A DNA stretch of 64,000 bases from Rhynchobatus australiae (lineage: Eukaryota). The DNA lies in NCBI GenBank assembly GCA_034780895.1, contig JAUZTB010000065.1:21348545-21412544 (forward strand), given 5' to 3'. Positions 1-64,000 of this stretch are shown piece by piece; position 1 is the stretch's first letter; the number at the start of each line of letters is the position of its first letter. Under the pieces are notes generated by a model. The model searched no databases, was not told where the DNA came from, and worked only from the letters and a program-made list of their open reading frames with translations. The position numbers and the translations under genes were made by a program.

Positions 1-2049
1 TGGTAAATGTAATCGCAAAGGAAAATGTAAATATAATCTTGCATAAATGGATATAAAAAGAGTAATTTGGTAGATCCTACAAATGCTACACAGATTGCAG
101 TTTGATACCCTGCTGAAATTTAACCATTTCCATTCAATGATTACATTCTATTGAAACTATTCCCCAAATGCAGTGTAATACTGAGTGACTTAAATAATGT
201 GCATCTTGAGAATGTTTAATCACTATTTTCCAGTGAAAAGATTAAGATTCATCCATGGAACATCGCTCATTTGCAAAATTGCTTACATTTATGCTGTGAA
301 ATATTTACATGCCCAGACTTGTGCACATGTGTAGACAATTGGGAAGCAATTAGTAGGATGGTTAATCAGTCTGATGGTAGAAGAAATTGCTCTATTTTAA
401 ATTATGTTCACTCAGAGCACCTTTACATGTGTGCATACAGTAGGATATTTTTAGAGCTGGTGCTGTTCTTTCATTTTCACGATCTGGTTTTGAAGGCAGC
501 TCTAACTGCTGAGGTAGGAGTCTCCTTTCTCAGGCTGCAATGATGTAATGAAATTTATTTTAAAGTTTCAACTCAGTACCTTAAGGCTATTGAGAGATAA
601 AGCACTAGTAGATAAACTCAGAGGGACAAGTGAGGTGTAGGTAAAGAGAAAAAAATTGCATTGCTGTGTTAAGAGCTGCTTATCTAAAAGTGTAGCATTT
701 TGAAGAATTTTTTATGTTTGTTAGGTAGTGCTAGATAGTGCATGATTATCAGCTACTAGTTTTGCTCATCACAAGCACATTTGATTCCGCTAAAGACAAA
801 CATTTCTCCACCCCCCCCCAAATCAGCATTTGTTCAGGCAAAATATGGGGAAAGGTATCTGGCTAGATCTTTCACCAATTGAGTGTTGTTTTTCAAAAGC
901 AGTAGTGTAACTATTCTGCTGTCTTGTCAATTGTTGCTTTGACTTCAAAGAGCATAAACAGATGGTGAAAATAACCTGGCAATTATTTTTAAAAATTATT
1001 GATATTCCTTTTATTAATCCTTGAACAACCATTTAAAGAATAAGTTTACATATATAAGAATTACCCTTCCAATAGTCTCAATACTTCAGGATATACCTAC
1101 CCAGTGTTTTAGTTGGAAACAAAAAGCAACAGTGCCGGAAGTGTAATTATATCTGATGCTATTTGAAGAATTATGAATCTCACTGTTTCTGAGACTTCAT
1201 ATAGCATGAATAGCTACTTTTTTTCTTTTGGCCAGTGAGATGCCCGTCATTCACTAAGAATCGATATTTTTATCCCACTGCCCACCTACATAAAATAAAT
1301 TGTAACTCAAATGCCTTGTGTAGGGTCACATCCTGCACGGAGCAAAGATTGCCTGCTGAGCAATATAATNNNNNNNNNNTTCTATTGCTCATTGAAATAA
1401 AAGGAGCACTGGATTAAATATTATGAATAAAGCATTCAAAATAATATTCATTCATTGATTCCTAGCCAGGAGAGGAAGTATGAATTCTCTTTGGCAAGGA
1501 GATTTTTTTTTCGCTCCTATGGAATCTCACAGTAAACAAGCCACTATACACATTTCAGATTTCATTAATGTCCACTTCCTTTCCCGTGCAGAGGCAATAA
1601 GATATTATTGAACTGAAATAAATTTTTTGGCTGAGTGACACAACCTGAAGTCCTATTCCTTGGTCATTGTTTTTGTAAAGTTTTGATCACCTGCATGTGG
1701 TTATTTGCATTTATTAGTCATCCATAGCTACTTTGGTAATGTGATTACAAGAGAAATCAAAGATGGTGTTAGATCAAAGAAAAGAGTTTTTAATGTTGCA
1801 ATAGTTTGAGGTTTGACAAACCTAAAGTTTCAGCAAAGGAAGTCCAAGAAATCGATAAGGAAACAAGAGTATTAAAGTGCTCTGGTGATAAACATTTCTA
1901 TTAAAAAAAGGACTGTAAAAGCTTCTAAGGTTATATGGAAATAAACACTGGAGCTTGTGCATATTGAGGCAGGCAGAATTGTATTGGGGAATAGGGAAAT
2001 GGCACAGAAATGGCACATGTTAATCTTGAAAAAGGCTTAGACAACAGAT

Positions 2050-3110
2050 CTTGAAGGAGGGGCTGAAGGAAATTGCCATTGGCACCAAAGTAATATTATA
2101 GAAATTAATGAGTCATACCACCAATAAATCCCAGAGCCTGAAGACCTGCATTCCTATGTTTTGGAGGAGGCTTTGGAGGTAGTGACTGAATTGTTTGTCA
2201 CTTTCCAATTTTAGAGCGTGGAATAGTTTTCACAGATTGGAAGGCAGCAAATGTAACCCCACTTTTTAAGAAAGCAGGGAGTGAGAAAATTGGGAGCTAT
2301 AGACATGTGCGCCTGCCATCAAAAGTAGAGAAAATGCATGAGTCTGCTAAGGTATTGGTGGCAGGGCACTTTAATCAGTTTGGGAAGAGTTGATGTGGAT
2401 TTATGGAAGGGAAATCATGTTTGGCAAATGCTGTTCATTCGAGTTTGTAACCTGTAAAATAGTGGGAGTCTTCAAACACCATCAGATGTAAAAGATGTGG
2501 TGAACTTGGACTCTCTGAAGGCTTTCGAAAAGTGACTTATTAAACAAAATTAGAGGACATAGCTGGGTGTACTGTACTGGTGTGGATTGAGGATTGGCTA
2601 ATGGTTAGAAAGGAGTGTAGGGATAAATGGGTTACTTTGGGCTTAGGAGGGTGTGACTATAGGAGTGTAGGAGGGATTGGTACTGAACCCCAGATTTTCC
2701 CAATCAATATTGATAAGGTGGATGAGAGGACTAAATGTAATAAATCCATGTTTGCCGATGAAACAAAGTCCATTGTAGGCATAAGTGACTGCAGCTGCTA
2801 GAAGCTGGAGGAACTCAGCACGTATCATTGGTATTAAGGTGTAGTTTCCAGGGAGTCATATATAGACTATGTGAATGGGTGAGGCAGATGGATGGTAATG
2901 TGGAATAATGCACGATCATTCACTTTGGTAGAAAAAATAGAAGTGTGGAATCCCTTTNNNNNNNNNNNNNNNNNNNNNNNNNNNNNNNNNNNNNNNNNNN
3001 NNNNNNNNNNNNNNNNNNNNNATGTACAGTTATGGCAAACAATTAGAAATGCAATAAAAGGCTGACATAATATTAGTAAGAAGGTTTGAGTGCAAGATTA
3101 AAGATATCAT
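2050..3110 (+). mobile_element. Decayed CR1-clade LINE, reverse transcriptase region
   Basis: Reads DWKAANVTPLFKKAGSEKIGSYR at ~2235-2305, WIEDWL at ~2582 and MFADET (FADD-like motif) at ~2748. Many stops and frameshifts. Confidence 0.85.
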
Positions 3111-5974
3111 AGGTATCAATGAGTGATAAGTATTTTATTTTGAATGACTAGTATTTGCCATAATTTCTCAGTGAAATTGACAGCTTTCTCTGGATGTTTG
3201 CATATTTGTAGTCTAATGCCGAAACCTTGAAGATGCTGTCAGTGATTTGAGACTGGCTTCATAGGCTACGTTTGCAGTCTCGAAGGCAATCCAGGAAATT
3301 GCTCGCTGCAGTGAATGTCAAGTATTTGCAAACTAGTTCTGTTGCAAAACAGTCAGAAAATCTTTGGTTTAATCGCTTGGGTTGTTCCAGTTTTTATAAT
3401 ATACTAAGCCGTAATTTATGCCTGTAAAGCTATAAGCATTAAAAAGCAACTATATCTAATGAATATATTTCCATCTTTCATACACTAATATTACAAACAT
3501 AAGGAATTTTAACTTGTTCCAGAGGTTTATAAAACCTCAGATTCTAGTGAAGATTAGAATAATCTGAATATTGCAACCTTTAGCATACATAAATGTTTAA
3601 ATACAGTTTAATAGAAGTTGGTTCCCAGTTTGCTTTTTGCATGGTAACTCAGCCATCGTGAAGGCAGCACACTGCTGTGCACCAAAAAATGTTTTCAATT
3701 GATGCTTGACACAGTGGGGAAGCACTCTCCACAGGTCGGTAGGTCCTTGAGATGAATGCAGGAAAAATTGTATTGATTCAGGATGCCTTTTGTACACCTT
3801 GGGACTCTTAGTTACATTCCCATTTATATGATGCCCCTATCAAACTTGGCACATTGCTGAATTGTACATTTTTTCATAATTCCCAATTCTAACTCAAAGT
3901 TAATGTGTTACTGATTAGTTGTCTGCTCTCAAGGCCTTCTCTAACAATAGGTGGGAAGTGACGTGAGCAAATACTTGGAAGCTAAGAGAAAATGCTACAC
4001 CTAATCAGCAAGTCAGAAAGCACCTGTGTGTGCAGAGGCACATTTTAATGTTTCAGGATAGTTACTTTTACCTCCACTCTGGTGCCTTGTACTTCGCATT
4101 TGCTTGCCACACATGTCAAGGAAACATACTGGAGAATAGGGGTGAGCAGAGGCTGCTGTAGGATCTGCAACAAAGCCATGATTATAGTATTTGTGGTTGT
4201 AAGTAGTTTTCTGTGATTCAGAAGGACCTTAACAGGAAGTGCCTTCTCATAAATTGGCATCAGTTGTTGAAGACTTTTGACTGAAACTGATCTTTTGAAT
4301 AAATCTTTTGAAGAATGCTAATCAATAACAGTAATAAGTGGATTCGTTTTTGTAGTGCAGTTAAAGGCATTTACAACATCGCATACACACTCACAGCTGT
4401 AATAATGAGTCATTGGATGTTTCCCAAGAAATATTGGAGTGCCTTAAACAGTTTCCTTTTGTATGCAATTAATTCATTCCAACTTGCATATTTGATGATA
4501 ATGTGAGTGCATTATGGTTCATTTTGCACAGTAGAATTTGTAGGCACATTACTTCGTAAACCTTTTTCAACAGAATACGTTGTCACTCCTTTAATACTTT
4601 TGGATTTTTTTAACCATTTCTCTGGGTCCAAAAGATGCTTCTGTCTGAGTTTTTTTTTCTGAATCCTATGTCCATCAATCTTGATTATAATCATGAATAC
4701 TTAATAAGCAAAAACAAACCTAATTCTAGTTTAAATCACCAGTAATTAATTGTATAAGGGAAATATCCAATCTCTTTATTTTATGCAGAAATCAATTTAT
4801 TTTTCTGCACTTCAGATATATTTTTGTGCATAACCAATCTTTCAAATCTAAATGCAAGCCAATAGCCATTTCATTTAACATTAAAGCCCCTAAGCTCTAA
4901 TGATCAGTGTGAGTTGGAATATATGCACCTCCTGCTTTTATTTTTTTTCCACTCCTCATGCTTACTTGTGGAAATTGTGAAACCACTTAGTGTGTGTATA
5001 TAGTGGTTAAATGGAAAGGTGTCAGTAGCATGGCTTTAAAGAAGGAAATGCTGCTAAAGCAGTTAATTATTTTGTCTATTTATCCTCTGCAATATTTTGG
5101 TCAGAATCTACAAACATGTCTAACAACTAATTCTGTTTATAGAGTAAACGCAGAAGCAAGAAACCACAGAACCTTTATAATTCTACTCTGTGAACACTAT
5201 TGTAGCATGCCTTTTGTGTTAACGTTGCAGAAATCCTGCAATAGATCAATCAATTAACCTTTTTTAAGAGTTTATTTTGTTTGAGAGGCATATAATTTTG
5301 TTAGCTTTTTCCCTCTTTTTTTCTCTGTCATCCTGAAACCATTGATTCTTTGGAGCTCAGCACTCATGGTGAGTCCAGGTTGTTCTGAAGTACTTCAGCT
5401 AAATGCCCATTTTGTTTTGCATGTAAAAACTCTGCCGAGAAATTGGATTGGAGAAATTCCTTCTGTGTCAGCTTTTTTGTTAAGGAGTTAACATTGCATA
5501 GCACTAAGCAGCATTGACAAATTTGGCTTCTCTGTTGATACCCCAGTGTTGTCCAGCTCTGCAGATGTGCTGTCATCACCTATCTGGTCCAGTGCATCCT
5601 CTATCTCCTGAAATGATTTTTTTGCTCTCTTGCTATTATTCACAAGTTCCTATACTTGCCTTGTTGCTCTTCCTCATCTATATGTTGCCTGTGTTGAATT
5701 ACCCTTGGGACCTTGTATATGTGTGCTGATAATAAATGACTTTCTCTCTGTCATTTTAACTCAGTATTGGAAAGGTTAACCTGTGGTTCAGCTCTTCTGC
5801 TCCTTTGTCACTATCTCTCTTTACCTGTACAAAACACTGATATTGGACAGTGGCACCCACTAGGAGGGCTTGCCAACACTTCCAGATAGGAACAGAGAAT
5901 TGGCAGATTAGTGTATACTTCTGAAATTAATGTTTATCATGTTATGGATACTGTTATAGTTTTAAGGCCTTATT

Positions 5975-6678
5975 TTAAAAAGTCAGGAGAACACATACCA
6001 GTCCTCATTGAGGGGTCAGTGATTGAAAGGATGAGCAGCTTCAAGTTCCTGGGCGTCAACATCTCTGAGAATCTGTCTTGGGCCGAACATAATGATGCAA
6101 TCACAAAATAGAAGGTGGCATGCCAGCTGCTCTACTTTGTTAGGAGTTTGAAGAGATTTGGTACGTCACCAAAGACTCTTGCAAATTTCTATAGGTGTAC
6201 AGTGGAGAGCATTCTGACTGATTATATCACATCCTGGTGTGGAGGCTTCAATGCACGGGAATGCAAGAGGCTACAGATGGTTGCAGACTCAGCCAGCCCC
6301 ATCATGGGCACAACCCTTCCCACCATCGAGGACATCTTCCATAAGTGCTGCCTCAAGAAGGTGGCATTCATCACTAAGGATTCTCACCATCCGGTACTTG
6401 CCCTCTTCTCATTGCTACCATCAGGGATGAGATGTGGGAGCCTGACGAATGTTTTGGGACATTTTCTTCCCCTCTGCCATCAGATTTCTGAATGGTCCAT
6501 GAACACTACCTCATTATTCCTCCCCCCATTTATTTATCTATCTATCTTTACATCTATTTGTCTATTTATTTATTTAGTAAATTATAGTGATTTTTGTTTA
6601 GTTTTAGCACTGCTGCTGCAAAACAACAAACTTCATGTCATACGATTCAGTGATGATAAACCTGATTCTAATTCTGAC
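5975..6678 (+). mobile_element. 5'-truncated Rex1/Babar-type LINE 3' end (RT C-terminus plus the DUF1891-like tail often mis-annotated as ALKBH8-like)
   Basis: ORFs 5911-6111 and 6115-6714 encode FKFLGVNISENLSW...AITK* and LYFVRSLKRFG...LANFYRCTVESILT. The element ends in ATAAACCTGATTCTAATTCTGA. Confidence 0.8.
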
Positions 6679-7074
6679 TTGGCTGCTGCTTTACCTTTTT
6701 GTCTGAGTATTTGAATTCAACATCATACCAAAAGCTTGTATCTGGATATTGGACTGCCCAATCTCTTAATAAAATTATGTATTATGAAAAATTAAAAAAA
6801 ATTAAAACCTTGGTTCAGGAAACTTTGATGTATTGCAAGAGCAGCAAAGTACTATTACATTAGGCAATTCCAGGAGCTTGACGTGTGACAGAAATGTTCT
6901 CATGCTCTCGCACAGGACTTCCCAAAAAATCTTCAAGGGTAATTGTGGCTTAAAAACCAGTTTAATAAGATATAGGGTAATGCGTCATAATGATGTTGCT
7001 TCGGGGGTATGACAAAACCATCCTATATAGTCCAAATACATTGAGAGAAAATAGTGGCAATGAAAATAGCGGAA

Positions 7075-8880
7075 TCATTATAGGAAAAAGAAAAACAGGA
7101 GCAGGAGGAAGCTTTTTAGCCCTTAGACTCTATCAATATCTATTTTTTCCTCTCTCCCATCACTTGATGCCATTTGGTGCCTATAAATTTATTTATCATC
7201 ATCCCCAGTTTATTCAGTAACTTTGCTTTCATTGCTGCCTTCAGTAGATGATATTTCACAGGTTCACTCACTTCCTGACTGAAAAAAGCACTCCTCATCT
7301 CAGCCCTTAATATCTTGGTCTGTATCCTGAGGGTGACCCCTTGTTCTTAAGCCCCATTCCACCCAAAATAACACTTGGAGAAACATTCTCCTTGCTTCCA
7401 GCCTATCAACCCTGTCAGCATTTTTGTATGTCTTATTCTTCTAAAGTCCAGTGACTATAGATCTCCTTTTGTGTTGACACAATCTCCCTTTGTGTTTCAG
7501 TCCCACCATTCTGAAAATCAGTCTGGTGAACCATTGTTACACTCCCTCTTTGTTTCAAGAATATCCTTTCTTGGGTAAGGAGTCCAAACAATACAAAATA
7601 CTCCAGACGTGATCTCATTTATAATTGTAGTCTGACAATTTTGGTCCTGTAATCAAAACCTCTTACACTGAAGATCATCGTGCCCTTTGCTGTAGTAACT
7701 GGTTGCTACACCTGCATGTTAACTTTTCAATAATTGGTGTACAAGGACACCCAGATTTCTTTTGCACATCACCATTTCCTACTCTATTTAAATAATACTC
7801 TGCCTTTCTGTTTTTCCTCTCAAAGTGGATGACTTTACATTTATCTATGTTGTATTCCATTAACCTTGTATTTGCTTCCTGGCCCAACTTGACTAAATTG
7901 CCTTGAATTGTCTTTGCATCCATGTCATGGTTTATAATCCCCCCCAGTTTTGTACCAGTGGCAGGCTTTGAAATATCGCATTTGGTTCCCTCCTTCCAGA
8001 TAATTGATTATATATCGTGAATAGCTGGTTCCCAAGCACAGATCCTTGCAATTCTGCACTGGTCACTGCTTGTCACTCTGAAGAAGATTTACTTATTCCT
8101 ACTTGTTTCCTGTCTTTCAACCAATTTTTCAATTCATGCCATATATTGCCCTCAATCCCTTATGATATACTTTTCTGCACTATCTCTGATGTGGTGGTTT
8201 ATCAAAGGGATTCTGAAAGTCCAAATACATCCCATCCACTGGTTCTCCCTTATCTACTCTACCAGTTACATCCTCAAAAAAGACTCCATTAAGTTTGTCA
8301 GACATGATTTCCCTTTCATAATTCTTGTTGACTTTATCTAATCCTGTTGTTTTATGAGTGTCCTCTTAGCAGTTTTCTTCTAATGTTAGATTAATTGTTT
8401 TGTTTTGCTGTTCTTTTTTAAGTTGTGAGGTTATAATGTAGGACCCATTCCATGTTCTGTTGAACTTCAGAAAATGACAGCTAATGCATCTGCCATTTAT
8501 ATGGCTACCTTATTTGGTACACTGCTTTGCAGAATACAGGCCCTGGAGAGTTTTTGACTTTTTCCAGTCATACTAATTTCTCCAGCACTTTTTTTTATCT
8601 AATACTTATTTTCTTTAATTCTTCCTCTTCATTAAGACTCCTTGTTCCCTAGTAATTTTGAAAAGTTATTTTAGTCCTGTTCTGTGAAGACAGAAATATT
8701 TGTTTAATTGCTTTGCTATTTCTTTGAACCTCATCGTAATTTCTCATTTCTGTAATGGACTAATACTTGAATCTTTTCCTTTTTATGTACTTCTAGAAGC
8801 TTTTATGTTCCTTGCAAGTTTATTCATACACTCCATTTTTGCTTTCTTAATCATTCTTGATCCTTTTAAGCTGATTTTTA
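7075..8880 (-). mobile_element. Old decayed CR1-clade LINE
   Basis: Minus-strand ORF 7675-7923 has MEYNIDKCKVIHFERKNRKAEYYLN, a CR1 RT C-terminal motif. A CR1-like 3' tail lies near 7075-7130. Confidence 0.8.
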
Positions 8881-11699
8881 AGTTGTTTGCAATTCTCTAC
8901 TGGTTGGAAATACTAATAACAACATTGTTGAACTCAACATTTGAGTTTGGAAGGTAGGACAGCAGAAGTCCATTGTATTTTCTTGCAGCCACCTTGTTTA
9001 TGTTACATCACTGGTTGTACTGAGGTCCACAACATAAATGTAGCATTTATATTTTGCAGTGGAAAAGTTCCTGATTCAAGAGGATGGCATTTTATAACTA
9101 GTCTGCCAAGGAATTCTGTATCATTGGTGCGATTTCTATTTGAATCGTGAATGCATATTTTTCTGTTAATGATGTCTCATTGGCAGATAAGGATTGGTTT
9201 TCCCAGGTGACTTCAGCTGCCTTGAGAGTGGCTTTTATAATTTCATTTAGAACTAAAATGAGTACTATAATGAACAAATTCAATTATATCAAAACACTTT
9301 TGGGGAAAAGTGCTTCTAAGCAGCTATCTAGTTCAGGAAAAAGATTTTGTGATTCCAAAGAGTCTTGCTTTAATTACACTAACCTGTTTACATACATGGA
9401 CTTCTGGTAATGCTATTTGTACATAAAAAGTTAAATGATGACATTACACTTTGTATAAGGATGTGTTCTCAAAGCCAGTTCCATGCACCCAGGAAATGGA
9501 TTGGTTAGTGCTTTTCTAATACTCAAATAGCACATAAGTTTTACTTTGGGTTAGATTGCTATAGTAAATATTTTCAGGTGAAGTAGCACCCATTGCAAAA
9601 TTAGACCTAGTACTTGTATGTCTATATATTAAGAAGTCTGACACAAGATCAGACTTGTTCCTAATTCTCCAGATTTTTGCTCCATTTTTTTCTCCAGCAT
9701 CTATGGTTTCTTGTGTCCCTTGCACCTAGTGTTATTGCTATAATGCCTAAATGTCCTTGCACATTTAACCAGAGGCTTTTGGATGCAAGCTACAACTATT
9801 ATTGAACAGTCACAATGTAATCAGCATTAACTCCTGCGCAATAAGGGGCTCCCTGATAGAGGTACTTCTCTCAAGGAGCCTGTAAAATCATTGTTATTGA
9901 TCCAGGCCAAGTGACCCTCTCCACTCACCATTCAAACTAACATAGTTCATTAATAATGAAGCAAACGATCCCAGACAACACACAATAATTCCTCTCATCC
10001 TGTTTTCACGGCACCCCCTGCACTGCACATAACGCATCCATAAATGAACTCTTGATCCAATTACTGAAATGGCTTGCTTACAACTATTTTCAGGAGTATG
10101 CAGCTTACTCTGATGCATCTTGTGAGGCTTGAAATTGATTTCTGTCTTTCTCATGTGAGTGGATATTTTGCATTTGGAGCAGATAGCTGAAGCTCTGATC
10201 TCCTCCATGATAGCCATAGTGTATGTGTTCAATGAGTCCGGCTGCCATGAAGAGTGTTCCTTTCTCAGATCAGCAGATAACAAAGTGTCAGTAGCTGCAC
10301 TCAGTTGGGTGAAGTCCTGTCAGGAATAGTGCAGGACCTGTTTTACCATTTGTTTGAGTATAAACCTTGCACAATTTGAAATGCCTTTTTGGCCAATCTC
10401 ATGATACTCTCAGAGGAAACTGAATGGCTTTAGTACTCTACGTAGCACCTAAAAAGGATGGTCCAATTTCGAGATTATACATTTTTTTAAGAAAACACAT
10501 TTGTGAATGGAGGTTACTACATCTGAACTATTTCTGTTGGAACCTTGTACTTTTTTTAAATGCTTGGTTTGTTTTTGTTTTGTTAAAGAAAGGGCCAACT
10601 GATGCATACCTTTGGAATTTCATGGCTGTTTGCCTGACACCTCCAGTTTGATATCTGGCAGAGCATTACATTCCAAATCTCTGACCAACAAATGTGATTA
10701 AGTTCTTTGTTCGTTTCTACATCAAGCCAGTTGGTAAAACTGCTCTTCCTATCCTCCATCTCTTACTTTGTTTGCTCATTCACTAACCACAAGCCACAGT
10801 GGAATCTGTGACCTTGGTGACTAATGTCAGGCTGAGAAAAGAACTGAATTTGAATTTATTTTATTCCAAGGATGTGAAAAAGCTTGAAAAGCAAAGTTAC
10901 TGGTTGCAAACTCCATACTGAGGAAGTCTGTTGTTCATTTAATTTTTGAGTAAAATTCTTTATTATATTTGCACACCTTTAAAATTGATTATGATGAATA
11001 GATGAGACTATTCTTTTTCTGTTCCATTTTGTAACTGTCACTCCTCTGAAAATTTNNNNNNNNNNNNNNNNNNNNNNNNNNNNNNNNNNNNNNNNNNNNN
11101 NNNNNNNNNNNNNNNNNNNNNNNNNNNNNNNNNNNNNNNNNNNNNNNNNNNNNNNNNNNNNNNNNNNNNNNNNNNNNNNNNNNNNNNNNNNNNNNNNNNN
11201 CAGCAAAACAAGATGAATGGCTCTGTCCTTCCCTGACAGGGAGTCCTGTCGCATGAGTCCTTTGACCGATGCGTTTCCCTCCTCTGTAATGGTGCTGGAC
11301 ACAGAATTGTTCAGGGCTTCCAGCAGGAGATATTGGGGAGGTACTCGAGGGAAAATAATTTCTGGGGCTTGGGGGAAAGGGTGGAGAACGGGAGTGATGT
11401 CATTGGTCTAGACAAAGAAACAGCCTCAGTGCGTTGTGACCCACATCTCCACTGTAACAATTCCGCAATTCCAAGGCTCTATCATAGAGAGGCAACTCAG
11501 CTCCACAACCCACCACCCAACCTTCTGCAACATTTATACAGATCAGAGCTAATCTGTGGCCTAACTGCATGTATCCACCTTTGCTCTCTATATCTATTAA
11601 GACACTATTAACAACAATATATCATAAATGGAACATCTGACCCAGTAATGATTACTACTTGTGACAGAAAATGCCAAATTTCTGTCATCCTGCTGGGGT

Positions 11700-11982
11700 A
11701 GAAGGGTGGTAAAGAAGGCACGTGGAATGCTTGACCTTATTGGTCAATGCTTTGAGTTCAAGAGTTAGGAAGTCATGTTGCAGCTTTATAAATCACTGAT
11801 TAGGCTCCATCTGGAGTATTGCATTCAATTCTGGTTGTCCTATCATAGGAAGGACGTGGAGGCTTTGGAGAGGGTGCGGAAGAGGTTTACCAGGATGCTG
11901 CCTGGATTAGAGGGCATGTGTTATGAGGAGATGTTGGACAGACTTGGGTTGTTTTCTCTGGAGTGGTGGAGGCTGAGGGGAG
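11700..11982 (+). mobile_element. CR1/HER1-type LINE 3' fragment, cut by a gap
   Basis: MLQLYKSLIRLHLEYCIQFW...ALERVRKRFTRMLPGL...LGLFSLE in ORF 11775-12158. Confidence 0.9.
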
Positions 11983-12082
11983 NNNNNNNNNNNNNNNNNN
12001 NNNNNNNNNNNNNNNNNNNNNNNNNNNNNNNNNNNNNNNNNNNNNNNNNNNNNNNNNNNNNNNNNNNNNNNNNNNNNNNNNN

Positions 12083-12138
12083 TCCATGGATGCTGCCTGA
12101 CCTGCTGAGTTCCTCCAGCATTTTGTGTGTGTTGCTCA
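12083..12138. repeat. One arm of the palindromic repeat family seen complete at 17239-17402
   Basis: GATGCTGCCTGACCTGCTGAGTTCCTCCAGCATTTTGTGTGT matches the right arm at 17359-17400. Confidence 0.75.
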
Positions 12139-12139
12139 A

Positions 12140-12720
12140 GGGGATACAGAGAAGTTAAGTGAGGACAAGAATAAGTAGGTTGTATATAAATGTGGAAAAA
12201 TGCATGGTCATCCACACTGGGAGAAAAAGGAGAAAGGCAGAGTATTGTAAATGAGGAGACAATTAAAGATATTGGTGAACAGAGGGACTAAGGTATCTGC
12301 ATACACAAATCACCAAGAGTTAGTGTGCAAATACATCAAATAATTAAGAAGGCAACAGGCCTTTATTGCAAGTATAAAATTGATGAAGTCTAACAGAAAA
12401 TATCGAGAGCCCTGATAAGACTGCACCTGGAACACTCTTCCTACCTAAGGAAGAATACATTTGTAATCAAGGAAGTGCAAAAAAGGTTTGCTATACTGAT
12501 TCATAGAATCTGGGATTTCTCATATGAAGAGAGATTAAGCAGACTTTGGTCAATACTTTTTTGAATTTAGAAGAATGAGAGGTGATCTCGTTGAAACATG
12601 CAAAATAATTAGGGAACTTGACAGAGTTGGTGCAGGGATAAGGTTCTAGAACCAGAATCACAGCCTAAAATTAAGGGGTTGGCCATTTAGAACTGAGAGG
12701 AGAAGAAATTTCTTCACCAT
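12140..12720 (+). mobile_element. Old CR1 LINE 3' region
   Basis: Degenerate NVEKCMVIH, RLHLEH and EFRRMRGDLVETCKII motifs (12189, 12418, 12563). Confidence 0.7.
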
Positions 12721-13264
12721 GAATGAATTGTGGCATGAAGCTTTCCTAGTAAAACTAAGGTCAATGAAAATCAGAGGGAAAGAAAGCCTTCCAATAATTA
12801 CACAGCACAAAGGAAAAGGTTGTAATTGTTGCAGGTGAATCATGTTAGCCCAACACACTGTAATAAGAATTCCTTAGGACCGTATGTTTGGCCTAATCGC
12901 CTTCAATTGCTTCATCAATAAGTCCAGGGTGGTGACGTTTTGTGAATGGACAATTGCCATTGTCATAGCCTTGCTTTGGGTCTGAATTTCAGTAAATAAT
13001 TCTAAATTAGATCCACCCAGCATTTTCAGCATGCATCACTGTACATAGATTCTGAGGAGCCATTGGGGAAACAGTTTGCACACTGGTACTCCTGGATTGA
13101 TATCCATATAAACACTGTCCATGGAGATGCAATTGCTTACAGTATCAGTGCTATTGTGAAGGTTGTATGAAACTAAATTTGTAACAAATCAATCTGGAAT
13201 TAACAGTGTAATAAAGAAATATATTAGGAGGAGTAAATATGATTTTTTATACATTAATTTTTTT

Positions 13265-14330
13265 AGGATCTGAGTATTACTGGTAAACCCAGCACTTTTG
13301 CCCATTCCGAATTGCGGTAGTAGTGGTGAACCACTGTCTTGAAACCACTGCAGTTCTGGTGAAGATATTTCCAGAGTACAGTTAGGGGAATTCTAATATG
13401 TTGGCTGTTGGAGATTACTTGTGTATAATTTTATACATTCTATAATTTTCAGACAAGCTGATTGAAAGGTAGTTCTATTTTTGAGGCCTTGGATTTTGAT
13501 GAGTTTGCACAGAACTTCCGGCATTTCTTGGTGTAAGTGTCGGTAAGTTCTGGGACTCTTGAATACTTCTAGATTGTCATAGAGGAAACTGGCCCCTCGA
13601 CTCATTAAATCTATGCCAAACATCAAGTACACATTTTACACTAATCTTAATCCTACACTAATCCCATTTTATTCTCCCCACGTTCCCATCAACTTCCCCC
13701 AGATTCTACCACTGACCTGCATGCTACGGGCAATTTACCATGGGCAATTAACCTAGCAACCTGCATGTCTTCTAGAATATGAGAGAAAACTCGAGTACCC
13801 CAAGTAAACTCACGTGATCACAGGGTGAACATGCAAATTCCACATAGACAGCAGAGTGGATCTGATGGGAAGACAATCACTGACCAGAAAAGGTTCAGTG
13901 CAGTCCTGGTTCAAGTGAGCCTTGGGGAGATTTATTTGAATAAGATCATACTTCTGGGGTTGCCATCACCTTCAAAATTGAGATCTGCTGCTACTGTCAC
14001 TCTACTTTGGCGATCACCACCTCTGATAATGGAAATCAGTTTCCACAGGTGGGCTTCAGAAAATGTGCCAGGGCAAGTTTGGCATCAATTTTCCTCTTGT
14101 TGAGCAAAGAAGCATGAATTGCCAAGCTTGCCTGTCATGGCCCCTCCACTCCCAGATTAAGTCCAGCCTGGCAGAGTCTATAGTGTTACTTGATGCAGTC
14201 CTTGTAGTAGAATTCGGGAGAGCCAATGTCCCACTGATTTTTTTTTCTTCAAATTCACTCTCGCTCTACATTGTTAGAGTGGATTGTTGACCATAGATAT
14301 AACATGGTGGACCTAGGGCATTTGAATTCA
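13265..14330 (-). mobile_element. Decayed L2/CR1-clade LINE, interrupted by a SINE
   Basis: 13265-13395 resembles the reverse complement of the LINE 3' tail seen on the + strand at 32780-32870 (AAGGGCAAT...AATGCTGG-type tail). Confidence 0.45.
13605..13860 (-). mobile_element. HE1/V-SINE-type SINE (central and 3' part)
   Basis: GGGCAATTTACCATGGGCAATTAACCTAGCAACCTGCATGTC...CACAGGGTGAACATGCAAATTCCACATAGACAGC is the reverse complement of a V-domain. Similar to 42820-43043. Confidence 0.75.
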
Positions 14331-14374
14331 CGCTAGCATGGCTTCTATGCAAGGTATAGCTGCAACTCCTAGGA

Positions 14375-14802
14375 TTCTTGGAGAAAATTTACACAAATGT
14401 TGCCAGGACTTGGGGACCTGACGTACAAGGATAGGTTGAATAGGTTAGGACTTTATTCCATGATCACAGGAGAATGAGGGGAGATCTTATAGAAGTATGC
14501 AAAATTGTGAGGGATATAGGGTGAATGCATGCAGGCTTTTTCCCCTCGGGTTGGGTGAGACTCGAACTGGAGGTCACCAACTACTTCACTGAGAGGGTGG
14601 TGCGAGTGTGGAAGAAGCTGCCAGTGGAAATGGTAGATGTGGGTTCAATTGTAACATTCAAGAGAGGTTTGGTTAGGTGCATAGATGATAGAGGTATGGA
14701 GGGTTATGAACTGGGTGCAGGTAGATGGGACTAGGCAGAAAACCAGGCCGGCATGGACTAGATGGGCCAAAGGGCCTGTTTCTGTGCTGTATGACTATGA
14801 CT
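14375..14802 (+). mobile_element. CR1/HER1 LINE 3' end
   Basis: FTQMLPGL...RLNRLGLYS...RRMRGDLIEV, then the tail GGGCCAAAGGGCCTGTTTCTGTGCTGTATGACTATGACT. Confidence 0.9.
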
Positions 14803-15657
14803 TTGTTGGTGATTTTTGTTTGACCTCTTAATTTCCTACAATGTTTTGTCGGTAGCATTGTTGTAGCCAATTAAGATTTTTGATTTGGTAATGATAAAAT
14901 GGAGTAAGTCGTCAATTAAGACATGCACAGTTCTATACTCTTGGCACTTTATGATAGAATACAGCATAATCTAAGGTAGAATATTGCTGGTAATGTCCCT
15001 TCTGTGAAAGATACTTCTGTTTTACAGAAAGGTCCCCTGCTTTGCCATCTCAAGGTTGTCATTGTGTCGAAGTGTTTCTAAATGTCTCTGCCATTCAGAA
15101 GCATTGAAAACTACTTGAAAGTTTAAAAAAAAACATTCTAAATCATTATAGAAAGTTTGAACAAACTAAATTGCCTAAAAAGCACTTGCTGTAATGGTTT
15201 TAGATATAAATAATGAAAGACTCATCTCATTCTTCCCTCCCCATTCTTCCTTGCAGATATAAACTCTCCATTTAAATGAATGGGCTGTGGACACTGTTCC
15301 ATCCAGGTGCAGAACCTAAGAGTAGTGTAAATGCTGGGGAATTTCAGCAAGTTTGTGCTCTCTTGCTGCAGAGTCCAGAAATGGGGCGAAGTGACAGACT
15401 GGCTGGCAAGAATATGTCAGTGTTTTGACTTGCAAATATCTGTTTGATATGGTGCTGGAGCCATTTACCAGCAAGTTGTGGGCCTTTGATGGAGTTTTCC
15501 ACTGCCCATAGGGCTACTAATCACTTAGTTTGCTGTTTTATCTCATTTCATCTCCAAGGTTGTGGAGAATCAAAAATGTAAAATGTACTTTAAAAATAGA
15601 GGATTTATAGATAATTAATTTGTGCATGCTTGATTTTTGCATATGATTCTTTTTCAG

Positions 15658-15708
15658 AAATCTGGTGGTGCAGGAGGAGCGAAGCCCAGAGGTAGACCTA
15701 AAAAACTG
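15658..15708 (+). CDS. HMGA1: HMGA internal coding exon, AT-hook (HMGA1-type third hook): KSGGAGGAKPRGRPKKL
   Basis: Acceptor TTCTTTTTCAG|AAA, donor CTG|GTAGGC, 51 nt, phase 0/0. Same size and ending (KPRGRPKKL) as the human HMGA1 exon KTTTTPGRKPRGRPKKL. Confidence 0.9.
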
Positions 15709-16984
15709 GTAGGCCAAAAATGTTTAATATTGTATCTAAAGCTGGGTTCAACCATGTCCATACATTGGAATTTGTGGCTTAGGGAAATTGGCAGCAGTTT
15801 CTGCTTGAGGAACAACTGTATAGTCGCATCAAATATTTTATCATACTTTACACTATTTGTTTTCCACTAGCATTATAAATACATATTATGTGATATTAAG
15901 ACTCAAATTTTATTTGGCAAACACTGAATGCAGTTAACGCAACTTTAGTGTTTTTCCTTTTTATGTCTTGTATGATATTATTTTGGTGAGATGATCTTCA
16001 GATGTTATACTTGAAAACTAATTGGCCTGTCTTGCAATTCATTGGACATTCTGAGATCTGTATTTACATTTGAGGAATGGAGCAAGCCAAGAACTAGTGT
16101 CAAACATTTGTACTCCTAAATCGCCTATGTATATAAAGGAATTCCTGTTTCCCTAAACTAACAGTTGTTTTACTTTTGGCCACAAGCATTCTGATACTGG
16201 AAATAGTACTGATATTAAAAGTACTAAAGCTCTGTAACATTACAGGACATTTCTAATATTGAACTGCCAATTGTATAATATCNNNNNNNNNNNNNNNNNN
16301 NNNNNNNNNNNNNNNNNNNNNNNNNNNNNNNNNNNNNNNNNNNNNNNNNNNNNNNNNNNNNNNNNNNNNNNNNNNNNNNNNNACAAATTAATTTTGAACT
16401 AATTCTGTTTAACTTGGTGCCTTTTTTTCTCACTTATTTTTTTGCTTTAGGTTGCCTTTTCTTTACGTAACCTCTTTCCTCGACATTTTTTCTTTTTGTT
16501 TAAGAAAATGTTTCAATTCTTTAAATATCTGTACCCACCCCCACCCCTATTTTAAACTTGCTTCTGTTAATCATTTTAAAAATAGGTGTAAACTGTCACT
16601 AAGGTGTTTTGTTGACAAATTACAAAATTAAACATATGGTTTTTAGTTGGTCTAAAATCATAAACGTGTAGGTGAAATTGTTATAATATGTACAAATTAG
16701 GTCTGTCATTCTGGTTTTATTGCAATTTTTCTCACCCTTTAAGGTGTTGACTGTTAGCTGGAAAATGGTACCTAGAGCACTAGTTTTCATTTTCCCAATT
16801 TTAAAAATTATTTTATTCGTATGAAGTTTGACAGTGACACTTTGTTATAGTGGGGATTGAGGTTTGGAATGGAACCACCTTGTCCATATCTGCTCATCCA
16901 GCAACAGTGGATAATGACTAAGAGTGGCAAACAGAACCATGATAATGATCAGATAAATTTATTTTTAGTAATATTGGTTATATT

Positions 16985-17160
16985 TGCCAATACCCTAGGA
17001 TAATTCCAGTGGACGTTTTGCATCCACCGGTTTCACATTTCATCTGAAAAATGGTACCTCCAAAAGTTCAGTTCCCCTTGAGTTTTTGCTTTGGTTTCTA
17101 CTGTGGGATTTGAACCTAACCATCTGACAAGGAGGCAAGAGTGCTGTCCACTGAGCCACA
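16985..17160 (-). mobile_element. Decayed Deu-domain SINE (SacSINE1/AmnSINE-like), 5' half
   Basis: TCATCTGAAAAATGGTACCTCC...GTGGGATTTGAACC...GGCAAGAGTGCTGTCCACTGAGCCAC is the reverse complement of a tRNA-like head (box B GGTTCAAATCCC) followed by a Deu-like domain. Related to 61930-62345. Confidence 0.6.
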
Positions 17161-17238
17161 GATTGCAACAACTACATCAACAACTATAAAAGCTAAAGCC
17201 TTATACTGCTTTAGAAAACAAATATATTAAAGACAGTA

Positions 17239-17402
17239 ACACACACAAAATGCTGGAGGAACTCAGCGGGTCAAGCAGCTTCTGTGGAGGGAAGTGGATA
17301 GTTGATAGTTTGGGCTGAGACGTCGGCCCAAACCATCGAGTGTTCATTTCCCTCCATAGATGTTGCTTGACCCGCCGAGTTCCTTCAGCATTTTGTGTGT
17401 GT
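17239..17402. repeat. Palindromic non-autonomous repeat (~165 bp inverted repeat; probably Penelope-terminus- or MITE-derived)
   Basis: Left arm ACACACAAAATGCTGGAGGAACTCAGCGGGTCAAGCAGC pairs with right arm GTTGCTTGACCCGCCGAGTTCCTTCAGCATTTTGTGTGT. The centre is GACGTC at 17319-17324. Confidence 0.85.
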
Positions 17403-17924
17403 GCGTGTGTTGCTCCAGAGTTCCAGCATCTGAAGTCTCTTGTGTCTCTATTAAAGACAATAATTTCCAAGCTATTGTTGAAGTGTTTACTGCACTCCTT
17501 GGACAAGGAAACTTTTTCCCCCATACATTTCTTCCATCTCTGTTGTCGTTTTTCATATTTTTCGTAGTATATGGCGTTCACTTGTAGATTTCAGGAAACT
17601 TTTTAACCATTCACCTTTTGTGGATGATTATTAATCCAATATTTCAGCTTTTGGGTGTTTTTTCTTTTCCTACTCGCTTCATGTTTCTAAAGATTAGTTT
17701 TACTTTGCTCTTGCATGTAATTTCTTACCTCTCATCAATAACCCTATTAATAGACAACAGATTATACATTTCCAGTATCTTGGTTAAAGCAAAAGCATTA
17801 CTTCCTCATGATGGATTATGGTCTAAGAGCAACAACATAAATAAAACAAGCCACTATCATTACAAGTTCAATTAGTGCAAAAGAAAATGGGTGAGGTAAA
17901 TGCTGAAGTATGGAAAGAAATAAA

Positions 17925-18890
17925 CATTGAAGAACGTAGAATACAGTCCTTTGGCCCATGATGTTGTGCCAAACTAACTAAATGAATGAAACCTAATTAA
18001 ATTGATCCCTTCTGCCTGCACTTGGTCCATATCCCTTTATTTTCTGCACATTCATGTGTGTAAGAACTACTTGAATGCCTCTATCGTATCTACCTCCACC
18101 ACAACCCCTGGCAGTGCATGCCAGGCACCCATCACTCTCTGCGTAATAAAAATAATCTTACCCATACATCTCCTTTTGAACTTATGCCCTCTCACCTTTA
18201 ATCGCAGGCCCTCTAGTATTAAACATTTTGACCCTGGGAGAAAGATACCAGCTGTCTACTGCATCTATGCTTCTCGTAATTTAAAGACTTCCATCAGGTC
18301 TCCCTTCAGCCTCTGCCACTCCAGAGAAAACAACCCTAGTTGGTCCAGCCTCTCCTTATAGCACATGCCTTCTAATCCAGGCAGAATCCTGGTAAACCTC
18401 TTCTGCACCCACCCTCTCCAAAGCCTCCACATCATTCCTAAAATGGGATGACCAGAATTGAATGCAATACTCCAGATGCAGCCTAACCTGAGTTTTATAA
18501 AGCTGCAGCGTAACTTCCTGAGTCTTGAATTTGGTGCCACGACCAATGAAAGCAAGCGTGCCATACGCCGCCTTTACCACCCTATCAACTCATGCGGCCA
18601 CTTTCAAGGAGCTATGGACTTGGACCACAAGATCCCTCTGTACTTCAATGTTGCTAAGGGTCCTGCTGTTAAGTATGTACTTTCTCTTTACATCTGATCT
18701 CCCAAAGTGCAACACCTCACACGGCTGGATTGAACTCCATTTGCTGCTTGTCTGCCCATATCTGCAATTAATCTATACCCTGCTGTGTCCTTTGGCAATC
18801 TTCTGCACTATCCACGGTGCCACCAATCTTTGCATCATCTGCAAACTTATTAACCCACCCATCTATGTTTTCATCCAAGTCATACTCCAC
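17925..18890 (-). mobile_element. 5'-truncated CR1/HER1 LINE
   Basis: Minus ORFs give DLDENIDGWVNKFADDAKIGG, AYGTLAFIGRG...LQLYKTQVRLHLEYCIQFWS and VQKRFTRILPGLEG. Confidence 0.92.
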
Positions 18891-21121
18891 ATGGATATTC
18901 AGTCTGTTCCTGTGGTTCTTCAATCCTGTGTAATCCATGTACAACTGCTGGCAGCCCACAAAAGCAATCACTTCCAATCTGTAAGAAGATTCTGCTTTGG
19001 CTTTTTCTTAATGTTTCATCAGAGCTCTCAACATGAGGAATTGTGGGTACTCTTGTCATCTCTTGGCGATTTACCCTTATGGTCTTCGCAATACCCAGTC
19101 TGAGTGGATTGACCATGACCCATTTGCAACTGATAGCCATTATATTTCTAGAATTACCAATAACAAATGCATTGTTCATTGACCTTACTGAAATTGTGCC
19201 TAAGTAAAACATTTATCTTTGTGTATCCTGCATATTAAGAGAATGACAAAATGATCACATGGCCTTGCCCTGGTGAACCACATTTAGTTTTTTGCTGCTG
19301 TGAAGGTGCATTCTTTTACTGGGATAGGTTTGTATACTGCATGACTGTGTGGTGGGGGTTATGGGGCAACATGAGCTTGATTTATGATCATGTCTTTATT
19401 TGACGTCCAGCCATGTTTATACACCTGATAGAAATTATTCTCTTCTTCAGACAGTATGAGCTTTGATGCCAATTGTAGCTCCCCTATCCTTTTCTATCTG
19501 AGCTACAATAACTTGGGGTTTAAACCTGGGATCTTATGGTACAGTACATTGTACATTTATCCATCATCATTGTAAGCAATGGATTATGGACATGTTTAAT
19601 ATAGGGTTTTTTTTCGTTCACCCTTTGGGTAATACTAGAGCATAACCCATTTTGTTTTCTGAGTGTTGCAAAACCTTTTGGAAGGATACAGTATGGCAAT
19701 CAGCACCCCCATTTAAAATTTCTTTTGTATTGTGCCAGGGAAAGTTTATCATGACAAAGTAGAGACTTTGAGAAGGGAAGTGGTTAGTGAGAATCTGTAA
19801 CTGCCATAACCAGGAAAATGAGGTTTTCTCCCCCTCTTTCCCTTTCCATCTGATAGATTCCATTTACAGCTTGGGATGATGAAGGGTAAAGTACACTAAT
19901 TATCAAAGAACAACTTGCTGAACTAGAGGAATGTTTTGCTCATGCCATTTGTTTTATATTGTGTATCACCCGTTCGAAAACCCTAAACCAATGTTCTACA
20001 TTGGGACAGCTGCAAAAGCCCTAACATTGTTGCTCCTAGGATTGGGAGGGGGATAATAATGCCCCATGGTCTCAGGCAGCTATAATGCATTTTTGAGATG
20101 CTGTTAATTGTACAATTGGCAGATTGATTCATTGTATTCTTGTGATGTCAGAAACTGCCCAAATGTTTGGTAAATTGAAACTTTAAAATTGTGTCTATCT
20201 GCGATATATCAGGTTAATTTACCTTCTTCTAATCGATGACCTCTAAGAAATTGCAGTCCTTTATCCCAAAGACATTGGGGAGTAAACTAAATTACTGTAG
20301 TGACTATTGTTGCAGACTCCACACACATTCCTCTAATGTGGAGATGTCTTCAACACAAAGAAGGAAATTAGCATTCGATAATCCCACTGAAGATGTTGTT
20401 GTGGCAATCCAAGAGAGAGGCAATGTTCCCCCTGTAGCTAGCATCCATAGGATAGAAAGGCATCTTCAAGAGCTCCAAGGAGAAGTCAACAGGGAATTGG
20501 TTGGGATACAAAGGCTCATTCAAGCTCTGGAGTACACCGTTAATACTGCGCAGCTCGATATCCACCAAATTATTCAAGAAACCTGAATAAGGTTGGCACT
20601 CAGAAGGAAGGTTGGGAGGTATACAGGCATGAATGGACGCAAGTCCTTCTGAAATTATTTGCAGATATGAGGCCTGTAAATCCCACCTGCTAATTTTTAA
20701 ATGACAGTACAACTTGATTTTACTGTCTGCACTTATTTATTTTGTACTCACCCCTCTTCCTACCTCATTAGAATTTATTGATACCTTAGATTGAACAAAC
20801 TACTTGTTGTATTTTTCAGTGATGAAGAGTTTTTAATTATTCCCCTCCCCTGCATACTATGCAGTTTACAGGCTCAACTGTGTCTTTTTGTTTTTCTGCC
20901 CTCTTCCAATTACTATAAAACATGGAAGTTATTGAATTTTTTATACAATCACAATTATTTGGAGCCTTCGTTGCCATGCTATCAATTAAGTGTGTTTCTC
21001 ACTGACATGTTAAAATTCTGCACCATTTTTTGAAATCCACTAGAAAAAATGAAAGTAAACTGATCAACTGACTTCCTTATCAGTGACTGAAGGGCGCACA
21101 TTTGATGCCGTTTATTCTGGT

Positions 21122-21377
21122 TATGGCCAACCCCAGTGTTACAACCATTTGGGTTTTGGAAACTTGTCCTTATGGAATTCACAAATCGCTACCCAAAAGT
21201 TTGAGATAGGGAATAAAATTCAGTATCGCAGAAGTAATATGAAAAAAAAATCAACACAAAATATATGTTTTCATCCTGTGTTTCTTGACACGTACGCAGA
21301 TGATGTGGTTTTGAGTTATAGCCTATATTTAGGAACACAACCACACCCCCTCCCCCGTAACACGGGGGTCACCTGTA
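21122..21377. mobile_element. Tc1/mariner (Tigger-like) MITE
   Basis: Left end TATGGCCAACCCCAGTGTTAC is an imperfect inverted match to right end GTAACACGGGGGTCACCTGTA. TA dinucleotides at both ends. Confidence 0.6.
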
Positions 21378-24058
21378 TTCACCATATGGACAGCATTTGA
21401 TGTGTCTTCTGCAACTCCTTCTTGAGTCTTTCTACAATGGAAGGAGAATCGTGGGGTACTGTTGGCGAATGGTCTCATTGGCTTGGTAGTCCTGTATCCT
21501 TACACATGGGATCTTCAGATAGTCTCTCACGTGTTACTGCCGTGCTCCTTGGAGACACAGGGGTTTGCAGATGCTGCACTGCTTTTCACTTTTTTTCTGT
21601 TTGTCTTCCCAAAGCTTTAGAGCTGGGGGTGGAGGGGCCATGGAGGCAGCAGTGATGGGGCAGGGAGCAGCAAAGTCTGTGGGGAATTATTCTCATACTA
21701 CGCTGAGTGTATTTAAACCAGCCAGCACAAGTCAGGAGGTTATAGGCCTCNNNNNNNNNNNNNNNNNNNNNNNNNNNNNNNNNNNNNNNNNNNNNNNNNN
21801 NNNNNNNNNNNNNNNNNNNNNNNNNNNNNNNNNNNNNNNNNNNNNNNNNNTGAAAATTTAATCAGACAGTTCTAGGCTTTATCACCTTGCGTCCTGACAT
21901 ATTTTCAGTCTTGGATGCAGGGGATGATGTCATTCTTTATGTAGTGCTCCTTTTGTTGCATTGTGAAGAACTTAAACAAAGTTGTCCCAATGCACACTGG
22001 ACTGGGACACTACCCCTAATCCCCCACCTGATGTTACTACTGACCACCTAATCCTGTCCTTTCTCTCCCTTTCCTTGCCCCAAACGTGCTTGTAATGAAA
22101 TTGGTCTTGGGGTTCTTAAATGTCTGCTGACTGTTTTTTGAAATAGGGGAAACTGAGTCAATACATTTATAGGAATATATCAGAATAAGTATGAAAGTGA
22201 CATGGAACTGAGCTAAGACCAAACTGTGATCAGTCTTCAAGAAGTTTCCTGTAGTTCAAAAATATATAATCACTATACAGTATTGAACAAATGCTCGAGT
22301 GACCCTGATGCTGCCTGACTTGAATGATAAGCTCTTAATCAGAAAATTTAAAACATGAAGGAAACAACAACAGCAGTGACAAACATATAGATTTTAAATT
22401 CTTTTATCTTCTAGTTTGATTGCTGGTCTTTGAATCCTTCTTGNNNNNNNNNNNNNNNNNNNNNNNNNNNNNNNNNNNATTCAATTATTCATTCAGGAGA
22501 TAAAGGTGCTTCACTTTCCTCGTTCCAGGACACATAGTGCTCATTTTCTAATTTGTTTTCCCTTTTTTTGGCCTGCCCAGTTTGATCTTAAATTCCCTGG
22601 ATTAGGAGGAAACGGCAGCCATCACAAGACACCGGATCATTTGTAATTGTGTCGCTATTTGCCCCTCCAGCATGGTTAAGTCTGCCTATCTGTTGCAAGC
22701 GTTCCATCACTGAAATGAATGAGAATTGTAAAATGTCAAAATTTGTTGACCAACCGAGAAATCTGAGGGCTTTTGTATCAGTGACACTGTCAAGAAAACT
22801 CTTGAGGAATATGAAGGCTTATCTACCAGAATGAAATTGGCAACTTACAAAGGGAAGTTGTGGGGAGGTATTATTACCTGAGATCAATTTGAGGGGTGAG
22901 CAATATTTAGAAATGTTGGATACTTGGCAACATCAGACTGTTAAATAAATATCTTTTGAAACTGCGTGAACATTGATGCTGCCCATTGGATTTTAAATAA
23001 TCCATATAATGGTTATAATTAAGTAAGATAATAGCTAATAACTCGGCCAACCCCTAACTTCAAAGACTATGAACTCTATTAAATCAATAGCAATTAACTT
23101 TTTAGAGACCCACATCAATTGCAAGATAGGCTTAGTGGTCAAGATGTCTGATAATTTTGTTTCATGCAGGATATACTGTCGTAATGACTGGTTTGTTATC
23201 TTAATCCTGCTGGTGACCGAAAATGATAAACCACAGAAAGCTGACTTGTGCATTGGTTTTCCTGCTTGTGGTTTTCAGTGGAACAAATTTTGTTAATCAG
23301 CTTTGATTGTTGTACCACACACATGTGGAATTAAAGGAAGTCTTGACCATTTGAGAACAAATACAATGTTTGTATTTAAAATTGGTNNNNNNNNNNNNNN
23401 NNNNNNNNNNNNNNNNNNNNNNNNNNNNNNNNNNNNNNNNNNNNNNNNNNNNNNNNNNNNNNNNNNNNNNNNNNNNNNNNNNNNNNNNNNNNNNNNNNNN
23501 NNNNNNNNNNNNNNNNNNNNNNNNNNNNNNNNNNNNNNNNNNNNNNNAATTCACTGACTCTTCTAACCTCCTTAATGCCCACATTCTTGTTACTTCATTT
23601 TCTGTATTAACTTTTTTCCATGATATTTGTTTTTATTTGTCAGATTATTTTTGTCTGCTATATATCATTTAACTTTCTATTCTGGCAAATATATTTTAAT
23701 GAATGTTTATAATTCAGAAGTAAAATGATTTATTAAGTTTACAGTAAGTCCAGTAAAACTGCTGCCTGTGTGTGTGGAAAGGGCAATTATGTCTTTTATT
23801 CTTTTCTGCACATTTGCCAAAAGTGAACATATGAAGTGACATTATAGTTGTGCGAGTGGTTGTTGAAACTCTTTCCTAATATGGGACTCATTTTTATTCT
23901 GACCAAAGCCTTCCTGAAAAATTTGACTTCAGATTTGAAAGATAAACCTTTGTGAAAATTCTGTTTCTCACACCAGCTGAAATAAAAACACATGGCTGGT
24001 GTAGAGTTATGGACTTGTTTAGGACGAGGATTGGCTTGTGTAAACTGAAATTCTTGTA

Positions 24059-24279
24059 CAGGTCCTCCCCAGGTTATGAGCACCGGACTTGCGTACAGCC
24101 CATATGTACAAACAGGTGTTTGGGAGACTGGCAGGATGGATTTGCTGCCTGCTGCGGGGCTGCAGGCACCTTCTGTCGTGTGGGAACTCAGTTTGCAGCA
24201 ATACTGAATGGCTGAGTTAAATGCTCTGGTTGCAAACAGTTCTCAGAGATGAAACCCTGTCACAACCTGGGAGGACCTG
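24059..24279. mobile_element. Tc1/mariner (Tigger-like) MITE, 221 bp
   Basis: TA|CAGGTCCTCCCCAGGTT ... AACCTGGGAGGACCTG|TA: terminal inverted repeats with a TA target-site duplication. Confidence 0.85.
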
Positions 24280-24629
24280 TACCTAGCAGAAAGAGTATTT
24301 TATTCCTATTATTCTAGGCTGGATTCATTCTCCACAAAATATTGAATTAACAACACCAGCAGTCTGCCAGCCCCTCGCACCACACTACATTGACAGTGAG
24401 TATTAACATCTTTGCTAAACATCCAAAGAACATCTTTGCTAAACCCAACACCACATGTGAAAGTAAATATTCTCCAAGAAGAATCAATTGATAACAACCA
24501 GAAATGGAAGACCTTGCGGATTATTTTTCTTTCTCCTAGAGGATTAAAATCAACAAAGGCACTTCAGTAGCTTGCATAGCTTAGAATGAAAACTGAATAT
24601 GGGCCATTCAATTTCTCCATGTTTTACCA

Positions 24630-25055
24630 CAGAATGTTGCCTGGATTTGGAGTTTATTAGCTATAAGGACAGGTTGAATGAACTTGGATGGTTTTCTTTG
24701 GTGTGTTGGAGGCTAAGGGGTGACGTGAGAGACCTGTGTAAGATTATGAGAGGCATAGATAGTCGGAGTCTTTTTCCCATTATGGAAATGTCCAATATTA
24801 GAAGGCATAGATTTCAGGTGGGGGGAGCAAAGTTTAAAGATGTGTAAGCTTTTTTGACGTGCCTAGAACACGGTGCTAGGAGGAGGTGGTAGATTGCAAT
24901 GTTTACGAGGCATTTGGACAGACGTGAATGGGCTGGGAGCAGAGGGATGTGGGCCATATGCTGGCAGATGGGATTAGTTAGATTGACATCATAGTTGGTG
25001 CAGACGTGGTGGGCCGAAGGGCCTGTTCCCTTGCTATACTGTTCTATGTTCTAAG
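24630..25055 (+). mobile_element. CR1/HER1 LINE 3' end
   Basis: ISYKDRLNELGWFSL...RLRGD...KIMRGID, then the tail GGGCCGAAGGGCCTGTTCCCTTGCTATACTGTTCTATGTTCTA. Confidence 0.88.
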
Positions 25056-26276
25056 GTGCATAATTGGATTATTTGTTCATTGATATCCAAGCAGACAATT
25101 GTGGGAATGGTGATTTTTTTTAAGGGTTTATAATCTAAGAACAGTACTAAGACAGGATACTAAATACTTGCTAAAAATTTCATGTACATAGTTTACTGAA
25201 ATTTGCTGTAAATAGTAGAATTCTAGCTCTAACCTTATTTTACATGTACTTCTTGTATATTTCAGGAAGAATTTTAGTCTACTGTCTTTCTCATCACTGT
25301 TTTAGATTCCTTTTGTTTTAGCTTTAGTCTAGACCCAGCACTGATGAAATCTTAAGATCCTGTGTTATTGCCATTGTATTTTGTCCTTCCTTATTTCCTT
25401 CGGAGTTATAACAATACAGTAGAAGGCCACTTGGCCCATCAACCCCATGCTGGCTCCAAAGAGAACAATCCTATTCGTCCTATTTCCCACTTCCTTATTN
25501 NNNNNNNNNNNNNNNNNNNNNNNNNNNNNNNNNNNNNNNNNNNNNNNNNNNNNNNNNNNNNNNNNNNNNNNNNNNNNNNNNNNNNNNNNNNNNNNNNNNT
25601 ATATATGCTCATCTCTGCTTGAATACTTTCAATACCTCCACTTCCACAGCTCTCTGGGGTAGAAAATTCCAAAAAATCAGGTCTGATTCTTTCAAGGTTG
25701 TTTTTTCTTCACTGCTGACCCAAAAATTTGGGCTATTACCAGCTCCATCCTTATTTTCCCATGCTGACTTTGAAATTCTCATACATCTCTTTTGTCACTG
25801 GAGGACTGGCATTGTCAACATACGTAGCCACTTTTACATTCAGCAGCCTCTATTTCCTCCCTTTCTAAATATTCTAATTTAAAGTCTTTGTTTAGAAATG
25901 TTTTCACAGCCTTGCTACATTCTGCATCCTCCTACAATACTGTTTTCAAACTTACATTCTCTATTCTACTATTCATTTACTGCTGCTCTGGTAACAGTGC
26001 CTTCAAGCATTACATGTTTTACATCAGAATCAATTTCGTAAACCACCGCCCCCATCTTTTCCCCATTTTCAAACCCTTCCAAGGACACAGCCATTAGTTT
26101 CTATCTTTGGACATCCATATTTATTACCTGGTTTGTGAAACATTTTTGCTGCATTNNNNNNNNNNNNNNNNNNNNNNNNNNNNNNNNNNNNNNNNNNNNN
26201 NNNNNNNNNNNNNNNNNNNNNNNNNNNNNNNNNNNNNNNNNNNNNNNNNNNNNNNNTATTTTCCATGGAATTCCAG

Positions 26277-26327
26277 AAAGCTGAAACCACAGGAGCAAAA
26301 AAGCCCAGAGGTAGACCAAGAAAAAGG
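26277..26327 (+). CDS. HMGA1: Second HMGA AT-hook exon (HMGA2-exon-3-like): KAETTGAKKPRGRPRKR
   Basis: Acceptor TTCCAG|AAA, donor AGG|GTAAGG, 51 nt, phase 0/0, open frame. Closely resembles human HMGA2 exon 3, KAEATGEKRPRGRPRKW. Not in the ORF track in this frame. The gene symbol is provisional. Confidence 0.85.
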
Positions 26328-27060
26328 GTAAGGATTTTGTTTTAATGCAGGAGCATTTCTACACTAACAGCATCTTCTTGTCTGTTTTTAAAAAAAAAAC
26401 ATTGTTTTAACTCACTTGGGTACTGTTGTTTTCTTAAAGGCATGTAAGTTTATACTACACCTTCAAAAGTTTAATTTTCCATTGCATGTAGAATAATTCT
26501 TAATACAATGGCACCTGTCATGTAAGGGATGATTTGTTTAGGTATGAAGTTATTTATTACATGTTATGTCATGTCTGCTCTACTTATCACATACCTGCCA
26601 CTTAAGGAAAAAGTGAAAGCAGCTGTGAGATTAACTGAATGGTTAGTTTGATTTAACACAGTCAGGTACTACCACTGGCTAGCAATGAATTGAAGTCAAC
26701 TAAGTTTGTTTAATACTTCTGGCTCATCCTGTTTTCATTTTAGCTACTAATTAACTTGACTTTACTTTATCTTAAAAGTTCCTTTGCTTTCTGGATATGT
26801 TGATTGCTTTTTGCGCAAAGGAATCATTACATGGAACATTTGGTTCCATTTTGGGTATCATGAGTGTCACTTCTGTTCAAAAATGGCATACAAATATGTA
26901 TGCATATACAAAGAGGAATACACAATGGGCAGGATTGTGCTGAGGGTTAAGATAGTAAGACTTACATATTTGCAATTTCTGCAACTTGTAATTCATAAGA
27001 AAAATATGGGATAAGGGTTAAGTGGGATGGGAGGAGAAGATTTATCAATGACAATTCCAC

Positions 27061-27575
27061 CTTGTTTCTATGGCTTCAACTTCATTGCTGGCCATTGCTG
27101 TTCCAGTGTTGGTGAGTACATCGTCCTCCCTGATGGAAGGACAGCCCCCACCTAAGTTAACTGCTGATTTTTACCAACTGTTGTGCTGCACTTTGTTCTT
27201 GAAGATGGAAGTGTGTTCATTTGAGTTTTATACAATCTGTTTGGTTGATGTGCCTTTCATGATGATAAAGCTGTTATTGTGTTGCAGACTGACATGTGGG
27301 TGGCTTTGCTCAGCATTACATGCGAGGTTAGGGATGAAGCTAATGAATATTAGTATGAATGTCATTTTAATAGATATTGTTGATGGATGGATAAAAGCGG
27401 TGTGCTATATTGTGTGTTGCTAGTAATGTGATTGGTGAGCTTTAGTATTTGATAAAACATTTGCTGATCTAGATCATATATCCAGATTTGTGTGGAAGAT
27501 GACCTGGTCATCTCTCTCTTTTCCACCTCCTCCACCAAGACCTATAGAAAATCTTGGAGGCCACGTTCTTCCATG
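27061..27575 (-). mobile_element. PIF/Harbinger Myb/SANT-like (NAIF1/MSANTD-type) gene relic, two exon remnants
   Basis: 27575-27505 reads HGRTWPPRFS../VLVEEVEKRE. 27197-27061 is bounded by AG/GT and reads NKVQHN../QQLT/GGG.P...EDDVLTNTGTAMASNEVEAIET. These match the RAPRFS...LVEEVE.R and K.AHN...TGGG motifs of this family. Frameshifted. Confidence 0.65.
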
Positions 27576-30500
27576 TAATGCCATTGTTGCAGCAGAACAT
27601 TTTCCGCTGTCTGCCAAATATTCTCAGAATCTGGGGGTCATTTGCAAATTATAGTAACTTGTTATTGCTACTATAGTCACTAACTGGAACCACTCCTGAC
27701 CGCTAACCCGAATTGCTCCTGACAAGTTGAAATTAAACTGTAAGTGAATTGTTCTTTTTCTTGCACTGAACATCCTCTTAGGCTACAAAGCCGCACAACC
27801 ATTTAGTTTTATACTGTTACGTTGGGTCTCATGCTACAAATGAGGACTAATCTGAAACTTGCATGATGGGATACATGGTGTACAGTTGTGGATCAGATGC
27901 CTTTTGTTTAGTGAAGGCGTTGAGCTCTTTAGGACAATAGGATCTTAAAAGCAATACAATGATATTTCACTATTTAATGAAACTTGAAGGACAGAAATTG
28001 CTGGTGTAGGGAGAGAACCAGGAGTCAGTTGAACTGGGTGAGACCCATGAGACAAGAAGAATATTTAAAGAAATTACCTAAAAATTGGATGGAGATGAAG
28101 GAAGAAAAGGAGCTTTATCCCACACAATGGTGACCGAACGAAGGATATTAAACATTTGGTATAATTGTCGATTGATATTTTGCATCTGAAATTCAATTGC
28201 AGGATGTTGTAACAGAATTTCTGTAGCGAACCGATCATGTTACCATTTTAGTCTTGAAGTTAGAAGTTTAGCTTCCAAGTGCTCCATTTATCTGATGTGC
28301 TAACAGATACCTGGAATCCAATTTCCCAAAATTCACTTGCACGTCTATGGTCCAGATAGACCACTTGTGCTGAAGCAAGCCTCCACGTTGAATGTGAGGC
28401 CCGCTTTGGGGAAACAAATGGGATCTGCCTGAGTTGGTCCCTGTATGTAGCTGCAGATAACCAAATGCAGGTAGGTGTATTTTCATTTAAAACGTTACTC
28501 CTAACTGTGACTTTCCCTCTGGGTACCTTGCTATCTGACGGCAAACCCGTTGCTAAATCATCCTGACAGTTAATCATAATACCCACCTTTTGCTGACCTA
28601 ACCTGGTTCTCAATTTCGTTCTCTTGCTGTCTGCATTCTCTCAAGCCTTTGTCAACTATCACTGCCATCCTGACCCCTGGTAGTAATGTCAGCAGGTCAG
28701 ATGTGCAGGTTTCTATTGCATATGATGCCTGGGACATCTTGTACTATATAGAGTGTTGCAGTAGATTATCCTTGCACAAAAAAAAAGTATTGGTCTGTTG
28801 CCTATACATGGAAATGTGCCTTTACCATGGAAATCCCATTCCTGAACTTGGATTATTTTGTCTTGTGTATGTGGCTTAGTGAGCCCACTTTGCAATTTTT
28901 CTTATTGCTGACTTCAAAATTAAAATACACATCTGTTTCACTGTTGTAATTCTTTTGTGAATTAAACTTGCGTAGTGCAAAAAGCTTGAAGATAGATGTG
29001 ATAATGCAAGTGAAACTAATTGTATTGGTGAGTTGCTTTTTGGAACAAAATACCCTCCCTCTGGAAGAACTGACTCGATGACGCTGCTAATCTCTGATCA
29101 CTTAGAAAGCTGGGGACTATCAGTAAACTTTCTTCTTTGTTCTAAGCAGTGACTTCGTTACCAGCCATAATGTTATAGCTGTAGCGTTGCATCTTAACCA
29201 CCCACCACGTATGCTGACATAGGTTGGATAAGGATAAGTGCTTCAAGAATATAAAAAGAGAAATACAAACTGGTATTTGATTGTTGAACAAGTAGTAATG
29301 CATCATGGTAAATTAATACCCCGTAGTTTTAAAAATGAATGTTTCCTAGCCTGCTTCTGTGTTGGGCTGTTAACGGAACAGGTCAGTGCCAATCAAATTT
29401 GTAACCAGTGATCTACCNNNNNNNNNNNNNNNNNNNNNNNNNNNNNNNNNNNNNNNNNNNNNNNNNNNNNNNNNNNNNNNNNNNNNNNNNNNNNNNNNNN
29501 NNNNNNNNNNNNNNNNNAAATTTGTAACCAGTGATCTACCACCAGCAGCAGTTCTGGTGGGTGGAGCAGTAACTTACTTGCTGCATGTTGCATGAGGCAG
29601 TTGTTGATGTGGCAGGCTTATTTCAATGGCTCATGCAGGGATCAACCCACAAATCCTTGCAACTGAGAATAAACTGTTCATTGAATAGGGTGGTAAATCC
29701 TGTAATTGACAGAGCCTTCTGTGAAGCAAGGCTTCAGCAATGAAATGGCCAAGAAGCTTTGATAGCTGGCTCATTCACTTCCCTGTTCAGCCATTTATTG
29801 AAATTGTCGAATGCTTTAAAATAAAAACTACTTGCATTGTTTTTAAAAATGTTTTAAAAATTAAATTGTTTATAAAACAAAAGCATTCAGAAACTCAANN
29901 NNNNNNNNNNNNNNNNNTATCTGTGCCAAATTCAACCTTGTTTCTGAATGTTGTACTTCAATTTCATCTCCCTGCATCTATTTATTAAGCCTCTCATCTT
30001 TCTATTGTAGTCTATTTCAAGGCAGCAATCTATGTCTTTCTCCAAAGATTAGGACATTATTGGTAATGGTTTATATGCCTTCAGTCCTCCATCTCAAATT
30101 CTGCAAGTAACGTGTGAGCCCCCCAGATCTGTGAAGTTAAACCCAGTAGTTTCAGTCAAGTATATGTTGAAGGGTTACCACTCACTTGACATCTCTTGGA
30201 AAAACTTGAAACTTCCTGTTGTGTGGAGAGTTGCTATGACTCTCAAAGGCTTTGAGAATCTCTTCCAGCATTTTATTGGTAGGCTTGGTGCAGCAACATC
30301 TCTTTTGTTTTCTCCTTGTGATAAACAATTGCCAACTCAATACAGAGAAAACTTCATGTCCCATGCATTTAGCAGCTTACTTGCTCGAAGTTCAGCTGTT
30401 GAGATGGTGTTACTTGCCTATTCTCCAACATGTAGGTCAATAGTGTACTACACACTGGAAGAGAACCATATCTGGCACTCTGGACATGATTGCATGCCCA

Positions 30501-30984
30501 CTAAATGCTATCTTGATGAGATTATATTTATTTTGATCCAACCATGGATTTGTTGGCACCATTTTTTTTTAGCAGATGGATTCCAAATTGCATATTTTAA
30601 AGATTGCTGTAGGAGAAAGAAGCTTGAAGTGTTTCTCCAAAGCAGGTCAGCATTCTAATCATAACCAGACTAAAGGTCAAAATAATGTGCTAAGGATGCT
30701 GTCTGATAATCATGTTGGGTTATGCTGACCTCATTACTTTACTATTTTGTTTAAAGACTCCTTGTAACGTTCTGTGGGTTCATGTAATAAGGTGTATTTG
30801 AGCTACTTGCATGCCTGCATGGTGGTTGTCCTCCATGCTGACTTTTGAACTTAATGCTTACATTTATTGATCACCAAGCGATAGCAGAAGATGATGCTGC
30901 ATTTCTTTTCCCCATTGTGAGTGATGAAAAATCACAATAACTTTGAGCATCTACACGAGGCTGAAGAATTGAATGTCAGACTGC

Positions 30985-31797
30985 ATTTGTGGAAAAATAT
31001 TGCAAATAACTGACAACAACGTGTCCTTGACATCAAGGTAGCATTTCATAGAATGAGGAATCAAGGCAGTGGAATTTAATTCCTTAAGGTAGTGTCTTTG
31101 GCGTAACTATCAATGACCCTCCTTCCCGTGATATGATCAGAATGGGGTTGTTTGCTGATGACTGCATGATGTTCCATTCCATTTCAACTCCTCAACAAAC
31201 AGGACAATCCATTTCACATGCAACAAAACTTAAACTGTATTCAGGCATAGGCCGATGAGTAGCAAGTAATGCTCATGGCATTACAAAAGGGCGAGACAGT
31301 CACCTCCTCTGGCAAGAGGAAAAAGTCCAACCACCAACCCTTCATATTCATTGGGATTAGCATCTCTAAGTCTATGACCATCAACATCCTGGAGATCATC
31401 ATTGATCATAAATTCAGGTGGACCAGCCATATAAATCCTGTGGCTATAAGATTTGGTCAGAAGCTAGCTATCCTATGTGACTGGCATTGGCTGTGACTCA
31501 CTAAAGGCTTTTTGTCCCGACAGGGAATATTTCAGTGTTTTATGAAATATTTATCTGGTTGAATGCAGTTTTACCAATACTTAGGAAGCTCAAAGCCATT
31601 AGGACAAAGCAGCCTGTTTGATTTCTAGCTCATCAACCGTCATTTACATATATTCCCTCCACCAGTGGAACTTAGTGGCTGCATTATGTACCATCCAAAC
31701 CGATGCTTTGCAGTTACACCTCAGGATACCCCAAAAGCACCTCCCAAACCTGCAAACTCTACTACCAAAACGAACAAGGGGAACAAGCACATGGGAA
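30985..31797 (+). mobile_element. L2/CR1-clade LINE RT region (5' part; continues at 32687)
   Basis: LDIKVAF at ~31026, GLFADDC at ~31146 and INILEIIIDHKFRWTSHIN in ORF 31269-31496. Confidence 0.75.
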
Positions 31798-32680
31798 GTG
31801 AATGTATTGTCACCAAGTTTGTGAATGGCGCGTGTGCGAGTCAGACGAGCCATAAGGAGGATACAGACAGTTTATTGAGAGATATTGGTAGGTTGAGTGA
31901 GTGGGTGAAACGTTAGCAAATTGAGTATAATGTAGAAAAATGTTAAGTTTACTTCTGGAGAGAAAAATTTTAAAAAATAGTATTTAAATGGAGGAAGCTG
32001 CAGCAAAAAGGGATTTGGAGGTCCTCATTCAAGAAACGCACAAAGCTAGCATATAGGTAGAGCAGGTAATCAAGAAGGTTGACAAAATGTTGGCTTTTAT
32101 TTCAAAGGGTTGGGAGTAGAAACAATGGAAGTTTTACTTTGTATGCAAGATAATTCTGAGACCATAACTCGAATTCTTCCTACAATTTTCATCTCTCTGT
32201 TCAAGGAAGGATATATTATTATTGGAAGCAGTGTGGATGAGGTTCACCAGGGTGATCCCATGCATGGAGGGATTGCCCTACTAGAAAAGGTTGAACCAGT
32301 TGGGTATGCACTCACTGAGGTTTAGAAGAATGAGAAGTGATCTTACTAAAATATTTAAGATTCTTAGGGGCTTTCCAGGATAAATACTGAGAAGATGCTT
32401 CCCTTTATGAGAGGGTTTAGGCTCAGAGAGTGTAGTCTTGGAAAAAGAGGTGCCCACTTAAGATTTAAAAGAAATTCTTCTCTCAAGGGGTTGAGTATTT
32501 GAATTCCTTGCCTCAGAAAGCCGTGAAGATTAAATCCTCAATTTTATTCAAAGCTGATCAGTTAGGAAATGAAGTGTAATATTGATGGGGTGGGAAAGTG
32601 CGTTGGAGGAAAGCTGGATCTGCTATGAGCTTTATGGCTTCTGGAGTCGAATGGCCTACTCTGGTCCTATTTATAGTTTT
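31798..32680 (+). mobile_element. CR1 LINE 3' portion inserted into the older LINE
   Basis: KF...DTDSLLRDIGRLSEWVK, EFRRMRSDLTKIFKILRG, and the tail GGAGTCGAATGGCCTACTCTGGTCCTATTTATAG. Confidence 0.8.
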
Positions 32681-32686
32681 ATGGCC

Positions 32687-32898
32687 TTCATCACCTGCAG
32701 GTTCCCCTCCACGTCTCATGGCATCCTAACTGAGAAGCATATCACCATTCCTGCATTGTTCCAAGCTGAACATCCTGCAAGTCCCTACCCAAGAACAATG
32801 TGGAAATACCTCCATTCAGGAAGGCAGCTCATCATCTCCTCAAGGGCAATAACTGCTGGCCTTGGTACTGTTGTCTAAATCCTTAAACAAAAAAAAAA
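32687..32898 (+). mobile_element. 3' end of the LINE that starts at 30985
   Basis: CATCACCTGCAGGTTCCCCTCC resumes after ...CATGGGAA (31797). Ends GAAGGCAGCTCATCATCTCCTCAAGGGCAAT...AAAAAAAAAA. Confidence 0.7.
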
Positions 32899-33114
32899 CA
32901 TTGCAACAGTAACTTTTCCTTGCGATGGTTAAGATGGGTAAGTTTGTACCCAGCGCCTTGGCACCTGCTCCTGATATTAGTTGCAGCTTTCATCTGATTC
33001 CACTGTCTTATTCGAATTTATCCATAGTGTCACCTGGTGGAAAGGGCACATCTCTCTTCCTCCTCAGCTCCTTACCTAGGCCTTCGGTTCAGTTTTCAGT
33101 TACCATCTCCCATG

Positions 33115-34150
33115 TTACATAAGAATGTCAGAATATTAGGAGGAGAAGCAAGAGTAGGTCATTCAGTCCCTCACTGCTATTCAATGTTCATAGTTGATCT
33201 CATTTCTCACTTTCTGTTCTAATACCATAGTTGTTTGGATATTAAGTTAATCAGTCATTGTCTTCGATACTCAATGACTGAGTATCCACAGCCCTCTATG
33301 GTGGGGAATTCCAAAGAGGTGAAGAAATTTTTCTCTCTCCTGCATGGCTGACCTCTTATTTTGAAGCTGTGAACTCTGGTTCCATGGGCCAAATGGCCTG
33401 TTTTCATGCTATATGACTCTGACACTATGACTAAAACTCCAATAATCTGACATCCAATTGTTCAGAACTCCTGATGGTCCACCAGCTGACTTGCTTATTA
33501 GTCAGAAAATGAGCTGATAGTCCATAGTAGCAAGATGTGTTTCCATGCTGTATCTCTCTATGATTCTATGACCATAAACTAGAAGGTATAGGTTTAAGAT
33601 GAGAGGGGGAAAGATTTAAAAGGGACCTGAGGGGTAACTTCTTCACACAGCGTAGGGCATAAATGGAGTGAGCTGCCAGTGAAGGTAAGGTAATGACATT
33701 TAAAAGACATTTGAATAATTATATGAGCAGGAACGTTTTAGAGGGATACTGGCAAATGGAACTAGCCTAGGTGGGCACCCTTGGTCATTATGGATGAGTT
33801 AGACCAAAGGGCCTGTTTCTGTGCTGTATGACTCTTATGACTAAATCCATGTTGACTGTTCAAACCTATTATTATCTTCTTAGTCTCATATTAACACTTT
33901 TTCAGTGCTTCCTCATTTATATGATGTAAGTATGCTGATGATTCCAGACTTTCCTGGACTGCTGTTGGAGTGGTCTAAAGTTTTTTTTTCTGTTTTCTCT
34001 CTCCCTCCTTCCTTAAAAAGTGGTGTTACATCTTCTGCCTTCCAAACTGTGGGTACCATTCTATAATCTATGGAATTTTGGAAGATGACAACCAGTGCAT
34101 TCGCTATCTCCTCAAAACACCCAGGATGTGGTTCTGTTATTTTCCGGGTT
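33115..34150. mobile_element. Cluster: minus-strand CR1 relic containing two or three short plus-strand CR1 3' ends
   Basis: Minus ORF 33913-34164 has EEIANALVVIFQNS...WKAEDVTPLFKEGGREK. Plus-strand tails ending GGCCTGTTT..TGCT.TATGACTCT lie at ~33385-33432, ~33535-33572 and ~33575-33843. Confidence 0.75.
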
Positions 34151-35304
34151 TGGATGCCTTCCACAATGCATTCGGTTACTTTCTTACAGCCATAATGCCA
34201 ACAAGAGGCAAAGGCTACCTTTTAAGTAACATTGACTGGGTGAAGTGGTGCTAATCACTCTCCAGTTTGGTCGTCCTGCTGTGCATGCACTCATTCAACA
34301 TCATCGTTAGTGCTGGCTGCATGCTGAAATCATTTAAATGAGGTGGCACCACAAGCTTGGCATACTGCCTGCATCTGAAGCAAAGGGCACATTAATAAGT
34401 ACTGCGATTCCCTTGCCAATTCAGGAGTCAATTTTGCCCCCAGACTCAGAGAGGGGGCCTACATAGGACATCAGTTTACAAAGTTTCAGTTAAAAAATCA
34501 GTTTGGGAACCTCTATGCTGGAGTAAGAATAATGTATGGTGTTATTCTTAACTATTCTTTACAGTTAGCATATTTGGTAATTAAAACAGATCCAAATTCC
34601 TGTTCTGCTACTGTTCTGCTAACTCTAAGCATGACGATCCTACTTTCCACTTTCAAGCTAATCAGCAACCACAAAATTGTGAGGAATGTTTTTTAGGAAG
34701 TAACTGAATTATAATCCTTTTGGCAAATCTTAGCTTGTGACCATTATGCAGCACTGTTGTGGAGTCCTCAAAGTTTCGGGATGAGTACACCTGCAGAATA
34801 GAGTCAGCTACAATTAGGAAAGCACACTAGGACTCTGAAGTTACCAGGTGTTCTCTGAAGACAAAGGGGAAAAATTGTCTGACTGCCCTATGGATAGATA
34901 TCGGCTTGTTCTGAGCAATTGTTTAATGTCACAAGTGCCTCAAGCAAATTTAAACTCCTTTTTTTAGTGCAGAAGCTGATGTAGGTCAGTAAGGAACCAT
35001 GGTATTTATAGAATTTTATGGCACAGTTGAATGTTATATTCTATTTATAGAATTTTATGGCACTGCTGCTATGTCGTCTCACTGAAGGAGTAATCCATTT
35101 ACTCCCATTCCTCTGCCCTTATCAATATTTTTTTTTGCCTGTTTACCACTTCTCTTTAAAAGCTCTTAGATTCTGCTTCCCTGACTGTTCTCTTGACCTG
35201 CTTGACTTTTCTGATGATCTTACAATTTGTATTCTGAGTGCTGACCTGCCAAGAAGTGGAAATACATTTTCTTCGTTTACTAAGTAGATGCCTCTCATCA
35301 TTCT

Positions 35305-36265
35305 AGAACCATAGAAAACTACAGTACAGAAAACAGGCTATTTGGCCCTTCTAGTCTGTGCCAAAACATTATTCTGCTAGTCCCATTTACCTGGACCCAG
35401 CCCATAACCCTCCAGACCTCTCTCGTCCATGTATTTATCCAATTTACTTACATCAGGTGGCAGCCTGTTCCACACTCCCACCATTCTTTGAGTGAAGATG
35501 TTCCCCCTAAACCTTTCCCCTTTCACCCTAAAGCCATGTCCTCTCATACTTATCTCTCCTAATCTAGGTGGAAANNNNNNNNNNNNNNNNNNNNNNNNNN
35601 NNNNNNNNNNNNNNNNNNNNNNNNNNNNNNNNNNNNNNNNNNNNNNNNNNNNNNNNNNNNNNNNNNNNNNNNNNACTTTCTGTTTCTTACATCGGTCTGC
35701 TATCTCCCTACAGATTTGTTCCTCCAATTCTCTCTGACTATTGGGCGGTCTATAATACAACCCTATTAATGTGGCCACACCTTTCCTTTTCCTCAGCTCC
35801 ACCCATATGGCCTCTGTAGACGAGCCCTCCAAGCTGTCCTGTCTATGCACAGCTGTGATCTGTTCCCTGACCAGTAATGTCTCTCCTCCCCCTTTCATCC
35901 CTCCCCCTCTATCACGTTTGACACAACGGTAGCCCAGAACATTAAGCTGCCAGTCCTGCCCCTCCTGCAATCATGTCTCACTAATAGCAATAACATTGTA
36001 ACCCCACATGCCAATCCATGCCCTAAACTCATCTGCCTTACCTATAATACTCCTTGCATTGAAATAGATGCACCTGAGAACATTACTATCACGTATAAAC
36101 CTTTGATTTCTGTCCATACCTCGCATGACCATTTTCCTCCTCACTATCTTCTCTATCACTCTGGCTCCCCTCTCCCTGCAGATCTAGTTTAAACCCACCA
36201 GAGCAGCACTAGCAAACCTACCCGCAAGTATGTTAGACCCCTCCAGTTCAGATGCAAACCATTTC
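35305..36265 (-). mobile_element. CR1 LINE with ORF1 esterase C-terminus, ORF2 APE endonuclease and 3' tail; the middle is hidden in a gap
   Basis: GLHLNWRGSNILAGRFASAALVGLN* (SGNH-esterase end, ~36260-36184), CIYFNARSIIGKADE...IAISET*, and EAIWVELR...IGLYYRPPNS. After the 100-N gap come the CR1 3' end and tail at 35305-35574. Confidence 0.92.
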
Positions 36266-37740
36266 TGAACATCTCTAGTAGATTTCTTAATTGAATCTAC
36301 TCTGATGAAAAGAATATGGTCTTTGTTCATAATGAAAGGCCTAATAGTTCTATATATTTGCTCAAAATTTAGACCCTCTTCAGCTGGTCATAAGGCATAG
36401 CCCAGCTGAGTGACCTTAAGCTCACGTTTCATTTCCAAGTCAGTGTATTTCCATTTCCCTACCATTCATCTTCACTGTCACTGAAACCTTATGCTTGTTA
36501 TTTCAACTCAACAACTTGTCACCAGCTGCGTGAGTATAACCCTTTACCAAAGCCACTTCATCCACAATATCTCTGACCATGCCCTATCTCACACCAAATT
36601 CTATTCACCTTTCACCCTCTGTGCCTGCCAGACTTTGCTGATGTCCTGTCCCTCAACAACTAAAATTGTTGTCCTCATGTTATAATCTACTTCTTCCAAC
36701 CTCAATTGGCTGTCTACTTTTGTTGCTCTCCAAGTTCTAGCCCTCTGAGTTTCCCTCAAATGGTAACACTGACTTCCGTCATCTCAAAGCTATGCACATC
36801 AGAACTTCTTTGGTTAAACTTCCAAAATTGCTGATTTATTCCCAGCATTTTCTAAAATCTTTTTGAAACCCAACATTTTGACCATACTTGTGATAATTTC
36901 TTCATTATCTTCCAGTTATCATGTTATTTTGTGTAAGGCATCTTCTACATTAAAGACATTAATAAAGATGTTATGAAAATGGAAGAGGTTATTGATTTGG
37001 TTGCCCTAGAGGTAGTAAGGCAATCTATCATGGATATGTTTGATATTCTGTCTTCTGTATTTTCTCCATGGAATTGTAAGTTTGTCATTATCTATAGTTG
37101 CATCTCCCACAATTTCTTCTATAGCCGATGAGAAAATCCATGCTGCTGATGTTGAAAACCAAATGGACTAGTTATGAAGTTAACAAATGACAGAAAGGAT
37201 GTAAGAAATAGAGAAGTGGAGCTTTTGAATTTCAGCTACCTAATGTTGTATTTTTCACTGTGGTGCAAATAAAAATGGATTTTCCCTGGAGTGAAATTTC
37301 TACCATTTTCATGCTGTTTTGCGTCATTCTGAGTATTTGATTGGGCACTTCCTGCCATGATTCACAATTGCATAGGTGTTACATTTATGGTATTGGACAC
37401 TATGATATTGTTACTCATGCAGTGCTATTTTTCTAGTATTGGTGGATACATTTTAGTGATAGTATGTGAGCAATATTACTCATGTCGCTATGCAGCAGCA
37501 TGATTTAAAGGGCAGCTCCTGTCCCCAGGTGCAACCTCTGTAGTCTGCTGTAGGACAGTCTGAAGGCAGCCTGGTCATTCTACACCTACTAAGCACTAGC
37601 ATTTTGAAACTTGGAAGTGCATTATAATAGATGTATGGTGTAGTGCTTCCCCCTAGTTTGGTTAGAAGACTTGGACCTAGAACACAGGCATGTATAGGGA
37701 CAAGAACGAAGTGTCACAGAATCTCTTCTGTCACAAATGT

Positions 37741-38230
37741 TATCCCCCAAGAGTCTATGGGGACCTTTGCTCCTATCTTCTCTCTTCAAGGAGCAGCCTC
37801 AAGAGAGGCTAAGATTAAGGCTGTCATCACACTGACCTACAACCTCTCTGTTAAGAACTCCAAGCTTATGCCCATCTCTGGGCTGTCCTGCCAGTTGAGT
37901 TCAAGGTAATTGTTATACTTAGAAGCTACGGGATCATTCTGGGTGGCTGCAGCTGGCGTATGCCATATATCGCAGTTTGCTATTCACAGTGTATTACTGT
38001 CACCATTGATGCTCAATAGGCAAAATAATTTCTTCTAATTTTCCTTCAGAAGAAATGAGACAGAATGGGTACGTGGGTTTCTTGCAGGTTCAGATGGCAG
38101 GCAGTGCTCATGTAGTGTTTCAGGCTGCCCTGGGGTACTTAATCACAGGTGCTTCAACATCAAGGCTTGTATTGTGGTCAACCATGCAAGGATCTTTCTT
38201 ATAGTCAGTGCCTGTGGAATCCTGAGGGAG
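37741..38230 (+). mobile_element. PIF/Harbinger transposase (HARBI1-like) relic
   Basis: Across frameshifts, in order: YPPRVYGDLCSYL / EQPQERLRL / LPVEFKVIVIL / ATGSFWVAAAGVCHISQFAIH / QVQMAGSAHVVFQA / LNHRCFNIKACIVVNHARIFLIVSA. This is colinear with Harbinger motifs YPxRV, EQCLRRLR, LPVAVKV, ASGSFQ...ISQ, VQGAIDCTHV and NRKG.HSLNVQ.VCD. Confidence 0.75.
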
Positions 38231-38511
38231 GACCAGAAAGGGTCCACCACCTAATGAATATTGATACGACCAAGTCCCATGACCTGGGGCCTGCAGAGGA
38301 GGCATAAAACCTCTGCAACCTCCATGTCTCTTATGCGCCTTCCACATCACTCCCTCCCTTTATTGAAATGGCCTGTCCAAAAGATTCTGCAATGTACTTG
38401 ACACTTTCCATAAAGGAAATAAGGAAGGGAGTGATGTGGAAAGTCAATATGACACACACAGGCTATGGAGACTTGATGCCTGAATAGTTAGCGTTTCAGT
38501 TAAGAGCAGTA

Positions 38512-38781
38512 TACAGGTTATAAATGCCTGACTTATGGACATTCCCTACATACCCGTGAACTCCCATAAAATTAAAAAATTCAGAAGTTTGATGTACCTA
38601 CGAGCAGCAGAATTATTTTCCTCTAATCACTTATAGTAATTGTTCTTATTAGTCTCAAGTATCTTTGTCATTCATATAATACTGTGGAGGGGTGGTTACC
38701 ATATTTTCTGACTTGTGGACAAAATCAATCTGTAGACATCCATAAAACTAGAACCTGTTCATCAACCAGGGATGGCCTGTA
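38512..38781. mobile_element. Degenerate Tigger-like MITE
   Basis: Ends TACAGG... and ...CCAGGGATGGCCTGTA. The inverted repeats are short and degenerate. Confidence 0.4.
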
Positions 38782-40489
38782 TCTCAATAAACAGTTGTAG
38801 TGACAAACAGCGTAGAGAAAAGGCCCTTCATCCATCAAAGCTCTTTTTCACACATCTTGTGAGCTCTTGAAATTACTTTCTACTTTGATTCGTATCTTGC
38901 ATTGTCTCCCACTTGGAAGTCAGTCTGCTGTCACCTCCTGCCAAATGCAGCTGACCAGAACTCAAGTCAGCCTCCCAGCCACACAATTCAATGGAGATTT
39001 TATTAGGCTGCATCACCTAGAAACAAAACATATCTGCATTTGTTCCATTAAAGTCATTATTAAAAATTGTAATCCTTAGGCACCATTTTAAAATGGTGCA
39101 GGGACAAGTGGAGCACTGTTGTAACATTTCTATTTGAGAGCAAGTGATTTTCTAGGCCACTGTATGAGAGCAAGATTTTAGTTCAGTGACTTGCAAATTT
39201 GCTCCCTTAAATGGAAACCTGTAGTCATGTTCTCACTGCTAATATTCAGGCTCTCAGGTTTCTATTTGTTTTAGGAATTTACTTGTTCTGTATTAACAAA
39301 GCCTATACCCCTTTCTTCCCATTACCCATGACAGGCTAGAGAGGGCATCGATGGTGATGGAGCTGAGGGAGATGGAGTAGGGAAGCAGGCAGAAACTGTC
39401 AAATAGTGAAATTGTCCATCTTGCCTTTACATTACCAACAGGACATGTTGTGATTGTATTTGAATGCTGCTTCTACTGTCCACTGTTAGGAGATGGAAAC
39501 TCCAAGGGATAAATGCCCCTTCTTAGGCTCTCTGTGGGCCAGATGCAGCAGGATCACACATCTGGGTTCTGAACATTCTTTGGCCCATCTGATTTCACTC
39601 TTACTGCCTGCACCCAGGTTTCCAGTCATCAATGTCTGCCAACCTTAATCTGCCATTAGCTCTCGTGCCTTCTCCCCCCCCCCCCCCACCACCTCCCATT
39701 TTCCACTACAATATCACTTCTTCCTTCTGTTCCCTGTTGCATTAAGATTCTTGACCTTGCCTCCTCTCAGCACTAATCACCAGACTTGTGGCTGGAGCTT
39801 TCTAGCACTGGTTATCCAGCTTGGCTGCAGGCCAGCCGGTTAATTCGGTGAGCAGCTTGGCAAATAATGCACCCAAGAAATATATTGAGGACCTGCTGCT
39901 TAGGTTATTAGGACTTCCATGTTCTGGTCCTACTCCCTGGCATCTTTTTGGCTTCCCCTTAAGTTTCAGAGCCTGCTTTTTAAAAAGGAAATTAAATTGA
40001 GCAAATTTTATTATTGGCTAAAGTTTTCAGTTATTAAGACAAACAGAATTAAGAAGTTAGATTTGTTAGATAAATACATCATGTACTTTAATTCTGCACC
40101 ATGCAGAGCAGGGCCAGGCTGCTGCTCAGCCCTTGGCCTTCACTACATGTGTTCACTTCAGCTGAGACAATTGTCTTCTGCATAGCTTTGCAAGAAGTCA
40201 TTTTTAAGAGGTTTCCTGGCACTGATCATTTTTCTGTGTCTAGAAATTAAGTGAAGTTTAATTGTTTTGAATGTGATCGAAGTACCTCTGTCACTGAAAT
40301 ATCTTGTTGATATTTATTGTTTAGGTTGAGTGAGGCATTACTGATAGCATGGCAATTGTAGCCTTAGCTTCAGTCACGACAAGCAGAAGAGAGACTAAAG
40401 GAGTTGGGGAGAAGTGCATGGAAGCATTAGTTCTTTTCATATTAGTGAAAATGCTCAATCTATTACCTGTTGAAGCAAGTATAATCAAA

Positions 40490-41020
40490 TAGGTCTTCCT
40501 CAGTTTATGGCAGGGTTCCATTCCTGAGAACTGCTTGTAACTTGAATAGTTTGCAAGTCGGAAATGTGACTGCAAACCAAATTCTCATGTGGCAGAATAT
40601 GCCTGCAGAGCTGGGTTGTCCCATAGGAATAGATAACTTGGAGAAACATTTAAATTCTTGTTTTGCCTTTCCTAATAATAAAGCTAATATTGACAAATTT
40701 AGTCCAAGCCTTTTTTGGGCTAATAATGATATTCCTTTAAAAGATTTTACTGCAGATTGAAGCTTTAAATGCTACTCATTTATGGTTTTACAAAGGACAC
40801 TGCTGCTAGTTTGGGTGGGATGTCTCTACATGGGATTTGCAAAATGGACATCAACGTGTTAACTAGAATGCGTTCTTCTGTGGCAAATTCCAGTATGTGT
40901 TAAGAACGGTCACCTGCAGCCCCGCAGCAGCCAGCAAATCCACCTGACAAATCTCCCAAACGTTCATTTGTGTGTAAGGGCTGTACATGAGTTGGCCATT
41001 CATAACCTGGGGTGGACCTC
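40490..41020. mobile_element. Longer (~530 bp) member of the MITE family at 24059, in opposite orientation
   Basis: Both ends align to the reverse complement of 24059-24279, e.g. CCTGCAGCCCCGCAGCAG.CAGCAAATCC and CATAACCTGGGG.GGACCT. Confidence 0.8.
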
Positions 41021-42819
41021 TAAGTTATTAATGTGCTGCAAGAGACATGTATATCTCAACTTGCAGCATCTAATTTTGAAATCTATAGTAACGTAAAAGT
41101 TATCTCAGTACATTTAGGCCGCCAAAAGGGAACATCTAGGACTGGTATTTCCCATATCATATAGCATAAACTGAAAGCAAACCCAGAGCTTAGGAAACTG
41201 GCAGTGCAAGATTACAGGTCATTGTTGCATTGGTTATGTCCTAGGCGTTTTCATAAAATATATCCAGTAAAGCCTATTATTTTGCATTAGAGCAAGGGAT
41301 AGTTTTCCTATTTTGCTAGCTGCTGTTCACTCTTTCTCATCAGGGTTATCAAATTTTTGTGCTGGTAGTCAACATTGTGGTGTGTCTGATCCTAATCAGA
41401 ATTTCTTCCTGTTTCCTGTGAGAGTCAGCCATTAGTCATAAGGGTTCCCATTTCCTCAAACTCACCACAAAATAAATAGGGTGTCTTACTCACACTGAAG
41501 TATGGGCAGCGATCCAGAGGTTCTTTGCTAGCTCTTTATTGGTATTTCTACTTTCTACATTTGGCACGGAATATATATCCTTTTGCTACATTTGTTTTGG
41601 TTAAAAGAAAAAAAACCTTCACAAAAGAAATGAAATGGTACAATCAGTTTTTTCTCTTCTTTTGAGCATTTATGTGCAAAAGGTAAGAGTTATATGAAAT
41701 AAAAAGTAACAGCTTTTATTATTTTAAAAAAAGTTGGAAAAACTATCTCTTGCCTTTGTGCCAACCCAGAAAACTCACAAAAGTTGAGTGTTATGGGACA
41801 TGAACTTCTTATAACTAAAGCCACATGTGTATCCTTTATGGCACCATTTGTATGATAGGTAAAGCATACAAAAGTGGATTTCTTTTTGTAATGGCAAATT
41901 GAGAAATGACTGAACTGAACATTAATACAGAACATAGTAAATGCATTTCCTAGAGGAACCTGGGACACACTAACCCGTTAAATTAATTGAAAACTCTTGA
42001 ACATTCTACTTAAGTGTCCTTGGATCCTATTGTTAATATTTGGAGTAGCACTTTGTTATTGCAACTTCTAGATCTGAGGTATTTAATCTGTTTGCATTAG
42101 CACAACAATTTTTAGCTCGTCAGTGGAAGCAGTAATCCACATGAGCTTTTATAAGAAAAACTAGATTTTAAAGTCAAGGAACATGGACCCATGCACTGCA
42201 AAGAACTGTATTTGTATCTGTCATGTAACTTAGCCTTCCATGTGTCTGTTAGTATTTGACTGCCATTCCTGCCACATGCCCTCTTCTTCTACTTCCCTTT
42301 TTTTATAAACCTTTTATCATCCATCATCTTGCCTTCTTTTCACTGTTGTCCATTCTGCAATCACAAGCCCGATGACTCCTTCAGCACTAGCTTTTCTGCA
42401 AACTTTCTAGCATTTAGCATCTTGATGGATTATCCTTCAGCTTCTCTCTGTGCTGTTCTTGGCATAGCCTGATAGGAACAGTGATGTGTATGGCTGCTTC
42501 TTAGCAAGCAGCAATCCTAATTGTCTCATTTTATTTCTTCCTTGTATCTCCTATCCTGCCTGTCTACTGGGAGCAAAACTTGCCAGCCTCTGTCTTCACT
42601 TACTGCTACAGTCTCCTAGTGATCAAACACAGAATCACTGCCCAGCTCGACATTTTGTCTCTGGAGTACATATTCTTGTCAACAAGGCCATTAGCATATG
42701 CATTAGCGTATTACATTGATCACATTTGCTTTTAGGCCTTAAAGTCTTGCCGAACCATCAGGATTTCCAAATAGTTGGATAGCAGATGATAGGAGTTATA
42801 TTGTAGTCTGCACAGATGA

Positions 42820-43043
42820 TAAAGCACCATTTACACTAATTCCACTTTTAACATGCCCATGTCCCATCAACTGCCCCTGCAGATTCTATATGTAACCATA
42901 CATTAGGGGCAATTTGCAGTGGCCAGCATGTATGTCTTTGAGAGAGTGTGCAAACTCCAAATAAACGGCACTGAATCAGGATTGATCCCAGGTTTCTGGA
43001 ACCATGAGGCAGCGGCTCTACTAGCTGTGGTACTGTGCCGCCC
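42820..43043 (-). mobile_element. HE1/V-SINE-type tRNA-derived SINE, internally deleted
   Basis: Minus-strand head GGGCGGCACAGTACCACAGCTAGTAGAGCCGCTGCCTCA...CCTGGGATCAATCCTG (box A/B-like), followed by a V-domain. Confidence 0.8.
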
Positions 43044-43354
43044 AGTCTTGGCTATGCTTTGACTCATTTAACCTGTTCAAATGACTGTGTTGATGCTATA
43101 ATCCTCATCTTTAACTTTTGCTCTTGGACCTTCTTACTCTAGCAATGCCTCTTTTGAGCATTTTGCCAATTATGTTAAGTTTCCTTGTTCTTTAGTGTTC
43201 ACCCAAAAATGATCCGTTTTTTTTTGTGAGAATCTTCTTATCTCTCCCTCCCCCAACTGCTGGTCTGAGTGACTTTTTTATTCAAAGACATTTGCCTTCA
43301 TCTTTCTCTCTCATTCTCCCATCACCTTGTTTGTTTCCTCTCACTCTTGGTTGA

Positions 43355-43470
43355 AAATCACAAAAAACTGCAGAAACCTTCAGGCTGAAAGTGTTTGACC
43401 GGAAATATTAACTGTTTCTTTTTCATGTCAGATGCAGCCTGACCTGCTGAGTGTTTCCAGTATTTTTTTT
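43355..43470. repeat. Degenerate relative of the palindromic repeat family
   Basis: CAGATGCAGCCTGACCTGCTGAGTGTTTCCAGTATTTT arm. Confidence 0.6.
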
Positions 43471-44499
43471 TATCTCTTTAAATAAACTCTATGCCCCAGA
43501 AAGTTGTCTGCAATACAGAAAAAAAATATTGCTATGCAGTTAAAAATGATTTAGTCTGGAGTAGAGCAATTTTGTGCTCATTGCTGGCATTAGATTCTGT
43601 AGGGAAAACTTGCCTCCTGACTTTTTGGCAAGGCCTTTTTATCCAAGTTTCTTTATGTCCAGTTGAAAATCCCGCAAATGGCATCAACAGTTCAACACAC
43701 ACAAGTGATCCACAATCAGATTTTCAACCCTGCTGGTTTGAAAATGACAACTCTATTTATTTGCAGAAAATTTATCTTTTTTGACATTCTTTAACCTGAA
43801 ACTCTGCCATCTAGTCTTTTGTGTATCTTTATTGCTTTGTCTTTGAAGTTCAGGCTGGAGGTTACCCTTAGTTTCCTAGCCTCAGAATCATTTCATTCTA
43901 CTGCTGCTATTCTTTGCCACATCTCAGTTCTCTGCTTGTATCAAGGTCGCCTAAATTCCATACTCAAGGAGCAATGTCCAGCAATTTTTCTTCTAACCAG
44001 GAAAACCAGCCATTTGGGGACTTGACTGCTGTCCTTACAGAATCCCTTTGCCAGTTTCTTGCCAGGAGTGGCTGGCTGTAGCCCTGGAAGATCTGCTCTC
44101 TCAGTCTGGTTGAGTAAAGAGTATTCTTTTGGTGTATACACTAGTAAATCTTGGAGGTATTCTTACTGAAGAGATCTGAATGGTTGCCTGTCCACTGGTG
44201 GAGATAGAACCTGAGGATATAGAAGAGCCTACATCAGCAGTGTTGTTCTATGATGGCGAGAAACAAGCTGCAGCCAATGGGAGTTAACAGGGGACCTATT
44301 TTCAGGAGGTATTGTGTCCCTGAAGATACAGACTGAAGCTTAACTTCTTTGATCTTTATGAGGAACACAGATTGACAATGTAAGGTTAGATAGAGTCATA
44401 GGGTCGTGTAGTTTTGGAAGCAGACCTTTCGGCTCACAGTCTGCATCAGTCGTCAAGCACCAATTTACACTAATCTGACACAGAAGAGCTGCTGGATGA

Positions 44500-45680
44500 C
44501 CTGAAAAAGGACTTATTAAAGGACAGCAGGAAAAGACCAGGAGATTACAGGCCTGTGGATCTAACATCTGTGGTAGGAGAGTTGTTGGAAAAAAAGTTCC
44601 AAGGGACAGGATTAATATGCACTTGGAAAGGCAGGGTTTAGTCAAAGATAGTGAGCATGGCTTTGTTTAGGAGAGATCCTGTCTGACCAGTTTTATTGAA
44701 CTTTACGAAGAGATAACAAAATATATTGATGATTACAGTATGGTTGATGTGGTTTACATGGACTTCAATAAGGCCCTTGACCAGGTCCCACGTGGAAACT
44801 GCTCCAAGAGATGGGATCCAAGGCAAATTCGATCCTAATTTGGTTTAGTAATAAGAGATGGAGGGTGATGATGGAGGGTTGTTTTTGTGATTAAAGGCCA
44901 TATGACCATTGGAAAAACACAGGAATTGGGGCAGGGACTCTTAGTGTTTGTTATATATGTTAAGGATTTGGATATTAATGTAGAAGCTATGATAGGTAGG
45001 TTTGCATATGACATGAAAATTGATAGTGAGGAGGATAGTCTTGGGTACAGAATGATTTTGATCAGTTGATAAGATGGGCAGAGCAATGGCAGATTGAATT
45101 CAATCCCAGTAACTGCAAGGTAGATGTACTTTGGGAGGAGTAATAGAGTAGCACAATGACTGATGGGGCCCTAGGGAGTATTGAGGAGCAGGTGGACTTT
45201 GGTGTACAAATCTTGCCAATCCAGTTGATGAAGAAAGCATATGGAATACTTGCTTTCATTGGCTGAGATGTAGAATACAAGGGTAGGGAGGTTAGGGTAC
45301 ATCTTTATAAAACATTTATTAGGCCAAGCTTGAGTGCTAGATGCAGTTCTGGTTGCCACACTGTAAATAGGACATGATTTTACTGGGATGTTGTCTGGGA
45401 TGGGGGTTTCACTTTGGAGGAGAGACTGGATAGCTGGATTTGTATTTCCTTGGAACGGAGAAAGTTGAGAGGGTACCTGGTGGATATATACAAAATAGTG
45501 AGGAGCATAGATAGTAGGAAACATTTCTGCATCGCAGAGATGCCTATAACAAGAGGGCAGAGGTTTAGAGATGATCTGAGGAAGATTTTTCCATCATCCA
45601 GAATGTGATTGTAATTGTATCCTTCATCATTGGCGTGGACGTGGTGGGCTGAAGAGCCTGTTTCTGTGCATTTTGTATTG
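44500..45680 (+). mobile_element. Decayed CR1 LINE, RT to 3' end
   Basis: KTRRLQACG/NYRP-like segment, QHGF-like EHGFV, VDVVYMDFNKALDQVP, RFAYD, ERRKLRGYLVDIYKIVR, and the tail GGGCTGAAGAGCCTGTTTCTGTGC. Confidence 0.88.
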
Positions 45681-47174
45681 TGAAACTTGGAGGTAAAATT
45701 ATAATTAGGTGGCTATATTGAAAGTTTCTCAGGTGTTCAAATTTGTTCTTCAACCATTCACACTTGTGTACCTTCCCCCCTCCTGGAATATTATCAGGGC
45801 CAATAATGCAAGAAGGCAAAGTAGGCCTAACCAACACGTTTGTTTGTTCCGTGCATTGTTTTTCTTGTGGAATTATGAATGTTTTGATTAAGTCATCATT
45901 GATCACACTTGGCAGTTTGTTCAGTAAATTTAATCTTGATTTCTGGACCACAAGCCACAATCAAATAGTTTTAATAGTCTCAGTCCTACCAAACAATGGA
46001 TTATTTATTTATTATGTGTTACGTGCCCTTCAAATGAGCAAGGCTTATTAGTGGATCAGTAATGTGTTTTCTGCTCTTTTTGGCAGAGCAGACATTAGAG
46101 CTTTGGTGCAACCTAGCATCTTGCCTGTAAACAGAAAAAAACTTTGTCTTTCATGTTTTTATTTCTCTGCTTGCTGCTTTTGTTTCCCTAATGTGAGTAC
46201 CACAGCCTCAAGCAGACATCTGTCACAGCCTTAATGGAGACTGTTTCTGAGCGCAGGTGTACAATGTAATTGCTCTAAAATTCTGTACTGCTGACTGTAA
46301 GCCAAAAGCATCCTTGTTTTCAGTTGTACAGCTTGTTTTATAATGATGCTGTATTTAAGGAAAATTATTTGACCTCATTTGCATACAAGAAACTTATTAT
46401 TTTAAATGTCAATTATTAAATGTCATACGCTACATTACAACACAGGTTCAATTAGACAGCAGTGCTCCAATACAGCGCTTACTTGAGTTCTTGTTTCTAT
46501 GGATATAAAAGGATAACTTGCTTCTCCATCNNNNNNNNNNNNNNNNNNNNNNNNNNNNNNNNNNNNNNNNNNNNNNNNNNNNNNNNNNNNNNNNNNNNNN
46601 NNNNNNNNNNNNNNNNNNNNNNNNNNNNNNNNNNNNNNNNNNNNNNNNNNNNNNNNNNNNNNNNNNNNNNNNNNNNNNNNNNNNNNNNNNNNNNNNNNNN
46701 NNNNNNNNNNNNNNNNNNNAGATTTAGAACCAGGGAGAAAATCTCTTAATGTTGCTTCACTATACTGTGAGTTGCACATAACGTATCCCTCCTGTGGAAA
46801 GTTTTAGGTGAATTCTATGTACATTTTCAATAGGAGAGAAACTTAATGAAACCACATGCTAGAGGTGCCATTATGCACCTTCCATCAACTGGCAAGGTAT
46901 GTGTTTGCAGTACACCAGGCAGTTGTCCATCAGCTTTCTTTCCTTGGTTTTTGTTGTCCTTGCACTTAGTCTAGAGAGAACCAAGAGATGCAGCTTTCTA
47001 ACTGAAACTCTTGCAAAATAATTTATTGCAATGAAACAGTGAAGCCTCCATTATTCTTTATGCTCCATCAATCTCTACTTAAAGTAACATACACTACCAG
47101 GGAATTATTCTCGTCAATGTTACATGATTAAAGTCATGTTTACTTTGAATACAGCAAAAGGTGTGCAGTAGGCA

Positions 47175-47510
47175 AAATAGAGTCATGGATTAATGCAGCA
47201 TCTCAATGTGCCCTTCAGCCCAGCTGGTCCATGTGGACTCAGATGCCCATCCAAGCTAGTCCCATTTGCCCACATTTGGCCAATATCCTTCTAAACCATT
47301 TCTATCCACGTACCTGTCCAAGTGTCTTTCAAAAGTAGTTATTGTACCTGCCTCAATCACTTCCTCTGGCAGCTCATGTTGACCACACTCTGTGTAAAAA
47401 CAGAAGTTCCTATTAAATCTTCCCCCCTCACCTTAAACCTATGCCTTCTAGTTCTTGATTCCCCAATCCTAGGAAAAAGATTGAGTGCATTCACCCTATC
47501 AATTGCCTCT
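47175..47510 (-). mobile_element. CR1 LINE 3' end
   Basis: CTAGTCCCATTTGCCCACATTTGGCCAATATCC...CCCCCTCACCTTAAACCTATGCC is the reverse complement of the CR1 tail seen elsewhere in the window. Confidence 0.8.
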
Positions 47511-48411
47511 CATGGATGTTTCAAATTAAGGTTCTTATGCATAACCTCCTGCTGGTAAACTGTTGGGAGTAAAATGTTCCTACAGGTATACAGTATTCTG
47601 TTAACCAGGTGTTTGTGAAGAAACTTGAGCATTCTTCCAGTATTTTAATGCTGATGCTGTTGAGCCAATAGATTGGGTGCTTATGGGGAAAAATCTGTAT
47701 GCAGCATATTTCATTGTATCTCCTTGTTTAACAAAAAATGTGGCATTGAACCAAGTTTTCCGTCTCACATAAGTGGTGANNNNNNNNNNATAGCTTGTCA
47801 TTGAATGGAACAACAATTGCTGACGGTAAATTGCAGAAAGTGTCTGTCCAAATTCACACAAAAACCTCCCAATGAGTCACCTGGGAGTGTAGTTTCTATA
47901 AAATTATCCTTTTATTAAATGTTTTTATTAAATAATGGTGATGGGTTACTTAGTAAAACAGAGGGCATGTATTAAGCAGCAGGATTTTAATTTTATGTTT
48001 AGTTTCAATGTAATTGAATCCCCTGCTAATTACTTTAAATGTACATCCAGCAATTAAGCATGTGTAAATTATTGAACAGAACAGTAGGAATGTGTAAAGC
48101 ACTCCAAATGAGAGGTGTTTTGTTCTATGGAAATGAACAGAAATGCATGTAAATACTCAAGTAAATTCTTAATTTTCATGTTTAAGTCTCTTACAGGACA
48201 ATCTAGATTGCATTTATCTTAAGATTCCATTATTTATTAATACTTGTCATCTAGTGTTTTCATGTTTTATTATTTTTCCTTTATTGTCAGCATAATGCTA
48301 GGGACTTAGAAATTTATTTCATACTCATGAGATTATCAAATTGTAGGAACATTTTATATATTGATTGTTATTTGGAAATATTTTAATATGGTTTTGTTGG
48401 GCTATGATTCA

Positions 48412-48674
48412 CACTAGTGTAGCGGTTAGTGTAACGCTATTACAGCGCCAGCGACCTGGGTTCAATTCTGGCCACTGTCTGGAGGAGTTTGGACATTCTC
48501 CCTGTGTCTGTGTGGGTTTTCCTCTGGCTGCTCCAGTTTCCTCCCATATTCCAAAGACGTATGGGTTAGGAAGTTGTGGGCATGCTTTGTTGGCGCTGGA
48601 AGTGTGGTGACACTTGTGGGCTGCCCCCAGAACACTACGCAAAAGATGCATTTCACTGTGTGTTTCGATGTACA
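48412..48674 (+). mobile_element. tRNA-derived V-SINE
   Basis: Box A-like TAGTGTAGCGG, box B GGTTCAATTC, then the V-domain GAGTTTGGACATTCTCCCTGTGTCTGTGTGGGTTTTCC...GTTTCCTCCCATATTCCAAAGAC. Confidence 0.85.
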
Positions 48675-51077
48675 NNNNNNNNNNNNNNNNNNNNNNNNNN
48701 NNNNNNNNNNNNNNNNNNNNNNNNNNNNNNNNNNNNNNNNNNNNNNNNNNNNNNNNNNNNNNNNNNNNNNNNNNNNNNNNNNNNNNNNNNNNNNNNNNNN
48801 NNNNNNNNNNNNNNNNNNNNNNNNNNNNNNNNNNNNNNNNNNNNNNNNNNNNNNNNNNNNNNNNNNNNNNNNNNNNNNNNNNNNNNNNNNNNNNNNNNNN
48901 NNNNNNNNNNNNNNNNNNNNNNNNNNNNNNNNNNNNNNNNNNNNNNNNNNNNNNNNNNNNNNNNNNNNNNNNNNNNNNNNNNNNNNNNNNNNNNNNNNNN
49001 NNNNNNNNNNNNNNNNNNNNNNNNNNNNNNNNNNNNNNNNNNNNNNNNNNNNNNNNNNNNNNNNNNNNNNNNNNNNNNNNNNNNNNNNNNNNNNNNNNNN
49101 NNNNNNNNNNNNNNNNNNGATTCCCCCTGTGCCCCATACTTACTTGGTTCAGTTCGAGGGAGTGAACTTCCTGACTGCAAGTGTCTTGGACTCCATGGTG
49201 CCAGAAGCTTAAGGTACATGTATGTGGCCCAGTACAATTTCTGCCCATGGAATTCCTGACAAAGCATTTGACAGATGGCAGGGTCATGCCCCCTACTCTA
49301 CTATCAAGCCTTTGAAATGCTTCTGAATGTTCCTGAATGAATCATTCAAAAACAATTAATTAAATCATTAAAATTAAGTTATTGTAAATAAATAAAATTA
49401 CTTGAAATTATACCAAGCACTATTTTGCAGTAATGCTTTTAATTATTTGAAAAAATGTAACTTGCATTTTCCTTGCCCATCTTCCTCACGGCTGTACAGT
49501 CTCTATTGAAATAAATGGGATAGGTGATCCGGTATCAGATCTAACTTGGTGCAGAGTCCCAAAGCAGATTCTTCAGTGTAAGTACTGGAGAACCTCCGCA
49601 AGCTCCTGCAGTCTATTTGGTGGAGCATATTGACAGATTTGTCTGCTAGAATCTATCAGCAGGTTCAGAGCTCCCAACTTTGGGTGGGCTTGTGCTGAAA
49701 GTACTGAACTACTTGCCTTTTTGGAGAAACTGCCAGCATCTCCCAGCAAGATTCAATCCATTTAGATTCTCATACAGGAGCAAAATTAAAAGAGGAAGAA
49801 GATGTACATATATCATAATGTTTGGGGCGAATTTCAAAATGCATATTACTAAGGAAACAAAAGGGGGAAGTGGTAAGAACAGGAAAAGTGAAAGATAAAA
49901 TTAAATATTGTGGTTTTGTGTTAGTTTCCTTGTGGTTTAATGGATTTGAGCTTTGCTTCAGGTGAAAGGTGATCATGGTCTTGATTTATACCTGGGGCAT
50001 TGCAGGTAGCTTCCCTCTGTCCAGACACTGGCTGCAGAATAGCCTAATTCCTGCATTGTTCTTGTGCTGTTTTGAAAATAAAATAGAATTCTGATAGCTT
50101 CTCCAGTGCTTTTTGCAATTGTCTTATCACCTGCTGTTGTAAATTGTTCTGTCCAATACTTCTGTCTCAGAAATTGAAACAATAATTTTGTATCATTCTA
50201 GAAATGTGGCCAAGCACNNNNNNNNNNNNNNNNATATTTTGAGTGCTCATGAAATTATTGTTAAACCTGCCATACCTTTTCATATTTGGATTATTGATGC
50301 TATATCACTTAATAACTGGTAGTTTCTTCTCAGTAGTTTGAACATATTCATTAGAAGCATCAGGGTTCCATGATTTAGTTCTAATTTGCAAAATGCAGCC
50401 AATTAATTTCCACAGGACTTTTGTTCAGGAGGCAAGTATTTAGTGCACTCCATACTTTATAGTCTACATTAAAATGTTACATTCAGAATTATGTTATACC
50501 TGCCACATTTCTCTTGCCCTTCTTCTGATCTAATGCCATCATTTCACAGGTGACAATTACAACAACCTTTGTAGTGTCCTGACTAAAGTGCCTATTGCAT
50601 CTTCCTCTTCTCGTGCTAGTTCAAGGACTTTCTTGACAGTCATTCATCTTGTTTAACTGATTTTTCACATGGCTTATAAAGCCATTGTTCAGTTATGTCT
50701 ACACTTTAGTGCTCAGGGTCTAATTTTCACATCCAATCAAAGTTGTTACCGCATTAAAGCATTGTACTTAGTTGAACTCTTTTTTTTCTCTCCTTTTGGC
50801 GACAGCAAGACCGGGTCAGAGGAAAACAATATTGCCATGGTGAGCCGGCTTTTAAAAGAGCCACTGTACAAATTCATTTGCAGGTTAGAAATTCTGAATT
50901 GGAACTCATTTAGATTTTCAATGTAATAAATGTTACCAGCTTTTTATATAATACAAAAGCAGTAAAGGAAAGGGGCTTCATTGAATAGGGCTGATCACAC
51001 TTGGAGCAATGCAAAATAACTGTGTTTCAGTGATGCCTATCACATAGGTTTCACACAGAAATAAGCCCTTTGGCCAA

Positions 51078-51740
51078 CCATGTTCATAGTTCCCTGAAAG
51101 TGGCAACACAGGTATGCAGGGTGGTGAAGGAGTTTGGCACTCTTGCTTTCATCGGTCAGAGTATTGAGTACAAGAGGTGGGATGTCATGTTCCAGCTACA
51201 CAAGTCCACATTTGAGTTTTGTGTGCAGTTATGGTCACTGAGCTATAAGAAGGATGTCATTAAGCTGGAAAGGGTGCAGAAAAGATTCACAAGAACATTA
51301 CCAGGACTGAATGGCTTGAGTTACAAGGAGAGACTGGATAGGCTTGGACTGTTTTCTTGAAGAATACGAGGCTGAGGGGTGACCTTAGAGGTTTAGAAAA
51401 TCATGAAAGGGCACAGACAAATTGAACGGTCAGTCTTTTTCCCAGGGTAGAGGAGTCTAAAACTAGAGGGTGTCGATTAAAGGTAACGGGAAAGATTTAA
51501 AAAGGTCCTGAGGGGCAAATTTTTCCAAACAGAGGATGGTGGATATATGGAATGAAGTGCCAGAGGTAGAGGCAGGTACAATTACAATGCNNNNNNNNNN
51601 NNNNNNNNNNNNNNNNNNNNNNNNNNNNNNNNNNNNNNNNNNNNNNNNNNNNNNNNNNNNNNNNNNNNNNNNNNNNNNNNNNNNNNNNNNGAGGAAGCTG
51701 TAGAGGCAGGTACAATTACAATGCTTAAAAGCCTGGATTA
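51078..51740 (+). mobile_element. CR1/HER1 LINE 3' portion
   Basis: VHSSLKVATQV...LAFIGQSIEYK...KLERVQKRFTRTLPGL...RLDRLGLFS in ORF 51070-51360. Confidence 0.9.
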
Positions 51741-54700
51741 AAAAAAATTGCAATTACAAAATCAGGAATAGAGGTTGAGTAAAGGAAGCAAAAGCTGATA
51801 TCATTACAGCCACAGGGATTATTGGAGAAGGATATGATTGATTGATAGGCTGCCAATCATAATTTTAAGCTATGTTTGGAATTACAAGGTTTTTAAGGCA
51901 GTTGACTGATGTATCTGAGCAAATTCAAGTGAACCCATAGGTTACATGTGACTTCTTTGCATTAATCTTCAATCTAGCTGACAACATCCAGTTTATAAGT
52001 TATGGAGTTGATTCTGATGTTATAACTGTCAAAGTTTTTGCAGATGTAGGGGAAGAAATTTGTTCTCAGTTGCTTATGCTAAAGAAGCATAATAGCAACT
52101 CCACTGAAGTTAATGGAACTGAATTTCAGAAGCAGAATATATCATCCAGTCACTGGTATGTATATTACCAAGAACAAATATCTACCCAGTCTTGCATAGA
52201 ATAATACAATTCAAGGCAGATCAGGCCTCCGGTTGCGAGGGTGCTCAAAGAAATGGGACTATGCTGGTTGAGCACTTGGGGTGTGGGATTGTTTCCATTC
52301 ACTGGAGGCAGACCCATACGGTTCCAATATTTAAAAAGGGCAACAAATAAGAATGGAGAAGTTGTATTATTTCCTGAACATTTGGAGATGAGGGTTGGGA
52401 GGGATGTTGGTCGTGAAGAAGAGGAAGAACTCCATACATCTTTATCAACCAGGTTTGACTTACTGCAGTACTGAAGCTGGGGCCAAGCCTCTTGAAAATT
52501 CATATTGGTGTTCAGTAATGTCAGTTAGGAGATAGTAATTGAGTTGGGAGCCAGGGAAGATGCATCTGAATTATGTAAGGTTTGATAGCAAGAGGTTTTT
52601 CTTTGAGAAATATCACGGAAGGTTACAATGAGTTGTTGAAGTGTGGATTAACTTTATTCTAAAGAAAGTTAAATTGATGTAACTAGTAGCATTATATTTA
52701 AAACTGTGTGATAATAAACTTTGTCTCATTGGTATTTTGGTCTCCAGAGAGATGTTAAGTTCACCCTTGGTTATTGGTAAACATTACCTCAGTCTTTCTT
52801 CCTCTCATTCAATCTAGTGTTTGCATTTTTTTTCCTGTTGTGTTTCTTGGGGTTGGCTGATGTTGGGAAAAACATGGGTGGGGTGGGGCGGGGCAGAGCC
52901 TGGTGGTGGGTGGAGGTTCTGATTCTTAGCTCTACCATAAGGGCATAGAGATTCTTGATTCTTGAGGTTAGCTGATCATATCCTGGGTGCCACTACACAT
53001 TTCTGTGCGTGTTACTTATTGACAATAGATTTCTAATTGGAGGAGTAGAAGATGTGTCGATTTTTAGATACATCTTGAATATGTATTATGAGTGTTTGCA
53101 GAATTGTGTGCTGCTTTCTCAAATCTCCGGCAATACTTGATTATTGTGCAAATTCTGTGAGAGTAATGAGGCATCTGACAAAAACAGCTATGTGTTGGGT
53201 GGAGAAATGTAAAGTACCTTGCTTCTTTCTAAGCATATTAAATTGCATCATTTTAACATGGGCACATCAAAGACTTCAGTTCTGTGAGTTCACCATGGCG
53301 TATTACTTTTGTTAAGAAATAAAGATATATAAAGACAGTTGAATAGGGCAGACAAAACAATTAAAGAGCAGATGGCTAAACTTCAAAAAGTTCAGTTTAT
53401 TTATTCACCAATTTAATTTGAAATCAGAAGTCAGTGTAGGAACAAGGAACTGAGAATTTTGTATTTTTTGGCATAAATACATAGATTAGCAGCTGAAGCT
53501 CTCCTTCAGGCCTGGGTATATCAGTGAATACTTGACTGTTGACCTATTGTATGTCCTGTTTTCACTCAGTAAATTTTCTGCATCCGATTCTCTCAAACAT
53601 TGTGNNNNNNNNNNNNNNNNNNNNNNNNNNNNNNNNNNNNNNNNNNNNNNNNNNNNNNNNNNNNNNNNNNNNNNNNNNNNNNNNNNNNNNNNNNNNNNNN
53701 NNNNAACATTGTGCCAAGGAGGAAGTGGCAGTGCTGACTCAGAGTCACATTTGAAATTGACTCATCTGTTTTCCACAAAACTTTAGTTTGAATCTGGCAC
53801 TGATGTCAAGTATTGCAATGTTTTACTATAGGAATCTTCTTAATAAATCTTCCTGGCAAAAGAAATATTGTTAGGAGCCAATGATCACATATACACTGTA
53901 GGCTTCCCTTCAGTGTAAGTGCCATGAACTGAAATCAAGAATTTCTAAAGTGCCTAGATCACACCAATAGTATTTTTCTTCAAACTACTGTTATTGCAAT
54001 GAAAGATTACATCCTCTGTATCTCTATGGGAACAGTGTGTATTTGTAAACCTGGGTCGTGGCTTTTTTTTATCATCATTTGATCGATGTGGGTGGGGAAA
54101 TCCCTGCACATGAGCAATGCCGCTCAGGAGTTATTTCCTGTCCTGCTGAAAGCCTGAAATTAATCATTAAGTGGACTTGAGGGAATGCTGAAAATAGGCT
54201 CCCTGCTGAAGTTGGATCTCTCAACAATTTAAAATAGCCACAGTTCAGATTTGCTGCTCTAGCTTCAATGCTCTGTTCATACTGTGCCAATTCTTCTAAT
54301 TTACTACTTAGGCTGGGGACGTGTCAATAAATTGAGGATGTGCAACTGTTGCAAATTGCAGTCTTAAGCATATTTGTTATTAAAAGTACAACCCTATTGT
54401 CTTACCGCCTATGCATTCTGTTCTGCTGTTGTCAATTGTTAACAACAACATGAAGCCTCAGCAAGTGTGTGTGTGTGGTTTTGTGTATTTTTTTCATAAG
54501 TGANNNNNNNNNNNNNNNNNNNNNNNNNNNNNNNNNNNNNNNNNNNNNNNNNNNNNNNNNNNNNNNNNNNNNNNNNNNNNNNNNNNGGGAAATCTCGGAT
54601 ACTGACCTTCCTTGGGTGAAAGTGGCAGAGGCACAGACAAATCCAGAAAGGGTTAACAAGAGGGGGAGGGGCAGATGTGTTTTATTGGACTGAGACACCT

Positions 54701-55689
54701 TTAAAATGGAACAATTCAACAAACTGAACTTTCAGTTAAGTGTATGGTGCATAGAAAGATGTAAGTCAGGGAGAGAATAAAAATGAAGGTCTCTAATAGA
54801 GTAGGTCACAGGAGCGATTAAAAGCTATTTTTTGGCTTAAAATTGATGAGAGTCTTATCCTTGAAATTCCATCCTTTATATTTGATGCCATTTTAGTCAA
54901 CGAGAGAAGGTACTGCTCCATTCTGGGACAACTAAGATTCGAATGTGCTTTTATCCTCTTTTCCATCTGCTCTGTTATAGCCCATGTTAATCAATTTTTC
55001 AGGGCTGTGGAATATTGCTGAAATTAACTTAAAGAGCTCGAGCAGTTGTTTTCAGGATTTCTAGAAACAATTCTATATTCCTACAGAGGGGGCCTGAAAA
55101 AGAAGCTAGAATTTGCTCCTGCCCAAATAAGACAAACGTAAAATTCTTGCAGGTTTACCCAATAACAAGGGGGAGAGGGGTGCATCATGAAAGAAAATTC
55201 TTAGGAATTCCTCCTTTTATGCCCTTAAAAGCTCTTAAACAGAACGCAAATGAGTTCAGACCTATCCCTTTGACAATTCTAAGCAATTAACAGAACCTAA
55301 GAGAGGATTTGGTTCTTTGTCCAGCATTTGGGAGGATCCATTGTGAATTTTTTAAAGTTTGTCATCAGCCTTCATCTGTCCTGGGACCTTTAGACTGTTG
55401 GGCTCAGCATTGCTCTTCCTTACAAAGGTAACCAACACGTTTCAGCCAGAATTAATATACTTCTATTCCAGAAATACGAATAACCCTGTCCTCATGATTT
55501 CAGAGAAAGTAATAAACACATCCTGTGCCTTTTGACATTAATCTGGTACTTTTGGTTTTATTGCCAATGTCTGCCCATGACCTTGCAACTTTGTGACTTC
55601 TTTTGTACTGTCAGTCGCTAATGTCTTCTATTTCTGTCGCTGGGATTATCATTGGGAATTCCCTTTTGGCTGGGATGATGATCTCCAGC

Positions 55690-56250
55690 AGCTCTAAGCA
55701 TCCTCCTTTGTGGAGTATTTTTCCCTTTTGTCTCCTGGGCACCTTAATGCCACACTCGATCAAATGCTACCTTGATGTTAAGCACCGTCACTCAAATCAT
55801 CTCTGCGATTCTGTTCGTGGTGCATGTTTGGACCAAGGCAGTGATGAGGTCTAGAGCTGAGTAGATTGATGAAAAGTAAACTGGGCATCAGTGAGTAAAT
55901 GCCACTCGATAGCACTGTCACTGAAGGCTTCCTTCGCTTTGCTTAAGATTGGAGGAAACTGATTGGGTAGTATGTAGCTGGAGCTTTTTATGAACAATAT
56001 CTACTGGGTAACTTTCCTCTATGTTAGGTAGATGCCATCATGTAACGCTGCTGGAATAGCTAATTATGGAGTGCAGGTCTTCAGCACCACAGCTGGGATG
56101 TCATCTGGTCCTATAGCCTATGCTGTATCCAGTGGTCTCAAGTTGTTCGTTGATATTACGTGGAATCAATTGAATTGGCTGAAGAAAGTGGTTTCTTTGG
56201 TGGCAATTTCAGGAGGAACCTGAGATGGGTCATATAATCAGCTGGTGGAT
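55690..56250 (-). mobile_element. Old L2/CR1-clade LINE relic (endonuclease-RT linker region)
   Basis: The minus strand gives LDTA*AIGPDDIPAVVLKTCTP*LAIP at ~56132-56052, the K..GPD.I motif. Confidence 0.65.
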
Positions 56251-56561
56251 TATGTGGTCACCTATGACTAAGAATGTAGGAAAGTTAAACTGGCATAAAT
56301 TACCTTTATCAAAATAACACNNNNNNNNNNNNNNNNNNNNNNNNNNNNNNNNNNNNNNNNNNNNNNNNNNNNNNNNNNNNNNNNNNNNNNNNNNNNNNNN
56401 NNNNNNNNNNNNNNNNNNNNNNNNNNNNNNNNNNNNNNNNNNNNNNNNNNNNNNNNNNNNNNNNNNNNNNNNNNNNNNNNNNNNNNNNNNNNNNNNNNNN
56501 NNNNNNNNNNNNNNNNNNNNNNNNNNNNNNNNNNNNNNNNNNNNNNNNNNNNNNNNNNNNN

Positions 56562-56636
56562 TGTATAGATGGTATGCAAGACAAATTTTTCACTGTACCT
56601 CGGTACATATAACAATAATAAACCAATTTACCAATG
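56562..56636 (+). mobile_element. 3' tail of a retroposon whose body lies in the preceding gap
   Basis: TTTTTCACTGTACCTCGGTACATATAACAATAATAAACCAAT resembles the tail of the SINE at 48649-48674 (TTTCACTGTGTGTTTCGATGTACA). Confidence 0.55.
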
Positions 56637-57329
56637 TACCTGCTCTTGTAAACATGATCAAGCTTTGTTTTCTATTTTATACTCTTCTCATTAGTTTCCT
56701 TTACTGCTTTTTATCTGGGGACCTTCAGCTTTAAGCAGTTGGTGTGCTCGCTGGTTAGCTGCTACATTGTAATGTTGCACATCATTTAAGCCCATTGTAT
56801 CACATTGAATAAGGCACAACATTTTCACTCGTTTTTGCAGGGAGAAATATAGTCTTCAGCTCAGCCTTCCATTTGGAGTCTGCCTCCCAGCATTTTTGGC
56901 ATTGTCCTGTTAGTGCTGGTCCTCCCCCAGTGTTTGCACTAGCGTGGACAGCCAGGAAGGCCCTGCTTCCCAACCCACTGACTATCAAAGCCATCACTAT
57001 TGTTGAATGCCTTTCAATTCAGTACCCAAAGATAAAATGAAAATAATTTTTAAGAATTAGAAGACTACACCGCAGACACAAAAACTTTAGAGTTGCCTTG
57101 TTAATTCAAGTGGAAAGCTCAGTGAGGTTTCAGAGTTGCCCAGTTGTCCTGCAGCCCCACTCCGCTGAGTAAAGGTTCGTTGACAGCCCCCTGCTGGGCA
57201 ATAACCCAGTTATGGGCTTATCTGCCAGCAGATCTAAGCAGGTCATTAACTCTTTGTTGGTAGTATATGAAAAGACTGCAGCACTGTAATGGCTTGAGCA
57301 TTGATATTTTCGCTATTATTTCGCCATAT

Positions 57330-58985
57330 AATAACATAGAACAGTACAGCATGGAACAGGCCCTTCGGCCCACGTTGTGCCAACATAACTAATCCCTCCT
57401 ACCTGCAGAATGCCCATTCCTCTCATTCAAGTGCCCATCCAAGCCCCTCTTAATAGCCCCCAATGAATTTGCCTCCACCACCCTATCAGGCAACACATTC
57501 CAGGCATCCATCACTCTCTCAGTGTGTAAAAAAAACGTATCCATCGTGCTGTTCTGAACCTACCCCCTCTCGCCTTAAGTACATGTTCTCTGATATTTAA
57601 TCTCTCAATAATGGGAAAAGATATTGCTTGTCCACCCTATCTGTGCCCCTCATAATTTTATACACTTCCAACAGATNNNNNNNNNNNNNNNNNNNNNNNN
57701 NNNNNNNNNNNNNNNNNNNNNNNNNNNNNNNNNNNNNNNNNNNNNNNNNNNNNNNNNNNNNNNNNNNNNNNNNNNNNNNNNNNNNNNNNNNNNNNNNNNN
57801 NNNNNNNNNNNNNNNNNNNNNNNNNNNNNNNNNNNNNNNNNNNNNNNNNNNNNNNNNNNNNNNNNNNNNNNNNNNNNNNNNNNNNNNNNNNNNNNNNNNN
57901 NNNNNNNNNNNNNNNNNNNNNNNNNNNNNNNNNNNNNNNNNNNNNNNNNNNNNNNNNNNNNNNNNNNNNNNNNNNNNNNNNNNNNNNNNNNNNNNNNNNN
58001 NNNNNNNNNNNNNNNNNNNNNNNNNNNNNNNNNNNNNNNNNNNNNNNNNNNNNNNNNNNNNNNNNNNNNNNNNNNNNNNNNNNNNNNNNNNNNNNNNNNN
58101 NNNNNNNNNNNNNNNNNNNNNNNNNNNNNNNNNNNNNNNNNNNNNNNGATCTATATCACACTGTATCTGTCGCCAGTCTTCTACACTATTCACAACTCCA
58201 CCAATCTTGGTATCATCTGCAAACCTACTAACCCACCCATCAACGTACTCATCCAGGTCATTTATGTACATCACAAACAGGAGAGGTCCCAGTACAGATC
58301 CCTGCGGAAGACCACTACTCACAGGCCTCCAGCCTAAATAAACCCCTTCAACCACCACCATCTGTCTTCTGTGGGCAAGCCAGTTCTGGATCCACACAGC
58401 CAATTCTCCACTGAGCACATGCATCCGAACTTTCTTGATTAACTGATGATGTCGGACCTTGTCAAATGTCTTACTGAAGTCCATATAGATGACATCGACA
58501 GCTTTGCATTCATCAATCTCTCTCGTCACCTTGTCAAAAAAACTCAACCAGGTTAGTAAGACACGACTTGCCCCGCACAAAGCCATGCTGGCTTTCCCTA
58601 ATCAATCCATTGGATTCCAGATGCTTTTATATGCTATCTCTAAGAATTTTCTCCAGTAATTTCCCTACATCTGATGTGAGACTCACTGGTCTATAGCTCC
58701 CCGGATTTTCCCTTGTTCCTTTCTTAAATAGAGGAACAACAGTAATCGCTCGCCAGTCCTTTGGGACCTCACCCATGGTCAAAGAGGATACAAAGATGCT
58801 GGTCAAGGCCCCAGCAATTTCCTCAGTAACCTAGGGTATATCCCATCGGGGCTCGGGGACTTATCCACCTTAACACTGTTTAGGAGACCTAACACTACCT
58901 CCTCCTCGACCTCAAAATGCCCTAACATGTTTCTGCCCTCAATTCCAATTTTTGCATCCTGCATTTTCCTTTCCTGGGTAAATAC
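57330..58985 (-). mobile_element. Relatively well-preserved CR1/HER1 LINE, RT region and 3' end, with an internal gap
   Basis: VKVDKSPSPDGIYPRLL, AVDVIYMDFSKTFDKV, SGLPQGSVLGPLLFVMYINDLD...SRFADDTKIGG, and the tail at 57330-57375. Confidence 0.95.
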
Positions 58986-59389
58986 TGACAACCTCACCCA
59001 CTCTAAATTCATCACTCTTCCCCATAATACTCCTCTCATTAAAGTACAAACACTTCAAACCATTCATCTCAGCACATCTGTTATTAGGAATATGCCTAAT
59101 ACTACATTACCTCACATCAGCCCTCCTGCCTGTTCCCTCACTTACTGACCTATTGTTCTGGTTCCCATCCCCCTGCTGTGGAATTCTCTGCATAACCATT
59201 TTTGGTTGATGCAAACTGTACATGTTAAACTTAATAACATTTTGTTTGCTAAGAGATTACCCAGCATATGACAGTGCAAAGACAAATGTGAGGAAAATGC
59301 ACTTTGATAGTACAAAGTAATGGATTTAAAGGAAAATTCTATTTGCTACTTCTAGTTCTTCTGATTGTAATTTTCATTTTTTTTGGTAG

Positions 59390-59452
59390 GAAAAGGTAGA
59401 GCAGGAAGAAGAAGAGCATGCTTCTCAAGAATCTTCAGAAGAAGCACAGTAA
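59390..59452 (+). CDS. HMGA1: HMGA terminal coding exon, acidic tail: EKVEQEEEEHASQESSEEAQ*
   Basis: Acceptor TTTTCATTTTTTTTGGTAG|GAA, phase 0, TAA at 59450-59452. Resembles the human HMGA1 tail EKEEEEGISQESSEEEQ* and keeps the SQESSEE CK2-site motif. Confidence 0.9.
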   Translation, partial: EKVEQEEEEHASQESSEEAQ

Positions 59453-59468
59453 ATCTGCAAGAGTCTCA

Positions 59469-59476
59469 CTACCTCA
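59469..59476 (+). promoter_or_regulatory. let-7/miR-98 8-mer seed site in the HMGA 3' UTR
   Basis: CTACCTCA, 16 nt after the stop codon. Confidence 0.65.
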
Positions 59477-59759
59477 TCCAATAGATGTCTCCTGTCAATA
59501 CCTGGACTACAAACCCTATCACACTGATATCATTATAGTCTTAACAGGGAACTACCAACAGCACTGGAACATTACAGTACTTTTTTTTTAAATACAGGTC
59601 AAGGTATTTCAAAGAAGTCGACATTTAACGAAGGGTGAAATCTAAACAATTGAGCTTGTATATCATGTTTTGTCATTCTGGTAAGTTTCTAAGCATTGGT
59701 CTTCAAGTTAAACCAGTTAATAGGACAATGCTAATGAACATTTTAGTGCTCAGACATAA

Positions 59760-59765
59760 AATAAA
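59760..59765 (+). promoter_or_regulatory. Candidate polyadenylation signal (another AATAAA at 60842-60847)
   Basis: AATAAA hexamer downstream of the stop codon. Which signal is used cannot be told from sequence. Confidence 0.3.
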
Positions 59766-61929
59766 ACAAACAATGGTCTATTTTGTGTTGACAATTCACA
59801 TAGATAATGTGTATCGCATATTGGAGGTGATAACCCTTGGCAAACATGAAGACAGGTACAGTGGCTGTTATAATGGACAGCAGAGAGCAACTCTTCAAAC
59901 CTGCATTTTTAGTAGAATGCCAGCCCAGCTTGCATTGCAATTCCATACTGGATTGTAGAATGACCGTTGCCTTCAAATCAAAATGGCTAACACATTCACA
60001 GCTACATAACTATTCGTTTTTAAAAATTCTTTCATGGGTCATTTTATTTTTGTTTTTGGCATGGCTTAGAATTGTGTAGATAAACCAATGTTAGCCTATG
60101 ATTATGATCTCTTACTTTATAGACATCCTTCCAAATGGAAGAGAACTAGAGATTTCTTTAGGCTCTATATAATAGTTATCTGTTTGCCTGGAGCTAATAT
60201 TTTTTATAATACATTATTAATGACTTCTGCATTATGTATACCATACTTCACTTGACATGCAAATTCATTTTAAGTAATATGTGAAAGTTAAGAGTGACAT
60301 TTTATTAACAAGAATTTTTGCCCTGTTACTCTTTCCATATTCTGAATGCATACATCATTTTCCATAAAATGAAGCAGCAAAACCTTTTCTATTCAAGGAA
60401 AGGCATTGATTGTTTAATCTCTGAATTGTAGACTACAATTTGGTTTATTGGTAAACACAAAAATGGGAGAGAAATTTGCCATTGATAGTGAAGGAGCATT
60501 TNNNNNNNNNNNNNNNNNNNNNNNNNNNNNNNNNNNNNNNNNNNNNNNNNNNNNNNNNNNNNNNNNNNNNNNNNNNNNNNNNNNNNNNNNNNNNNNNNNN
60601 NNNNNNNNNNNNNNNNNNNNNNNNNNNNNNNNNNNNNNNNNNNNNNNNNNNNNNNNNNNNNNNNNNNNNNNNNNNNNNNNNNNNNNNNNNNNNNNNNNNN
60701 NNNNNNNNNNNNNNNNNNNNNNNNNNNNNNNNNNNNNNNNNNNNNNNNNNNNNATTGTAGGTCAAATGAGGCAAAATTCAGTAAGTGAATAGTTTAATTT
60801 CAATACTACAATAATAGTGTAAAGGCTCAGGAAATCCACAAAATAAAAGCTTCTGATTTGGAAACCAATCTATTTAATAAGAATTCTAATTCTGAACTAT
60901 TATCATATTACACTTAAAGTATTATTTTTACATTAAAGTTATAGTAATCACATAGAGAAAAGTAATCTTTTTTGCCTCTCCTTGGAACATTTATACCAGC
61001 AGTTGTGCATGTTGTCATCTTGTGATTTAACTGATTTCACTATGCCACTGACCAATGTGTTTAAATACACAAAGTTAAGCTGGGAGCCATTGGCCCAGTT
61101 AAATGAAAGACCACAATTACTGGATTTATTTCAGTCCATTCAGTTGGTTATGGTAATGTAGAGATTTATATTCTGGCAATACAGATAAATTATTTTTATT
61201 ATTATTCAAGTAAGCAAAGGTATCCCTTTTGCTGGACTGTACAGGCTGTAATTAAGAAATTACAAACATATATAGACATGTACAAATGAAATCCTTTAAA
61301 ATTCATTGGAAACTCAAGGAGAGACTGTAAGATGCTGACAGTTAAACCATGTTGAAACAGATATTCGATTAAGACTTAAAGGGGTAAAAGTGCATTGAAA
61401 GATACAAATTATACTTTTTTTACTTTTGCATGTTAAGTTCCTAGTTTATGACATGCTGATCTTTGAAAGTAAGCTATGTAGAGACAGATGGTAAAATAAC
61501 ATTAATAACAACATTTAGAATATAATACTTGAGGTATTAATTGCAAATATAATGCTTCATATGGTACCTTATTACTTAGATTGTAATACCTCTCACCANN
61601 NNNNNNNNCATCTTAATCAATATTGCTTTACTATAACAGACACCAAGTGCTAGAGTTGAGCTACAATTTTACTTAATTATGAGTGCAGAAGGCATTTGCT
61701 TATTTAATCAATTTATTCAAAAGATGCATAAGCATTGCATACGGTTAAATTTAAAAAGGACCAAGTTAATTAGTGTTTGTTATTCTGTTTTCTGGATGTC
61801 ATGTTCTGGAAGTAAAGCTATGATCATCCACATACTTCTAAGTATTTTTGGGGGGCAGGAGACATTATAAATTTGTAAGAGTAATTTCCATTTGCTATGC
61901 ATTGAAAACAATGGTTGTAAGTATGCTGC

Positions 61930-62345
61930 AGAGTTAGCTCAGTTGTGAGAACTAGTAACTCTCGAGTCAAAGGTTTGTGTCACTTGAAATCATGAAGCGC
62001 AAAAATTTTGCCTAAAGCTCCAGTGCAAAACTGAGAGTGTGCTACACTGTCAGGGGTACTGTCTTTTCAATGAGCCATTAAATTGAAGCCCAGTGATCAC
62101 ACTTGAGTGGATGTTTTAAAAAAAAATCTCATGGCACTATTTTGAAAAAGAATAGGGCAGGTTTCTTCCCTCAATTGCCCAAAACTAACCCCCTTTCAAA
62201 TTCAGTGAAGCAGACTAGCTGCCATTGTGGGATTTGGTTGTGTACAAATTGACAGCTGTGCTTCATGTATTATGACAGTTGATTGCCTGTAAAGTTCATT
62301 TACAATGTTGGGACATACTGAAAGGCATTATTAAAGATGTAGTTT
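61930..62345 (+). mobile_element. Deu-domain SINE (SacSINE1/AmnSINE-like), decayed, near full length
   Basis: Head AGCTCAGTTG..., then CTCCAGTGCAAAACTGAGAGTGTGCTACACTGTCAGGGGTACTGTCTTTTCAATGAG and ATCTCATGGCACTATTTTGAAAAAGAATAGGG. Confidence 0.7.
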
Positions 62346-64000
62346 TAAGTTTAGAGTAGTGCACAAATGATGATTGATTCATTATATAGATAAATTCAGT
62401 GGTTTTGCAGTTTCATTAACAGGCTATTTAATATCCCACTATTCTTAAAGTTAATTTTCATCTAAATTTTGTAGATGTTATTGAAATTTAGATTTAACAT
62501 GCTAGCCAATATGGACAAGAAACACGTTATATAATAAAAGTGCTCTTTCACGATCTCCTGTGACTTCAGGTATCAGAATTTTGAATCTATGAAATCTTCT
62601 TTCACGAAGTGCTCAGGCTGCTCAATTAAACAATATGAATTTTATGTTGTTTAACCACGAACAAATACAGAAATCTTCTGTGCATTGAACAAAAAATGGC
62701 TGCCAAATTACAGTATGCCTCTTATAAATTGTGGTTTTCCAGATATTTAATTGAAAACTGGCTCGAAGCAAAATCGAGTTAGGGAAAGGACAATTATAAG
62801 GACTATTTGAAGTTATTAAATACCCAATCTAAGGNNNNNNNNNNNNNNNNNNNNNNNNNNNNNNNNNNNNNNNNNNNNNNNNNNNNNNNNNNNNNNNNNN
62901 NNNNNNNNNNNNNNNNNNNNNNNNNNNNNNNNNNAGGACAAGCAAATGGGATATTTCTTCTTAAATGTAAATAGATGTAATGAGGCAAAACCCAATAATG
63001 GTAACTTGTTAGTCCATGTTGCTGAATATTTCTGTTGAAATACTGGCAAAGTACAACTTTCTTTACTAGTTAAGAATGAAATCTGTCTAAAAGATTTTTC
63101 AGCAGGAGTCAGTTCATTACTCAGTTTTCACGTTATTTTGCAGTATTAGTACTGTGCTGAACAGATACAACTTTGGTTTTCGTATTCACAACTACCTCTT
63201 TTTAGTTTCATAGTTTCTCAGTTGCTGCTGTACACAAAATACAATTCATTTGTGCATCTCCTCAACCACAGTGATTAACTATGGTGAATAATGTTGTGTC
63301 TAAATTTATTGTCTGCAGGTTTCATGTATAATTCTACATTGAGGGAAAAAATGTAAAGAGTTTTGAATTTGCTGCTTACCACATTGCAAAAAAAACAGTA
63401 AGTTGGTAAAAAGGAAAGAAAGAGGATTTACAATGTAAATGCTGCGTTTATTTAAACAATGCTCGAGATATGAATTTGCAATCTACTTGATGGACTTTGG
63501 AGCCACAGTAAGGATTGGCATAAGACATGTTGAGAGCTTTAATGCTTGAATTACGTAAATGTAAATTCAAATTAGTAGATTATAAAATGGCATCTGTTGC
63601 TAAAAACATTTAATGGTGTAACTGGGCTGTAGCATTCCCAAGATAGTAAATGATTTTTATATGAAAGTAATTGCTGGACAACTTTCCTCATGTTAATACG
63701 AATTTCCTTCAGTAGGTGACCTTGGAGCTACCGAAGATGGTAATTTGATTACTGTATCACTAGTAAATTTAGAAAAATGTTTAGAATATTTATTTTTAAA
63801 ATTCTTCTTAAAATACAAATTATAAATTTAAATAATTGCTTATGGGCTTCTTTCTATCCATAATGTGTTACATACACTTTATAGCTGCCAGCTGTCTTTA
63901 GTGCTATACCTTAATGGATATGCTTCCTTTTTAAGCCAGATCTGATTATTCTGGCCTCATGTTCAAAGAGGTAATTCTTAATCAAAAATTATTGGATTGT

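Follow-up and report, generated by a model that had tools for sequence, protein, structure and literature searches.

An optional exon resembling the third AT-hook of HMGA2 in the HMGA1 gene of sharks and rays

The 64,000-nucleotide stretch of Rhynchobatus australiae DNA analyzed here (the window) contains the 3' half of an elasmobranch HMGA1 gene, and is neither HMGA2 nor a chimera. Descriptions of HMGA1 and HMGA2 give both proteins three hooks. The elasmobranch gene very probably has a cassette exon that adds a fourth AT-hook. Judged from the encoded residues, this extra exon (exon B) resembles the third hook of HMGA2, and the exon preceding it (exon A) resembles that of HMGA1. Exon B is probably what remains of an ancient exon duplication; we give a probability of about 0.45 to the whole account, timing included, in which the cassette arose by tandem duplication on the HMGA1 stem. 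The features of the window are as follows.

15658..15708, + strand: exon A, third AT-hook of HMGA1 type (ends KKL); 51 nt, between AG and GT, phase 0
15709..26276, + strand: intron between exons A and B; 10,568 nt, 597 N
20236..20586, + strand: exon X, open 116-codon frame like the shark alternative last exon after A; 53-64% identity to 8 shark proteins, no gaps
26277..26327, + strand: exon B, cassette, fourth AT-hook of HMGA2 hook-3 type; 51 nt, between AG and GT, phase 0
26328..59389, + strand: intron between exon B and the tail exon; 33,062 nt, 1,873 N; spacer exon not found
59390..59452, + strand: last exon, coding part, HMGA1-type acidic tail (by identity to shark and tetrapod HMGA1 tails) and stop
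59469..59476, + strand: let-7 8mer, +17 to +24 after the stop; site predicted from sequence
63188..63198, + strand: second let-7 site (7mer-m8 at 63192-63198); upstream bases as in the printed context of the human HMGA1 site, minus one base

The two hook exons, each encoding one hook with a PRGRP core and basic flanks, the long intron, the tail and the let-7 site after the stop are as reported in the preliminary description, although exon A lies outside the range given there. Exon A translates as KSGGAGGAKPRGRPKKL and exon B as KAETTGAKKPRGRPRKR; the final codon of exon B is indeed AGG (Arg), where HMGA2 has Trp. Twenty nucleotides are visible on the acceptor side of exon B, with an N gap beyond. 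The tail, EKVEQEEEEHASQESSEEAQ, ends at a TAA stop codon (59450-59452) and shares the last exon with the 3' UTR, as in the HMGA family. Hooks 1 and 2, present in all relatives, are outside the window; no hook exon was seen in the 15,657 nt of window sequence 5' of exon A, and no neighboring gene in the 64 kb. Long parts of the intron between A and B align collinearly with DNA contigs from two related organisms. The HMGA2 spacer exon, already missed in the preliminary description, was not found by a splice-site scan of the intron before the tail; a spacer hidden among the N positions is unlikely, because all ten elasmobranch proteins of the A-B-tail form join B straight to the tail. Full-length relatives pass the Pfam AT_hook cut-off, which the single window exons miss. 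The exon A frame by itself retrieved no homologue, Rfam gave no match, and PDB matches consisted of an HMG-I/Y hook-2 peptide and a weak WhiB7 hook. The sole match in the full HMMER scan, a 675-aa ten-hook protein, was unrelated and was set aside.

Shark proteins match exon A, exon B and the tail in that order with 76-94% identity, which rules out a chance match for these exons. Exon A is 88-94% identical to shark residues 63-79 and is present in all 40 elasmobranch proteins; exon B is 76-88% identical to its shark counterpart. The tail is 80-90% identical to shark tails and has 10-14 identities over 20 residues with 19 distinct tetrapod HMGA1 tails. Recurrence of this order across many sharks and rays, lineages that separated ~286 million years ago, also rejects the assembly chimera considered in the preliminary description. 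RefSeq contains the same gene as 'hmga1a' or 'HMG-I/HMG-Y-like' (for example XP_067913285.1, XP_060701235.1 and XP_062921604.1), with A, B and tail in order, with or without B.

The 40 elasmobranch proteins, which are automatic database gene models, comprise 10 A-B-tail, 6 A-tail, 11 A-B-other end and 12 A-X forms and one other. Exon B follows A in 21 of them and is skipped before the tail in 6, and A is never missing; exon B is therefore a cassette that switches between three and four hooks. Both the A-B-tail and the A-tail forms were found in two Chiloscyllium species, Heterodontus, Mobula and stingrays. Mutually exclusive splicing of A and B was rejected, since 21 proteins carry both. Relatives have three hooks without B and four with it, so that the B form departs from the three hooks of the HMGA family; the isoform without B can be aligned with tetrapod HMGA1 from one end to the other. 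Four-hook forms are thus already present, unremarked, in automatic annotation, and our literature search found no description of a four-hook HMGA form or of its affinity. Splicing in Rhynchobatus australiae itself would be expected to follow the same pattern. When contigs of 4 of 15 runs were compared with positions 15000-27000, no junction at exons A or B was among the rows listed, which are dominated by repeats; the read tables for this region hold a further 793 joints and 6,241 loose ends. Two presumed-RNA runs have depths of 1.0 and 0.5 in the bin with A, 5.88 and 2.93 in the bin with B and zero in several neighboring intron bins, but the depth of contigs gives no ranking among the parts of one gene, and a paralogue may contribute to the value at B.

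Exon X is preceded in the window by CG instead of AG, and may therefore no longer be spliced in here; in comparison with the RefSeq elasmobranch models, its acceptor appears to be lost in Rhynchobatus australiae. In the AlphaFold model, the first half of exon X is disordered and is followed by a single long helix (residues 68-115). Exon X matches no Pfam family, and the ESM Atlas gave no usable match.

The gene had been described as a mosaic of HMGA1 and HMGA2. As a statement about gene identity this was not upheld: the N-terminal half of the relatives, exon A, the tail and the RefSeq names ('high mobility group AT-hook 1a' in many sharks, 'HMG-I/HMG-Y-like' in most rays) all indicate HMGA1, and a plain HMGA2 locus is rejected. 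The N-terminal half, which was compared in five relatives, has a mean identity of 61-71% to 91 tetrapod HMGA1 rows versus 57-61% to gecko HMGA2, the one HMGA2 sequence compared and one without a normal tail; in rays the margin is small (61-63% versus 57%). The relatives' N-terminus aligns with turtle HMGA1 with one one-residue gap and with gecko HMGA2 with three gaps. In the backbone tree, the branch to tetrapod HMGA1 measures 0.27 and the HMGA2 end branch 0.71; the tree is without an outgroup, and HMGA2 joins it within the elasmobranch rows. Exon A ends its hook with RPKK and in A-tail isoforms is followed directly by the tail, without a spacer, as in HMGA1; Lys15 is found in all 28 distinct tetrapod HMGA1 hooks and in all 8 distinct exon A versions. 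Trp, which follows hook 3 in HMGA2, is replaced by Arg in five and by Lys in one of six distinct elasmobranch exon B versions.

Vertebrate HMGA1 (HMG-I/Y, HMGA1b-type) is among the closest known systems: each hook has its own exon, the last exon carries the tail together with the 3' UTR, and there is no spacer; further likenesses are an N-terminus like that of the relatives, hook 3 ending RPKK, a tail ending SQESSEE.Q and a let-7 site with matching sequence context. The elasmobranch gene adds the optional hook exon and the let-7 8mer near the stop. Its introns measure 10-33 kb, whereas the human HMGA1 locus spans ~10 kb, and its relatives have several alternative last exons in place of the single human 3' UTR. 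The likeness to HMGA2 (HMGI-C) lies in exon B, in a let-7 8mer about as far from the stop and in the longest visible intron, which follows the hook-3-type exon and in which tail-less isoforms of relatives end. Unlike HMGA2, the window gene lacks Trp after the hook and the 11-aa spacer exon, has exon A in front, and carries a tail of HMGA1 type where that of HMGA2 ends SQESAEED.

At the level of exons, the mosaic was confirmed. Exon B is identical to hook 3 of gecko HMGA2 at 12 of 17 positions, compared with means of 9.1/17 for tetrapod HMGA1 hook 3 and 8.2/17 for exon A of other elasmobranchs; its HMGA2-like residues include linker positions 2, 5 and 8 and Arg15. This comparison covers 17 residues and one HMGA2 sequence, with the signal in about four columns, and the affinities are given as column counts, the columns being too few for a likelihood tree. 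Four-point sums were 12.5 for A with HMGA1 and B with HMGA2, 16.9 for A with B and 16.0 for A with HMGA2 and B with HMGA1, and the corresponding shares of column bootstraps were 93/0/7% by mismatches and 80/0/20% by BLOSUM distance. The quartet rows, the window's A and B included, were 6 A, 7 B, 20 HMGA1 (the rows treated as HMGA1 include three unnamed proteins, P0053, P0081 and P0085) and 1 HMGA2; left out were 3 of 8 exon A versions, which a ray insertion puts out of register, and 8 of 28 HMGA1 hooks, which are shifted or aberrant.

These results bear on whether exon B could be an elasmobranch-only duplicate of A whose likeness to HMGA2 is convergent. An AT-hook is a short and constrained sequence, and 8 of the 9 same-residue codons of A and B are letter-identical (P 0.0006-0.003 at saturation), which is likelier with a younger split (0.20 at d=0.5, 0.08 at d=0.75). 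However, B did not group with A in any of 10,000 column bootstraps under either distance, and the linker positions and Arg15 named above are also against convergence. We regard a recent duplication as unlikely, and an elasmobranch-only duplication of A followed by convergence as very improbable.

Import of exon B in the chondrichthyan stem from a paralogue (HMGA2 or a third ohnologue), through homeologous exchange, gene conversion or transduction, would need one event and no losses, and would explain both the HMGA2 likeness and the absence of B from the listed tetrapod HMGA1 sequences; in the skate, at least two genes of the HMGA family lie apart from the Nudt3 group of ids. Local copying suits the 17-nt exact run and the 36 of 51 bases common to A and B, Trp is missing from all six distinct exon B versions, and tandem exon duplication is the commoner route. 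Import seems improbable to us.

The grouping of A with HMGA1 and B with HMGA2 cannot separate duplication on the HMGA1 stem, and subsequent loss of B among bony vertebrates, from the layout proposed in the preliminary description. There, the gene had both exons before HMGA1 and HMGA2 separated, A was lost from HMGA2 and B from the HMGA1 of bony vertebrates, and the elasmobranch gene preserves the original layout; this predicts the identical unrooted split. This history is also favored by the let-7 8mer at the HMGA2 position, by the longest visible intron following the B-type hook, by tail-less isoforms of relatives ending inside that intron (11/40), as in human HMGA2, and by the skate being described as slow-evolving with high ohnologue retention. 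It requires one gain and two losses instead of one gain and one loss, the high synonymous identity of A and B leans to a younger split, and the gene is without the HMGA2 spacer exon, so that its layout is not simply ancestral. Invertebrate outgroups are moreover described as HMGA2-like in the review PMC7013770. We consider this history possible but doubtful. The same tentative standing applies to its broader form, in which vertebrate HMGA before the second genome doubling would have been a four-hook protein splicing an HMGA1-type hook with or without a further hook of HMGA2 type; reciprocal exon loss would then have partitioned this gene into the HMGA1 and HMGA2 of bony vertebrates, and sharks and rays would keep the undivided version, both kinds of let-7 site and a third ohnologue as outgroup.

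The sequence search listed 120 of 474 matches. A second hook-3 exon was found in none of 107 non-elasmobranch matches; four RGRP words occur in just one of these, a bird fragment whose additional word comes after hook 1. Holocephalans, ray-finned fishes, coelacanth, lungfishes, cyclostomes and elasmobranch HMGA2 are not among the listed matches, and loss of B is accordingly shown for the listed tetrapods only.

The long intron and the let-7 site, both previously read as HMGA2 traits, are not diagnostic of HMGA2. The intron before the tail (33.1 kb) is ~3 times as long as that between A and B (10.6 kb) and at most ~2 times as long as that upstream of A (>15.6 kb), whereas intron 3 of human HMGA2 takes up ~110 of 160 kb. 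As to let-7, the position does match, the 8mer lying where human HMGA2 has its first site (UTR positions 21-28), but human HMGA1 too has a let-7 site, and the second site in the window has the HMGA1 context. The 8mer is not enriched in the window (4 matches versus 1.7 expected; 12 of 100 shuffles reach 4), and the chance of a match within 30 nt of the stop is ~3e-4. The second site probably lies within the UTR; three AATAAA signals (59760, 60842 and 62533) are located 5' of it. The 4,548 nt (362 N) considered contain one 8mer, one 7mer-m8 and one additional 6mer, i.e. two 7-8mer sites compared with seven sites in the human HMGA2 3' UTR, and the UTR may extend past the window. With a let-7 site at the HMGA2 position, the gene keeps a feature shared with HMGA2, an observation that fits the pre-duplication layout as well.

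Orthology with HMGA1 by synteny (GRM4/NUDT3/PACSIN1) is what we infer, with the RefSeq names lending no more than indirect support, and the skate tables raise the alternative that the gene is a third ohnologue lost in mammals (skate chromosome 16 segment). Such a gene would be an outgroup to HMGA1 and HMGA2, making the two-exon layout ancestral. Skate LE20664 ('Hmga2-1') lies far from Nudt3, on Leri_16C, where its id falls with those of Fbln2, Sema3g, Tmem43 and Cacna1d, and this third HMGA-family gene, on a 1R-sister chromosome, is a natural outgroup. No HMGA gene appears among the skate ids listed near Nudt3, which means little because the tables cover differentially expressed genes and interaction baits only. 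LE15845 has its id among genes of Leri_19C, the chromosome with Msrb3 and Llph; the tables hold nothing direct on the window's scaffold, and the ohnologue and proto-vertebrate supplement files searched have no HMGA entry. Against this alternative, shark orthologues are named hmga1a and the gap pattern of the N-terminus favors HMGA1. We hold it to be highly improbable.

In the preferred history, duplication on the HMGA1 stem, the ancestral hook-3 exon would have been of HMGA2/amphioxus type. The review PMC7013770, in its summary of Bozzo et al. 2017, describes amphioxus and hemichordate HMGA, each a single pre-duplication gene, with an HMGA2-type hook 3 like exon B followed by Trp, and amphioxus HMGA with an HMGA2-like exon number, which argues for B as the ancestral type; a second hook-3 exon is unmentioned in that review. 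The hook-3 exon would have been duplicated in tandem in the HMGA1 line, after HMGA2 had split off and before cartilaginous and bony fishes diverged. The upstream copy A would then have diverged into the version retained by tetrapod HMGA1, and the downstream copy B would have stayed near the ancestral sequence, lost Trp, become optional and finally been lost in the tetrapod line.

Skipping of B would yield an ordinary three-hook protein of ~99 aa, and its inclusion a four-hook protein of ~116 aa. Inclusion brings 8 more basic residues: K+R rises from 25 to 33, and D+E from 14 to 15. In HMGA2, binding to DNA is inhibited by the acidic tail, which attaches to the hooks. Going by its motifs, the window protein would bind the AT-rich minor groove and bend or compact chromatin; the four-hook form would most likely grip the groove over a longer span and be less damped by its own tail.

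The spliceable fourth hook of shark and ray HMGA1 offers a natural experiment in how chromatin binding is tuned by the number of hooks and by the balance of charge. As the extra exon resembles the third hook of HMGA2, it also makes the origin of the difference between HMGA1 and HMGA2 testable, as a choice between duplication on the HMGA1 stem and partition at the exon level after genome doubling, a choice of interest chiefly to specialists in chromatin and vertebrate evolution.

The window contains the 3' portion of a single plus-strand gene. The introns contain LINE/SINE-like repeats, and N gaps are numerous. A six-frame scan of the window for AT-hook cores returned two real hook exons, A and B, which lie among the following features:

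15658-15708, plus strand: exon A, HMGA1-type third AT-hook; 51 nt, phase 0, AG and GT ends
20236-20586, plus strand: exon X, an open 116-codon frame inside the A-B intron
26277-26327, plus strand: exon B, HMGA2-type optional fourth hook; 51 nt, phase 0, AG and GT ends
59390 (start), plus strand: last exon, encoding a 20-residue acidic tail
17-24 nt after the stop, plus strand: let-7 8mer, the first of two sites (7-8mers) within 4.5 kb downstream of the stop
63192 (within 63188-63229), plus strand: second let-7 site

Exons A and B are identical at 36 of 51 bases, including an exact run of 17 nt. Intron lengths are above 15.6 kb (before A), 10.6 kb (A to B) and 33.1 kb (B to the tail); hooks 1 and 2 are in N gaps or beyond the window. 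The preliminary description recorded the sequence features accurately, although the span it proposed leaves out exon A. A short stretch at 29397-29417 is repeated at 29518-29538, beyond an N gap, as happens where the ends of neighbouring contigs overlap in a scaffold made from short reads.

Of 217 candidates, five matched a profile of the three window frames, and every one was a shark protein; cluster look-ups, together with a search seeded by one of the five, gave a set of 40 shark and ray proteins. Exon A, exon B and the tail are matched by shark proteins in the same order with 76-94% identity, and the versions nearest in form to window exon B and tail are those of rays, e.g. Mobula, which makes a batoid source probable. 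Within the set, the names "high mobility group AT-hook 1a" and "HMG-I/HMG-Y-like" are frequent, while some proteins are uncharacterised. The N-terminal half of five relatives shows a mean identity of 61-71% to tetrapod HMGA1 (91 rows) and 57-61% to gecko HMGA2. In a tree of this half, built with no outgroup, the distance between tetrapod HMGA1 and the elasmobranch rows is 0.27, and the end branch of HMGA2 is 0.71. The window tail shares 10-14 identities with 19 distinct HMGA1 tails and is unlike the HMGA2 tail as printed in PMC11773362. Because of the names, N-terminal identity, tree and tail resemblance, we identify the gene by its sequence as HMGA1. Mistaken orthology is very improbable.

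In the automatic gene models of these relatives, exon A is present in 40/40 proteins and is followed by B and the tail (10 proteins), the tail directly (6), B and another end (11), exon X (12) or a short end (1). The A-B-tail and A-tail forms occur side by side in five lineages, and on these models exon B is a cassette exon. For elasmobranchs, an HMGA1 whose fourth hook is optional and HMGA2-like is a real, conserved feature. With B included, a further hook lies 17 residues beyond hook 3, K+R climbs from 25 to 33 and D+E from 14 to 15. The acidic tail of HMGA2 is described as binding the hooks and lowering DNA binding (PMC11773362); the four-hook form would be expected to bind AT-rich DNA more avidly, with weaker self-inhibition by the tail.

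Among 107 listed proteins from outside the elasmobranchs, almost all tetrapod HMGA1, none was found with a second hook-3 exon resembling B. The best 120 of 474 matches to a four-hook shark protein included none from chimaera, skate, sawfish or ray-finned fish; a four-hook chimaera protein, if annotated, would be expected near the top of those matches. Our literature searches, mostly aimed elsewhere and covering neither subscription journals nor bioRxiv supplements, returned no account of a cartilaginous-fish HMGA1 with four hooks. In stingray exon B, Ser replaces the Arg that follows the hook core, and B is missing from all four Narcine models examined, so some rays may be losing the fourth hook or may already lack it. 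At 39351-39386 there is a weak match (9/12 residues, E 0.5, stop inside) to the alternative C-terminus after exon B in a Mobula model, which may be a repeat-derived end within the long intron.

The exon X frame aligns with the last exon following A in shark isoforms at 53-64% identity and no gaps, and eight shark copies compared among themselves are 76-99% identical. This intact frame is the orthologue of an alternative last exon that is conserved in shark HMGA1 and belongs to isoform X1 in several shark annotations. Exon X has no Pfam match and no Atlas family. Its predicted structure consists of a disordered half and a single 48-residue helix. In the shark isoforms, a basic patch and a long, probably coiled-coil helix take the place of the acidic tail. 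The frame is preceded in the window by CG instead of AG and its Narcine counterpart ends after 55 residues, so exon X may be decaying in rays. In a substitution-only simulation, an open frame had a 7-12% chance of surviving at this divergence.

Over its 17 residues, window exon B has 12 identities to gecko HMGA2, a mean of 9.1 to tetrapod HMGA1 and a mean of 8.2 to elasmobranch exon A; the corresponding figures for window exon A are 10.1 to HMGA1 and 9 to HMGA2. All A and HMGA1 versions have Lys at position 15, where HMGA2 and five of six B versions have Arg; position 7 groups A with HMGA1, and position 8 groups B with HMGA2. In a four-point count over these 17 columns, with gecko as the single HMGA2 sequence, the quartet (A,HMGA1|B,HMGA2) took 93% of column bootstraps when mismatches were counted and 80% when BLOSUM distances were used, bearing out the mixed affinities noted in the preliminary description. 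A and B paired in none under either distance. Sharks and rays, both of which have B, parted ~286 million years ago (PMC10115646); a recent duplicate of A and an assembly chimera are therefore excluded, and an elasmobranch-only duplicate of A convergent on HMGA2 is decidedly unlikely. Of nine same-residue codons, eight are synonymously identical between A and B (P at most 0.003 at saturation; 0.20 at an assumed neutral distance of 0.5), which counts against great age of the pair.

The preliminary description proposed that both exons predate the HMGA1/HMGA2 split, each gene later losing one; the window gene does not yet show such an ancestral layout. A pair of that age and a pair that arose on the HMGA1 stem, B being its conservative member, give an identical unrooted split. 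The third hook of amphioxus and hemichordate HMGA is followed by Trp, and amphioxus exon number is HMGA2-like (as given in the review PMC7013770), so B is the ancestral hook-3 type either way. We tentatively prefer tandem duplication of the hook-3 exon on the HMGA1 stem, with later loss of B (probability about 0.45), which takes one gain and one loss. The pre-duplication layout fits the same split and is possible and testable, yet with one gain and two losses it is less economical, and we consider it rather doubtful. Import of the HMGA2-like exon B from a paralogue is improbable.

The other HMGA2 traits carry less weight than the preliminary description gave them. Human HMGA2 carries seven let-7 sites against a single one in HMGA1 (PMC7038092). 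The first window site, whose chance of falling so near the stop is ~3e-4, is placed like the first of HMGA2 (21-28; PMC9440686); the second has upstream of it the context that PMC8973948 prints for the human HMGA1 site, one base being absent. The gene seems to retain one let-7 site of each type, a pattern compatible with slow evolution whichever of the two main scenarios holds. A TGCTGCT match, which we take to be a miR-15/16-type seed match, lies 31 nt past the second site, with further such matches at 63370; 61526 and 63484 are presumably miR-26-type matches. The long intron after B is a weaker HMGA2 trait than supposed: at 33 kb it is the longest visible, but far less dominant than HMGA2 intron 3 (~110 of 160 kb in PMC7279267), and skate introns are generally longer than human ones (PMC10115646). 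The reported lack of the HMGA2 spacer, an 11-residue exon between hook 3 and the tail, holds up: in all 10 A-B-tail models B runs straight into the tail, which makes a spacer hidden in a gap unlikely.

The little skate has at least two HMGA-family genes, both automatically named Hmga2 in PMC10115646 supplementary file 2. The id of LE15845 falls among genes of Leri_19C, the chromosome of Msrb3 and Llph (PMC10115646 supplement), and LE20664 is placed on Leri_16C, with its bait at 28.62 Mb (supplement 2); the ids of Nudt3, Tead3 and Etv7 there are far from both. LER16 (1-alpha), LER19 (2-alpha) and LER24 (2-beta; chicken 26) represent one ancestral linkage group (PMC10115646 Table 3). A third HMGA-family gene appears to exist in this skate; its place, the 1-alpha segment, is distinct from the Msrb3/Llph chromosome and from the Nudt3/Tead3 id group. 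It may be an ohnologue that mammals have lost. HMGA1 presumably lies on the chicken-26 segment; if so, it forms a pair of 2R sisters with HMGA2, and LE20664 is a third copy, their 1R sister. As a 1R-sister copy, LE20664 would be an outgroup able to decide the age of the exon pair.
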